A stretch of 46,788 nt of DNA from Spirulina sp. (GTDB lineage: Bacteria > Cyanobacteriota > Cyanobacteriia > Phormidesmidales > Phormidesmidaceae). The notes under the pieces were generated by a model. That model did not search any database and had not been told where the DNA came from. It saw only the letters and a program-made list of their open reading frames with translations. This document shows, piece after piece, positions 1-46,788 of this stretch; the first letter of the stretch is position 1, and the number at the start of each line of letters is the position of its first letter. Location of the stretch: contig JBIPSI010000038.1 of NCBI GenBank assembly GCA_044070495.1, positions 1 to 46,788 on the forward strand. Reading direction: 5' to 3'. The position numbers and the translations under genes are program-made.

Positions 1-56
1 GTCGCCTCGTCGGTCAACGCTGGCGTAGGAGATACTGAAGAAGGGCAGGTTGTCAT
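1..56 (-). CDS. Possible 5' end of a gene running off the left edge (MTTCPSSVSPTPALTDEAT...)
   Basis: ATG at 56 on the minus strand, frame open to the edge, same orientation as the adjacent gene; too short to assign. Confidence 0.25.
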   Translation of the reverse strand, partial: MTTCPSSVSPTPALTDEA

Positions 57-124
57 GGCTTTTCATCCAATTCGTCTAGCCTGACCCTACCCCTTTTCTA
101 CGGATTCAGCCCCTGTCTCGATGC

Positions 125-138
125 TTTGTGATCTACTG
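125..138. mobile_element. Orphan ISH3-like terminal inverted repeat (TTTGTGATCTACTG)
   Basis: Identical to 40837-40850 and reverse complement of CAGTAGATCACAAA at 32905 and 46655. Confidence 0.7.
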
Positions 139-185
139 AGGCTGGGTATGGAACTCAAGACACGGATTACCCATCAGGTTATCAA

Positions 186-977
186 TCAGGAATTAGGCAC
201 CCCCGCTACGGCAATCACTTGATCCTGGTTGGCGGCGGCGTAGCTGTTGGGGGGGTAGCGATCCATGTGGCGAAATAGGGCGATGGGCTTCTGCACCCGG
301 CAGGTATAAAATTCTACAATTACCTCAGCATCGGGCCGCAGCACCACCTTTGGGGAAAAGTCCTCCGGCATTTTGGTGCGCCACTGCCAAGGTAGCTTAG
401 CCGGTACGGCATCCACAAAGCGATGGTGAGTCCAGCGGGCATAGCGTCCATAGCGGCCAAACTCCCGAATTTCGCGGATGAAAATTGAGGCGGATAGAAA
501 CGAGGCCAGCGATCCATCGCCCTCAATGCCCCCCATTAAACTAGACAGACAACCCATAGGAGTCGGGGCCTGTTCGGGGGTGGCGGTTTCGATGGCAGCT
601 TCTAAGCGCTCCGTCGTACTGAGGAGACCCGGCAGGGCTACGGTTGTCCCAACACCGCCCTCCTTGTCTTGGCGGAGGTAGGTCACCATCCGAATACCGG
701 GGGCCAACCACAGGCCAGGCAACTTACTCAGCACCTCCGAAGGGTCGAGGGTGCTGACAAACCAACGCCCTTCGGCATTGGGGGCAGGTAGGTTATCCTC
801 TAAGTCATCCCCCACCCGAAACAAGTCGCCCAGGGCATCCAGGGATCCAGGAATACTGGCGTCGTCCTCCGATACAGCCTCCTTGGCCTGGGCTTCTACC
901 ATAGGCAATACCAGCGTCTCGCGAATCAATTGACTCACTTTTTGGACGGTTGGAAGAGGGTATCGTTGAAACGCCAT
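186..977 (-). CDS. Hypothetical protein, 263 aa
   Basis: Long ORF with ATG start and normal composition; no motif recognised. Confidence 0.8.
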   Translation of the reverse strand: MAFQRYPLPTVQKVSQLIRETLVLPMVEAQAKEAVSEDDASIPGSLDALGDLFRVGDDLEDNLPAPNAEGRWFVSTLDPSEVLSKLPGLWLAPGIRMVTYLRQDKEGGVGTTVALPGLLSTTERLEAAIETATPEQAPTPMGCLSSLMGGIEGDGSLASFLSASIFIREIREFGRYGRYARWTHHRFVDAVPAKLPWQWRTKMPEDFSPKVVLRPDAEVIVEFYTCRVQKPIALFRHMDRYPPNSYAAANQDQVIAVAGVPNS

Positions 978-1515
978 GAACTCCGTATCCGGCGGCTAGT
1001 AGCGAGAGTAAGATGGTCTGATCATCCGAGCAATCTGAGGCCAGGGAGTGCCAACGCCCAGGCTGGAAAACAGCGCATCAGATCCTAGGGGAGATGACAC
1101 TGAGAATACCCCTAGCCTAAGGCCGAGTTTGGCCCACGCCCCAAATAACAATATTTCTACATTAATCCCGCATCGGTTCAGGACAGTAACGCCCCTGGGG
1201 GCAAAAGCTGGTCAAGCCCTGAGGGCTATTTTTGCGAACCGATTCGCTGTCCTTAGATTACAAGCACGAGATTACAATCACGCCATGACGACCCGGTGGT
1301 TCTGCGCCCGAATGATCGGTCACCCTGAACCTCCCCTTGCCTTGAGATCGGGGAGGATATCAAAACGATACGGTTGTGGCCTACCTGGCCAGCCATCGAA
1401 GGCTGCTATGCCTGGGGTCTAATGGCCTGATCCATCTCAGATTTCCGTAGCGCACTACCCACTATCCACAGCCCCCAACCGGGAACCCCAAAACCGTGCC
1501 TTGCTATCTATACCC

Positions 1516-1578
1516 ATGCCCGACTATCGCCGTGCCTACACCCCTGGCAGTGCTGTCTTTTTCACGCTAGTAACGTTT
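1516..1578 (+). pseudogene. N-terminal remnant of a REP-associated tyrosine transposase (RAYT/TnpA-REP, Y1 HUH family)
   Basis: MPDYRRAYTPGSAVFFTLVTF matches the typical RAYT N-terminus MxxYRRxxxPGxxxFFTxVT; similarity ends after about 21 codons, followed by a GTAG REP. Confidence 0.75.
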
Positions 1579-1593
1579 TTAACCGCAGTAAAA

Positions 1594-1614
1594 GTAGGGT
1601 GGGCAGTGCCCGCC
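1594..1614 (+). repeat. GTAG-class REP (GTAG-GGTGGGCA-G-TGCCCGCC)
   Basis: GTAG tetranucleotide abutting an imperfect palindrome, directly after the RAYT remnant. Confidence 0.7.
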
Positions 1615-1936
1615 ACTCCGTCAAGGCTTTTCAAGTATTACTCCCCGACCGTCAACGCTTACCTGAAGCCAACAGACTCCACCAATCTGCCTTCCATCAC
1701 TCAACGCGAATTGCCTCCAAACATAGCCAGTACATCTGCATGGCAAACCTAGTGTCGGTAAACGCAGACGACCCATCCGGTCTGAGAAAGCCCAACGCCA
1801 GCACCGGAAACCGATGGGCCTGAGTATCGCCTCTTGTAGCCAACCCATAGCAAAGACTACCAGGATGATGGCGGCAAACTGATGGATGCTCAGGTAAAGC
1901 CCGATGAATGCCGCAAAGATATCCTGCCAGCGAGTT

Positions 1937-2209
1937 TTATTCGCCTATGCCCAATAGCCTGCTCACCACGGTTTCAATGGTCGGGGCCAGGGCCTGGAGC
2001 ACTGGAGACAAAATCACCACCGTTCCCGCCGTGATGATGATGGTTCGAGCGATGGTCAGGTTGTCTCTCGAAAGCTGAAAGAATTGCTCATCCCAGCGGC
2101 TTACATCTGCCGTCAACTTTTCAATGGCTTCGCTATTTCTCTCCACCTTCTCAGAAATGCGCTCTAGGTTGGCCTCAATCCGATCTAGACGGTCGTTGCT
2201 GGTAGTCAT
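1937..2209 (-). CDS. Small coiled-coil protein with C-terminal hydrophobic segment, 90 aa
   Basis: Heptad-like N-terminus (DRLDRIEANLERISEKVE) then hydrophobic IIITAGTVVILSPVL. Confidence 0.75.
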   Translation of the reverse strand: MTTSNDRLDRIEANLERISEKVERNSEAIEKLTADVSRWDEQFFQLSRDNLTIARTIIITAGTVVILSPVLQALAPTIETVVSRLLGIGE

Positions 2210-2407
2210 GGCAATGGGGACGGTTATTCCCCCATTATCGACGGTCGCGCACTAGATCGCTAATGGTCTTTTCAACACACCACAACAGCGGCTTATCCCG
2301 GTTTTCCCTCGGTTACGATCCATGGCTACGGGGGCATGGCATAAGGGTTGCTTTCGCCGGAGCGCAAGCCAAACTGACCTAGATGCCAAGTCGGGCTAAA
2401 CCGATGA

Positions 2408-2863
2408 TTACTCAATTCGGTTGCTATGGCGTACAATCCAATAGCTAATAGCTAGGGAAAAAATTGCAATGGCTAGGCCAATCAGCGTCGTTCCTGAGAT
2501 TTGATTGAGGTCGAGGATAATAATTTTTCGACCAACGGCGGTTAGGGCTGTCGCAATCACTAATTCAACCTGCACCACATGGCTGCGAATATAGCCTGTG
2601 ATGTTTTCTAGAATTTCTAGGGCAATTAAAATACTGAGAAAGAATCCGAAAATATCAATAACTGGCTGCCCCAGGAAGGTTCCAGGGCCAGTGGTCAGAA
2701 TGGAACGACCAATGACAATCCCCAAGTCAATCACCATGGCAATGATCACGACGATCATGCCAAAGGACAGCACCTTGGAAATAGTGCCCTCAAATTGATG
2801 CAAACGCTTGAGAAAGATATCGTTTTTCAACTGCGTGAGAATCTGTCTAGCCGAACGAGCCAT
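2408..2863 (-). CDS. Phosphate-starvation-inducible PsiE-family membrane protein
   Basis: Four hydrophobic segments with ILIALEILENI and ATALTAVGRKIIILD motifs; commonly follows cyanobacterial narB. Confidence 0.85.
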   Translation of the reverse strand: MARSARQILTQLKNDIFLKRLHQFEGTISKVLSFGMIVVIIAMVIDLGIVIGRSILTTGPGTFLGQPVIDIFGFFLSILIALEILENITGYIRSHVVQVELVIATALTAVGRKIIILDLNQISGTTLIGLAIAIFSLAISYWIVRHSNRIE

Positions 2864-2889
2864 CGGTACAGGGAGATGAGGAACACAGA

Positions 2890-5220
2890 TTAGGAATGGG
2901 AAAATATCCCGGACGAATGGGCCTCAGGTTGAGATGATTTTACCGGATTGTGTGAAACCATTGCGACGGGCAGCGACGTTCTTTCCTCTACCTGTTCTAA
3001 TGATTGGGATTGATCCGAGGGCAGCAGCGGCACCACCTGCACCGCACAGGCTTTTAGCTCTGGCTGAAGGGAAATGGGGCAGGCGTCGGGGTGGGTGAGG
3101 GCGTTGCATTCGGCGGCTTCGGCCCAGAGTGCGCCCCAGTGCATGGGCACAAACAGAGTGCCAGGGCGGATGTTTTTCGTCACCAAAACGGGTAATCGGG
3201 TGAATCCACGGGCGGAACGCACCTCCACCCAGTCTTGATCCGCAAGCTGGAGCCGTTCGGCATCGCGGGGGTGCATTTCTAAAAAGGGCTGGGGGTGCAT
3301 TTTTTGAATTTTGGCGATCCGTCCGGTGCGGGTTTGGGTGTGCCAGTGGCCATAGAGCCGCCCGGTGGTGAGGACGAAGGGATAGCGGTCATCCACGGGT
3401 TCGGCCAGCCCTTTTTCGTGGTAAGGCACAAAGCGGGCGCGGCTATCGGGGTAGTGGAAGCGGTGATCGGTGTAAAGGCGTTTGTTGTGGTTATCAGGGG
3501 ACTTGTCGGCGGTGGGATCAGGAGTTTCTAGAGAATCTAAGGGTTCTGGATGATCTGAGGTTTCCTGATGTGCTGAGATTTTCTGGCTTGGACAGGGCCA
3601 TTGGATGGGGCGAGTGGCCAGTTTTTCGTGGCTGATGCCCGTCATCTCGCAGGGGCGACCTTGGGTGATTTGCACAAATTCCCGATGAACTTCAGCACTG
3701 GTCACGAAGTTGAACTGATCGGCAAAGCCCAGGCGACGGCCCACTTCCGCAAAAATCTCCCAGTCGGCGCGGGCCTCTCCCACCGGGAGCCGAAAGGCTT
3801 GGCACAGGGTGACGGTGCGCTCGGAATTGGTCATGGTGCCCGTTTTTTCGCCCCACTGGGCCGCAGGCAGCAGCAGGTGGGCATAGGCGGCGGTTTCCGT
3901 GGGGTAGTAGGCGTCTTGGTAGACGGTGAAGGGGGAGCGTTGCAGGGCGGCCTTGGTGCGGTTCAAGTCTGGCAGGCTGACGGCGGGATTGGTGGCGGCA
4001 ATCCACAGCAGGCCGACCTGATCTTGCTCTAGGGCGGGGATCATCTCGCCGATGGTGAGGCCACGGGTGGGGGAAATGCGACCTTCCGGCAGACCCCAGA
4101 ATTGCTCGATGTCCTGGCGATGCTGGGGATTTTTCACCAAGCGATATCCCGGCAAGATGTGGGCTAGACCACCTGCTTCCCGGCCTCCCATGGCATTCGG
4201 CTGCCCGGTGAGGGAAAATGGCCCCGCCCCTGGCTTGCCGATTTGCCCCGTCAGCAGGTGCAGGTTAATCAGCGAGCAGACCTTGGCGGTACCCTCGGAG
4301 GACTGGTTCAGCCCCATCGACCACAGGGAAAGGACGGATTGAGACTCGGCCCAGGTGCGGGCAGCGGTTTCTAGGTCGGTTTCGGTAATGCCGCAGCGCT
4401 CGGCGACGATGCTGGGTTCATAGTGGCGCAGGACTTCGGTATAGTCCGCAAATCCCTGGGTGGATTGGTCGATAAAGCTCTGATCCAACACGCCCCACGT
4501 CAGCAATAAATGGCCGATACCGTTTAGCAGGGTGATGTCGGTGCCGGGACGGATGGCGAGGTGCAGGTCGGCCACCTGAGCGGTTTCGGTGCGGCGAGGA
4601 TCGACCACAATCAGCTTGACGTGGGGGTTGCGCTTGTGGTGTTTTCGCAGGCGGTTGAAGACAATGGGGTGGCATTCAGCGGTGTTGGTGCCGATTAAAA
4701 AGGCGCAGTCGGTCAGGTCGAGATCCTCGTAGCAGCAGGGCGGGCCATCGGAACCCAAGCTTTGCCAATAGCCCGACACCGCCGAGGACATGCAAAGCCG
4801 CGAGTTGGCGTCAAAATTGTTTGTGCCCAAACAACCCTTGATCAGCTTTTGGGCGACATAGTAATCCTCGGTCTGGAATTGCCCAGAGCCGTACATACAG
4901 ACCCCATCCGGCCCCAGGGTGTCTAGCACATCACGAATGCGGTGGGTGATTGTGTCTAGGGCTATCTCCCAAGACACCCGTTCAAAGGGCGCATCCAACG
5001 ACTCCCGCAGCATTGGGTATAGCAGCCGATCCTGGTCGATGGATTCTGCTACCGTGGCCCCCTTCACACAGACCATGCCCTGGCTGGAGGGGTGGGCACG
5101 GTCGCCCCTGGTCTGCCAGCGTTGGGGAATTTTGGGATCCTCGCTGGGGCGCTGGGGTACGACCTCCAGGCCACACCCAACACCGCAATAGGGACAGAGG
5201 GTTTTGTGAGGGGCCGTCAT
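2890..5220 (-). CDS. narB: Ferredoxin-dependent assimilatory nitrate reductase (Mo-bisPGD, 4Fe-4S)
   Basis: [12 protein letters not shown]...VCVKG Fe-S motif, [55 protein letters not shown]; start placed at ATG 5220. Confidence 0.97.
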
Positions 5221-5353
5221 AGTTGGAATGCTTAAAGTTGAATGGTTAAGAAACGAGGAAAGGGAAAAATCTTGTGCTAATCTGCGATTACTAATGCAAA
5301 CTGTGTGTCCCTGGCGCGAACGATAGCGGCAGGGCATTTTTTTAGTAAGGTGG

Positions 5354-5520
5354 GCAAGTCCCTGGAGATCCCCCTAAATCCCCCTTAGGAAGGGGGACTT
5401 TGACTCTAGTTCCCCCCTTCTTAAGGGGGACGTTGCTTCCGATTCCCCCCTTCCTAAGGGGGGCTAGGGGGGATCAGTCCCAGGCATCAAGCAACACAAA
5501 AACTTATGTATAAGCAGTAG
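5354..5520 (+). mobile_element. Partial MITE family A (three-hairpin variant) with one IS50/Tn5-like end
   Basis: CCCCCTAAATCCCCCTT..AAGGGGGACTTTGA core as at 45290-45454; end 5502-5520 reads CTACTGCTTATACATAAGT on the minus strand; other end missing. Confidence 0.8.
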
Positions 5521-5550
5521 CCTCGTGGGAGAAGGTCTGAGGGTGAGGGC
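5521..5550. repeat. Half copy of hairpin cassette B abutting the nirA stop codon
   Basis: GGGAGAAGG...GGGTGAGGGC arm, related to 45257-45289 and 45485-45520. Confidence 0.65.
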
Positions 5551-7151
5551 TACTCCATCGTTACCGAGATCTGGCTACCGGAAGCCTCCCCACTGGAGCG
5601 GAGTTGGGCCTGGAAATGTTCCATCAGCAGGGTTTTGAGGACATCGGGCAGATCGTCGCAGGGGATGCCCTGCATGACTTTTTCGCCGAGGTGCGCGTCT
5701 TTGCCAACCTTGCCGCCCATGAAGATGTCTACGCCTTCCGTCATCTTGCCGTCCTTGCGGACTTTGGTGCCCATCAGGCCGATATCCGCCACCTGGGGCT
5801 GGCCGCAGGAGTTGGGGCAGCCCGTCCAGTGGATGCGGACGGGGTTGGACAGAACTAACTCGGCATCCAGGGCTTTGGCGAGCACCTGGGCGCGTTGCTT
5901 GGTTTCCACCAGGGCAAAGTTGCAGAACTGCGCCCCGGTGCAGGACACCAGCGACCGCATCAGGGGCGATGGATCGACGGAGAACTTTTGGAGTAGGGGT
6001 TCCTCTAGCAGCACGGGCAGGCGGTCATCGGGCACGTTGGGGATGATCACGTTTTGCTCCACCGTCAGCCGCAATTCACCATTGCCGTAGACCTCAGAGA
6101 GCCGCGCCAGTTCGTAGAAATCCTCGGCCCACAGGCGACCCACGGGCACATGCAGCCCCACATAGTTCAGCCCCGCCTGCTTTTGGGCATAGACACCGAT
6201 GTGATCGCGCTTGTCCCAGTCCATTTCGTCCTTGGCGGCGGCGGACAAGAGGGGCTGTCCATAGGCCGCTTCTACCTCGGTGCGGAAACGATCTAGGCCC
6301 CATTCATCGATTAGCCACATCAGGCGGGCCTTTTGGCGGTTTGCCCGTGGGCCGTTGTCGCGGTAGACCTCTAGGATGGCGCGGCTGAGGGCAACCACGC
6401 TGACATCGGCGGGCACCCAGGCGTTGAGGGGAATGGCGGGTTCGCAGCGACGGGCGGAAAAGAAGCCCCCCACCAGCACGTTGAAGCCCAGCACTCCCTC
6501 TCGAAAAGCGGGGACAAAGGCAATATCGTTAATTTCGGCGTGGATGGAGTTGTCTCGCCCGCCTTCGATGGCGATGTTGAATTTGCGGGGCAAATTGCTG
6601 AACTCAGGATTACCCTGGCCATGGCCCGTGATCATATCCTGAACCTTTTGCACTAGTTCCCGTGTGTCGATCAGTTCATCGGCATCCAGCCCAGACACTG
6701 GGGAACCCGTAATGTTTCGTACGTTGTCCATGCCGGACTGCACCGAGGTTAGCCCCGCCGCCTCTAGTTGACTAAAAATATTGGGAATATCCTCTAGCAA
6801 AATGCCGCGCAGTTGAATATTTTGCCGGGTGGTAATGTCGGCGCTGCCGTCTTCACCGTAGCGCTGAATAATGTCTGCCAGGGTGCGCGATTGAAGGCTA
6901 GTCATGACCCCATGGGGTAACCGCAGCCGCAGCATAAACTTGCCGGGAGTAACGGGACGAAAGAAAATCCCCAGCCACTTAAGGCGATGGGTCAAATCGG
7001 TTTCGTCCACGGCTTCCCAGCCAATGTTGGCAAAGTGCTCTAAATCGTTTTTGACCAGCAAGCCGTCCTTTTCCGCCTTGAGCTTCTCAAACTTGTTCAG
7101 CTTTGCGCTAGGGGCTTCGCTAGTCCTATCCATAGAAATGGTCACAGGCAC
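5550..7151 (-). CDS. nirA: Ferredoxin-nitrite reductase
   Basis: LNKFEKLKAEKDGL, TTRQNIQLRG, NLPRKFNIAI, CTGAQFCN and HWTGCPNSCGQ siroheme/4Fe-4S ligands; start could be GTG 7151, GTG 7145 or ATG 7133. Confidence 0.97.
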   Translation of the reverse strand: MPVTISMDRTSEAPSAKLNKFEKLKAEKDGLLVKNDLEHFANIGWEAVDETDLTHRLKWLGIFFRPVTPGKFMLRLRLPHGVMTSLQSRTLADIIQRYGEDGSADITTRQNIQLRGILLEDIPNIFSQLEAAGLTSVQSGMDNVRNITGSPVSGLDADELIDTRELVQKVQDMITGHGQGNPEFSNLPRKFNIAIEGGRDNSIHAEINDIAFVPAFREGVLGFNVLVGGFFSARRCEPAIPLNAWVPADVSVVALSRAILEVYRDNGPRANRQKARLMWLIDEWGLDRFRTEVEAAYGQPLLSAAAKDEMDWDKRDHIGVYAQKQAGLNYVGLHVPVGRLWAEDFYELARLSEVYGNGELRLTVEQNVIIPNVPDDRLPVLLEEPLLQKFSVDPSPLMRSLVSCTGAQFCNFALVETKQRAQVLAKALDAELVLSNPVRIHWTGCPNSCGQPQVADIGLMGTKVRKDGKMTEGVDIFMGGKVGKDAHLGEKVMQGIPCDDLPDVLKTLLMEHFQAQLRSSGEASGSQISVTME

Positions 7152-7446
7152 ACCGCCTTAAAAAACAATCAACGACACAACAAAAATCCGTCAGCACAAG
7201 ATCTGAAAACCTAGACTTTTATAGCGATTTCTAGTGAGATTAAGTCGAGGGAATGATGAAACACCTGGTTTATGGAGATAACCTTAACGAGATGAGATTT
7301 ACTACTTGGAGAATTGCCACATCGATCCATCAAGGGTTGCACACAATTTCAGTTGAACTTAGGCAAATCACAAAGATGTCAGTTCAATACGAGAATTTTG
7401 CATCCTTAGAGAACGACTTAAACCCATTGTTTGAGCCAGCGTAATT

Positions 7447-7489
7447 ACCATAAACGGCGTATTTCCAAAGGTTTTGTATCTCTTAATAC
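7447..7489 (-). promoter_or_regulatory. Class II NtcA-activated promoter for nirA-narB
   Basis: Perfect GTA-N8-TAC at 7476-7489; 23 nt downstream on the minus strand is TATGGT (TAN3T -10 box, 7447-7452). Confidence 0.88.
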
Positions 7490-7505
7490 GCTTTTAAGCA
7501 ATCCA

Positions 7506-7518
7506 TGCAGGTCATGCA
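7506..7518. promoter_or_regulatory. NtcB (LysR-type, nitrite-responsive) binding site
   Basis: TGCA-N5-TGCA centred about 29.5 bp upstream of the NtcA box centre, the known arrangement at nirA promoters. Confidence 0.8.
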
Positions 7519-7651
7519 AGACCCAATTGCGCGACTTGCATAGCGGGGTTCCATTATCGGTTATCAATATAAACAAGCGTACTTCGGGCCTTGCCCCGGT
7601 TTTCCTCGCCTAGGGTTCTCCGCCTGATGGGTATCCCGATCAGAACTTTGA

Positions 7652-8827
7652 ATGACGACGTATCCCATGCCGATAGGGAGAAAGGCTTTGCTAGATTTCG
7701 TTGACCCCTCGGCTTCGTCCCAGGTAGATTTTCCAGCCAGGACTGACCTCGAACCTCCATCCACCACCGCTCGCCGTTTCCAGGACGGGATGGATTTGCG
7801 GCAGGGCAGTTTTGCGGATCGGTGGGAGGTGGCCAAGCGGATTCCCCAGAGAGGGGAGGCCGCCCTGGCTGACCTAATTGCGATGGTGAGGGATGAAACG
7901 CTGACCTGGGAAACGCGCTGGCTTGCGGCCCGCAGCCTTGGAAGTTTTGACCACCCAGCGGCGATTGCGGCCCTGATGACCGCCCTGGGCACTGCCGATG
8001 AGGATTTACAGGAGGCCATTCTCGACGCCCTCTGCCACATTGGCCCCAGCGCCATCCAGTCTCTCAGTGATCTGGTGGCTGAACCAACCTACCAAGCCGT
8101 CGCTATCGAGGCCCTCACCCGCATTCCCCACCCCGCCACCCAGGCCCCCCTGGTCACCGCCGTTGACCTCACGACCGGAGCGACCCAGGCCAAGGTGATC
8201 GAAGCCCTGGGCCAGTTTGCCGACCTCGCCCTGCTGCCGATTTTTACCGAGGCGGTTCAGAACCGGGCTTCATCGGTGCGGCTGGCGGCGCTGCAAGGGT
8301 TAATTCGCCTCAGAACCCAGGTGGATGAGTCGCACTGGACGGCCTGGATTCAGCCGTTGACGGAGGATGTGAATCCGGCGGTGGCCCAGCGGGCGATCCA
8401 TGCCCTCGGACGCACCACCAACCTCGCCGCCACCCAGACCCTCCAAGGGTTACTAGCAGCGACTCATACCCCAGAAAGCCTCAAAATCGCCGCCGCCCAA
8501 GCCCTGGCTTGGCAGGGCACCGTCGCCGCCCTGGCGGTATTGATTGATGCCTGGGACACCTTGGGCCAAAACGTGCGGATCGCTTTAGTACAAGGGCTTT
8601 CCCAGATCAGCCACCCCAATCTAAAAGCGGAGATGATCGCCCCCGTGCAGCGATGGCTGAACGGTCTTCCGGCGACGACGGAATACAGTCTGCTGCGCCG
8701 CAATTTAGTCATGCTGCTGGGACAGGTGGGCGGCGATTCTGTGATTCCGCTTCTGCAAACCCTCCGCCAGGATGCCGATACAGGGATTCGCTTCCATGCC
8801 GAAGCCGCCCTGCGATCCGTGTCCTAG
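7652..8827 (+). CDS. nirB: HEAT/PBS-lyase repeat protein, NirB-like nitrite reductase accessory factor
   Basis: Repeated HEAT units (RWLAARSLG, VRLAALQGL, IRFHAEAAL), FADRWEVAKRIP motif, divergent from nirA as is typical of nirB. Confidence 0.72.
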   Translation: MTTYPMPIGRKALLDFVDPSASSQVDFPARTDLEPPSTTARRFQDGMDLRQGSFADRWEVAKRIPQRGEAALADLIAMVRDETLTWETRWLAARSLGSFDHPAAIAALMTALGTADEDLQEAILDALCHIGPSAIQSLSDLVAEPTYQAVAIEALTRIPHPATQAPLVTAVDLTTGATQAKVIEALGQFADLALLPIFTEAVQNRASSVRLAALQGLIRLRTQVDESHWTAWIQPLTEDVNPAVAQRAIHALGRTTNLAATQTLQGLLAATHTPESLKIAAAQALAWQGTVAALAVLIDAWDTLGQNVRIALVQGLSQISHPNLKAEMIAPVQRWLNGLPATTEYSLLRRNLVMLLGQVGGDSVIPLLQTLRQDADTGIRFHAEAALRSVS

Positions 8828-8853
8828 ATATCTGTGTCCTAGGCATCTGTCTC

Positions 8854-9495
8854 CTAGACAACGGGGACGCTGCGATTTTCTGGGAGGTTTTCGGTCAGGC
8901 CCGCATGGTGAAGCACGAAGTCCACCACGGTATCCAGACCTTCACGGGTTTTGAGGTTGGTAAAGCCAAAGGGACGGCTACCGCGCATGGTGCGGGCATC
9001 GCGATCCATCACCTCCAGGCTGGCCCCTACCATGGGGGCAAGGTCAATTTTGTTGATCACCAAAAAGTCTGACTTGGTGATGCCGGGGCCACCCTTGCGG
9101 GGAATTTTGTCGCCAGCGGCCACGTCGATGACGTAGAGGGTGAGATCCACCAGTTCGGGGCTGAAGGTGCTGGCCAGGTTGTCGCCGCCGCTTTCCACAA
9201 ACACCAGGTCTAGGGGGTCGAAGCGGGCCTCTAGATCCTCAATGGCCACCAGGTTCATGGAGGCGTCTTCGCGGATGGCGGTGTGGGGACAGCCCCCCGT
9301 TTCCACGCCCACAATGCGATCTGGGGCCAGGGCTTGGCTGCGAACCAGGAACTGGGCATCTTCCTGGGTATAGATGTCGTTGGTGACCACCGCAATGGAG
9401 AAATCCTCCCGCAGCCGTTTGCACAGGTTATCCACTAGGGCGGTTTTCCCAGAACCCACCGGGCCAGCCACACCCACACGAAAGGGAGTTGTCAT
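8854..9495 (-). CDS. ureG: Urease accessory GTPase
   Basis: [12 protein letters not shown]-loop, [36 protein letters not shown]; start ATG 9495, alternatives up to 9540. Confidence 0.96.
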
Positions 9496-9582
9496 GGTTG
9501 CATTATCCAGGGTTGCGTTGCTTGCCATCATACCGCGCACTCCAAGGGTCGGGACGAGGCCCTAAAGGATGCCCTGAAACGC

Positions 9583-9966
9583 CTAGGGACGGCTGAGGTT
9601 GCAGGAAAAGACCTCGGCGCTGGGTTGAGCCTGGAGGGTCTGCTCCATTTGGGCGGCGCTAAAACGGCCAAAAGTACTCAGGGCGCTGACCTCCTCCGGG
9701 GTGGGGATGGTGTCGGCCACCACGGGGCCAAGGTCGCTGACGTAGATGACTTGGTCAATGCGCAGGCGACCCTGGCGGTGCTGTTCGTAGAGGGCGGCAT
9801 AGTCGGCGGCGATGGGTTGCCACTGGTCGGGGGCGCAGTAGCTGCGGTCGATGATCACCGTTACGGTGGAGCGGGCGAACCCCTGCCGCAGGCCCAAGCC
9901 TAGGCCCAAAAAGGCCAACCAGCCTAGGCCGAGGGTGATCAGGAGGCGGAGGTTGGGGTTACGCAT
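9583..9966 (-). CDS. Small membrane-anchored protein with degenerate VWA-like start (VTVIIDRSYC), 127 aa
   Basis: ATG 9966, N-terminal TM segment; the longer ORF-track start runs through a tandem repeat. Confidence 0.75.
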   Translation of the reverse strand: MRNPNLRLLITLGLGWLAFLGLGLGLRQGFARSTVTVIIDRSYCAPDQWQPIAADYAALYEQHRQGRLRIDQVIYVSDLGPVVADTIPTPEEVSALSTFGRFSAAQMEQTLQAQPSAEVFSCNLSRP

Positions 9967-9968
9967 GG

Positions 9969-10000
9969 GGTGGGGAGGTGGGGAGGTGGGGAGGTGGGGA
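9969..10000. repeat. Short tandem repeat (GGTGGGGA)x4
   Basis: Four exact octamers directly upstream of the ATG at 9966. Confidence 0.9.
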
Positions 10001-10006
10001 GGTGAG

Positions 10007-10030
10007 GTAGGGGCGATGTGCCCTCGCCCT
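10007..10030 (+). repeat. GTAG-class REP (GTAG-GGGCGA-N7-TCGCCC)
   Basis: GTAG plus hairpin, related to the REP at 18974. Confidence 0.65.
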
Positions 10031-10058
10031 AAGGTGTCGGAAGTCGGAACGTCCAAGG

Positions 10059-11810
10059 CTATAGATTGACTTGGAAGAGGTCTTTGAAGAGACTTTGAAC
10101 GTTGTCGGGGTTGCCTTGTTGCACGGTGGATTCCCGCAGGCTGGCGATGGCTTGGAGTTCGCTTTGATCCACTTCACCGTAGGCAATGGGGTAGAAGCGC
10201 ACATCGCTGTAGGCCATGATGTCCTTCACGGCGTCGAACTTAAAGCCTCGGTTGACGTCGCCATCGGTGAGCAGCAGCAGGTAGAAGCGTCCGGTGGGGT
10301 CGGCGGCTTGTTTCTCCATCAGGTCGGCCAAGCCCACCATCACCCCGTCGTACATGGCCGTTGATCCATCGGCCCGCAGGCTGTCTACGGTGGCCAAAAA
10401 GCGCTGGTGCTGGATCTGATCAAAGGGGGCTAGGGGCAGGCGGCGCACGGGGTCATCGTCAAAGGTGACAATGCTGACATAGTTGCCGGGGTTGATCTGT
10501 CCGGCGGCGATGCGTAGGCCATCCTGGACGGCCTGCATTCGTGCCCCTTCCATGGATCCGCTGGTGTCGATCACCAGGGTCATATAAACCGTGCGGCCCC
10601 CGTCCTTCCGCAACTTCCAGTTCGACTGGGCCGCCAGCAGCACATCCCCCGCTGGGTTGGGGGGAAACTCCCCCGCCTTGAGGTAATCGGTTTCCACAAA
10701 GCCCTGCTGGGCGGCGAGGGCCTGCATGTCGGGCGACAGGGCAAAGGTCGAAAACCGTTCTAGGGCGGCTTGCTGCTGGGGCGTATTCCAGCCAAAGCCC
10801 ACCAGGGGGTTGTTGTGGGGGATGCCAAAGGGCACAAATTCGGTGTTTTCAAACCCTGGCACCTGGCGCAGGGCAAGGTAGTTTTGGTACTCCAGGGGGA
10901 AGGCTTGCAGCTTGGACTGATCCCGCAAAAAGAGTTCCTGGAGATCGAGGGTGGTGGGGGTGGTGATGAGCACCTGGGACTGAAACTGGTCGAACACAGA
11001 GTTGACCTGGGGGGTTTGAAGTTCCGCCACGGTTAAGGGGTTGTTGCTCTGCTGATGTCCGGCAGCTCGCCAGTAGAGGGTATAGAGCAGGTTGAGGGCG
11101 GTGGAACTGGAGTAGGGGTTGGGATAGGCCACGGTGATTTGCTCGGAGGCGATGGCGGCCAGCAGGCGATCAAAGCTGACGGTACCGTTTTCGGCAAGCT
11201 GGTCGTAAACCGCCTTGGGCAGCACCCAGCCAGCGGTGTTAGGCACCAGGCGGGGGGCCACCGGGGTCACGGGCACGCCCTCGCTTTCGATCATCGCTAC
11301 CCACAGGTCGTTGGAGGGGCTATAGCCCTGGGGTTGGGCGGTTCCAGCCCCCAGCATCCGCGCCGCCGTCCCGGAAGCCACCTGGCGCACTCCCACCTGA
11401 ATCACTTCCCCAGAGGGCAGGGTTTCCTGGCGTTGGTTAAAGGCTTCGGCCACCTCCACCAGCCAGCGCTCGTTTTGGCGGTTGACGTTGGCCTTCTCCG
11501 AGGAGCTAAAAATCTCGATATAGACCGTGTTGCCGCCACTGGGCTGCGCCCCATAGAGGGGAAACTCCTCGGTGCGGGGAATCGGCTCGGCAATTTGATC
11601 CGTGGCATAGCGGGCGGCGACCTCGTCGGACACGACCTCATCGGTGAGGTTAATTTTGGGCAGCACCGAGTTCACTAAAGCCGCCTGGGCACTTTCCGGG
11701 GAATCAATGGCGCTTCCCCCCGGAAACCCACCAGGGCCACAGTTCCACAGGAAAACAGCACAAAGACCGAGGAGAAAAGCCAGGAGAGGGCGACGACGGA
11801 GGTAACGCAT
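10059..11810 (-). CDS. Lipoprotein with solute-binding-protein-like domain and C-terminal VWA domain
   Basis: MRYLRRRP..LWNC lipoprotein-type signal, NPYSSSTALN SBP-like motif, MIDAS DTSGS, T in GSTAMYD, LLTDG. Confidence 0.88.
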   Translation of the reverse strand: MRYLRRRPLLAFLLGLCAVFLWNCGPGGFPGGSAIDSPESAQAALVNSVLPKINLTDEVVSDEVAARYATDQIAEPIPRTEEFPLYGAQPSGGNTVYIEIFSSSEKANVNRQNERWLVEVAEAFNQRQETLPSGEVIQVGVRQVASGTAARMLGAGTAQPQGYSPSNDLWVAMIESEGVPVTPVAPRLVPNTAGWVLPKAVYDQLAENGTVSFDRLLAAIASEQITVAYPNPYSSSTALNLLYTLYWRAAGHQQSNNPLTVAELQTPQVNSVFDQFQSQVLITTPTTLDLQELFLRDQSKLQAFPLEYQNYLALRQVPGFENTEFVPFGIPHNNPLVGFGWNTPQQQAALERFSTFALSPDMQALAAQQGFVETDYLKAGEFPPNPAGDVLLAAQSNWKLRKDGGRTVYMTLVIDTSGSMEGARMQAVQDGLRIAAGQINPGNYVSIVTFDDDPVRRLPLAPFDQIQHQRFLATVDSLRADGSTAMYDGVMVGLADLMEKQAADPTGRFYLLLLTDGDVNRGFKFDAVKDIMAYSDVRFYPIAYGEVDQSELQAIASLRESTVQQGNPDNVQSLFKDLFQVNL

Positions 11811-11812
11811 AG

Positions 11813-11946
11813 GACAGGTGACAGGTGACAGGTGAAGGGTGGACAGGTGAAGGGGTGACAGGTGGACAGGTGACAGGTGAAGGGGTGACAGGTGAAGGGG
11901 TGATAGGTGGACAGGTGACAGGTGAAGGGTGGACAGGTGAAGGGTG
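11813..11946. repeat. STRR-like tandem array, 18 units of 7-8 nt (ACAGGTG / GACAGGTG / AAGGGTG / AAGGGGTG)
   Basis: Counted directly; mostly 7+8 pairs giving a 15-nt period; abuts the VWA gene start. Confidence 0.92.
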
Positions 11947-12103
11947 AAAGGGAAGGGGGGCTGGGTGAGGGGTTGGGATTGGCGTAGGGTGCATAACGCC
12001 AGGGCGAGGCTGACGCCAACGCGAAGCAATGCACCGATCCAGAACAGCACCAATCAAGAACATCGCCAAGGTCAGCCACCTTCAGGATGGTTAACACCGT
12101 GTC

Positions 12104-12751
12104 CTAGGTTGGTGGCGCGTCTTCCAAAATATGTTTGTTGGCGACGATCAGGGTTTGTAGGCCCTTGGGCAAGTCTCCGGTGGGGGTGTCGTTATCGAGG
12201 CTGGCCAGGGCCACTTGGTCTTGCAACTGTTGCAGTTGGTCGTGGGTGTCTCGCAGGCGTTCCCGGCTGGCCTCAATGCGCTGCTGAGTAAGCTGGCGAT
12301 AGGTGGGAGTTTCGATCTGGGGGATCACCGCCAAGCCCTCGGCTACCTGTTTAGAAAGCGCCATCACCGTATGCAGGGCTTCCAGGAGTTCCACCTGAAG
12401 CATGGGTTCGCGGTCGTAAATGCGGTCGGCAAAACGTTGGGAGGCGGTGGCCCAGGCTAGGGATTCTTTCCAGATGGCCTGACTAGCGGTGGGCACCCGT
12501 TTGCCCAGTGGCTCAATCTGACCGAGAAACACCTCTGCTTCTAGGAGGTCGCCACTGGGTTCGGCCTCAGCCTGACGCCGACAGCCCGCCGCCCAACTGC
12601 CCACCATGGCCACCGAGATGCCGCCGCCGCCGAGAATAGCCATGGGTTTTGGCCCCGCCAACCACAGTAAGGCTCCATAGCCCAGGGCCGTACCCAGCAG
12701 TAATAGATAGGTCTGGGGCTGGTTCCAGCCGTTTAACCGTTGTGTGGCCAT
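12104..12751 (-). CDS. Membrane-anchored helical/coiled-coil protein (XpaC-like topology)
   Basis: Two N-terminal TM segments then a long helical region; first gene of the VWA module. Confidence 0.75.
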   Translation of the reverse strand: MATQRLNGWNQPQTYLLLLGTALGYGALLWLAGPKPMAILGGGGISVAMVGSWAAGCRRQAEAEPSGDLLEAEVFLGQIEPLGKRVPTASQAIWKESLAWATASQRFADRIYDREPMLQVELLEALHTVMALSKQVAEGLAVIPQIETPTYRQLTQQRIEASRERLRDTHDQLQQLQDQVALASLDNDTPTGDLPKGLQTLIVANKHILEDAPPT

Positions 12752-12826
12752 GCCGAATCTCCCTCACGTCTTGCCTAGGCGAGTCTCCCTGCCGCCGTTT
12801 ACCCTAATTTAGGGTAAGGCATGGGG

Positions 12827-13417
12827 TTAGGGTACCGTTAGGGTGCTGCCCAGGGTAACGATGGCATCCGATACCTGGGCCTCAGCCGCCGCCGTTGCCG
12901 CCACCATCAGCAAAAAGGCTTCGCTGTCCCGCTGCCGCGCAAAGATTTTGCCCGCAATCGGCTGGGGTGGAGCCGCCCCCTGGGAGAGAAGACCCGTCCA
13001 GTTAATACGCACCCCCCCGCCAGGAATGGCTTGCACGTCTCCGGTGGTGAAGCCTTCCCCTTGGCCAAAGGTTTGCTGGGTGACCTGTACCAAGTCTGCC
13101 TCCGTGGCTGGGGCAGACCCAGCGGGCAGGGGGGTAATGGCTACGGTGTAGGCCAAACTCCCGTCGGGAGCCTGGATCACGGGTGCAGATCCAGCTCGAT
13201 TGACTTGATAGCCCTCAAAAATGCCAATTTGAAAGCGTTCTTGGGGATCCTCAAAATTGCCGCTGATCATCGGTAGGGCCGGGGCCAAAGACGGCGGCGG
13301 TGCATTTTGGGCCACAGCGGCAGAGTTAGTTCCACTCCAGCGCCAGCCTAGCCCCAGGCAAAGCCCCAGGCTCAGCAGCGCCACAATCAACCAGCGATAT
13401 CGGTTTCGGTGTCCCAT
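12827..13417 (-). CDS. Exported hypothetical protein, possibly PsbP/DcrB-like fold
   Basis: Basic-hydrophobic signal peptide, FEDPQERFQIGI start and LGSTLTV end resemble that fold; fold is inference. Confidence 0.65.
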   Translation of the reverse strand: MGHRNRYRWLIVALLSLGLCLGLGWRWSGTNSAAVAQNAPPPSLAPALPMISGNFEDPQERFQIGIFEGYQVNRAGSAPVIQAPDGSLAYTVAITPLPAGSAPATEADLVQVTQQTFGQGEGFTTGDVQAIPGGGVRINWTGLLSQGAAPPQPIAGKIFARQRDSEAFLLMVAATAAAEAQVSDAIVTLGSTLTVP

Positions 13418-13665
13418 GTGTGATCTCCCAGGCTTTACCGCTAAGCATAGCAACGGAGGCCAGAACCCCTCGGTTTATGTCAAAAAATAGCGATCAACCT
13501 TAACGCACTCCCATCGGCAGAGGAACCTGAACAGCCAGGGGCAACAGCCACCCTAGGGGAAGTGCCGGGGGATAACGCCTCGTTACACCGTGGAATGGAT
13601 TGCCCAAGACTGGCGTATCTTGGTAGGCAACCGCGCCCATGCTTGTGAATCGGGGATCTGTGTTG

Positions 13666-14769
13666 ATGAAGATTCTGCTACTAGAGGATGATCCACCCAC
13701 CAGTGAACGCCTAGCGGCCACACTGTCTAGCCATCACCATGCGGTAGATGTGGCGGAGGATGGGGCGATAGGGCTGGAAATGGCGCTGCAATGGCCCTAC
13801 GATCTACTGATTGTGGATTGGTTGCTGCCGTCTATGAATGGGCTGGAGGTCTGTCGGCAACTGCGCCAGCTAGGCAACCGTACCCCCATTTTGATGCTGA
13901 CGGTGCGGGATGCCAACGCCGACATTGTGGCGGGCTTGGATGCCGGGGCCGATGATTATTTGGCCAAGTCCTCGGATTCATCGCAGTTGCTGGCCAGGGT
14001 GCGGGCCTTGCTGCGGCGCAGCCAAGTTGTGGCGGATCCGGTGCTGCGCTGGGGGGATCTCACCCTAGACCCCGCCCAGGCCCAGGTGAGGTACCAAGGC
14101 CAAGCCATCCCCTGCCGCCCCAAGGAGTATGAGCTACTGGAATTATTCCTGCGTAACCCCCATCGGTTGCTCACCCGTAGCGCCATTATTGACCATCTTT
14201 GGCCCATGGCCGATACCCCAGTGGAGGGGTCGGTCACCAACTTAATTAAAGATCTGCGGCAACGGCTGAAACGGGCGGGCATTGTCGAAAGCCCCATTGA
14301 AACCGTCTACGGCCTAGGCTATCGGCTACGGACTCCGGTGACGGATAGCGCGGATGAGGCCAATTCCTTGGCCGACTTGGAACCGGACGCATCGGGATTT
14401 AGCGCATCGGAACCTGAATTACCCGATTCAGATGCCCCCCTGCCGCCTCGGTTGGCCGACGCCCTAGGGGGAGCCACCCAGCGCTTCCAAACCGCCCTAG
14501 CCCAACGGTTGACGCTGTTAGACCAGGTGGCCGCCGCCGCCGCCACGGGCACCCTTACCCCAGAGGATCGCCAGCGGGCCTTCACCGAAGCCCATCGCCT
14601 TGCTGGGGGGTTGGGGATGTTTGGCTATGGCTCAGCCGCAGAAGCCGCCGAGGAGATTGAAGCCCTCCTCCAGGCCACCGCCGCCGAGGCCGACCTCGCC
14701 CACCTGGCCACCCAAATGCAGTGCCACCTCGCTACCCTCAAACAAGCTCTTGCTGCGGATTTATCCTAA
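13666..14769 (+). CDS. OmpR-family response regulator with C-terminal Hpt domain
   Basis: MKILLLEDD receiver, DWLLP, GADDYLAK, IETVYGLGYRL wHTH, EAHRLAGGLGMFG Hpt. Confidence 0.93.
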   Translation: MKILLLEDDPPTSERLAATLSSHHHAVDVAEDGAIGLEMALQWPYDLLIVDWLLPSMNGLEVCRQLRQLGNRTPILMLTVRDANADIVAGLDAGADDYLAKSSDSSQLLARVRALLRRSQVVADPVLRWGDLTLDPAQAQVRYQGQAIPCRPKEYELLELFLRNPHRLLTRSAIIDHLWPMADTPVEGSVTNLIKDLRQRLKRAGIVESPIETVYGLGYRLRTPVTDSADEANSLADLEPDASGFSASEPELPDSDAPLPPRLADALGGATQRFQTALAQRLTLLDQVAAAAATGTLTPEDRQRAFTEAHRLAGGLGMFGYGSAAEAAEEIEALLQATAAEADLAHLATQMQCHLATLKQALAADLS

Positions 14770-14781
14770 CCTAGGGATTCC

Positions 14782-14868
14782 GTACGGGCGCACCGCAGTG
14801 CGCCCCAACCCCAGCCCCCGGCCCCAGAACCCTCACCCCTGGCCCCTCTCCCAGGGAGGCGAGGGGAG
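14782..14868 (+). repeat. REP-like hairpin (GTAC-GGGCGCAC-CGCA-GTGCGCCC) followed by a half copy of cassette B
   Basis: 8-bp perfect stem at 14786-14805; CCCTCACCCC..CCCCTCTCCC..GAGGGGAG at 14830-14868. Confidence 0.7.
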
Positions 14869-14914
14869 TTAGAGAAAAGGCCCATCTCAGGCATCTCCGT
14901 TGATCGATGGCCCA

Positions 14915-17900
14915 ATGTCCATGAAACCGCCCCTCTCTCGTCCCCTGCGTCAATTGGCCAGCATTCCGCTGTTTTGGGTGATTACCATTCCCCTGGCGGT
15001 GTCGGCGCTGGGGTCTTTGGCGGGGGCGGGGTATTTTTCCTACCGCAACAATCAAGTGGTGGTCGAGGATTTGGGCCAAGACCTGGTGGATAAGACCCAC
15101 CAAATCATCCATCAGGAACTTGAGGATTACCTGGAGATGCCGCTGTTGATTAACCAGATCAACACCGAGGCGGTGGATCAGTATGGGGTGGATGTGGAGG
15201 AGGCCGCTGCCCTGGAGGAACTGCTGTGGGATCGGCTGCAACAGTTTGATGAGGTGACGGGGGTGATGTTTGCTAGCCCCACCGGACGGCTGCGGTTGGT
15301 GGAGCGCTTCCCCGACCAACGGCTGGTGGTGGCGGAACCGGATCAGCCCAATCGAGTGCAGGTGTACGAACTGGGGCCAGCGGGGGAACGGGGAGCCTTG
15401 GTGGAGACCGTGGATAATTTTGATGTGCGGCGAGATCGGCCCTGGTATGGGGCGGCGGTAGAACGGGGCGGCCTAGGCTGGAATCCGCTATTTCAGCAGG
15501 GCACGTCGGATCATCTTACGTTGAATGCTTCTCAGCCTGTGTACGAGGCCAGCGGCGGGTTGCTGGGGGTGTTTGCGGTACATCTGCGCCTCGATTATTT
15601 GAGTGCGGTGCTGCAATCGCTGGAAATTGGCCAGGTAGGCCATGTGCTGATCACCGATGCCAATGGAACGATCCTGGCGACCTCTACCCCTGAACCACCC
15701 TATCGTCTGGAGGGGGGTAGCTCGGTAGACAAGCGGTTTCGCAGCCTTACCCTGTCCACCAGCCAAGATCCGTTTTTGCGCGCCCTAGATCCGGTGTTGC
15801 GGCAGGAAAATCTGCTGGCACGGGCCACGGAAACGGCGGTGCCCATGGTGCAGTTTCGCTACGAAGACGAGGTGCAGTACGTCAGCGTGGCCCGATTCCA
15901 AGATGCCTACGGGCTGGATTGGCGGATTATTACCGTGGCTCCAGAGGGTTACTTTTTGGGAAATTTGGCCCAACATCAGCGGCAGGCCATGCTGCTGTGG
16001 CTGTTGGGGGTAATCAGTGCCCTGGGGTTGGGGCTAGTGGTGGCGAAGCTGTTTCTGCGGCGGCTGGGGCATTACCACTGGGCCAGTCAAGCCTTGGCGG
16101 CGGGAGATCTGAGCCAGCGCCTGCCCACCGATAGCCCGATTCGCGAACTGAATGGCTTGGCTGGGGCCTTTAACCAGATGGCCGATCAGTTGCAGCAGTC
16201 CTTTCACCGCATTCAAACCGCCCTGGATGAATCGGAGACTAAGTTCACAACCATTTTTCGTACTAGCCCGGTGCCCATGGCCATCGCCACCCTGGCCGAG
16301 GGGCGCATTCTGGAGGTCAACCACAGCTTGCTGGCGGTGTTGGGCCAATCCCAGGCCGCCATGGTGGGGCATACGGCCCTAGAACTCAACCTGTGGGCCG
16401 ACTTAGATCAGCGCCAACACTGTCGGCAGTTGCTAGGGTCAGAGGGGCGGGTGCGGGATTTCGAGGTGGAGGTGCGTACCGCCACGGGGGAGATTCTCAC
16501 GGTGCTGCTGTCGGCGGAGGTGCAGACGCTATCGGGTCAGGATCAGGTAATTCTGACCTTCCACGACATCACCGACCGCAAGCGCATGGAACTGGCCCTG
16601 AAGGAAAGCGAAGCTCGATTCCGGGAAATTTCCGAAACCTCTCCGGCCAATATCTACATTTTGGTGCAGCGTCCCGACGGCAGCGTTTACTTCGAGCACA
16701 TCAGTCGCGCCATTGAGGTCATCCACGAAATCCCGGTGGCCGATATTCTGGCCGATGCCCAGGTGCTGCTCAATCGCATCCACCCCGACGACCAGGCCGA
16801 CTACGCTGCCGCCGTGCAGCATAGCCTAGACACCCTTCAGCCCTTCCACCACGAATGGCGGGTCATGAATCCGTCTGGGGCGATTAAATGGCTTCAGGGC
16901 AGTTCTATTCCTAAGCGCCGACCGGGGGGCGAGGTGGCCTGGTACGGCGTGGTGATTGACATTACCCAGCGGCGACAGGCGGAGGCCCATCTGCGCCAAA
17001 CGGAACAATGGTTGCGCCAGTACAGCCAGATTTCCCCCACCATGATCTACACCTACGTAGAAGCGGCCACGGGAGAAAACTGGTTTGAATACCTCAGCTC
17101 CGCCCTAGAGGACATTGGCGGCATCACCGTAGAGGATGGTCTGCGGGATGCCAGTGTGGTGCGGGGGTTGATTCATCCAGCGAACCGGGAAGCCTACCTC
17201 CAGGCCGAAACAGAGAGTGAGGCTGCCCTGACCGCCTTTTCCCACCAGTGCCGCATTGTCACCCCCGCTGGCCAGGTGAAATGGGTGCATGTGCAATCGC
17301 AGCCGGAACGTCGCCGGGATGGATCGACGGCTTGGCATGGGGTGGTGGTGGACATCAGCGCCGAAAAGCAGATGGAGGAAGCCCGACTGCAAAGCGAGGC
17401 CCAGAAACGCGCCATCCTAGACGCCCTGCCCGATTTGATTGTGCGAACCCGCCGCGATGGCACTTACTTGGAAATCAAGCCCGCTACCACCTTCCCCACG
17501 GCGTTACCCCATTTTGTGGTGGGTAACAACCTGCGCCAGGTGCTCCCCCCCGATTTGCTCCCCCCTTACCTGCAAATCATGGAGCGGGCCTTTGCCACGG
17601 GCGAAACCCAATGCTACGAATACGCCATCGATGTACAGGGCGAAACTCTCTGGCAGGAGGTGCGGATGGTGCCCATGGGCCACGAGGAAATGCTGTTTGT
17701 GGTACGCAACCTCACCGACCTACACCGCATGACTAGGGCGCTTCAGGAGAGCGAAGCCCGCTTTCGACAACTGGCGGAAACCGTGGAGGAGGGCTTTTTT
17801 GTCTATGAGATTGACAGCCAGGAGTATTCCTACGTTAACCCTGCCTACTGGGGCATCCGTGGCCTAGAACCCGCCGCTGTCCCCGATAGCATGGATCAAT

Positions 17901-19297
17901 GGCTTTCCGGCATTCACCCAGAGGATCGCCCCCGCATTGATGCCGCCCTACTGCGGGAGCGTCGGGGCGAAAACTTCGACCAGGAGTATCGCTATTTCAC
18001 CTCCACAGGCCAGATGCGCTGGCTGCGATCCAAGGCGTTTCCCCTCAGGGATGACCGTGGACAGGTGACGCGCATTGTCGGCACCGTGGAAAACATTACC
18101 GAGCGTCGCCTCGCCGAAGATGCCCTGCGCCAGAGTGAGACCCGTTTTCGCCGCGCCTTTGACCACGCTCCCTACGGTATTTCCCTGGTGTCGCCCACGG
18201 GCCAGTTTGTGATGGCCAACCCTAAATACTGCGCCCTGCTGGGCTATAGCGAAGCCGAACTGCGGCAGATCACCTTTCAAGACATCACCCACCCCGACGA
18301 CTACGAAGCCGACTGGGACGCCTTTCAGCGCATGATGGCGGGGGACTCCTCAGCCTGCCAGATCGAAAAGCGCTACCTCACCAAGCAGGGGGAAACCATC
18401 CCGGTGATCATCAACGCCGCCCCGGTCTACGATACCAGTGGCCAACTGCTCTACTCGGTGGGCCATGTGCAGGATATCCGCGAACGTCTGGCCATCGACC
18501 GCATGAAGGACGAATTTATCTCCATCGTCAGCCACGAACTGCGCACCCCCATCACCTCAATCCAGGGTGCCCTGGCCCTGCTGGGGGCTGGCGTCTATAC
18601 AAACCGCCCCGAAAAGGCCAAGGCCATGCTCAACATTGCCATCAACAACAGTGAACGCCTGGTGCATTTGGTAGACGATATCCTCAGCTTCGAGCGGCTA
18701 GAATCGGGCCGAGTGCAGCTCGAACCCGAACCCTGCCAGGTGGAAGATATTTTTGCCCAAGCCATCGACAGCGTGCAAGCCCTCGCCAATCAAGCCCACA
18801 TTACCCTAGACGCCCAGCCCATCGCCGCCACCCTGCAAGCCGCCCCCGACGCCATCGTGCAAACCCTCACCAACCTACTCAGCAACGCCATCAAATTCTC
18901 AGCCCCCGGCAGCACCGTCTGGCTACGGGCCACAACTATTGACCATCTCCCCGATCACCCCCAACCCATCCCCGTAGGGGCGAGGTCTCCTCGCCCCCAC
19001 AGATCTCTCGCACCAGAGGCCAACTATGTCCTGATCACCGTCCAAGACCAAGGACGCGGCATCCCCGCCGACAAACTCGACCACATCTTCGAGCAGTTTC
19101 AGCAGGTGGATGCCTCGGATTCGCGCCAGCGGGGGGGCACTGGGTTGGGCCTTGCCATCTGCAAACGCATTGTGGAACAACACCGGGGCCACATTTGGGT
19201 CGAGAGCCAACTCGGCCAAGGCAGCACCTTTTACGTGGTGCTGCCCTTAACCCTTGCCCAAGAGGAACTACTAGGTACACACCCGTCTCAGATATAG
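14915..19297 (+). CDS. Sensor histidine kinase TM-Cache-TM-HAMP-6xPAS-HisKA-HATPase
   Basis: RPWY Cache motif, ELNGLAGAFNQMA HAMP, six PAS/PAC units, VSHELRTP, NLLSNAIKF, DQGRGI, GTGLGLAI; start ATG 14915 or 14921. Confidence 0.95.
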   Translation: MSMKPPLSRPLRQLASIPLFWVITIPLAVSALGSLAGAGYFSYRNNQVVVEDLGQDLVDKTHQIIHQELEDYLEMPLLINQINTEAVDQYGVDVEEAAALEELLWDRLQQFDEVTGVMFASPTGRLRLVERFPDQRLVVAEPDQPNRVQVYELGPAGERGALVETVDNFDVRRDRPWYGAAVERGGLGWNPLFQQGTSDHLTLNASQPVYEASGGLLGVFAVHLRLDYLSAVLQSLEIGQVGHVLITDANGTILATSTPEPPYRLEGGSSVDKRFRSLTLSTSQDPFLRALDPVLRQENLLARATETAVPMVQFRYEDEVQYVSVARFQDAYGLDWRIITVAPEGYFLGNLAQHQRQAMLLWLLGVISALGLGLVVAKLFLRRLGHYHWASQALAAGDLSQRLPTDSPIRELNGLAGAFNQMADQLQQSFHRIQTALDESETKFTTIFRTSPVPMAIATLAEGRILEVNHSLLAVLGQSQAAMVGHTALELNLWADLDQRQHCRQLLGSEGRVRDFEVEVRTATGEILTVLLSAEVQTLSGQDQVILTFHDITDRKRMELALKESEARFREISETSPANIYILVQRPDGSVYFEHISRAIEVIHEIPVADILADAQVLLNRIHPDDQADYAAAVQHSLDTLQPFHHEWRVMNPSGAIKWLQGSSIPKRRPGGEVAWYGVVIDITQRRQAEAHLRQTEQWLRQYSQISPTMIYTYVEAATGENWFEYLSSALEDIGGITVEDGLRDASVVRGLIHPANREAYLQAETESEAALTAFSHQCRIVTPAGQVKWVHVQSQPERRRDGSTAWHGVVVDISAEKQMEEARLQSEAQKRAILDALPDLIVRTRRDGTYLEIKPATTFPTALPHFVVGNNLRQVLPPDLLPPYLQIMERAFATGETQCYEYAIDVQGETLWQEVRMVPMGHEEMLFVVRNLTDLHRMTRALQESEARFRQLAETVEEGFFVYEIDSQEYSYVNPAYWGIRGLEPAAVPDSMDQWLSGIHPEDRPRIDAALLRERRGENFDQEYRYFTSTGQMRWLRSKAFPLRDDRGQVTRIVGTVENITERRLAEDALRQSETRFRRAFDHAPYGISLVSPTGQFVMANPKYCALLGYSEAELRQITFQDITHPDDYEADWDAFQRMMAGDSSACQIEKRYLTKQGETIPVIINAAPVYDTSGQLLYSVGHVQDIRERLAIDRMKDEFISIVSHELRTPITSIQGALALLGAGVYTNRPEKAKAMLNIAINNSERLVHLVDDILSFERLESGRVQLEPEPCQVEDIFAQAIDSVQALANQAHITLDAQPIAATLQAAPDAIVQTLTNLLSNAIKFSAPGSTVWLRATTIDHLPDHPQPIPVGARSPRPHRSLAPEANYVLITVQDQGRGIPADKLDHIFEQFQQVDASDSRQRGGTGLGLAICKRIVEQHRGHIWVESQLGQGSTFYVVLPLTLAQEELLGTHPSQI
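18974..18996 (+). repeat. GTAG-class REP inside the kinase coding sequence
   Basis: GTAG-GGGCGAGG-TCT-CCTCGCCC, perfect 8-bp stem, translated as VGARSPRP. Confidence 0.75.
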
Positions 19298-19388
19298 ACC
19301 ATGCTCTGGAAAGATCCCCCCAGCCCCCTTGCAAAGGGGGACTTTGACTCCGATTCCCCCTTTGCAAGGGGGATTTAGGGGGATCCCC
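19268..19388 (-). mobile_element. Partial MITE family A overlapping the kinase 3' end
   Basis: End CTACTAGGTACACAC at 19268 and double-hairpin core at 19312-19388; second end missing. Confidence 0.75.
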
Positions 19389-19416
19389 AGAATATTGCTA
19401 ACAGAGGAGAAAACCC

Positions 19417-19800
19417 ATGCCTAAACGCCTGCTGATTGTGGACGACGAAGACGACATTCGCACCATTGTGCAAGCGGCCCTAGAGGAACTGGCGGGTTGG
19501 CAGGTGTTAGAAGCAGCCTCAGGTGAAGCGGGTTTGGATCTGGCCACCACGGCACAACCCGACGCCATTTTGCTGGACATTTCCATGCCCGATATGGACG
19601 GCTTCGACCTCTTTGCCCAGCTTCAGCAAAACCCCGACACCCAGGCGATCCCGGTGATTGTGCTGACCTCCAAGGTGCTGGCGCGGGATCGATCTCGCTT
19701 TGCCGCCCTGCCCCTAGCTGGAGTCATTACCAAACCCTTCAATCCCCTCAGCCTCGCCGCCCAAGTGGCCGATTACCTGGGCTGGGAGGTTTCGTCGTAG
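19417..19800 (+). CDS. Single-domain CheY-like response regulator
   Basis: LLIVDDEDD, LLDISMPDMDG, ITKPF; GAGGAG RBS upstream. Confidence 0.95.
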   Translation: MPKRLLIVDDEDDIRTIVQAALEELAGWQVLEAASGEAGLDLATTAQPDAILLDISMPDMDGFDLFAQLQQNPDTQAIPVIVLTSKVLARDRSRFAALPLAGVITKPFNPLSLAAQVADYLGWEVSS

Positions 19801-19864
19801 TTATTCGTCGTAGTTAGATTCGGTAATGTTAGCGCTGTAATTAGCGTTGGCGTTCGATTAGAAC

Positions 19865-21124
19865 CTAGGGCTGAGCCTGGTGCGGAGCCTCTGGCCGCAG
19901 GAGGAAGGCCGCCACCACAATGCCGATCATGGCCAACAGCGCCATGGGATAGAAGGCATAGGTATAGCTGCCGAACCAGTCGCGAATTTGGCCCGCGCTG
20001 AGGGTGCCAATCAGTGCGCCCACGCCGTAGGCGGTGAAGACAATGCCGTAGTTTTGGGCATAGTGGTCGGGGTTGAACAGGCGCAGGGTAGTGGTGGGGG
20101 CAATGGCTAGCCAGCCGCCGAGGCAGAACCAAAATAGACAAAAGGCCACCAGATACAGCGCCACCTGCCCCGACTGGGCATTCACCATCAGCACGCAGGC
20201 CAGCAAAATTAAGCTGTAGGATCCAATCGCCACCTGGTGGGGGCGGAATCGGTCGCTGAGCCAGCCAAACAGGGGCCGACTAAGGCCATTGAACAGGGCG
20301 AACAGGGCGACGCTGCTGGCGGCTAAACCGGGGTTAATGTTGATAATTTCCTGACCCACGGGGCTGGAAATGCCGATGGCGGTAAGGCCGACCAGGGTGC
20401 CAATGGTGTAGCAAATCCACAGCCCGTAGAAGGATCGGCTTTTGAGCATCTGGGGCGGATAGGCGTGGTGGGTAGCCTCGGCGGCATGGGGAATGGTGCC
20501 TTCGTAGGGATGCCAGTCTTGGGGCGGCAGCTTTAGGGCCAGGGAAATAAGCAGGATGATCAGCCCAAAGGCCATCCCCATCAGGCGCAGGGTGGGGCGT
20601 ACCCCCAGGGTGGCAATCAGGGTGTTGGCTAGGGGGGCCGTAATCAACGGTGACAGCCCAAAGCCAATGATGGTTAGCCCCACTGCTAACCCCTTGCGGT
20701 CTGGGAACCAGCGGGCCACCACCGCCATGGGCACCCCGTAGGTGATGCCCACCCCAATGCCCACCACTACCCCATAGGCCAGGGTGAGGGTCTCGATTTG
20801 GGTGGTTAAACTGGCCAGCAGGTAGCCTAGGCCCACAATGGCACCGCCCACCGCCGCCACCGTGCGGGTGCCAAACCGAGCCATGTAAAACCCGGTGATC
20901 GGCATCATGATGGCGTTGCACACCAGCACCAGGGTAAAGGGCATCAGGCTGGCGGTGGCGCTAATCCCCATTTCTAGCTCCAGCGGGCGGCGAAAGACGC
21001 TCCAGGAGTAAACGGTGCCCAGGCAGAGGAGGACTGTAATACCGAGGGGGATGAGCAGCCAGCGGCCCTGGCGGGCGGGCAGACCAAATACCGTAGGCGA
21101 TGCGGCAGGGTAGGTAATGTCCAT
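19865..21124 (-). CDS. MFS transporter, oxalate/formate antiporter (OFA) family
   Basis: CLGTVYSWSVF, RWFPDRKGLAVG, FNGLSRPLFGWLSDR, NYGIVFTAYGVG; about 12 TM segments. Confidence 0.9.
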   Translation of the reverse strand: MDITYPAASPTVFGLPARQGRWLLIPLGITVLLCLGTVYSWSVFRRPLELEMGISATASLMPFTLVLVCNAIMMPITGFYMARFGTRTVAAVGGAIVGLGYLLASLTTQIETLTLAYGVVVGIGVGITYGVPMAVVARWFPDRKGLAVGLTIIGFGLSPLITAPLANTLIATLGVRPTLRLMGMAFGLIILLISLALKLPPQDWHPYEGTIPHAAEATHHAYPPQMLKSRSFYGLWICYTIGTLVGLTAIGISSPVGQEIININPGLAASSVALFALFNGLSRPLFGWLSDRFRPHQVAIGSYSLILLACVLMVNAQSGQVALYLVAFCLFWFCLGGWLAIAPTTTLRLFNPDHYAQNYGIVFTAYGVGALIGTLSAGQIRDWFGSYTYAFYPMALLAMIGIVVAAFLLRPEAPHQAQP

Positions 21125-21354
21125 GGGAAGCGGAATCGATGAACAATGAAGGGAGCAGACAGGCCACTCGAGAGCGATATCCTAGGTGGCCCCATCGACA
21201 GGATCAAAGGGTGAGGGGCTTAGAGTCCTGAGGGCCGACTTTATTGTGCCCAAACATCCCAGAATAAATACCTATGATGGCGTGAATGACCGGCGGCGGT
21301 GTGAGGAAACCGTGACGATTCAGCCGAGGGTTGGGAGGTTGTGGGCTGTGGGTT

Positions 21355-22326
21355 TTAGTCAGCTAGGAGGTGCATGTCGTGTTCTACCATTTCGGCAATG
21401 ATGTCGCTGAGGGGCTTGGTGGGCTGCCAGCCCAGGGTGTGACGAATTTTGCTGGCATCGCCACAGAGGGGTACCTCCTCCGCCGGGCGATAGAAGCGGG
21501 GGTCTACTTCCACATAGTCTCGGTAGTTCAGCCCTAGGTGGCTGAAGGCAATATCCACAAACTGCTCCACGGAGTGGTTCACGCCCGTGGCTAGCACGTA
21601 GTCGTCGGGGGTGTCATGTTGCAGCATTTGCCAGATGGCTTGGACGTATTCCGGCGCATAGCCCCAGTCCCTCAGGGCATCGAGGTTGCCCAGGTAGAGC
21701 TTATCGGCGAGGCCCCTTTTGATGCGAGCCGCCTGGGCGGTAATTTTGCGGGTAACAAACTTAAAGTCTCGGCGGGGCGATTCGTGGTTGTACAAAATGC
21801 CGGTGCAGGCAAAGAGGCCGTACTGGCTGCGGTAGTTGCGCACGAGGTGGTAGCTGGCTAGCTTGGAAATGCCGTAGATAGATCGGGGATTGAAGGGGGT
21901 GTTTTCGGTCTGGGGGGCGGTACCCACGGTGCCAAACATCTCGCTCGACCCGGCAAAGAAAAACCGACAGTGGGGTACTGCCTCCTTGAGGGAGGCCAGC
22001 AGGGCGTGGGTGCCGTTGAAATTGGTGGTGAGGATGGAGTTCTCATCCTCAAAGGAATAGCTGACAAAGCTGGAGGCGGCCAGGTGGTAGCATTCCTCCG
22101 GCTGCACCTTGGTAATCACCTTGTAGAGGGAAAGTTCATTGTCGAGGGCCGCCGCATGGAAGGTGATGTGATCCTTCACGGCATTCAGGTTCGACAACTT
22201 GCGGGAGGAATCCTCTAGGGCATCGCGCCGCACCAGCCCATGCACCTCATAGCCCTTGGCCAGCAGCAGTTCCGCCAAGTAAGAGCCATCCTGCCCAGAA
22301 ATGCCCGTAATCAGTGCCCGCTTCAT
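21355..22326 (-). CDS. gmd: GDP-mannose 4,6-dehydratase
   Basis: ALITGISGQDGSYLAELLL, SSEMFG, YGISK, NHESPRR..FVTRKIT, LGNLDALRDWG. Confidence 0.93.
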   Translation of the reverse strand: MKRALITGISGQDGSYLAELLLAKGYEVHGLVRRDALEDSSRKLSNLNAVKDHITFHAAALDNELSLYKVITKVQPEECYHLAASSFVSYSFEDENSILTTNFNGTHALLASLKEAVPHCRFFFAGSSEMFGTVGTAPQTENTPFNPRSIYGISKLASYHLVRNYRSQYGLFACTGILYNHESPRRDFKFVTRKITAQAARIKRGLADKLYLGNLDALRDWGYAPEYVQAIWQMLQHDTPDDYVLATGVNHSVEQFVDIAFSHLGLNYRDYVEVDPRFYRPAEEVPLCGDASKIRHTLGWQPTKPLSDIIAEMVEHDMHLLAD

Positions 22327-22491
22327 CCCTAACAACTCCTAGACTGGCGCGGCCTTAGCTTACCATTGCCAGCCCTGGTTATTGAGGGAGCCGGATGGAT
22401 GAGGCCAGATCGGGGACGGGCTTCCCCGCCCCCATCCCTCAAAATCCGGCCTATCATGGGTCTCCGGTGTCGTTTTTGGAAAGCCCAGACC

Positions 22492-24348
22492 ATGATGATT
22501 TGGCCTAGGAGGGGCAATCCCTTGCACAACCGTAGACTCGGCGGCGGACGGTGGTGGCTGGTGATGCTGCTAAGCGCCCTGCTGACCATCAGCCTAGGGT
22601 CGGCGGCAGCCCTAGCCCAGTTTCCTAACCCGCTGGGGGGATCGGCGGGAAATGGCCCACCGCTAGGAGTGCAGCGCATCGGCGTTCTAGAGGTGACCAC
22701 CGTTACCCTAGACGGCAATAGCTTGTTTGAAATCGCCTCTCCAGTGGTGTTTAACCGCAATGAGCCTGGAGATTTGGTGCCCGTGGAGGTGCGGGCGCGG
22801 CAGATTGAAACCCACCTCAACCAGACCGTGAGCCAAGCTTTGCAGTACCTCACCTTGAACCTAGAACCGGAGGTGCCGGAGACAGAAATCCGCGATCTGA
22901 TCCAGGTCAGTATCCAAGAAATGAATAAGCTGCCCGTGCTGTTTGCCACCGTGGGCAACCTGCCAGAGCCGAGGGGCCTGCTGACGGTGATAGACAGCGA
23001 TGCCCAGTACCACGGTACCACCAAGCTGGAATTGGCCGATGTCTGGCAAGCCAAGCTCCAAACCTCCCTGGAGGAAGGGTTGGTGAGCCGCCTCCCTGGG
23101 GCGCTACGACAACGGTTGCGGCGGACGGCATTGATTGTCCTGGCAGGATTACTACTAACCCTCTCCTTGACGGGCACCTGGCAGGTGTTGGGTTGGCGCA
23201 AACGATTCCTAGAGCAGCAAAAGGCAAACCAGGCCAGTGGTCTTGCTCCGCCAGTTCCCCAGGGCTCGGATCCATCCTCCTTTTCCGGAACGTGGCCCTA
23301 CCCGATTTCCCTCGATCAACGGCTGCAACTGGTGGCCTTTTTGCGGTGGCTGATGTTTTGGGGCATTGCCTTTGTGGTGGTCGCCACCCTGGCCAGCGTG
23401 CTCTACCAGTTTCCCCAAACCCGACGCTATGCCTCTGGGCTATTTTCCACCCCGGTGCTGCTGTTGATCACCTGGTTCGTGGCGGGGCTTGCGAATCGTC
23501 TGGCCAATATTGCCATTGATCGGATTGCCCACGCCTGGGAGAAAAACGAGTTGGGTAGCCTGGAAAATATCCAGCAAAAGGCGATGCGTATTTCCACCAT
23601 CACCCGTGCGGCCAAGGGCTTCAAAACAGCGGCGATCTACGCCCTGGCGCTGCTGTGGCTGTTGCAGGCGCTTCAGTTGGCCCCGGCCTCGCTGTTGGCG
23701 GTGGGGGCGGTGGCGGCCCTGGCGGTCTCCTTTGCGGCCCAGAACCTGGTGAAGGACTTGGTCAACGGATTTCTCATTTTGTTGGAGGATCAGTACGCCA
23801 TTGGCGATCTGGTTTCCACGGGGCCGGTGACCGGCATTGTGGAAAACCTCAACCTGAGAATTACCCAAATTCGTGGCGAAGATGGTCGCCTAGTGACCCT
23901 GCCCAACAGCCTGATTGCCCAGGTGGAAAACCTCAGTCGCACCTGGTCACGGGCCACCCTCACTATCGATGTGGCCTACGGCACCGATGTCGATCATGCC
24001 CTGACGGTGGTACGAGACACCGCTCAACAGATGGGTCAAGATCCCGTTTGGAGCTACGCCATCCTCGACCCCACCGAAATGCTAGGGGTAGAGGCCATGA
24101 CCCACGCCGGACTCACCCTGCTGCTGTGGATTCGTACCCGTCCGCTGAAGCAGTTTTTGGTAGCCCGTGAGTTTCGTCGCCGCCTACGTATTGCCTTTGA
24201 ACAGGAGGGTATTGCCATTGGCATTCCCCAACAACTATTCAGTGGTGCCCACCCCGCTGATCGCCTAGGGGACTCCCACAACGATTCCCCGGACGCGGAG
24301 TCCCTAGCCCCAACCCCAGATACCCCGATAGCGGAAATCCGCCCTTAA
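22492..24348 (+). CDS. mscS: MscS-family mechanosensitive channel with large periplasmic N-terminal domain
   Basis: SFAAQNLVKDLVNGFLILLEDQYAIGD, GIVENLNLRITQIR..DGRLVTLPNS; start uncertain. Confidence 0.9.
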   Translation: MMIWPRRGNPLHNRRLGGGRWWLVMLLSALLTISLGSAAALAQFPNPLGGSAGNGPPLGVQRIGVLEVTTVTLDGNSLFEIASPVVFNRNEPGDLVPVEVRARQIETHLNQTVSQALQYLTLNLEPEVPETEIRDLIQVSIQEMNKLPVLFATVGNLPEPRGLLTVIDSDAQYHGTTKLELADVWQAKLQTSLEEGLVSRLPGALRQRLRRTALIVLAGLLLTLSLTGTWQVLGWRKRFLEQQKANQASGLAPPVPQGSDPSSFSGTWPYPISLDQRLQLVAFLRWLMFWGIAFVVVATLASVLYQFPQTRRYASGLFSTPVLLLITWFVAGLANRLANIAIDRIAHAWEKNELGSLENIQQKAMRISTITRAAKGFKTAAIYALALLWLLQALQLAPASLLAVGAVAALAVSFAAQNLVKDLVNGFLILLEDQYAIGDLVSTGPVTGIVENLNLRITQIRGEDGRLVTLPNSLIAQVENLSRTWSRATLTIDVAYGTDVDHALTVVRDTAQQMGQDPVWSYAILDPTEMLGVEAMTHAGLTLLLWIRTRPLKQFLVAREFRRRLRIAFEQEGIAIGIPQQLFSGAHPADRLGDSHNDSPDAESLAPTPDTPIAEIRP

Positions 24349-24479
24349 ATCCGCTATGCCAGGGCAATTCACCAATGCCTGCATTCCTCCCGCCCGTCCT
24401 CTTGAACCGATGCCTGCACGCTGCTGTCCAATCCTCTTTAGAGGATTTTGGCCTTGGCTAGTCTAACGGCCCAGTGGGG

Positions 24480-25235
24480 CTAGATTTTTGCCTTGGTAAG
24501 GCTGCGCAGCCGTTGGGTATCAGCCCAGGCAAGACCCTTGAGAAAATAAATCAGGCTGGTGATGGCGGCCAGAATGAGATAGAAAAGGCGAATGCCCCAG
24601 CCAGCTCCGTCAAAAATCATCGAAAATACGCCGGGTTCGATGCTGCTAAAGCGGGTGAGTTCCGAGCGAAACCACTTTTGATCCTCGGTCATGCGCTGAA
24701 GTTCGGCCCCGGTGGCGGGCAGGAGGGGCATCCGGGTGGTGGTACGGTAGTAGCCCCAGAACCCGGTGCTGCCGCTTTCTCGCGCTAGGGCAATATTGGC
24801 GGTGTCGATGACCTGCTGACGGGGCAGATCGGACTGGGCCGCCACCTGATCCAGCCACAGTTGATACCGCAGCCAGTAGCTACTGAAAAAAATCAAAGGG
24901 AAAATCACCACCAAGGCCAGAATTTTCAGCATCAGTGGAGCTTTGGCCGGAAGGTGGCGCGTGGCTGCCCCCAGCCCAAAGCCTAACAGCGCAAATAGGA
25001 AAATGACGCTGAGTTCCACTAATTCCAGGCTTTTGAGCCATCCCCCGGCAATGGGGAGGGGATGTAGAAAAATCTCTGCCGCCCAGGTGATTGTCAACCG
25101 AGCCAGCAGCACCAAGGCCGTCACCACAATGATGGTGATGGCGTATCGGAGCGTCGGGGATTTGAACAATCGAGCCATGGGTCTAGTTGCAAGTGTTGCT
25201 AGATGATACCTAAACTTTGGCGATGCCGCCTCCAT
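24480..25235 (-). CDS. Hypothetical integral membrane protein
   Basis: Four hydrophobic segments; start may be the downstream MARLFK Met; 18 nt downstream of mtnA. Confidence 0.75.
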   Translation of the reverse strand: MEAASPKFRYHLATLATRPMARLFKSPTLRYAITIIVVTALVLLARLTITWAAEIFLHPLPIAGGWLKSLELVELSVIFLFALLGFGLGAATRHLPAKAPLMLKILALVVIFPLIFFSSYWLRYQLWLDQVAAQSDLPRQQVIDTANIALARESGSTGFWGYYRTTTRMPLLPATGAELQRMTEDQKWFRSELTRFSSIEPGVFSMIFDGAGWGIRLFYLILAAITSLIYFLKGLAWADTQRLRSLTKAKI

Positions 25236-25253
25236 AGCCCGCTAGGCAGATAG

Positions 25254-26306
25254 CTAGGCCCTGAGGTTCGTCAATTGGTTTGGGGAAACCGCTCCCTCCT
25301 CGGTGACAATGGCGGTGACCAAATTGGCCGGGGTGACATCCGAGGCTGGGTTGTAAAATTCGGCTCCATTGGGGGAGGTCAACCGATCACCCAGTTGGTA
25401 AATTTCGCTGGCGGGTCGTTGATCCACCGTCAGATCGGCCCCCGTGGGGCAGGTGGCATCCAGGGCCGAGCGGGGGGCTGCCACCAAGAAGGGAATCTGG
25501 TGGGCCTGGGCCAAAACCGCCAGGCTGTAGGTGCCAATTTTGCTGACCACATCCCCATTGGCGGCGATGCGGTCGGCCCCCACCAGCACCGCCTGGATCA
25601 ACCCTTTCTGCATACAGTGGGCAGCCATGCTGTCGGTAATCACGGTGACCGGAATGCCCTCCTGCACACATTCCCAGGCGGTGAGACGAGACCCTTGCAG
25701 GGTGGGGCGCGTTTCGGCGGCATAGACCCCGGCCAAACGGCCTTCTCGCCACGCCGAACGCACAATGCCCAGGGAGGTGCCATAGCCGGAGGTGGCCAGG
25801 GCTCCGTGGTTGCAGTGGGTGAGCACCGTCAGTTTTTCGGGGCTGGTGGGAAGCTGGGCCAACCCGTGGTCGCCAATCCGGTGGCAGATCGCGAAATCTT
25901 CGGCCTGCATGGCCTGGGCCTGGGCCAAAAGCTGCGCCTGCAAGGAGTCTATCGGGGCTTCGGGATGGCAGGCTAACCCCAGCATATAATCTACCGCCCA
26001 CTGAAGGCTGGCCTTGTGGGGACGGGTTTGCTGAAGCTGCTGACCCACCGTTTCTAAATGCCGCCGCAGCACCGCCGGATCCTCGGTGTTGATCTCGCGA
26101 GCCGCCAAATACAGCCCGTAGGCCGCTGCCATGCCCAGGGCCGATCCGCCCTGCACGATGCCGCTCGACAAGGCCCGCACCACATCCTCGCAGCGGTGGA
26201 TGGCCACGATGTTATAACGCTCTGGCAGTTGCCGTTGGTCAATCAGCACCAGATGGTCGGCCTGCCACCGCACCGGATAAACGTGGGTATCTTCAGAAAT
26301 CACCAT
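25254..26306 (-). CDS. mtnA: Methylthioribose-1-phosphate isomerase-like (eIF-2B family), divergent active site
   Basis: IDQRQLP, THCNHGALATSGYGT, ETRPTLQGSRLTAWE, VGADRIAANGD, KIGT, DVTP. Confidence 0.85.
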   Translation of the reverse strand: MVISEDTHVYPVRWQADHLVLIDQRQLPERYNIVAIHRCEDVVRALSSGIVQGGSALGMAAAYGLYLAAREINTEDPAVLRRHLETVGQQLQQTRPHKASLQWAVDYMLGLACHPEAPIDSLQAQLLAQAQAMQAEDFAICHRIGDHGLAQLPTSPEKLTVLTHCNHGALATSGYGTSLGIVRSAWREGRLAGVYAAETRPTLQGSRLTAWECVQEGIPVTVITDSMAAHCMQKGLIQAVLVGADRIAANGDVVSKIGTYSLAVLAQAHQIPFLVAAPRSALDATCPTGADLTVDQRPASEIYQLGDRLTSPNGAEFYNPASDVTPANLVTAIVTEEGAVSPNQLTNLRA

Positions 26307-26435
26307 GGGCAAAGGGCTAAGATTTTAGATAACTATACCGTCCATGGCAATGGCGAAACCCACGCAGGTCATCACGATCCAACGCCGTCCTAGGGATGAC
26401 ACTGCACCACCGGACGACTTTTGAAATTCGCAGCC

Positions 26436-27008
26436 TCACGGAGAGGGCGGATGCATCGGCGGGTGAGCAGCCAGCCAAGCCAACAACTCTGCCCCATCGG
26501 CCAAATCCAGCACCACATCCAACAATTCCTCCAACTGCGGCAGCGCCAACCCCCGAATGTGGGCCACCTGGGCCTCTGGCAATGGCCCCAAACGCCGCGC
26601 TAGCATTCGGATAGCCGCCGTCGCCTCGCCTTCCTCTCGGCCCTCTTCTCGGCCTTCTTCTCGGCCTTCTGCAAAGACCTCTTGATAGAAACGGGTTTGC
26701 CGAATATCGGCCATTGTCAAATCCAGCATGGCCAAAATCTCCTGCGTGGTGAACTGGGGAAATCTGTTGATTAGTATAGCTTCCAGGCTATCGAGGATGG
26801 ATTGGAAGGTGGGTTCCCCTTGTCCCTTCGCTTGCTCCAGAACTTGCTTGGCGGCGTTGGGCAGGGCATCATCTGGCAGCACAATCAATCGCAGCAGGGC
26901 GAGGGATAGCGGTAGATCGACGTTCTCCCGCAGTTCGTTGAGGTAGAGGCGTTGTACTTGGCTATTGAGCAGCGTGGCGTAGGGCACGTAGAGCTTATCC
27001 GTCTTCAT
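26436..27008 (-). pseudogene. Rpn/DUF2887-DUF4351 family gene with in-frame internal deletion of the nuclease core
   Basis: MKTDKLY start joined directly to VPYATLLNSQVQRLYL; C-terminal TRFYQEVFAEGREEGREEG and LARRLGPL..IRGL.L.QLEEL intact. Confidence 0.7.
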
Positions 27009-27132
27009 GCCAGCGTTCCTAGGGCCATCGTGGGCCTAACCCGTTGCCGTCTATGCTAGCGTCAAGATAGCCAGAACCAGTGCCATGCGCCGCGACCTTC
27101 AAGGATTTGGGATACGGATTTGGGATTAAGGA

Positions 27133-28872
27133 GTGGCCTCCATGGTTAAAGCATGGCGACAATACCCGATCCTGCTGGGCCTCACCCTGGGTATGGGGGT
27201 GGGGCTGTCGTTGGGGGCGGCGCTGTGGGTGCATCGGTGGGATAGCTTGCAGCAGCGGGCCGAGTTTCAGCAGCAGATCGAAAACCTGACCACCGCCCTC
27301 CAGCGCAGCCTCAACCGCTATACCGACGTGCTGACCTTTTTGCACGACGATTACCGCCTGGCCTCAGCACCCGTGTCGCGGCAGCGGTTTGCTGAGCTAA
27401 CGGCGCGATCCATCGCCACCTACCCCGGTATTCAAGCCCTGGAGTGGGCACCGCTGGTGCGAGACAGCGACCGCGCCGCCTTTGAGCAAAGGATTCAGGC
27501 AGAGGGCTATCCCGACTTTGAAATTACCGATCTGTCGCCTACGGGGCAGTTGCAGCGGGCGGGCCGACGGCCTGAGTATGTGCCCGTCACCTACGTGGTG
27601 CCCTTTCTCACCAACGAGGCCGCCCTGGGCTACGACCTCAACTCCGACCGCACCCGCGCCGAGGCCATTGCCCCCGCCCGATCCATCGGCAGAATCATGG
27701 CCACCGAGCGCATTCGCCTGGTGCAGGAACAGCGGGATCAGTTTGGCTTTTTGGTGGTGCTGCCCCTCTATACCGATGGCGAACCGCCGCCGGATCAGCC
27801 CTCGCGGGAAGCCACCTTTGAGGGTATTTTGCTGGGGGTTTTTCGGGTGGCCGATGTGGTGGAAGAAGCGCTCCAAGACCTCAGGGCCGACATTGACTTT
27901 GCCCTCTACGATCCGGCGGCGGCGGTGGATCGACAATTTTTGGGGCAATACCAGGCCGCCAGCGCCACGGTGCAGGCCGAGACCCCGCCTCCAGCCCAGG
28001 CCTCGCGCCTTTGCCCCCGCCCGGAGGACTGCACTCGCCTGCTCACCCTGGGCCAACGTCAGTGGCAGGTAGTCTTTGCGCCAGCGCCTAGCTACAACCT
28101 CAGCCGGGGCTATGGGGCACTGCTTACCCTAATCACCGGGCTGTTGCTGACCAGTAGCCTAGCGCTGTTTTTGCACAACCTCTACACCGAACTCAACCGT
28201 ACCCGTGCCCTGGGCGACATGAAGCTGCGGTTTTTCTCCATGGCCTCCCACGAGCTACGCACACCCCTCAGCACCATTTTGCTCTCGGCGGAGGCCCTGC
28301 GGGGGGAGGTCGCCGGGGAGGCCCAGCCCAAGGTGGATCGCATTTGGATCACCGCCCAACACATGACCCAGCAGATCGCCGACCTCCTCACCCTCACCCG
28401 ATCTGAGGCGGGCAAGCTGGAGTTCCATCCGGCCCTGCTGAATGGGGTGGCCCTCTGCCAGGAGATCATCGCCGAGGTGCAGCCCCAGGTGAGCCAGTCG
28501 ATGGCGTGGGTTGGCCCTACCCAGCCGTTGCCCGTCTTTTGGGATCGGCGGCTGGTGCGGTCGCTGCTCACCAATTTGCTGCTGAATGCCGCCAACTACT
28601 CCGAGGCCGACCAGCCGATCCAGGTACACCTGAGTCGCCATGGATCAACGGCTACCCTCACCGTCACCGACCGGGGCCGAGGCATTCCCGCCGCCGACCT
28701 AGCCTCCATTCGCGAGGCCTTTCAGCGGGGCAGCAATGTGGGGGATCGCCCCGGCAGCGGGTTGGGGTTGGCCATTGTCCACACCGTTGTTGCCCAGCAC
28801 CGGGGCCAGTGGCACATCGACAGCACCGAAGGCCAGGGCACCACCGTCACCGTGGAGTTGCCGCTGGAGTGA
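27133..28872 (+). CDS. CHASE-domain sensor histidine kinase
   Basis: PGIQALEWAP, NEAALGYDL, IRLVQE CHASE motifs; ASHELRTPL, NLLLNAANYS, GSGLGLAI. Confidence 0.93.
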   Translation: MASMVKAWRQYPILLGLTLGMGVGLSLGAALWVHRWDSLQQRAEFQQQIENLTTALQRSLNRYTDVLTFLHDDYRLASAPVSRQRFAELTARSIATYPGIQALEWAPLVRDSDRAAFEQRIQAEGYPDFEITDLSPTGQLQRAGRRPEYVPVTYVVPFLTNEAALGYDLNSDRTRAEAIAPARSIGRIMATERIRLVQEQRDQFGFLVVLPLYTDGEPPPDQPSREATFEGILLGVFRVADVVEEALQDLRADIDFALYDPAAAVDRQFLGQYQAASATVQAETPPPAQASRLCPRPEDCTRLLTLGQRQWQVVFAPAPSYNLSRGYGALLTLITGLLLTSSLALFLHNLYTELNRTRALGDMKLRFFSMASHELRTPLSTILLSAEALRGEVAGEAQPKVDRIWITAQHMTQQIADLLTLTRSEAGKLEFHPALLNGVALCQEIIAEVQPQVSQSMAWVGPTQPLPVFWDRRLVRSLLTNLLLNAANYSEADQPIQVHLSRHGSTATLTVTDRGRGIPAADLASIREAFQRGSNVGDRPGSGLGLAIVHTVVAQHRGQWHIDSTEGQGTTVTVELPLE

Positions 28873-28929
28873 GCTTTTTGGCCATCCGTTACCATCGGTA
28901 TACTGGGAAAACCATACCTGGGCACCTCC

Positions 28930-29544
28930 ATGGCTTCCTCCCTGCGCCTACCCCTGTCCTCGCCCCTCGCTCCGCCCCTCGACCAGCGGGTGGTTCACCA
29001 TGGGCGGTCGTGGGAGCAGTTTAAATGGATTCAGAAGGGCTTTGATCAGGCTCCCGGTGTGCGGCTGTTTTACTACGATGGAACCGTTGAGGTGCTGATG
29101 CCGGGGCGAGAGCATGAGCGATTTAGCTGGATCATTGGCCATCTCATCGGCCTATTTCTGGCCCAAAAGGGGGTTTTCTTTCAGCCCACTGGAGCCATGA
29201 CCCAGGAAAAGGAGCGGGAGGTGTCTGTCCAGGCCGATCAGTCCTTTTGCCTTGGCTCCGTTAAGGCCATTCCTGACCTATCCATCGAGGTGGTGGTGAC
29301 GAGCGGCGGGGTAGACAAGCTGGCCCGATACCAAGCCCTGGGCGTTCCCGAAGTGTGGTTTTGGCAGGATGGGGTACTCACGGTCTACCGCCTGCGAGGG
29401 CAGGGCTATGAGGTGGGTGATCACAGCGAGTTAGCGGGTTTGCGAGACCTCGATTTGACCCTGCTGAGCCGATGTGTTCTGATGGCTGACACCGACACCG
29501 GAGCCGCCATTCGCCAGTTTCAGCAGGCGATTGCCCTATCTTGA
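28930..29544 (+). CDS. Uma2/DUF820 family endonuclease-fold protein
   Basis: MPGREHE, QADQSFC, PDLSIEVVVTS, YQALGVPEVWFW. Confidence 0.92.
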   Translation: MASSLRLPLSSPLAPPLDQRVVHHGRSWEQFKWIQKGFDQAPGVRLFYYDGTVEVLMPGREHERFSWIIGHLIGLFLAQKGVFFQPTGAMTQEKEREVSVQADQSFCLGSVKAIPDLSIEVVVTSGGVDKLARYQALGVPEVWFWQDGVLTVYRLRGQGYEVGDHSELAGLRDLDLTLLSRCVLMADTDTGAAIRQFQQAIALS

Positions 29545-29832
29545 TACGCCCAGTCCATCCGTCCTACACCTTGGAATTGACCCAGAAAACCCTTCGCCAG
29601 AGGGATGTGGCGGTGTTCAACCTCGCGTAGGCTGGATGCTAAGAATATGCCGATTCTCGACCTATCCGAGGACTAAAAGGTTAAGATCTGGGGGTCTTGC
29701 GGTATTTAGCCCTGTCAAGGTCGTCGGGTCTCTTAATCGGGAACGCTGATGCTGGCTGAGCTAGGTTTCACTCAGAGAATCCGCATGAGAGAATCCGCAA
29801 TTCATGTTTTGTAGAATTTGGAGATTTGTCCT

Positions 29833-30327
29833 ATCGCTAAGCAACACAAAGCCTTAGTTAACCGCCATATCAAAGTGCCTGAGGTGCTGTTGATCACCCA
29901 AAACGGCGAAAATCTGGGCGTGATTGACACCCAAGAGGCACTCCGGCTCGCCAAAGAGAGCAAGCTCGATCTGGTGGTGGTTTCCCCCCGTGATGAGGGT
30001 GCCCCCGTGGCCAAAATCATGGACTACGGCAAGCTTCAGTATCAGCAGAGCAAGCGCCAGAAGCAAACCTCTCGCCCTTCGGTCAAAGAGGTAAAGTTCC
30101 GCCCCAACATTGGCGAATCCGACTATGTTCTGCGGATCAAGCGGGCGGCGGAGTGGCTGGATAAGGGCGATTCTGTGAAGTTTTTGGTGCGCCTACGGGG
30201 CCGCGAACACCAGCACCGGGATCGCGCCACCGACCTGCTAAATCGGGTGGTTGAGGATCTGAACAACGCCGGAAAGGTGCAATCCTTTGACCATCGCGCC
30301 CTCACCCTATTTCTGTCGCCCTCCTAG
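29833..30327 (+). CDS. infC: Translation initiation factor IF-3 (short form, probable ATC start)
   Basis: LDLVVVSP, PVAKIMDYGK, VKEVKFRPNI, GDSVK..VRLRGRE; no in-frame ATG/GTG at the N-terminus; GGAG 9 nt before ATC 29833. Confidence 0.9.
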   Translation: MAKQHKALVNRHIKVPEVLLITQNGENLGVIDTQEALRLAKESKLDLVVVSPRDEGAPVAKIMDYGKLQYQQSKRQKQTSRPSVKEVKFRPNIGESDYVLRIKRAAEWLDKGDSVKFLVRLRGREHQHRDRATDLLNRVVEDLNNAGKVQSFDHRALTLFLSPS

Positions 30328-30386
30328 GGCATGGGTAAAAAGTCAGCCGACTAGCACCCATAATTCACAAAAAAATAATTCATAAA

Positions 30387-30416
30387 AAAAGCAGGGGTCG
30401 GTGGACTCCTGCTTTT
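30387..30416. terminator. Probable bidirectional intrinsic terminator between infC and the permease gene
   Basis: AAAAGCAGGGGTC-GGTG-GACTCCTGCTTTT hairpin with A-run and T-run flanks. Confidence 0.8.
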
Positions 30417-30488
30417 GCGTTATGCTTCTGTGTTGAAGGACTGTTTCTAATAGCTGAATTCAGGGTGAATTCAGGGTGCCCCAATCGC

Positions 30489-31907
30489 CTACTCGCGGGG
30501 GCCAGGGACGATCATGTTCAGCAGCAGGGCCATGGTGCCCCCGGTGGCAATGCCGGAGGAAAACACGCCGCGAATTAGGTAGGGGGTATTGGCCAGGGCA
30601 TCGGGCACAAAGGATACCCCCATGCCTAGCCCTAAGGAGGCCACCAAAATCAGCGTGCTGCGGCGGTTCAGGTTAACTCCGCTGAGAATTTTGATGCCCG
30701 AAGCCACCACTGAGGCAAACATCAGCAACGTTGCGCCCCCCAGCACGGGCTGGGGCATGGTCTGAAACAGCCCGCCGATGATGGGAAAGAAACCCAGCAG
30801 CGCCAGCATTCCGGCAATGAAGTAGCCCACATAGCGGCTGCCCACCCCGGTAAGCTGGATCACGCCGTTGTTTTGGCTAAAGGTGGTGTTGGGAAAGGTG
30901 TTGAAGATGGCGGCGATCAGTGAGTTTACCCCATCGCCCAAAATGCCGCCCTTCACCCGCTTCAGGTACAGTGGCCCTTCGATGGGTTCGCCCACCAGCA
31001 TAGAGGTCGCCGTTAGGTCGCCAATGGACTCGATGGTGGTAATCACAAACAAAAACGCCAGGGGAATGAACCCCGCCAGCCCAAAGCCAAACCCGTAGCG
31101 AAAGGGAACGGGCACCGTCACCAAAGAAAGCTGCGACAGCCCGCCGAAGTTGAGCATTCCCAGGGGCGTGGCCACCAGGTAGCCCACCACCAGGCCAATC
31201 AAAATCGCCGACATTCGCAAAAACGAGTTGCCCGTAAAGTTCAGAACCATAATCACCGTCAGCACCAGCAGCGAAACCCCCAGGTTTTGCAGGCTAGCAA
31301 AGCTGCCATCGGCACGGGCCGCAGGGCCACCCGCCATCGCCACCATCGCCACCTGAATCAAACTCAGGCCAATCATCAGCACCACAATGCCGCTGACCAG
31401 GGGCGTCATCACCTTTTTTAGCGGTTCAATAAAGAAGCTGAGGCCAATTTCAATGAAGGAGGCCAGCATACAAATGGTGAGTAGGTAGGCCAGGGTTTGC
31501 AGCGGTGTTCGGCCTCCGTCGATGGCGTTGGTGCCAACGGTGACCAGGGTACCCACAAAGGCAAAGCTAGTGCCCTGAATGCTCAGCAAGCCCGAACCCA
31601 CCGGGCCTACTTTGTGGATTTGAATAAAGGTGCAAACCCCCGACATCAGCAGCGACAAACTAATTAAATAGCTAATATCGTTGGCCTCTAATCCAATCGC
31701 ATTGCCCACCACCAAAGCCGGAGCAATGATATTCACAAAGGCGGCCATCACGTGCTGAAGTGCCGCCGAAATGGCTTGGGGTAGGGGCGGTTTATCGTTC
31801 AGCCCATAGATCATATCCACGGGCGGAAATAGGGATGAATTGGGCGGATCTTCAAGCACCTGGGCCGCAGATCCCGAAGTTCCCAGGCGCAATTGGTCGT
31901 CACTCAT
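30489..31907 (-). CDS. NCS2/NAT nucleobase permease, xanthine type (XanP/XanQ-like)
   Basis: LQH in TM1, ESIGDLTAT, NAT signature FSQNNGVIQLTG, PVLGG. Confidence 0.93.
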   Translation of the reverse strand: MSDDQLRLGTSGSAAQVLEDPPNSSLFPPVDMIYGLNDKPPLPQAISAALQHVMAAFVNIIAPALVVGNAIGLEANDISYLISLSLLMSGVCTFIQIHKVGPVGSGLLSIQGTSFAFVGTLVTVGTNAIDGGRTPLQTLAYLLTICMLASFIEIGLSFFIEPLKKVMTPLVSGIVVLMIGLSLIQVAMVAMAGGPAARADGSFASLQNLGVSLLVLTVIMVLNFTGNSFLRMSAILIGLVVGYLVATPLGMLNFGGLSQLSLVTVPVPFRYGFGFGLAGFIPLAFLFVITTIESIGDLTATSMLVGEPIEGPLYLKRVKGGILGDGVNSLIAAIFNTFPNTTFSQNNGVIQLTGVGSRYVGYFIAGMLALLGFFPIIGGLFQTMPQPVLGGATLLMFASVVASGIKILSGVNLNRRSTLILVASLGLGMGVSFVPDALANTPYLIRGVFSSGIATGGTMALLLNMIVPGPRE

Positions 31908-32169
31908 GGTTTTGCCTCATCTCAGCAAGGGTTTGGGTTGTGCTAGACCGGGCAATGGCCATCAAAATAGGGATCAATGGATCAACTTGAAAGGATCAAT
32001 TTGAAAATTTAGGCTAGAATTGCATCATTCACTACAGAAGTGCGAAAATCTAGCCCTGTTCCTATGTTTTTGCCTGCACAACTTAGGCAATTAGATTAGG
32101 GATGAACGGTGGAAATTTTGGGGAGGAAAACGTGGAGAAATCGGGGAAATTGTCTCCAGATTTTGATAT

Positions 32170-32850
32170 TCACTCCAGTGCCTTCATACGGTAGCCCACA
32201 CCATGGACGGTTTCAATTACGTCCTTGGGGGCACCCGCCTCCTTGAGCTTGGCCCGCAGGGTTTTGATGTAGCTCTTGATCGTGTTGGCTTCGGGGGCCT
32301 CTTGCCAGTGCCAAATCTGGTCGATAATGGCCGCCCGACTCAGCACCCGCCGACCATGGCGCAGCAGCGCTTCTAGTAGGGCAAATTCCTTGGGTGTGAG
32401 GTGGATGGGGGTGCGCTGGTAGGCGACCTCGTAGGTGGTGGGGTTGAGGGTGAGCAAGCCCCAGTGGAGGGTGGGTGTAAAGCTGGTTTGGCCCCGCCGC
32501 AATAGGGCGCGTACTTGGGCCAGCAGTTCTTCGCGGTGGAAGGGTTTGACCATGTAGGCATCGGCCCCGGCATCGAGGCCCGTCACCTTGTCGGAACTGG
32601 TGTCGCGGGCGGTGAGCATCAGCACCGGGGTGGTCAGGCCGCGATCACGCATTTGTTGACACAGCCGAATGCCATCCAGCTTGGGTAGGGTGACATCGAG
32701 CAGCACCAGGTCATAGGTAGCTTCGCTGACCTGCCGCCACCCCACCTCCCCATCGCGGGCGCAATCGACCTGATAGCGCTGGGCCACCAGAATCTCCCTC
32801 AAAGACTCCGCTAGGCGCACATCGTCTTCCACCAGCAGAATATGCATCAC
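32170..32850 (-). CDS. OmpR-family response regulator
   Basis: ILLVEDD, LLDVTLPKLDG, GADAYMVKPF, IETVHGVGYR. Confidence 0.95.
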   Translation of the reverse strand: MMHILLVEDDVRLAESLREILVAQRYQVDCARDGEVGWRQVSEATYDLVLLDVTLPKLDGIRLCQQMRDRGLTTPVLMLTARDTSSDKVTGLDAGADAYMVKPFHREELLAQVRALLRRGQTSFTPTLHWGLLTLNPTTYEVAYQRTPIHLTPKEFALLEALLRHGRRVLSRAAIIDQIWHWQEAPEANTIKSYIKTLRAKLKEAGAPKDVIETVHGVGYRMKALE

Positions 32851-32904
32851 GCTGATCTCCTCTCTTCACAGCCCAGCCAACCTTGACACCGCCAGCCCCA
32901 GCTT

Positions 32905-33073
32905 CAGTAGATCACAAACGAGCTCCTTTGCCACAATCCAGCCCACCCTTACGGGAAGCAAGCTACGCCCTAAATCCCTCTCCCCAAGGGAGAGGGACTT
33001 TGAAGACCGTTTCCGGCTCCCCTCTCCTCGTGGGAGAGGGGTTGGGGGTGGGGGTGGGCTTTGCGATCTACTG
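32905..33073 (+). mobile_element. 169-bp MITE with ISH3-like ends carrying hairpin cassette B
   Basis: CAGTAGATCACAAA ... TTTGCGATCTACTG (13/14 inverted repeat) around CCCTAAATCCCTCTCCC..GGGAGAGGGACTTTGA..CCCCTCTCC..GGAGAGGGG. Confidence 0.82.
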
Positions 33074-33267
33074 AGACTACCAAGCCGTCTGGGCAACACT
33101 GTGCCCTAGGAACCGTTGCCATGGACTCAGACCACTATTATTAAAATAAGTAAACCCACCGTCGCTGGGAGGGTTCCATCCCAACCGACGCCCCATTTCC
33201 CCAACGATAACGTTTGGGGGACGTTTTTCATTGGCGCTGCCTGTTTTATCCCCTAAAGCTGCTGATT

Positions 33268-36200
33268 ATGGCCTTTTCCTCCGTCACCCGTGCGCTGCAA
33301 CGTTCTCCCCTCACCACGGAACTGCTCGGCAAGCTCGATCAGCAGGGCAGTCTGCACCTCAACGGTGCGGCCCGATTGCCCAAGGGATTGGTGTCTTCGG
33401 CCTTGGCCCAAGCCCAGGAGCGGCCTTTGTTAGTGGTCACCGCCACCTTAGAAGAAGCCGGACGCTGGGCCACCCAACTAGAGGCCATGGGCTGGGATAC
33501 GGTGCATTTCTACCCCACCTCCGAAGCGTCGCCCTACGACCCCTTTGACCAAGAATCCGAGATGACCTGGGGGCAGCTTCAAGTCCTCGCTGACCTGCTG
33601 GCTTTGCGGGGAGAGGCCACGGCGCGACGGATTGCCATCGTGGCCACGGAACGCGCCCTTCAGCCCCACCTGCCCCCGGTGTCGGCGCTGGAACCCTACT
33701 GTCTGCGGCTGCAACTAAATCAGGAGGTGAACTTCAAAGCCCTGGGGCAGCAGTTGGCGAAGCTGGGCTACGAGCGGGTGACGGTGGTAGAAACCGAGGG
33801 CCAGTGGGCGCAGCGGGGCGACATTATTGATGTGTATCCCGTGGCGGCGGAATTGCCCGTGCGGCTAGAACTGTTTGGCGATGAGCTAGAACGGATGCGC
33901 GAGTTTGACCCCTCCACTCAGCGCTCCCTGGATGCCATTGATTACCTCGTCCTCACCCCTACCCAGTACGGCCCGGTAATTCTGGAATCCCTGCGAGAAC
34001 AGGGCAACTTGGAAGGTCTATTTTCTGAAGCCGCCCTAGAAGGACTCAACGACGGCATCGTTCCCGAAGGCACCCGCCGCTGGCTGGGGCTGGCCTTTGA
34101 TAGTCCGGCTTCGCTGTTGGATTACTTACCTGAGACAACGCTACTCGCCATCGATGAAGTCGATCAGTGCCAAGCCCACGGAGATCGGTGGGTGGAGCAT
34201 GTGGAGGAGCATTGGCAAGAGGTCGGGAGTCGGGAGTTGGGAGTCGGGAGTGAGGATGGTGAAGAGGGTGAGGATGGTGCCACAGACTCCACCACCCCAC
34301 CATCCCACCACCCCACCACCCCACCACCCCACCACCCCACCACCCCACCACTCCCCAAAATCCACCGTCCTTTTGCGGATACCCTGGCCGATGCGGAAGT
34401 CTTCCCGCGCCTGTTTCTGTCGGAACTCACGGAAGTCAATCACGGCGGGCTGAATTTGGCGAGTCGTCCGGTTCCGGCGATTCCCCACCAGTTTGGCAAG
34501 CTGGCGGAAACGATTCGGCAGGAGTGCGACCGCAGGCATTCGGTGTGGCTGGTGTCGGCCCAGCCCTCGCGGTCGGTGGCGCTGTTGCAGGAGCACGATT
34601 GTCCGGCCCAGTTTATTCCGAATCCTAGGGACTACAACGCCATCGATAAGCTCCAGGGGCAGCGGGTGCCTGTGGCGGTGAAGTATTCTGGCCTCGCGGA
34701 GCTGGAGGGCTTTGTGTTGCCCACCTTCCGCATTGCCATTGTCACCGACCGGGAATTTTTTGGGCAGCATACCCTGGCCACGGGCGGCTATGTGCGCAAG
34801 CGGCGGCGGGCGGCCTCGAAGCAGGTAGACCCCAACAAGATGAAGCCGGGGGATTTTGTGGTGCATCGCAGCCACGGCATCGGTAAATTCATCAAGCTGG
34901 AAAGCCTCACCCTCAACCACGAAACCCGCGATTACCTGGTGATTCAGTACGCCGATGGGCTGCTGCGGGTGGCGGCGGATTCCGTGGGTTCCCTCTCCCG
35001 CTATCGGGCGGCGACGGGGCAGGCTCCGGTGCTGAACAAAATGACCAGTTCCGCCTGGGAGAAAACCAAGGGCAAGGCCAAGAAGGCGATTCAAAAGGTG
35101 GCGGTGGATCTGCTCCAGCTCTACGCCCAGCGGGCCAAGCAGGAGGGGTTTTCCTTTCCGGCGGATATGCCCTGGCAGCAGGAGCTTGAGGATTCCTTCC
35201 CCTACCAGGCCACTCCGGATCAACTTAAGGCGGTGCAGGATGTAAAGCGCGACATGGAGAGCGACCGCCCTATGGATCGCCTGGTCTGCGGCGATGTGGG
35301 CTTTGGCAAAACCGAGGTCGCCCTACGCGCCATCTTCAAGGCCGTCACCGCTGGCAAACAGGTGGCCCTGCTGGCTCCCACCACCATCCTCACCCAGCAG
35401 CACTACCACACCCTCAAGGAACGCTTCGCCCCCTACCCAATCCAGGTGGGCCTGCTGAACCGTTTCCGCACCCAATCCGAGAAAAAAGACATCCTGCAAC
35501 GGCTGAAGACTGGGGAACTGGACATCGTCGTCGGCACCCACCAACTGCTGGGCAAGGGCATCGATTTCAAGAGTCTGGGTCTACTCGTTGTCGATGAAGA
35601 ACAGCGGTTTGGGGTGAACCAAAAGGAGCGGATCAAATCCCTCAAAACCCAGGTGGATGTGCTCACCCTCAGCGCCACGCCGATTCCGCGCACCCTCTAC
35701 ATGGCCCTCTCCGGCGTGCGAGAAATGAGCCTGATCACCACGCCGCCCCCCTCCCGCCGACCGATCAAAACCCACCTGTCTCCCCTCGACCCAGAAGCCA
35801 TCCGCACCGCCATTCGCCAAGAACTGGATCGCGGCGGCCAAGTGTTCTACGTGGTGCCCAGGGTGGAGGGCATCGAGGATGTCTCCGCCAAAATTCGGGA
35901 AATGGTGCCCGCCGCCCGCATCGCCGTCGCCCACGGCCAAATGGACGAAGGCGAACTGGAATCCACCATGCTCACCTTCAGCAACGGCGATGCCGAAGTC
36001 CTGGTCTGCACCACCATCATCGAATCGGGTCTAGACATCCCCCGCGTCAACACCATTCTGGTGGAAGATGCCCACCGCTTTGGCCTCTCCCAGCTTTATC
36101 AGTTGCGCGGTCGGGTAGGACGGGCCGGAATCCAAGCCCACGCCTGGTTGTTCTACCCCAAAAAAGCCCTCTCCGACAAAGCCCGCCAGCGGCTCCGGGC

Positions 36201-36852
36201 CATCCAAGAATTCACCCAACTCGGCTCCGGCTATCAACTGGCCATGCGAGACATGGAAATTCGCGGCGTCGGCAACCTGCTGGGCGTCGAGCAATCCGGC
36301 CAAATGGACGCCATCGGCTTCGACCTCTACATGGACATGCTGGAGGAAGCCATCGCCGAAATTCGCGGCCAAGACATCCCCCAAGTCGAAGACACCCAGG
36401 TGGATCTCAACATCACCGCCTTCGTCCCCAACGACTACATCCCCGACCTCGAACAAAAGATGAGCGCCTACCGCAGCCTCGCCGCCGCCAACAGCAAGGT
36501 GGAACTGATGCAGATCGCCGCCGACCTCAGCGACCGCTACGGCCCCATCCCCCACGCCACCGAACAACTGGTGCGAATGCTGGAACTCAAACTCGTCGCC
36601 AAGGCCGCAGGCATCGCCCGCATCAAACCCGAAGGCAAACAACACGTCATCCTAGAAACCCCCATGGAAGGCCCCGCCTGGAAAAAACTCAGCGAGAAAC
36701 TGCCCAGCCACCTCCAGTCTCGCTTTGTCTACGGCAGCGGCAAAATTGTGGTGCGCGGCCTGGGTGCCCTCAAACCCGAAAAACAACTCGAAAGCCTCAC
36801 CGAATGGCTGGGGCTTTTGCAGGAAGCCATACCAGAGCCGCTGGCTAGTTAA
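33268..36852 (+). CDS. mfd: Transcription-repair coupling factor
   Basis: RGDIIDVYP UvrB-like, [55 protein letters not shown]; start ATG 33268. Confidence 0.98.
34225..34352 (+). repeat. Composite tandem repeat inside mfd: (GGGAGTY)x4, 9-mer x3, (CCACCACC)x8
   Basis: Counted directly; encodes [18 protein letters not shown]...[20 protein letters not shown]. Confidence 0.9.
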
Positions 36853-36868
36853 ACTGGAGGGAAATACT

Positions 36869-37147
36869 ATGGAGTTTGAGTGGGATTCATCGAAAGCCAC
36901 TAGCAACCTCAGGAAGCACGGTGTTAGCTTTGAGGAAGCCCAAACCGTCTTTGCCAATTCCCTAGCCATCATCTTTGAAGATGAAACTCACTCAGTTAAC
37001 GAACAACGCGAAATCATCATTGGCCATTCCCGACAAAATCGATTGCTGCTAGTCGCATTCACTGAACGATCTAGGAAAACTCGTATCATTAGCGCCCGTT
37101 TAGCCACTCGACAGGAACGTGAGGATTATGAACGAAACACCTTCTAA
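36869..37147 (+). CDS. brnT: BrnT-family toxin (DUF497)
   Basis: MEFEWDSSKATSNLRKHGVSFEEA, EQREIIIG, RIISARLAT; GGAGG RBS. Confidence 0.92.
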   Translation: MEFEWDSSKATSNLRKHGVSFEEAQTVFANSLAIIFEDETHSVNEQREIIIGHSRQNRLLLVAFTERSRKTRIISARLATRQEREDYERNTF

Positions 37148-37358
37148 CCCCATATCTCCCTCTGACGATGATTTACAGTCGGAATATCGCTTCGACTACC
37201 GTAAAGCAAAGCCTAATCGTTTTGCTACTGGGAATAATATAGAAAAACTAAAAGTCGTTGTTTTAGACGATGATGTAGCCCAGGTCTTTACAACGCCTGA
37301 AGCCGTCAATAAAGCTCTTAGGGCGTTCATTGAAGCCATGCCACAGCCGCAAAGATAA
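37128..37358 (+). CDS. Putative BrnA-like antitoxin
   Basis: Overlaps brnT 3' end; EYRFDYRKAKPNRF and VVLDDDVAQVF..AVNKALR. Confidence 0.8.
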   Translation: MNETPSNPISPSDDDLQSEYRFDYRKAKPNRFATGNNIEKLKVVVLDDDVAQVFTTPEAVNKALRAFIEAMPQPQR

Positions 37359-37368
37359 GAAAAAATAG

Positions 37369-37635
37369 ATGCAGAAAATCGATACCACGTCATCCCTCGC
37401 ACTCGTCCCAGCCAAGACTGAGTGGGATTTTGTTGAGGTATGGATCGACCCCTTGCTGTCTCCGCCTTACCTTTTGTTGTTGATGGGTGATCCCTCTGGT
37501 AGTTGTCACATCCATGATCCGGCAGATGGGTACAAAGTTGTGTTTAGTAGTGCCACCTATGACGAAGCCCAAACCTGGCTACTAGAAGATGAATATGAAC
37601 CTGTTGAAGGGCGATTGACTGAATCCGATTTATAG
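37369..37635 (+). CDS. Small acidic hypothetical protein, 88 aa
   Basis: ATG 10 nt after the antitoxin stop; co-oriented with the TA genes. Confidence 0.7.
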   Translation: MQKIDTTSSLALVPAKTEWDFVEVWIDPLLSPPYLLLLMGDPSGSCHIHDPADGYKVVFSSATYDEAQTWLLEDEYEPVEGRLTESDL

Positions 37636-37691
37636 CGTCCTAAGCTTTTATTTACACAAGAAGCACAATATTTTTGACGGATGACTAGCCC

Positions 37692-37892
37692 ATGAAAATC
37701 AAAGCTGTAATTTGGCAAGAAGATGGCGTTTGGTGTGGCTCTGTACCTGCTTTGCCAGGATGCCATACTTGGGGAGAAAGCTACGACCATTTGCTGGAGA
37801 TGCTGGAAGAGGCGATTCAAGGCTGGTTAGATGTTGCTAGTCAGAAAGATGATATTGAACCTGAAAAACAGCTTGTTGAACTGTCTCTATGA
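37692..37892 (+). CDS. hicB: HicB-family antitoxin (short form)
   Basis: VPALPGCHTWGES....EMLEEAIQGWL. Confidence 0.9.
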   Translation: MKIKAVIWQEDGVWCGSVPALPGCHTWGESYDHLLEMLEEAIQGWLDVASQKDDIEPEKQLVELSL

Positions 37893-38095
37893 AATCCGTA
37901 TCGGGCAAAGCCTTCTGTAAAATTCTTGAACGCCACGGCTGGATTTTGAAGCGGGTAACTGGCAGTCATCACATTTATATAAAAAAGGGGGTTGACTGCA
38001 TCTTGTCTATTCCAGTTCATAGTAGCCGAGATTTGCCTATAGGTCTGTTAAGAAAACTGCTGAAGGATGCAGGCTTAACCGAAGAAAACCTTTAA
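37889..38095 (+). CDS. hicA: HicA-family mRNA interferase toxin
   Basis: LERHGW..KRVTGSHHIY, IPVH, DLPIGLLRKLLKDAGL; ATGA overlap with hicB. Confidence 0.92.
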   Translation: MKSVSGKAFCKILERHGWILKRVTGSHHIYIKKGVDCILSIPVHSSRDLPIGLLRKLLKDAGLTEENL

Positions 38096-38153
38096 ACTAT
38101 TGATTTTGTGACTCTATTGAGAGGCAGAGAAATTCAGACAAAGGAGTAAACCC

Positions 38154-38366
38154 ATGAAAACCTATTATCCGCTCTTTTCTAAAGTTTCCTTAGCTGAAGA
38201 TTTGCCAGAACATCATCTTAAACGTGGAGATGTTGGCACCATCGTCGAGCATTACCCTATGCCCGACGATGAAGAGGATGGCTATAGCTTAGAAGGTTTT
38301 GGGGTGCCAAACATAACTATTGAAGTTTCAGTCTCACAAATTATTTCTGTGAAGCAATGGCAGTTA
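38154..38366 (+). pseudogene. DUF4926-family protein interrupted by IS5
   Basis: VSLAEDLPEHHLKRGDVGTIVE..GYSLE; reading frame enters the IS after codon 71. Confidence 0.72.
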
Positions 38367-39288
38367 GAGCTGATTTCTAAACCAAATCTTAAGCCGCCGC
38401 TCGCTTCAACATGAGTCGAATGAGCGCACCGTAAATCATCGCTTCACTGAACTCCGTGTAGACCTCGTAATCCTTACTCAGCCGTCGATAGCGATTCAAC
38501 CAGCCAAACGTCCGCTCAACAATCCATCGCTTGGGGAGCACCTCAAATGTCTTAGCGTTCCGCTTAATCACTTCGACTCGAACCTGCTCACCACAGACCT
38601 CACGAATGGCACGGGCAAAGTGCTCTCCAGAGTAGCCCTGGTCAACATAGACCACCTCCAACGCCGAAAGCCGCTCATGAATGGACTCAAAAACGACAAC
38701 GGTCCCTAAGCGTTCTGACATGTTGGCCTCAGTCACGAGCACGCCGAGAACGAATCCTTGGGAATCGACGACGATAGGTTGCTTACGGCCCTTAACCTTC
38801 TTGCCACCATCAAAGCCGTAGACCTCCCCCTTTTTTCCGTCGTCTTCACCGATTGTGAGTCAGCGATAGCGACGCTAGAGTCTGGGTCTCGATTCATCCC
38901 TTCCCGAAGGTCTTGCCTCAGGTCATCGTGCAAGGCTTGCCAAATGCCTTTGCGCTGCCATTTCCGAAAGTACTTGTACACCGTGGTGTGCGGAGGAAAG
39001 TCGTGGGGTAGCATTTCCCATTGACAACCACTGCGCTGTACATAGAAGATCGCGTTAAGGATTTCCCTGAAATCAACCTCCCGTGGGCGTCCAAACCCCT
39101 TTGGTGAGGGCAACTTGGGCTCAATCAGAGCCCACTCTGCATCGCTCATGTCACTTGGGTAGAGTGCGCGGGTAGGGTTGGCGACAGTGGGCAGCTTGCT
39201 CATGATTCTGAAGCCTAGCGACACCTCTAGCCTAAAAACCCATCCCCTACCATCCCCTCAATTTTAGGTTTTCTTTAGAAATTAGCTC
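38367..39288 (-). mobile_element. IS5-family insertion sequence (IS1031-like), 922 bp
   Basis: 15-bp TIRs GAGCTGATTTCTAAA / TTTAGAAATTAGCTC (1 mismatch); TTA on both flanks (38364-66, 39289-91). Confidence 0.93.
38389..39203 (-). CDS. IS5 transposase split over two frames, probable -1 frameshift
   Basis: YPSDMSDAEW, GCQWEMLPHDFP, DSQSVKT; AAAAAAG at about 38830-38836; second frame GFDGGKKVKGRK, DQGY, RWIVERTFGWL. Confidence 0.88.
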
Positions 39289-39392
39289 TTAAAAAAGGCA
39301 GGTCTAACATGATTGCACCCAAAGCCCGAGACAAATTCTGGATTGCGGCTATCGCTGGTGTCATTCTGCTGACTCCTAATCCCGGCTTGGCC

Positions 39393-40364
39393 TCACCGTC
39401 GTTTTAACGTTTGGGAGGGGGATTCGCCGAACAGTTGTTTGTAATCTTTAGAGAAGTGGCCCAGGCTAAAGAATCCCCATTGGTGGGCAATCTGAGCTAC
39501 GGTTTCGGGTTTGGGATCCGCGTAGAGCAAAGCTCGCCGAATGCCGTGGAGGCGTTGTACCTTCACAAAGGCCATTGGCCCCATTCCCAACATGTCTTGA
39601 AATCCGTATTGCAGGGATCGCTGGCTGATGCAAACCGCCTGACAAATTTGGGCCAGGGTCAGGGGTTGATCTAGGTTCTCCATGATGTACGCCTTGGCCG
39701 TAGACACTAGGTCTGCTCGACGGTAGGAACGGGGGGCCTTGGCTTGATGGGCCGGAGGCAGAGCATCGATCAACAGTGGCATTAAGTCTTGTTCCAGCAG
39801 GGTAGCCGCTTGGGGTGTCTGCCCCCAAACCTGGATTGCTCCGGCCTGAAAAAGTTGGCGGAGATAGGCACAAAGGGGAGAAAACCGATCAAGCGTCGGT
39901 ACTACTATATTGCGCTGGAGGAATACCTCATCTAAGTCGTAGCGGTGAGCGAGGGCGGCATAGTGTTGAAAGACGGCCTTGGACACATCAATTTTGCATT
40001 GATCCTGACCATCTGGGGAGGTAATAAGATGTACAGGACGCTCAATGTCAAAACCAAAAATTGCGTTGGCCACCAGGGGGCGATCACGGGCGAAGGCAGG
40101 TCGTGCTGGTGTGTTTAGGAGAACGACAAATCTGAAGCGATCAGGCCGTTTGTCATTGATGACCTGGAGCGATTGGCTAGCCTGCTGCCGGGTCACACTC
40201 AGGCTAGGGCTTATCATCCAAGCAGCCAAACACCCTTGAAAAGCACCCCGACTAAGCTGGGTCACCTGGAAGCCACTAGCGGCAAGGGCTTCACCAAAGT
40301 GATCCACATCATTGAAAGTGGCCTCTAGATACCTAGGCCGATCAGTCGCTGGCGGTTCATGCAT
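39393..40364 (-). CDS. AraC-family transcriptional regulator (EutR-like)
   Basis: TQLSRGAFQG N-terminus, SQRSLQYGFQDMLGMGP, WGFFSLGHFSKDYKQLFGESPS. Confidence 0.93.
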   Translation of the reverse strand: MHEPPATDRPRYLEATFNDVDHFGEALAASGFQVTQLSRGAFQGCLAAWMISPSLSVTRQQASQSLQVINDKRPDRFRFVVLLNTPARPAFARDRPLVANAIFGFDIERPVHLITSPDGQDQCKIDVSKAVFQHYAALAHRYDLDEVFLQRNIVVPTLDRFSPLCAYLRQLFQAGAIQVWGQTPQAATLLEQDLMPLLIDALPPAHQAKAPRSYRRADLVSTAKAYIMENLDQPLTLAQICQAVCISQRSLQYGFQDMLGMGPMAFVKVQRLHGIRRALLYADPKPETVAQIAHQWGFFSLGHFSKDYKQLFGESPSQTLKRR

Positions 40365-40380
40365 TCCTCATCTCACAGCG

Positions 40381-40518
40381 GTAGGGGCTGGTTGACTGAC
40401 AAAACTTGCTAGAACCCATATCTGTCAGAGGGTCAGGAGACCTGAACCCTACATGAAAACAATACTGTAGGGGAGCAGTTTTCGCGCCCGACGCAGAAGC
40501 TTTTGTCAGTCAGCCAGC
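40381..40518. repeat. Long GTAG-initiated inverted repeat enclosing two back-to-back REPs
   Basis: Arms GCTGGTTGACTGACAAAA (40387-40404) and TTTTGTCAGTCAGCCAGC (40501-40518); internal REPs end at 40452 (minus) and start at 40467 (plus). Confidence 0.72.
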
Positions 40519-40569
40519 GGTGGGGGCATCATTATGATTCAGAATATCATTTAGTGTTAGGTAGTACTG

Positions 40570-40850
40570 TAGCGGTTCTCGGTTTAATGAGGTACAAGTT
40601 TTAGGGCTTCGGATCCCCCTAATTCTATCGGTAGTAGATTTACCTGCCCCCTTTTGCCTAAGGGATAGCTTAAAAAGGGGGGAACCGGATTCAAAGTCCC
40701 CCTTTTTATAGACGCTTGCGGCTTTCCGCAGGGTAGGGGGATTTAGGGGGATCTCCAAGGACTTGCGGCATGAAAGCAAGATTTGTGTACTTAGTAGCCC
40801 TTCTGGGTGAGGGCCAAATCAGGGCAGTAGAGCAAGTTTGTGATCTACTG
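40570..40850 (-). mobile_element. Composite repeat stack: degenerate MITE A with micro-insertions, cassette B fragment and an ISH3-like end
   Basis: Family A core 40612-40755, end TGTGTACTTAGTAG at 40784-40797, GGGTGAGGGC at 40805-40814, TTTGTGATCTACTG at 40837-40850. Confidence 0.75.
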
Positions 40851-40881
40851 AGGCTGAGCAGCCGCCCAAAGGCCTGGCCAT

Positions 40882-41364
40882 TTAACCTTGAAACCACCCA
40901 GCTAAGGCTAGGGCCAGGGCGTCGGCGGCATCGTCGGGACGCGGAATTTTGTCGAGGCTGAGCTCGCGGGCTACGGCCTCTTGCACTTCGGCCTTGTCGG
41001 CATTGCCGTAGCCGGTCAGGGCTTGCTTGACCTGGGCGGGGGTAAATTCCGTTAGCGGCAACTGGTGTTGGGCCAGCACCAGCATCACCACACCTCGCGC
41101 CTGGGCCACCAAAATGGTATTGCCCATGCGGTAAAAGAAGAATTTTTCGATGACGACTGAATCGGGCTGGAATTGATCGATCAGGCTATGGAGGTCGTCG
41201 TAAATTGTGCAAAGACGCTCCCCGACCGGGGTTTTGGCCGGGGTGGAAATGACGCCAAAATCAATCACCGTAACGCCCGACTCGGCCTCCTGGGTAGGGG
41301 TATCTATCACCCCAAAGCCCAAGGTGGCCAAGCCAGGATCAATGCCCAGAATGCGGGTCGTCAC
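40882..41364 (-). CDS. ruvC: Holliday junction resolvase
   Basis: [40 protein letters not shown]. Confidence 0.96.
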
Positions 41365-41374
41365 CGGGTCTAGA

Positions 41375-42478
41375 CTATCTCACCCCAGCGGGTTGGCGAC
41401 CGTTGGCCATGGCTTCGTCGGGATCGGCGAGGCCAAACACCTTACAGAACACCTTTTCCACCTTAAAGCCAGAGTCGATACTCTCCAGGGGATCCTTGCG
41501 TAGGCGGTGGCGCAGGCAGAGGACGATCACCCGCCGGATATCGTCTTGGGTGACTTCGGTGCGGCCTTCGTAGGCGGCGATGGCCTTGGCGGCGCGGTTG
41601 GTGACAATGTCTCCCCGCAGACCGTCCACGTCTAGCTCGGCGCAGACCTCAGAAATGCGCACCCGGTCTTCGTACTCTAGGGTGACGGAGGGCAGGCGCT
41701 TTTGGGCTTCCACGAGGCGGGCCTGAAGCTCGGTTTGCTTAGCCTCGTGCTGGGCCAGGTAGCCAGCGGGGTCTTGGTCAAAGGCGGAACGCTGTTCCAC
41801 GATTTCCACCCGCAGTTCGGGGTTGCGCACGGTGCGAATTTCGGCGTGCATGCCAAAGCGGTCGAGCAGTTGGGGACGCAGTTCCCCTTCTTCGGGGTTA
41901 CCGGAACCCACCAGCACAAACTGGGCCGGGTGGCGAATGGAGATGCCTTCGCGCTCCACGGTGTTCCAACCGGAGGCGGCGGAGTCGAGCAGGACATCCA
42001 CCAGGTGATCGTCCAACAGGTTAACTTCATCCACGTAGAGGATGCCCCGGTTGGCCTTGGCCAGCAGACCCGGTTCAAAGGCTTTCACCCCTTCGGAGAG
42101 GGCTTTTTCGATGTCGATGGTGCCGCAGACCCGGTCTTCGGTGGCCCCTAGGGGCAGGTCTACCATGGGCACCTTTTTGGCGGCGATAGGCAGATCCGTG
42201 GTGCCCCGCTCGGCAATCACATCGGGATCCTGCGGCGACCGACTGAAGGGATCGTCGGCTACCACTTCGATTTCGGGCAGCAGGTCGGCCAGGGCGCGAA
42301 TGGTGGTGGATTTGCCCGTACCTCGGTCGCCCATGATCATCACCCCGCCAATTTTGGGGTCAATGACGTTGAGCAGCAGGGCCAGCTTCATGTCGTCTTG
42401 GCCAATGACGGCGGTGAAGGGAAAAACCGCCCGCCGAGGCGCAGGGGAGGATTGGGATGGGGCAGCAGTAGAACTCAC
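41375..42478 (-). CDS. chlI: Magnesium chelatase ATPase subunit I
   Basis: [59 protein letters not shown]. Confidence 0.97.
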
Positions 42479-42581
42479 TGGCGTTTCTAAGGATTACGGC
42501 ACAACAAAAGTAGACTATCGTTCATTGTGCCATAGCGGAGTAGTGCATTCGCGCAGCAATGCACCCACGGGACGGTTGGAG

Positions 42582-42747
42582 CTACTGTGTACACATCAGT
42601 CCTTAACGTAGACGATACAGGGGATCGATCCCCCCTAGCCCCCCTTGAAAAGGGGGGGAATCAGATTCAAAGTCCCCCTTTTCAAGGGGGATTTAGGGGG
42701 ATCTCCAAGGACTTGCAGCCTGAAAGCAAGATGTGTGTACTTAGTAG
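42582..42747 (-). mobile_element. Complete MITE family A, 166 bp
   Basis: Near-identical reverse complement of 45290-45454; flanks GGACGGTTGGAG / GGACGGTTGAG form an imperfect target duplication. Confidence 0.9.
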
Positions 42748-42766
42748 GGACGGTTGAGTGAAGGGA

Positions 42767-44317
42767 TTATCCACGAATCACAGTGATTTGCCGACCGCTG
42801 GGGGTTTGGGCCTGCTCAGTGGTGGTGCGTTCGGCGATGGGGGGCAGATCCGGGCGTTGGTCGAAGATGACCAGCCAGCCGCTATCGAGGCCCAGTCCGG
42901 CGAGGTAGCGGTCGATTTGTTCTAACCCTGCTTGGATGGGGTCGGGGCGTCCCGGTCGCCACACTTTAAGTTCAATGCCCAGGGTGACATCGCCGTAGCG
43001 CAGGCAGAGATCCATGCGGTCGGAGCCGATGGCGTATTCCCGTTCGAGGGTGCCGCCGCCGTTGATGACGCGATGCAAAAAGGCCATCATCACCAGGTGG
43101 GGGGCAATTTCGTGGTAGGGCGCACTTTTGAGCAAGGGCTGCCCATGCTGCCGCCAAAAGCTGAGGAAGGACGTGAGCAGTTTGTCCGGGTCTAGGGTTC
43201 CGGCTGGGGTGAGCCAACGGGGGCTGAACGACGGCAGGCTATCCTGGGGGCCGCTGGCCAATACCCTGGGCAGAACTTCTCGATAGATGGGGTTGGCAGG
43301 GGCGAGTCCTCCAGAGGAGGAGCGGACGACCAGCCCTAAATCCACTAAAAATTGGCGATCATCGCTGGAAACATCACCCAAGGCTTGCCCTGCCAATAGG
43401 GGTTCGATCACAGCCCGCACCCGGTCTTCGCGCAGGATGCTGGCCAGACTATCGAGGTGGGTGTCTTGCCGCTGAATCAGAATTTCCTTGGCGGTGTTGA
43501 CATGGGTGGGGGTGATGGTCTCTGCGGGGTCGGGGACGATCACTTCCACCAATTGGCGGGCCAAGGCATTCACCAACCAGGGTTGCCCTTGGGTAAGGTG
43601 AAACACCCGCTCCACCGCCTCCGGGGAAAAGACCTGCCCGGTTGCGGCGGTGTGCTGCTGATAGAGTGCCGCCACATCCGCCGGGGAAAAATTGCCGAGG
43701 GTAAGGGACTCTATCTTGATGTTGAAGGGGCTGGAGGTATTCAGGCGGGTGCTGCCGCCGGAGGCCACTTTGTAATCCCGCACATCCCGCACACCGATCA
43801 GAGCCAGGGATTGGGGAAACCCCTTGGGACGGTCAGGATAGCCGGAACGCAGTTGACGCAGAAAGGAAATTAAGACCTCATCCTTCAAGACATCAATTTC
43901 ATCAATTAAAATCACCAGCGGCCTGGGGGACATTCTGGCCCAAGTGTGGAGAGCCGCCTGAATTTGCTGTCCGGGGGCGGTTGCTGGCCAGGGGGGCGGT
44001 TGCAAGTCGTGGGGGAGACGGTTCTCGGCCTGATTGCGCCAGGATTGCAACATGGCCCGCTCTGTTTCGGCAATGTCGTTAGGAAATGCAGCCCCCACTT
44101 CGGCGGAGACCATAATGGCGGTGTATTGGCCGCTCTCCGTGAGCTGTTGGGCCAGGGCAAGCATGGCCGTAGTTTTGCCCGTTTGCCGGGGGGCGTGGAT
44201 GACAAAGTAGCCCTGCTGCGCCACCAATCGCTCTAGGTTAGGCAGGCGACCTAGGGGCGGCAACATGTAGTGAAGGTCAGGCTTACAGGGGCCAGCGGTG
44301 TTAAACCATTTGGGCAT
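42767..44317 (-). CDS. AAA-type ATPase with C-terminal PD-(D/E)XK nuclease-like domain, 516 aa
   Basis: FNTAGPC start, APRQTGKTT Walker A, ILIDEID Walker B, TQGQPWLVN, EREY...RMDL...IELK; start ATG 44317. Confidence 0.88.
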   Translation of the reverse strand: MPKWFNTAGPCKPDLHYMLPPLGRLPNLERLVAQQGYFVIHAPRQTGKTTAMLALAQQLTESGQYTAIMVSAEVGAAFPNDIAETERAMLQSWRNQAENRLPHDLQPPPWPATAPGQQIQAALHTWARMSPRPLVILIDEIDVLKDEVLISFLRQLRSGYPDRPKGFPQSLALIGVRDVRDYKVASGGSTRLNTSSPFNIKIESLTLGNFSPADVAALYQQHTAATGQVFSPEAVERVFHLTQGQPWLVNALARQLVEVIVPDPAETITPTHVNTAKEILIQRQDTHLDSLASILREDRVRAVIEPLLAGQALGDVSSDDRQFLVDLGLVVRSSSGGLAPANPIYREVLPRVLASGPQDSLPSFSPRWLTPAGTLDPDKLLTSFLSFWRQHGQPLLKSAPYHEIAPHLVMMAFLHRVINGGGTLEREYAIGSDRMDLCLRYGDVTLGIELKVWRPGRPDPIQAGLEQIDRYLAGLGLDSGWLVIFDQRPDLPPIAERTTTEQAQTPSGRQITVIRG

Positions 44318-44423
44318 GGAGGCTCTAATGCGGCTATCCCCTGAAGTATACCAACCTGGCCATGACCCCCATGACATAATGGAATCACCAAATGGAATCA
44401 CCGAAATCTTGAGGGACTGTGCC

Positions 44424-45218
44424 ATGCAACCTCCTTTGACAGAGCCTGGGGTTGACCCAGAACTGCGGTTGCCTACCTCAGAAGAACTCCCCTGCTCTGA
44501 CGACACCCCTGTGGATAACGAATACCAAAACACGATCCCCAACGGGTTATTAGCCGTACTGGAGCAGATTTGGGGACATCGCCAGGACTGGTTTTTTGGG
44601 GTAGACATGGGCGTTTATGATCGCGAAGCCCAGCGAAACCGTTCTCCTGCTATCATCCCCGACGGATTTCTGAGTGTGGGGGTTCAACGTCACAAACGGG
44701 CAGGCAAAGGGCGTTTGAGCTATGTGCTCCAGGAAGAAAATGGGGTCGTTCCCCTGTTGGCCTTGGAATTTGTGTCCAAAACCTATGGCCAGGAATATGA
44801 CCAGAAGATGACGATCTATGCCCATTTGGGGGTGAAATACTACGTCATTTACAACCCCGAATACAGCCGCAGAAACCGACACCAGCCCTTTGAGGTGTAT
44901 CAACTCGTCAACGGCACCTACCAACTTCAGGGTGGAGAACCGTTCTGGATACCTGAAATCGAATTAGGGATTGGCCGTGTTCAGGGAGAATTGGGCGGCA
45001 TCTTTCAGGAATGGTTGACCTGGCATGATGCCGCAGGCAGACCCTATCCCCTGCCCCAGGAATTGATTCAAAACCTGAAATCTGAGTTAACTCAGGCACG
45101 CCAGCGGGCGGAACAAGAACGCCAGCGGGCGGAACAAATGGAACAGATCCTTGAGCAGGAACGGGTTGAAAAACTACGACTAATGGAACGGCTACGACAG
45201 TTAGAGGGGGAAGGATAA
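44424..45218 (+). CDS. Uma2/DUF820 family protein with C-terminal coiled coil
   Basis: LPTSEELPCSDDTPVDNE, IPDGFLS, LEFVSKT, LGVKYYVIYNP, RAEQERQRAEQ; start ATG 44424. Confidence 0.92.
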   Translation: MQPPLTEPGVDPELRLPTSEELPCSDDTPVDNEYQNTIPNGLLAVLEQIWGHRQDWFFGVDMGVYDREAQRNRSPAIIPDGFLSVGVQRHKRAGKGRLSYVLQEENGVVPLLALEFVSKTYGQEYDQKMTIYAHLGVKYYVIYNPEYSRRNRHQPFEVYQLVNGTYQLQGGEPFWIPEIELGIGRVQGELGGIFQEWLTWHDAAGRPYPLPQELIQNLKSELTQARQRAEQERQRAEQMEQILEQERVEKLRLMERLRQLEGEG

Positions 45219-45256
45219 GCGTAATCCAACCAATAGAGCATCCACGTCCAAGCTTC

Positions 45257-45520
45257 GCCCTCATCCCCCAACCCCTTCTCCCTAGGGAGCTACTAAGTAC
45301 ACACATCTTGCTTTCATACCGCAAGTCCTTGGAGATCCCCCTAAATCCCCCTTAAAAAGGGGGACTTTGACTCCGGTTCCCCCCTTTTTAAGGGGGGCTA
45401 GGGGGGATCGATTCCCTGTATCGTCTACGTTAAGGACTTATGTGTACTTAGTAGCCCTAGGGAGAAGGGGAGCCGGATTCAGAACCCCTCTCCCTCAGGG
45501 AGAGGGACAGGGGTGAGGGC
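45257..45520 (-). repeat. Complete hairpin cassette B interrupted by MITE A
   Basis: Removing 45290-45454 and one CCCTAGGGAG restores the hairpin CCCCTTCTCCC-TA-GGGAGAAGGGG, followed by CCCTCTCCC-TCA-GGGAGAGGG. Confidence 0.85.
45290..45454 (+). mobile_element. Complete MITE family A, 165 bp, with 10-bp target-site duplication
   Basis: Perfect 14-bp TIR CTACTAAGTACACA / TGTGTACTTAGTAG; CCCTAGGGAG at 45280-45289 and 45455-45464. Confidence 0.93.
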
Positions 45521-45596
45521 GGATGACTAAGGCAAATGGATAGTTATTTCCGTGGAGTACTCTAAGTAATTGGGGAGCTATGCTTTCTCCTCAACG

Positions 45597-46654
45597 TTAC
45601 CGCTGGAACCGCTGGCAGAGGGTGCGATCTGCCTCGGCAATGTCGGCATTGGTTTGTAAGTAATCCTGCGCCCAGCGGCAGGCGTATTCTAAGGGATCCA
45701 GGGCGGCAATTTTTTCCAGATCCCAGGCAATCAACTGCCCATCCCCCGCTCCTGAAAACAGGTATCGACCGTCTGCACCATAGGCTAGGCCGCTGATAAA
45801 GCTTTCGTGACCAGCCAGGGTATTTTGCAGGGTGCCATCCAGGTTCCACAGCTTCACCGCCGCATCCAGCCCTCCCGTGGCAATGGTCTGTCCGTCCGGG
45901 CTAAAGGCGACTCGCGTTAGCCCCCGATCCCCGCCCTCGGTCTCGAATAGTAGGGTGCCATCGATCTGCCAAAGGCGCAGCTTGCCGTCATAACTCGCCG
46001 CTGCCACCCGTTGTCCATCGGGGCTGAAGGCAGCACCCCAGTTTGCCGCTGTGCCGCGATCCTTGAGGGTGATCACTTTAGTGCCGTCTAGCCGCCAGAG
46101 TTCAACCGCGCCATTAGCGGCGGCTAAAACAAACAAAGGAGACACTGGCGGCTGAGAGGAATTCGTAATCGGCTGAAAGCCCATTTGCCAAATCCGATCA
46201 TTCCCGGTTTCTATCCGATCCAGTAGTTCTCCCTGGGGGTTCCAAATACTGATTTTTCCCTCATCGGTTCCAGACACAATGGCTCGCCCATCGGGGCTAA
46301 CCGCCACGCTCATAATGTCTCCTCGGGTGGGGATAGATCGCTCCCAAACTTGAGTCCAGCGGGGCTGCGTCCCCTCCTCCAGGCGAAGCAGGCGGATGTT
46401 GCCCCGGCCTCCCCCGACTAAAAGGGGCTGATCGGGGAAAAAAGCCATAGAGAATAGATTTCCCTGGGGGGTATCCCGCAGATTGACCTGACGGTCGAGG
46501 TTTTCCCACAGGATCATTTGATTGACAAACCCAGCGGCGGCCACCATTCTCGGCTGATCCGCACTGGTGGCAATGCTCCAAATCGTATCGTCAAGGCCGT
46601 GGAGGACGCGCAAAAAGTCGGCATTGCGTCGCCATACTTTCACCATGCCATCCT
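45597..46654 (-). pseudogene. 3' part of a WD40-repeat protein gene interrupted by an IS
   Basis: Several WD40 units (VAFSPDGQTIATGGLDAAVKLW, GHESFISGLAY) and ACRWAQDYLQTN tail; frame begins mid-repeat (DGMVKVW) at the IS end. Confidence 0.82.
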
Positions 46655-46788
46655 CAGTAGATCACAAACTCATGTGGATATCGGTAGATAGACAGCCTGG
46701 GCGAGGGGGAAATGTCGTTCAATGACTTGGCGGATGAAGGAGAGCATGGTTTTGAGTGGGAAACGCTCTCGAAAGACCCGTCTGCCGC
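46655..46788 (-). mobile_element. End of an ISH3-like insertion sequence including the transposase C-terminus
   Basis: TIR CAGTAGATCACAAA at 46655-46668; minus-strand frame GRRVFRERFPLKTMLSFIRQVIERHFPLAQAVYLPIST stops at 46670, just inside the TIR; family call from recall of ISH3 ends. Confidence 0.68.

Follow-up and report, generated by a model that had tools for sequence, protein, structure and literature searches.

A palindromic cassette with REP/REPIN-like architecture is the core common to several MITE families of Spirulina sp., and is the target of an IS4-like element. We found it in the window (the whole stretch of 46,788 nucleotides analysed, contig JBIPSI010000038.1) and across the genome in two main forms, A and B, and a rarer form, C; these are probably subfamilies of one palindromic repeat of photosynthetic cyanobacteria. 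We also think it fairly probable that this repeat is the internal core of several non-autonomous MITEs that move via their terminal inverted repeats (TIRs), and that the IS4-like element targets its hairpin tips. This reading draws on direct observation of the anatomy of the copies, their TIRs and target-site duplications (TSDs), an ISH3-family partner, a target preference, insertion polymorphism, in-place inversions and differential conservation.

Anatomy of the cassette and its copies in the window

The cassette uses a C-rich arm motif and its complement six times, in the outer stem, hairpin 1 and hairpin 2, around short connectors. The first-pass annotation had proposed one conserved cassette within different transposon ends, and this cassette is real: the genome carries about 116 A and about 100 B copies, together with about 13 copies of class C. 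The end motifs LA, RA, LB and RB were counted 116, 114, 85 and 103 times genome-wide, and paired cassettes numbered 84 for A and 49 for B. Within the window, CCCTAAATCCC (at most one mismatch) occurs 8 times against a shuffle mean of 1.42, a count reached by none of 100 shuffles, and GGGACTTTGA occurs 8 times against 3.46, a count reached by 3 of 100. The A cassette is exactly 76 nt long in 47 copies and longer copies grow in steps of about 33 nt; the lengths of 76, 109, 141 and 208 nt correspond to different numbers of 33-nt hairpin units.

The description as a double hairpin holds for B, which folds into two hairpins within an outer stem (z -4.1), but A as a single strand energetically prefers one long hairpin, formed by pairing between hairpins 1 and 2 (z -4.4 to -7.6). 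The loop region of hairpin 2 in A is the reverse complement of the hairpin-1 loop region in 25 of the 47 copies, with 8 loop sequences represented. The connectors, annotated as fixed linkers between varying stems, are indeed conserved; nevertheless, TAAAT and ACTTTG are mutually complementary and lengthen the stem of hairpin 1, and only two stem classes accompany them, in this as in 5 further genomes examined. Connectors that are unpaired or bulged, yet conserved, adjoin paired stems of two sequence classes. Class C has the architecture of B with different connectors, lacking TAAAT and ACTTTGA. The copy at 45257-45520, previously called B, shares that architecture and belongs to class C. The features of the window are as follows.

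1-138, minus strand: end of an ISH3-family IS, lying at the contig edge; from 138 the TIR CAGTAGATCACAAAG runs inward, with the transposase start codon inside
5346-5366, plus strand: A-MITE left-arm remnant, TIR missing; ...GGCAAGTCCCTGGA resembles the consensus arm ...CCGCAAGTCCTTGGA
5367-5475, plus strand: A cassette of 109 nt with three hairpins; the outer-hairpin loops AGG and CCT are reverse complements
5476-5520, plus strand: A-MITE right arm of R2 type, ending in TIR ...TATGTATAAGCAGTAG
5521-5550, plus strand: right half of a B-type hairpin 2 and outer stem (CCTCGTGGGAGAAGGTCTGAGGGTGAGGGC), the target entered by the MITE
19268-19403 (end approximate), plus strand: truncated A-MITE with TIR CTACTAGGTACACA, R3-type arm and cassette at 19313-19385
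32905-33073, plus strand: ISH3-type MITE of 169 bp with a B cassette, TIRs CAGTAGATCACAAAC... and ...TTTGCGATCTACTG
32962-33055, plus strand: B cassette, in the order outer stem, TAAAT, hairpin 1, ACTTTGA linker, hairpin 2, outer stem
40600-40797 (far end uncertain), minus strand: degenerate A-MITE; left-arm TIR ends at 40797, hairpin 2 disrupted
40708-40735, minus strand: 28-nt mini-insertion in the loop of hairpin 1, splitting it; the core is 26 nt, ACCCTGCGGAAAGCCGCAAGCGTCTAT on the minus strand
40798-40850, minus strand: ISH3-type B-MITE remnant, with outer stem GCCCTCACCC, arm 1 and a TIR ending at 40850
42582-42747, minus strand: complete A-MITE of 166 bp outside any hairpin, cassette at 42627-42703
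45257-45289, minus strand: left part of a class-C cassette (outer stem and half a hairpin), ending in the duplicated CCCTAGGGAG
45290-45454, plus strand: complete young A-MITE of 165 bp, TIR CTACTAAGTACACA, cassette at 45334-45409, 10-bp TSD
45455-45520, minus strand: remainder of the class-C cassette, with the second CCCTAGGGAG, hairpin arm, linker, hairpin and outer stem
46655-46788, plus strand: opposite terminus of the ISH3-family IS, likewise at the contig edge

Transposon shells and landing sites

A cassettes are housed in MITEs of about 165 bp with IS4-like inverted ends and target duplications of 9-11 bp. The ends, CTAC....TAYACA, are true TIRs on both sides, and 34 pairs lying 159-199 bp apart were found genome-wide. 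Perfect direct repeats flank 12 of the 34 (9 bp, n=3; 10 bp, n=4; 11 bp, n=5), and the complete A-MITE at 42582-42747 is flanked by an imperfect direct repeat of 11-12 nt (GGACGGTTGGAG / GGACGGTTGAG). The copy at 19313-19385 is not a bare cassette but part of a truncated A-MITE running from 19268 to about 19403; its site is filled in genomes G000 and G067 and empty in G019, G005 and G050. Within the genus, the A-MITE TIR is limited to 8 of 53 genomes. The A-MITE ends may resemble the outside end of IS50. In the IS50-like group of the IS4 family the target duplication is 9 bp. An IS50-like transposase was not found: an autonomous partner was absent from the assembly (which lacks short repeat contigs), from plasmids and from two scans of genome contigs, and no IS4-family transposase gene carried A-MITE TIRs. 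The profile NF033592 gave only weak matches away from A-MITE ends; PF02281 matched nothing, but neither did its control, so that this search was uninformative. Since the partner was not found, "IS4-like" refers to the ends and duplications only.

B cassettes are found in MITEs with ISH3-type ends, which have 5-bp duplications, and in a third kind of MITE shell; others have no ends. The ISH3-type B-MITE, with TIR CAGTAGATCRCAAA, has 15 complete copies, 10 of which carry a perfect 5-bp duplication; the ISH3 family makes short target duplications of about 5 bp. As previously annotated, the B ends are ISH3-like: those at 32905 and 33073 correspond to the termini of an ISH3-family IS present at the contig ends. 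A full copy of this IS occurs in the relative G018 (contig L011, 379-1634), flanked by the duplication ATGCT, and its transposase (L011:537-1619) matches NF033541 with 229.2 bits against a cut-off of 225 (E 5.8e-68). The third shell, with TIR AACCTSAGTTCGGG, has 9 complete copies with a B cassette, and shells of this type also house different hairpin cores. Genome G030 has the same cassette in another shell, and a Nostoc plasmid has it in an IS701-like shell. These data support the earlier proposal that one cassette is packaged in several unrelated shells (IS4-like, ISH3, third TIR type, G030 type and IS701-like). The ISH3-type subfamilies hold it in either orientation within the same arms, and no recognisable TIR lies inside 110 nt of 20 of 84 A and 27 of 49 B cassettes.

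Of 97 A-MITE ends, 65 adjoin a B-type hairpin arm, where 1.96 would be expected (P 2e-85), and 6 adjoin an A-type arm, where 0.36 would be expected. For 57 of the 65 ends at B-type arms the boundary falls 7-9 nt beyond the arm, and the target duplication straddles the hairpin tip. The proposal that the cassette is a preferred insertion target thus held when tested against chance genome-wide. Its three A/B junctions in the window were read directly. At 45289/90, a 165-bp A-MITE is flanked by the 10-bp repeat CCCTAGGGAG (45280-45289 and 45455-45464) across a hairpin tip; at 5520/21, the right end of a truncated A-MITE adjoins the right half of a B hairpin; and at 40797/98, an A-MITE end adjoins the outer stem of a B remnant that keeps its ISH3-type end at 40850. 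An insertion of the A-MITE kind into a hairpin is also present in G030. Where G000 has an intact B, G067 has at the orthologous site an A-MITE flanked by the left half of hairpin 2 and the right half of hairpin 1. Copies lie inside one another because cassette hairpin tips are a favoured landing site of the A-MITE. The "nested" copies, described earlier as a cassette nested in itself, are therefore ordinary target-site preference of the MITE that carries A, and not self-insertion of the cassette.

Conservation, spread and possible explanations

Within the MITEs, no part is as well conserved as the cassette. In 15 older A-MITEs the mean divergence from the consensus per column was 0.176 and 0.218 in the arms and 0.062 in the cassette, where it was confined to loops and linker. 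The cassette was likewise more conserved than the arms in the other MITE sets, and one copy with a decayed arm retains a perfect cassette. We also observed changes in place. The central linker of the A-MITE at 19268-19403 is inverted relative to its ends, the sole discordant copy of 85, and has the opposite orientation in G067; other orthologous loci show a loop flip (TGCCA versus TGGCA) and, in G019, inversion of the entire B interior. Of the 7 genomic copies of the 26-nt mini-insertion, 5 lie in the loop of hairpin 1 and 2 in that of hairpin 2; G019 carries the mini-insertion at one locus, and it is absent from three orthologues of that locus. Two bare cassette copies are orthologous in four species, suggesting that persistence without a shell is common, and one orthologous copy, in G067, decays at about the rate of its flanks, suggesting that homogenisation is not uniform.

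The cassette occurs in 26 of 41 relatives, from 0 to more than 100 copies per genome within one genus, and in 54 of 128 sampled genomes of the class, within still other shells; none of 173 sampled genomes from other classes of the phylum had it. Twenty cyanobacterial plasmid records match, and the matched part of the query is the cassette only. Cassette-bearing contigs also occur in an RNA library of another organism, a weak observation because DNA carry-over is possible. Since the same stems and connectors recur across cyanobacterial families while the shells differ, selection on the cassette or horizontal spread is needed; gene conversion within a genome alone cannot explain this identity.

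The first-pass annotation had further envisaged a structured ssDNA or RNA module with its own recognition signals, to be checked by covariation and by a search for a consistently adjacent protein family. Only 1 of 28 changed hairpin-1 stems within the genome was compensated. In an RNAalifold alignment of 27 sequences from several genomes, whose hairpin-2 columns are not structure-aware, both sides had changed in 1 of 32 pairs and covariation contributed -0.33 of -39.36 kcal/mol. By eye, compensated and uncompensated variants of hairpin 2 coexist, and in some genomes uncompensated stem mismatches predominate (for example GGGCGAGGG in G026 and G030). No match in the window reached the gathering score of an Rfam 15 family; permissive settings gave sub-threshold hairpin-like matches only, the best with 30.1 bits against a threshold of 87. 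No RAYT or Y1 TnpA gene was found near cassettes: other repeats interrupt both of the Y1 transposase genes present, neither has a cassette within 6 kb, and the genome has no TnpB. Y1 counts did not correlate with cassette counts over 41 genomes, and no GTAG/CGTC tag was found on the cassette. The apparent Y1 neighbours of cassettes in G031 are secondary MITE insertions into an IS200-like copy. An IS200/IS605 derivative (PATE) would have a cognate TnpA or TnpB and hairpin ends lacking TIR and TSD; this identity was rejected, given the missing TnpB, the interrupted Y1 genes, the secondary nature of the G031 neighbours, and mobile copies with TIRs and TSDs. A cassette-specific recognition protein, an RNA role and covariation beyond class-level differences were thus not supported.

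The mechanism we favour runs as follows. The MITEs would be moved in trans by DDE transposases acting on the terminal inverted repeats and not on the cassette, A-MITEs by a putative IS4-like enzyme leaving 9-11-bp duplications and B-MITEs by the ISH3-family enzyme leaving 5-bp duplications. Because the IS4-like element prefers cassette hairpin tips, A-MITEs pile up inside B, C and A hairpins, and a second insertion into the same B, with subsequent deletion between the MITE copies, could leave a B whose middle is replaced by a MITE. Once settled, the palindrome flips its loops, linker or whole interior and gains or loses 33-nt hairpin units, its stems and connectors staying near consensus while arms and target duplications decay. 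The main cause of this conservation may be homogenisation through template switching or gene conversion among the roughly 200 copies, and capture of an abundant palindrome as filler may account for its presence in unrelated shells.

Selection by the host offers another account, in which the cassette is a REP-like structural element under purifying selection at many loci (a site for a conserved DNA-binding protein, a cruciform or supercoiling element, or a stabiliser of mRNA 3' ends, for example) that MITEs merely acquired and that one IS evolved to exploit as a safe landing pad. Near-invariant stems and connectors across families of the class in differing shells, a cassette better conserved than the arms of the same copies, and bare copies kept in four species would fit this account, as would the chiefly intergenic location, with few copies between divergent genes (6 of 69 for A, 8 of 43 for B), and, weakly, the RNA-library contigs. 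However, split B halves that can no longer pair remain near consensus, orientation relative to transcription is unbiased (18 versus 28 for A, 13 versus 8 for B) and the T tract of an intrinsic terminator is absent. With the uncompensated mismatches of G026 and G030, and copy numbers within one genus that are as expected of selfish DNA, we regard such a host element as unlikely.

Could the cassette instead be a mobile or recruited module with signals of its own, folded as ssDNA for a dedicated enzyme (HUH/Y1-like or other), that enters MITEs of any family or is needed in cis as a hinge for end synapsis of very short MITEs? One core in at least five unrelated shells, the AACCTSAGTTCGGG shell with its different cores, and the conserved unpaired connectors beside paired stems of two classes are consistent with this, as is the place of the cassette as the most conserved MITE part. 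The 26-nt mini-element, which inserts alone into cassette loops, indicates that very small insertions do occur. Yet no cassette-only insertion polymorphism appeared at the 6 orthologous loci compared, the polymorphic cassettes having arms or decayed arms, and the two orientations within ISH3-type arms are explained by the in-place inversion that we observed directly. The near absence of covariation and the Y1 and TnpB results, including the rejected G031 neighbours, also argue against this module, which we consider quite improbable. It also appears rather unlikely that the cassette is a self-standing, cruciform-forming core needed or beneficial in cis for unrelated DDE transposons (IS4-like, ISH3, IS701-like and others), for instance as a hinge bringing together the two ends of elements of about 160 bp, which also draws insertions to its own hairpin tips and owes its persistence to selection on mobility or to a putative cassette-specific protein, not to the descent of any one transposon family. 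Were this so, core and shells would form a self-reinforcing, class-wide repeat ecosystem.

Comparison with known systems

BOX elements of Streptococcus pneumoniae are modular repeats with one module in variable number, and chloroplast DNA undergoes hairpin-associated minute inversions. The cassette resembles the former in its variable number of 33-nt hairpin units and the latter in that loops and spacers flip between inverted repeats; it differs from both in organism and sequence, and in having three nested levels of inversion in one transposon core. The small dispersed repeats (SDR) of Nostocaceae, reportedly described by Elhai et al. in 2008, are 21-27 nt long. According to PMC5861425, no SDR-like repeat was found outside Nostocaceae (SDR are also cited in PMC3116915). 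Our 26-nt mini-insertion is similarly a very small hairpin-like repeat inside another repeat, but the cassette is 76-95 nt long and extends far outside Nostocaceae (54/128 genomes of the class).

MITEs known from cyanobacteria include Nezha and MaeMITE (PMC3184786). Ours share with the bacterial MITEs described there TIRs in common with an IS, target duplications, lack of coding capacity, a stable predicted hairpin, and filled and empty sites. Unlike in those MITEs, the conserved and phylogenetically widespread part is the internal core and not the TIR, and one core is common to shells with unrelated TIRs and duplication lengths.

REPINs, as presented in PMC3116915 and PMC6006769, consist of two inverted palindromic units forming one long hairpin and are RAYT-linked. 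The A cassette is likewise an inverted palindromic doublet with a single long hairpin and, in 25/47 copies, reverse-complement loops; unlike in the REPIN/RAYT systems of those sources, no cassette flanks a Y1 gene and mobility was seen only via DDE-type TIRs and duplications. REP/BIME elements are described as targets of the insertion sequences IS1397, IS621 and, in Anabaena, IS1594 (PMC3184786; cited in PMC3116915). Compared with these accounts, the cassettes lack a GTAG/CGTC tag and a RAYT neighbour, and they also serve as cores of other MITEs, while the inserter, a MITE of 165 bp with IS4-like ends, has a related palindrome of its own. Like REP/BIME elements, they are short, GC-rich, extragenic, high-copy palindromes and the specific target of an IS-type element, here with 65/97 MITE ends in B hairpins.

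Anatomy and copy number of the cassettes

The first-pass annotation of the window had described two double-hairpin palindromes, and direct reading of the sites bore out both. Each consists of an outer stem, hairpin 1, a linker and hairpin 2. Cassette A runs GATCCCCC-TAAAT-CCCCCTT-loop-AAGGGGG-ACTTTGA..-CCCCCCTT-loop-AAGGGGGG-CTA-GGGGGGATC, and cassette B runs CCCTCACCC-TAAAT-CCCTCTCCC-loop-GGGAGAGGG-ACTTTGA..-CCCCTCTCC-loop-GGAGAGGGG-CTG-GGGGTGAGGG. With at most one mismatch, CCCTAAATCCC occurs eight times in the window (1.42 expected; 0 of 100 shuffles reached 8), and GGGACTTTGA likewise eight times (3.46 expected; 3 of 100 shuffles reached 8). Single-stranded A preferentially folds into one long hairpin, with hairpin 1 paired to hairpin 2, and hairpin 1 is itself longer than drawn because TAAAT and ACTTTG pair together. 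Two copies call for correction. The copy at 19313-19385 is not bare but a truncated A-MITE (a miniature transposon carrying A). The stretch at 45257-45520, read as B, has the same architecture with different connectors, CTG replacing TAAAT and GTTCTGAATCCGG replacing ACTTTGA; it belongs to a third class that has conserved arms of its own (...CCAGCTTGGATGGTTTACTAATTGG) and about 13 copies genome-wide, for example on contigs C1, C7, C10, C14, C15, C17 and C24.

The census covered the window's own genome, G000 (5.31 Mb, 74 contigs, of which the window is C38). With up to 2-3 mismatches, the end motifs were found 116 + 114 times for A and 85 + 103 times for B, and they pair up as 84 A and 49 B cassettes. 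Exactly 76 nt was the length of 47 A cassettes; others measure about 109, 141, 200 and 208 nt and thus contain additional 33-nt hairpin units. One such tandem array, a 208-nt run of these units, lies at G000:C4:17442-17649, and in another cyanobacterial genome, G030, whole B elements stand in tandem at a spacing of about 105-140 nt (loci L018-L021 and L040-L042). The 157 TAAAT...ACTTTGA intervals enclose an A stem in 94 cases, a B stem in 61 and neither in 2, and neither G000 nor five other genomes showed a third stem class joined to these connectors.

Among the 47 A cassettes, only the three nucleotides of the loop and a few positions in the linker vary. Eight loop sequences occur, and in 25 of the 47 the loop regions of hairpins 1 and 2 are exact reverse complements of each other. 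Comparison of orthologues revealed inversions at three nested levels. The loop is flipped between G000 and G067 (TGCCA) and G005 (TGGCA); the linker between the hairpins is flipped between window 19313-19385 and G067, this copy being the only one with a discordant linker among 85 A cassettes (0 of 45 for B); and in G019 the interior of B is flipped whole between its outer stems, which explains why either cassette orientation is found in the same ISH3-type arms. Orthologues also differ in having two or three hairpins. An alternative pairing is available in B cassettes of G030 (e.g. L025:1449-1544), where CCAGAACG on the loop side of hairpin 1 can pair with CGTTCTGG at the start of the linker.

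Transposon shells around the cassettes

The shell of A, meaning the terminal inverted repeats (TIRs) and arms around the cassette, is a MITE of about 165 bp with the TIR CTAC....TAYACA, a single left arm and three right-arm variants. There are 34 A-MITE TIR pairs of 159-199 bp, and 12 of them are flanked by perfect direct repeats of 9 bp (3), 10 bp (4) or 11 bp (5). The 84 A cassettes have a TIR on both sides in 39 cases, on one side in 17 and on neither in 20, the remaining 8 lying at a contig edge. One seemingly bare copy proved on inspection to have a decayed arm; another is truly armless and orthologous in four species. An autonomous partner for the A-MITE was sought in the assembly, by Tn5-type domain searches and on plasmids, TIR pairs of 906-3272 bp being left out, and none was found; two scans of genome contigs returned 2 and 1 stretches, both MITE-like. 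The DDE genes encountered were rejected as partners, since they belong to other IS with other ends. The IS4/IS50-like label therefore rests on the 9-11-bp duplications and on the ends, which we take to resemble those of IS4/IS50.

The B-MITE measures 154-175 bp and has the TIR CAGTAGATCRCAAA; 10 of the 15 complete copies have perfect 5-bp duplications. This TIR is shared by a contig-breaking IS, whose ends also form the two ends of the window:

Window 1-138 and 46655-46788: ends of an ISH3-family IS; the same IS closes both contig edges.

The same ends, 134-138 nt long, also close contigs C1, C34, C39, C48 and C71, and the body of the IS is absent from the assembly, so that the contig breaks are caused by this IS. 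A full copy is present in a relative (L011 379-1634, in G018), with the duplication ATGCT, and its transposase belongs to the ISH3 family (NF033541, 229.2 bits; cut-off 225). Because this IS shares the TIR, the ends of B were rightly called ISH3-like.

A third shell of about 200 bp, with the TIR AACCTSAGTTCGGG, holds B in nine complete copies (e.g. G000:C2:174894-175092), and this TIR also encloses other hairpin cores (GTAGGTTGGGTG...CACCCAACCTAC). The shell ends of a Nostoc plasmid copy resemble those beside an IS701-family IS of G000, and a Synechocystis plasmid copy is bare. One further transposable element of the window has no relation to the cassettes:

Window 38389-39224, minus strand: IS5-type element whose two ORFs, DUF4096 followed by DDE_Tnp_1, overlap and are probably read via a frameshift.

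Insertion into the hairpins

All three junctions at which A had been said to abut or interrupt B were borne out. At 45289/90, CCCTAGGGAG stands on either side of a complete 165-bp element; the A-carrying elements at 5520/21 and 40797/98 each stop against parts of a B element. We examined target choice at 97 A-MITE ends for which 24 nt or more of flank was available. Of these, 65 adjoin the C-rich arm of a B-type hairpin (1.96 expected; binomial P 2e-85) and six an A-type hairpin (0.36 expected), the other 26 lying elsewhere. The proposal that the cassette is a preferred insertion target is supported. The boundary lies 7-9 nt beyond the arm in 57 of the 65 B-type cases, indicating that the duplication spans the hairpin tip. 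A matching type of insertion was found in G030, which belongs to another family.

A few MITEs have half a B hairpin on each side, the left half of one hairpin and the right half of its partner, the middle of B being gone, and at one orthologous site B is intact in G000 whereas G067 carries precisely such a replaced form. Such forms probably arose by two insertions into one B, followed by deletion between the two MITE copies. Rough figures of about 45 insertions and about 200 hairpins give about 5 expected double hits, and 4 or 5 replaced forms were seen. Some intergenic sites are recurrent targets. The intergenic site G000:C9:57951 carries an A element in G000, B in G005 (L072), and neither in G067 and G050.

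A mini-insertion of 26-28 nt, ACCCTGCGGGAAGCCGCAAGCGTCTAT, lies inside A hairpin loops, in the window at 40708-40735. It has seven copies, five in hairpin 1 and two in hairpin 2 (the others on G000 contigs C4, C5, C8, C13, C53 and C71), and was found at an orthologous locus in G019 only. It is a tiny mobile insert like the SDRs, yet outside the Nostocaceae.

Conservation, possible function and relation to known systems

The cassette had been proposed to be a structured ssDNA or RNA module with its own recognition signals. The underlying observation stands, and the interpretation is supported in part only. The cassette matches no Rfam family, and the work brought up no candidate protein. The covariation expected of a structured module was almost absent: in 27 B cassettes taken from several genomes, RNAalifold found change on both sides in 1 of 32 pairs, a count that understates hairpin-2 pairing because the MAFFT alignment, which treats hairpin-2 columns without structure awareness, misplaces hairpin 2 between genome types. 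Inspected by eye, hairpin 2 has compensated and uncompensated variants side by side. By a crude ORF call the cassettes are mostly intergenic, and their orientation is unbiased with respect to the genes beside them (A, same in 18 and opposite in 28, P 0.18; B, same in 13 and opposite in 8, P 0.38). The locus of this organism is in no public sequencing run, and four runs compared with it gave cassette-sized pieces only. Some of these, A-type cassettes (compared with window 19324-19390), lie in contigs of 1.3-9.9 kb from another organism's RNA-seq libraries; this is compatible with co-transcription and, because DNA carry-over is possible, is no proof of it.

A link to RAYT/REPIN systems was rejected. 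The genome has only two RAYT-like Y1 matches, both interrupted and cassette-free within 6 kb:

G000:C16:82534-82704: Y1 (RAYT-like) gene, interrupted.
G000:C3:236416-236727: Y1 (RAYT-like) gene, interrupted.

The interruption is in one case an insert that carries TTCAAAG heptamer repeats together with a small ORF, and in the other a hairpin repeat of the GTAGGTTGGGTG type. The link also fails across 41 genomes, in which Y1 does not correlate with cassettes. An IS200/IS605 or TnpB link was likewise rejected, TnpB being absent; two Y1 fragments beside cassettes in G031 reflect a MITE inserted into an IS200-like copy that was later duplicated.

We then compared core and shell in the same copies.

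Mean divergence from the consensus per column (older A-MITEs were picked by their TIRs only)
Set; n; arms; cassette
Older A-MITEs; 15; 0.176, 0.218; 0.062, all in loops and linker
Young A-MITEs; 15; 0.041, 0.050; 0.029
TIR AACCTSAGTTCGGG shell; 7; 0.207, 0.212; 0.135
ISH3-type subfamily 1; 3; 0.145, 0.152; 0.091
ISH3-type subfamily 2; 4; 0.250, 0.283; 0.047

The cassette diverges less than the arms in every set, and the core is therefore better maintained than the shell. Split B halves remain near the consensus although they have lost the ability to pair, and among the hairpin-1 stems of G000, 127 of 155 are perfect and just one of the 28 changed stems has a compensated pair. Because unpairable halves are kept and changed stems are almost never compensated, core conservation points to homogenisation among the approximately 200 copies, not selection for pairing. 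One orthologous copy that is decaying in G067 cuts against this argument or limits it. Moreover, the same stems and connectors recur across cyanobacterial families in different shells, which conversion within a genome cannot explain.

The pattern of hairpin 1 with its connectors was present in 26 of 41 relatives and 10 of 17 genera. In a phylum-wide draw it was found in 54 of 301 genomes, that is, in 54 of the 128 of the window's class and in 0 of 173 from other classes, with counts up to more than 100 per genome. The left TIR of the A-MITE occurred in just 8 of 53 genomes of the genus. Twenty plasmid records, from Nostoc, Pseudanabaena, Synechocystis, Anabaena, Leptolyngbya and other hosts, match the query in its cassette part alone, and no annotated feature lies under the cassette at the 15 matches listed from these 20 records.

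MITEs are usually regarded as elements whose terminal repeats alone matter and whose interior is filler. Here this is reversed: the interior is conserved and phylogenetically widespread, one set of ends can stand in for another, and a different element uses this interior as its landing pad. Should the core prove necessary for mobility or be bound by a protein, it would explain how end synapsis is achieved in very short transposons, or bring to light a new system of repeat recognition. Even on an ordinary reading it is of practical use: in assemblies of cyanobacteria it accounts for many contig breaks and small rearrangements, it is a class-wide repeat left unannotated at the 15 listed plasmid matches, and it offers a natural system in which to study palindrome flip-flop, hairpin-targeted insertion and concerted evolution.

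Passages of PMC3184786 describe REP-targeting IS (IS1397, IS621 and IS1594) and state that MITEs with stable hairpins are common in cyanobacteria, and a REPIN is defined in a passage of PMC3116915 as an inverted REP doublet. SDRs, which passages of PMC3116915 and PMC5861425 cite, are tiny Nostocaceae repeats within other repeats. Motif-string searches of the searchable literature gave no relevant context and keywords gave background only; these searches returned no description of a conserved, class-spanning core that is common to unrelated shells and serves as a landing pad, and the subscription literature may differ. The cassette system combines features of REP-targeting IS, hairpin MITEs, REPINs and SDRs, and the most fitting label for it is a REP/REPIN-like core of MITE families with hairpin-targeted insertion.
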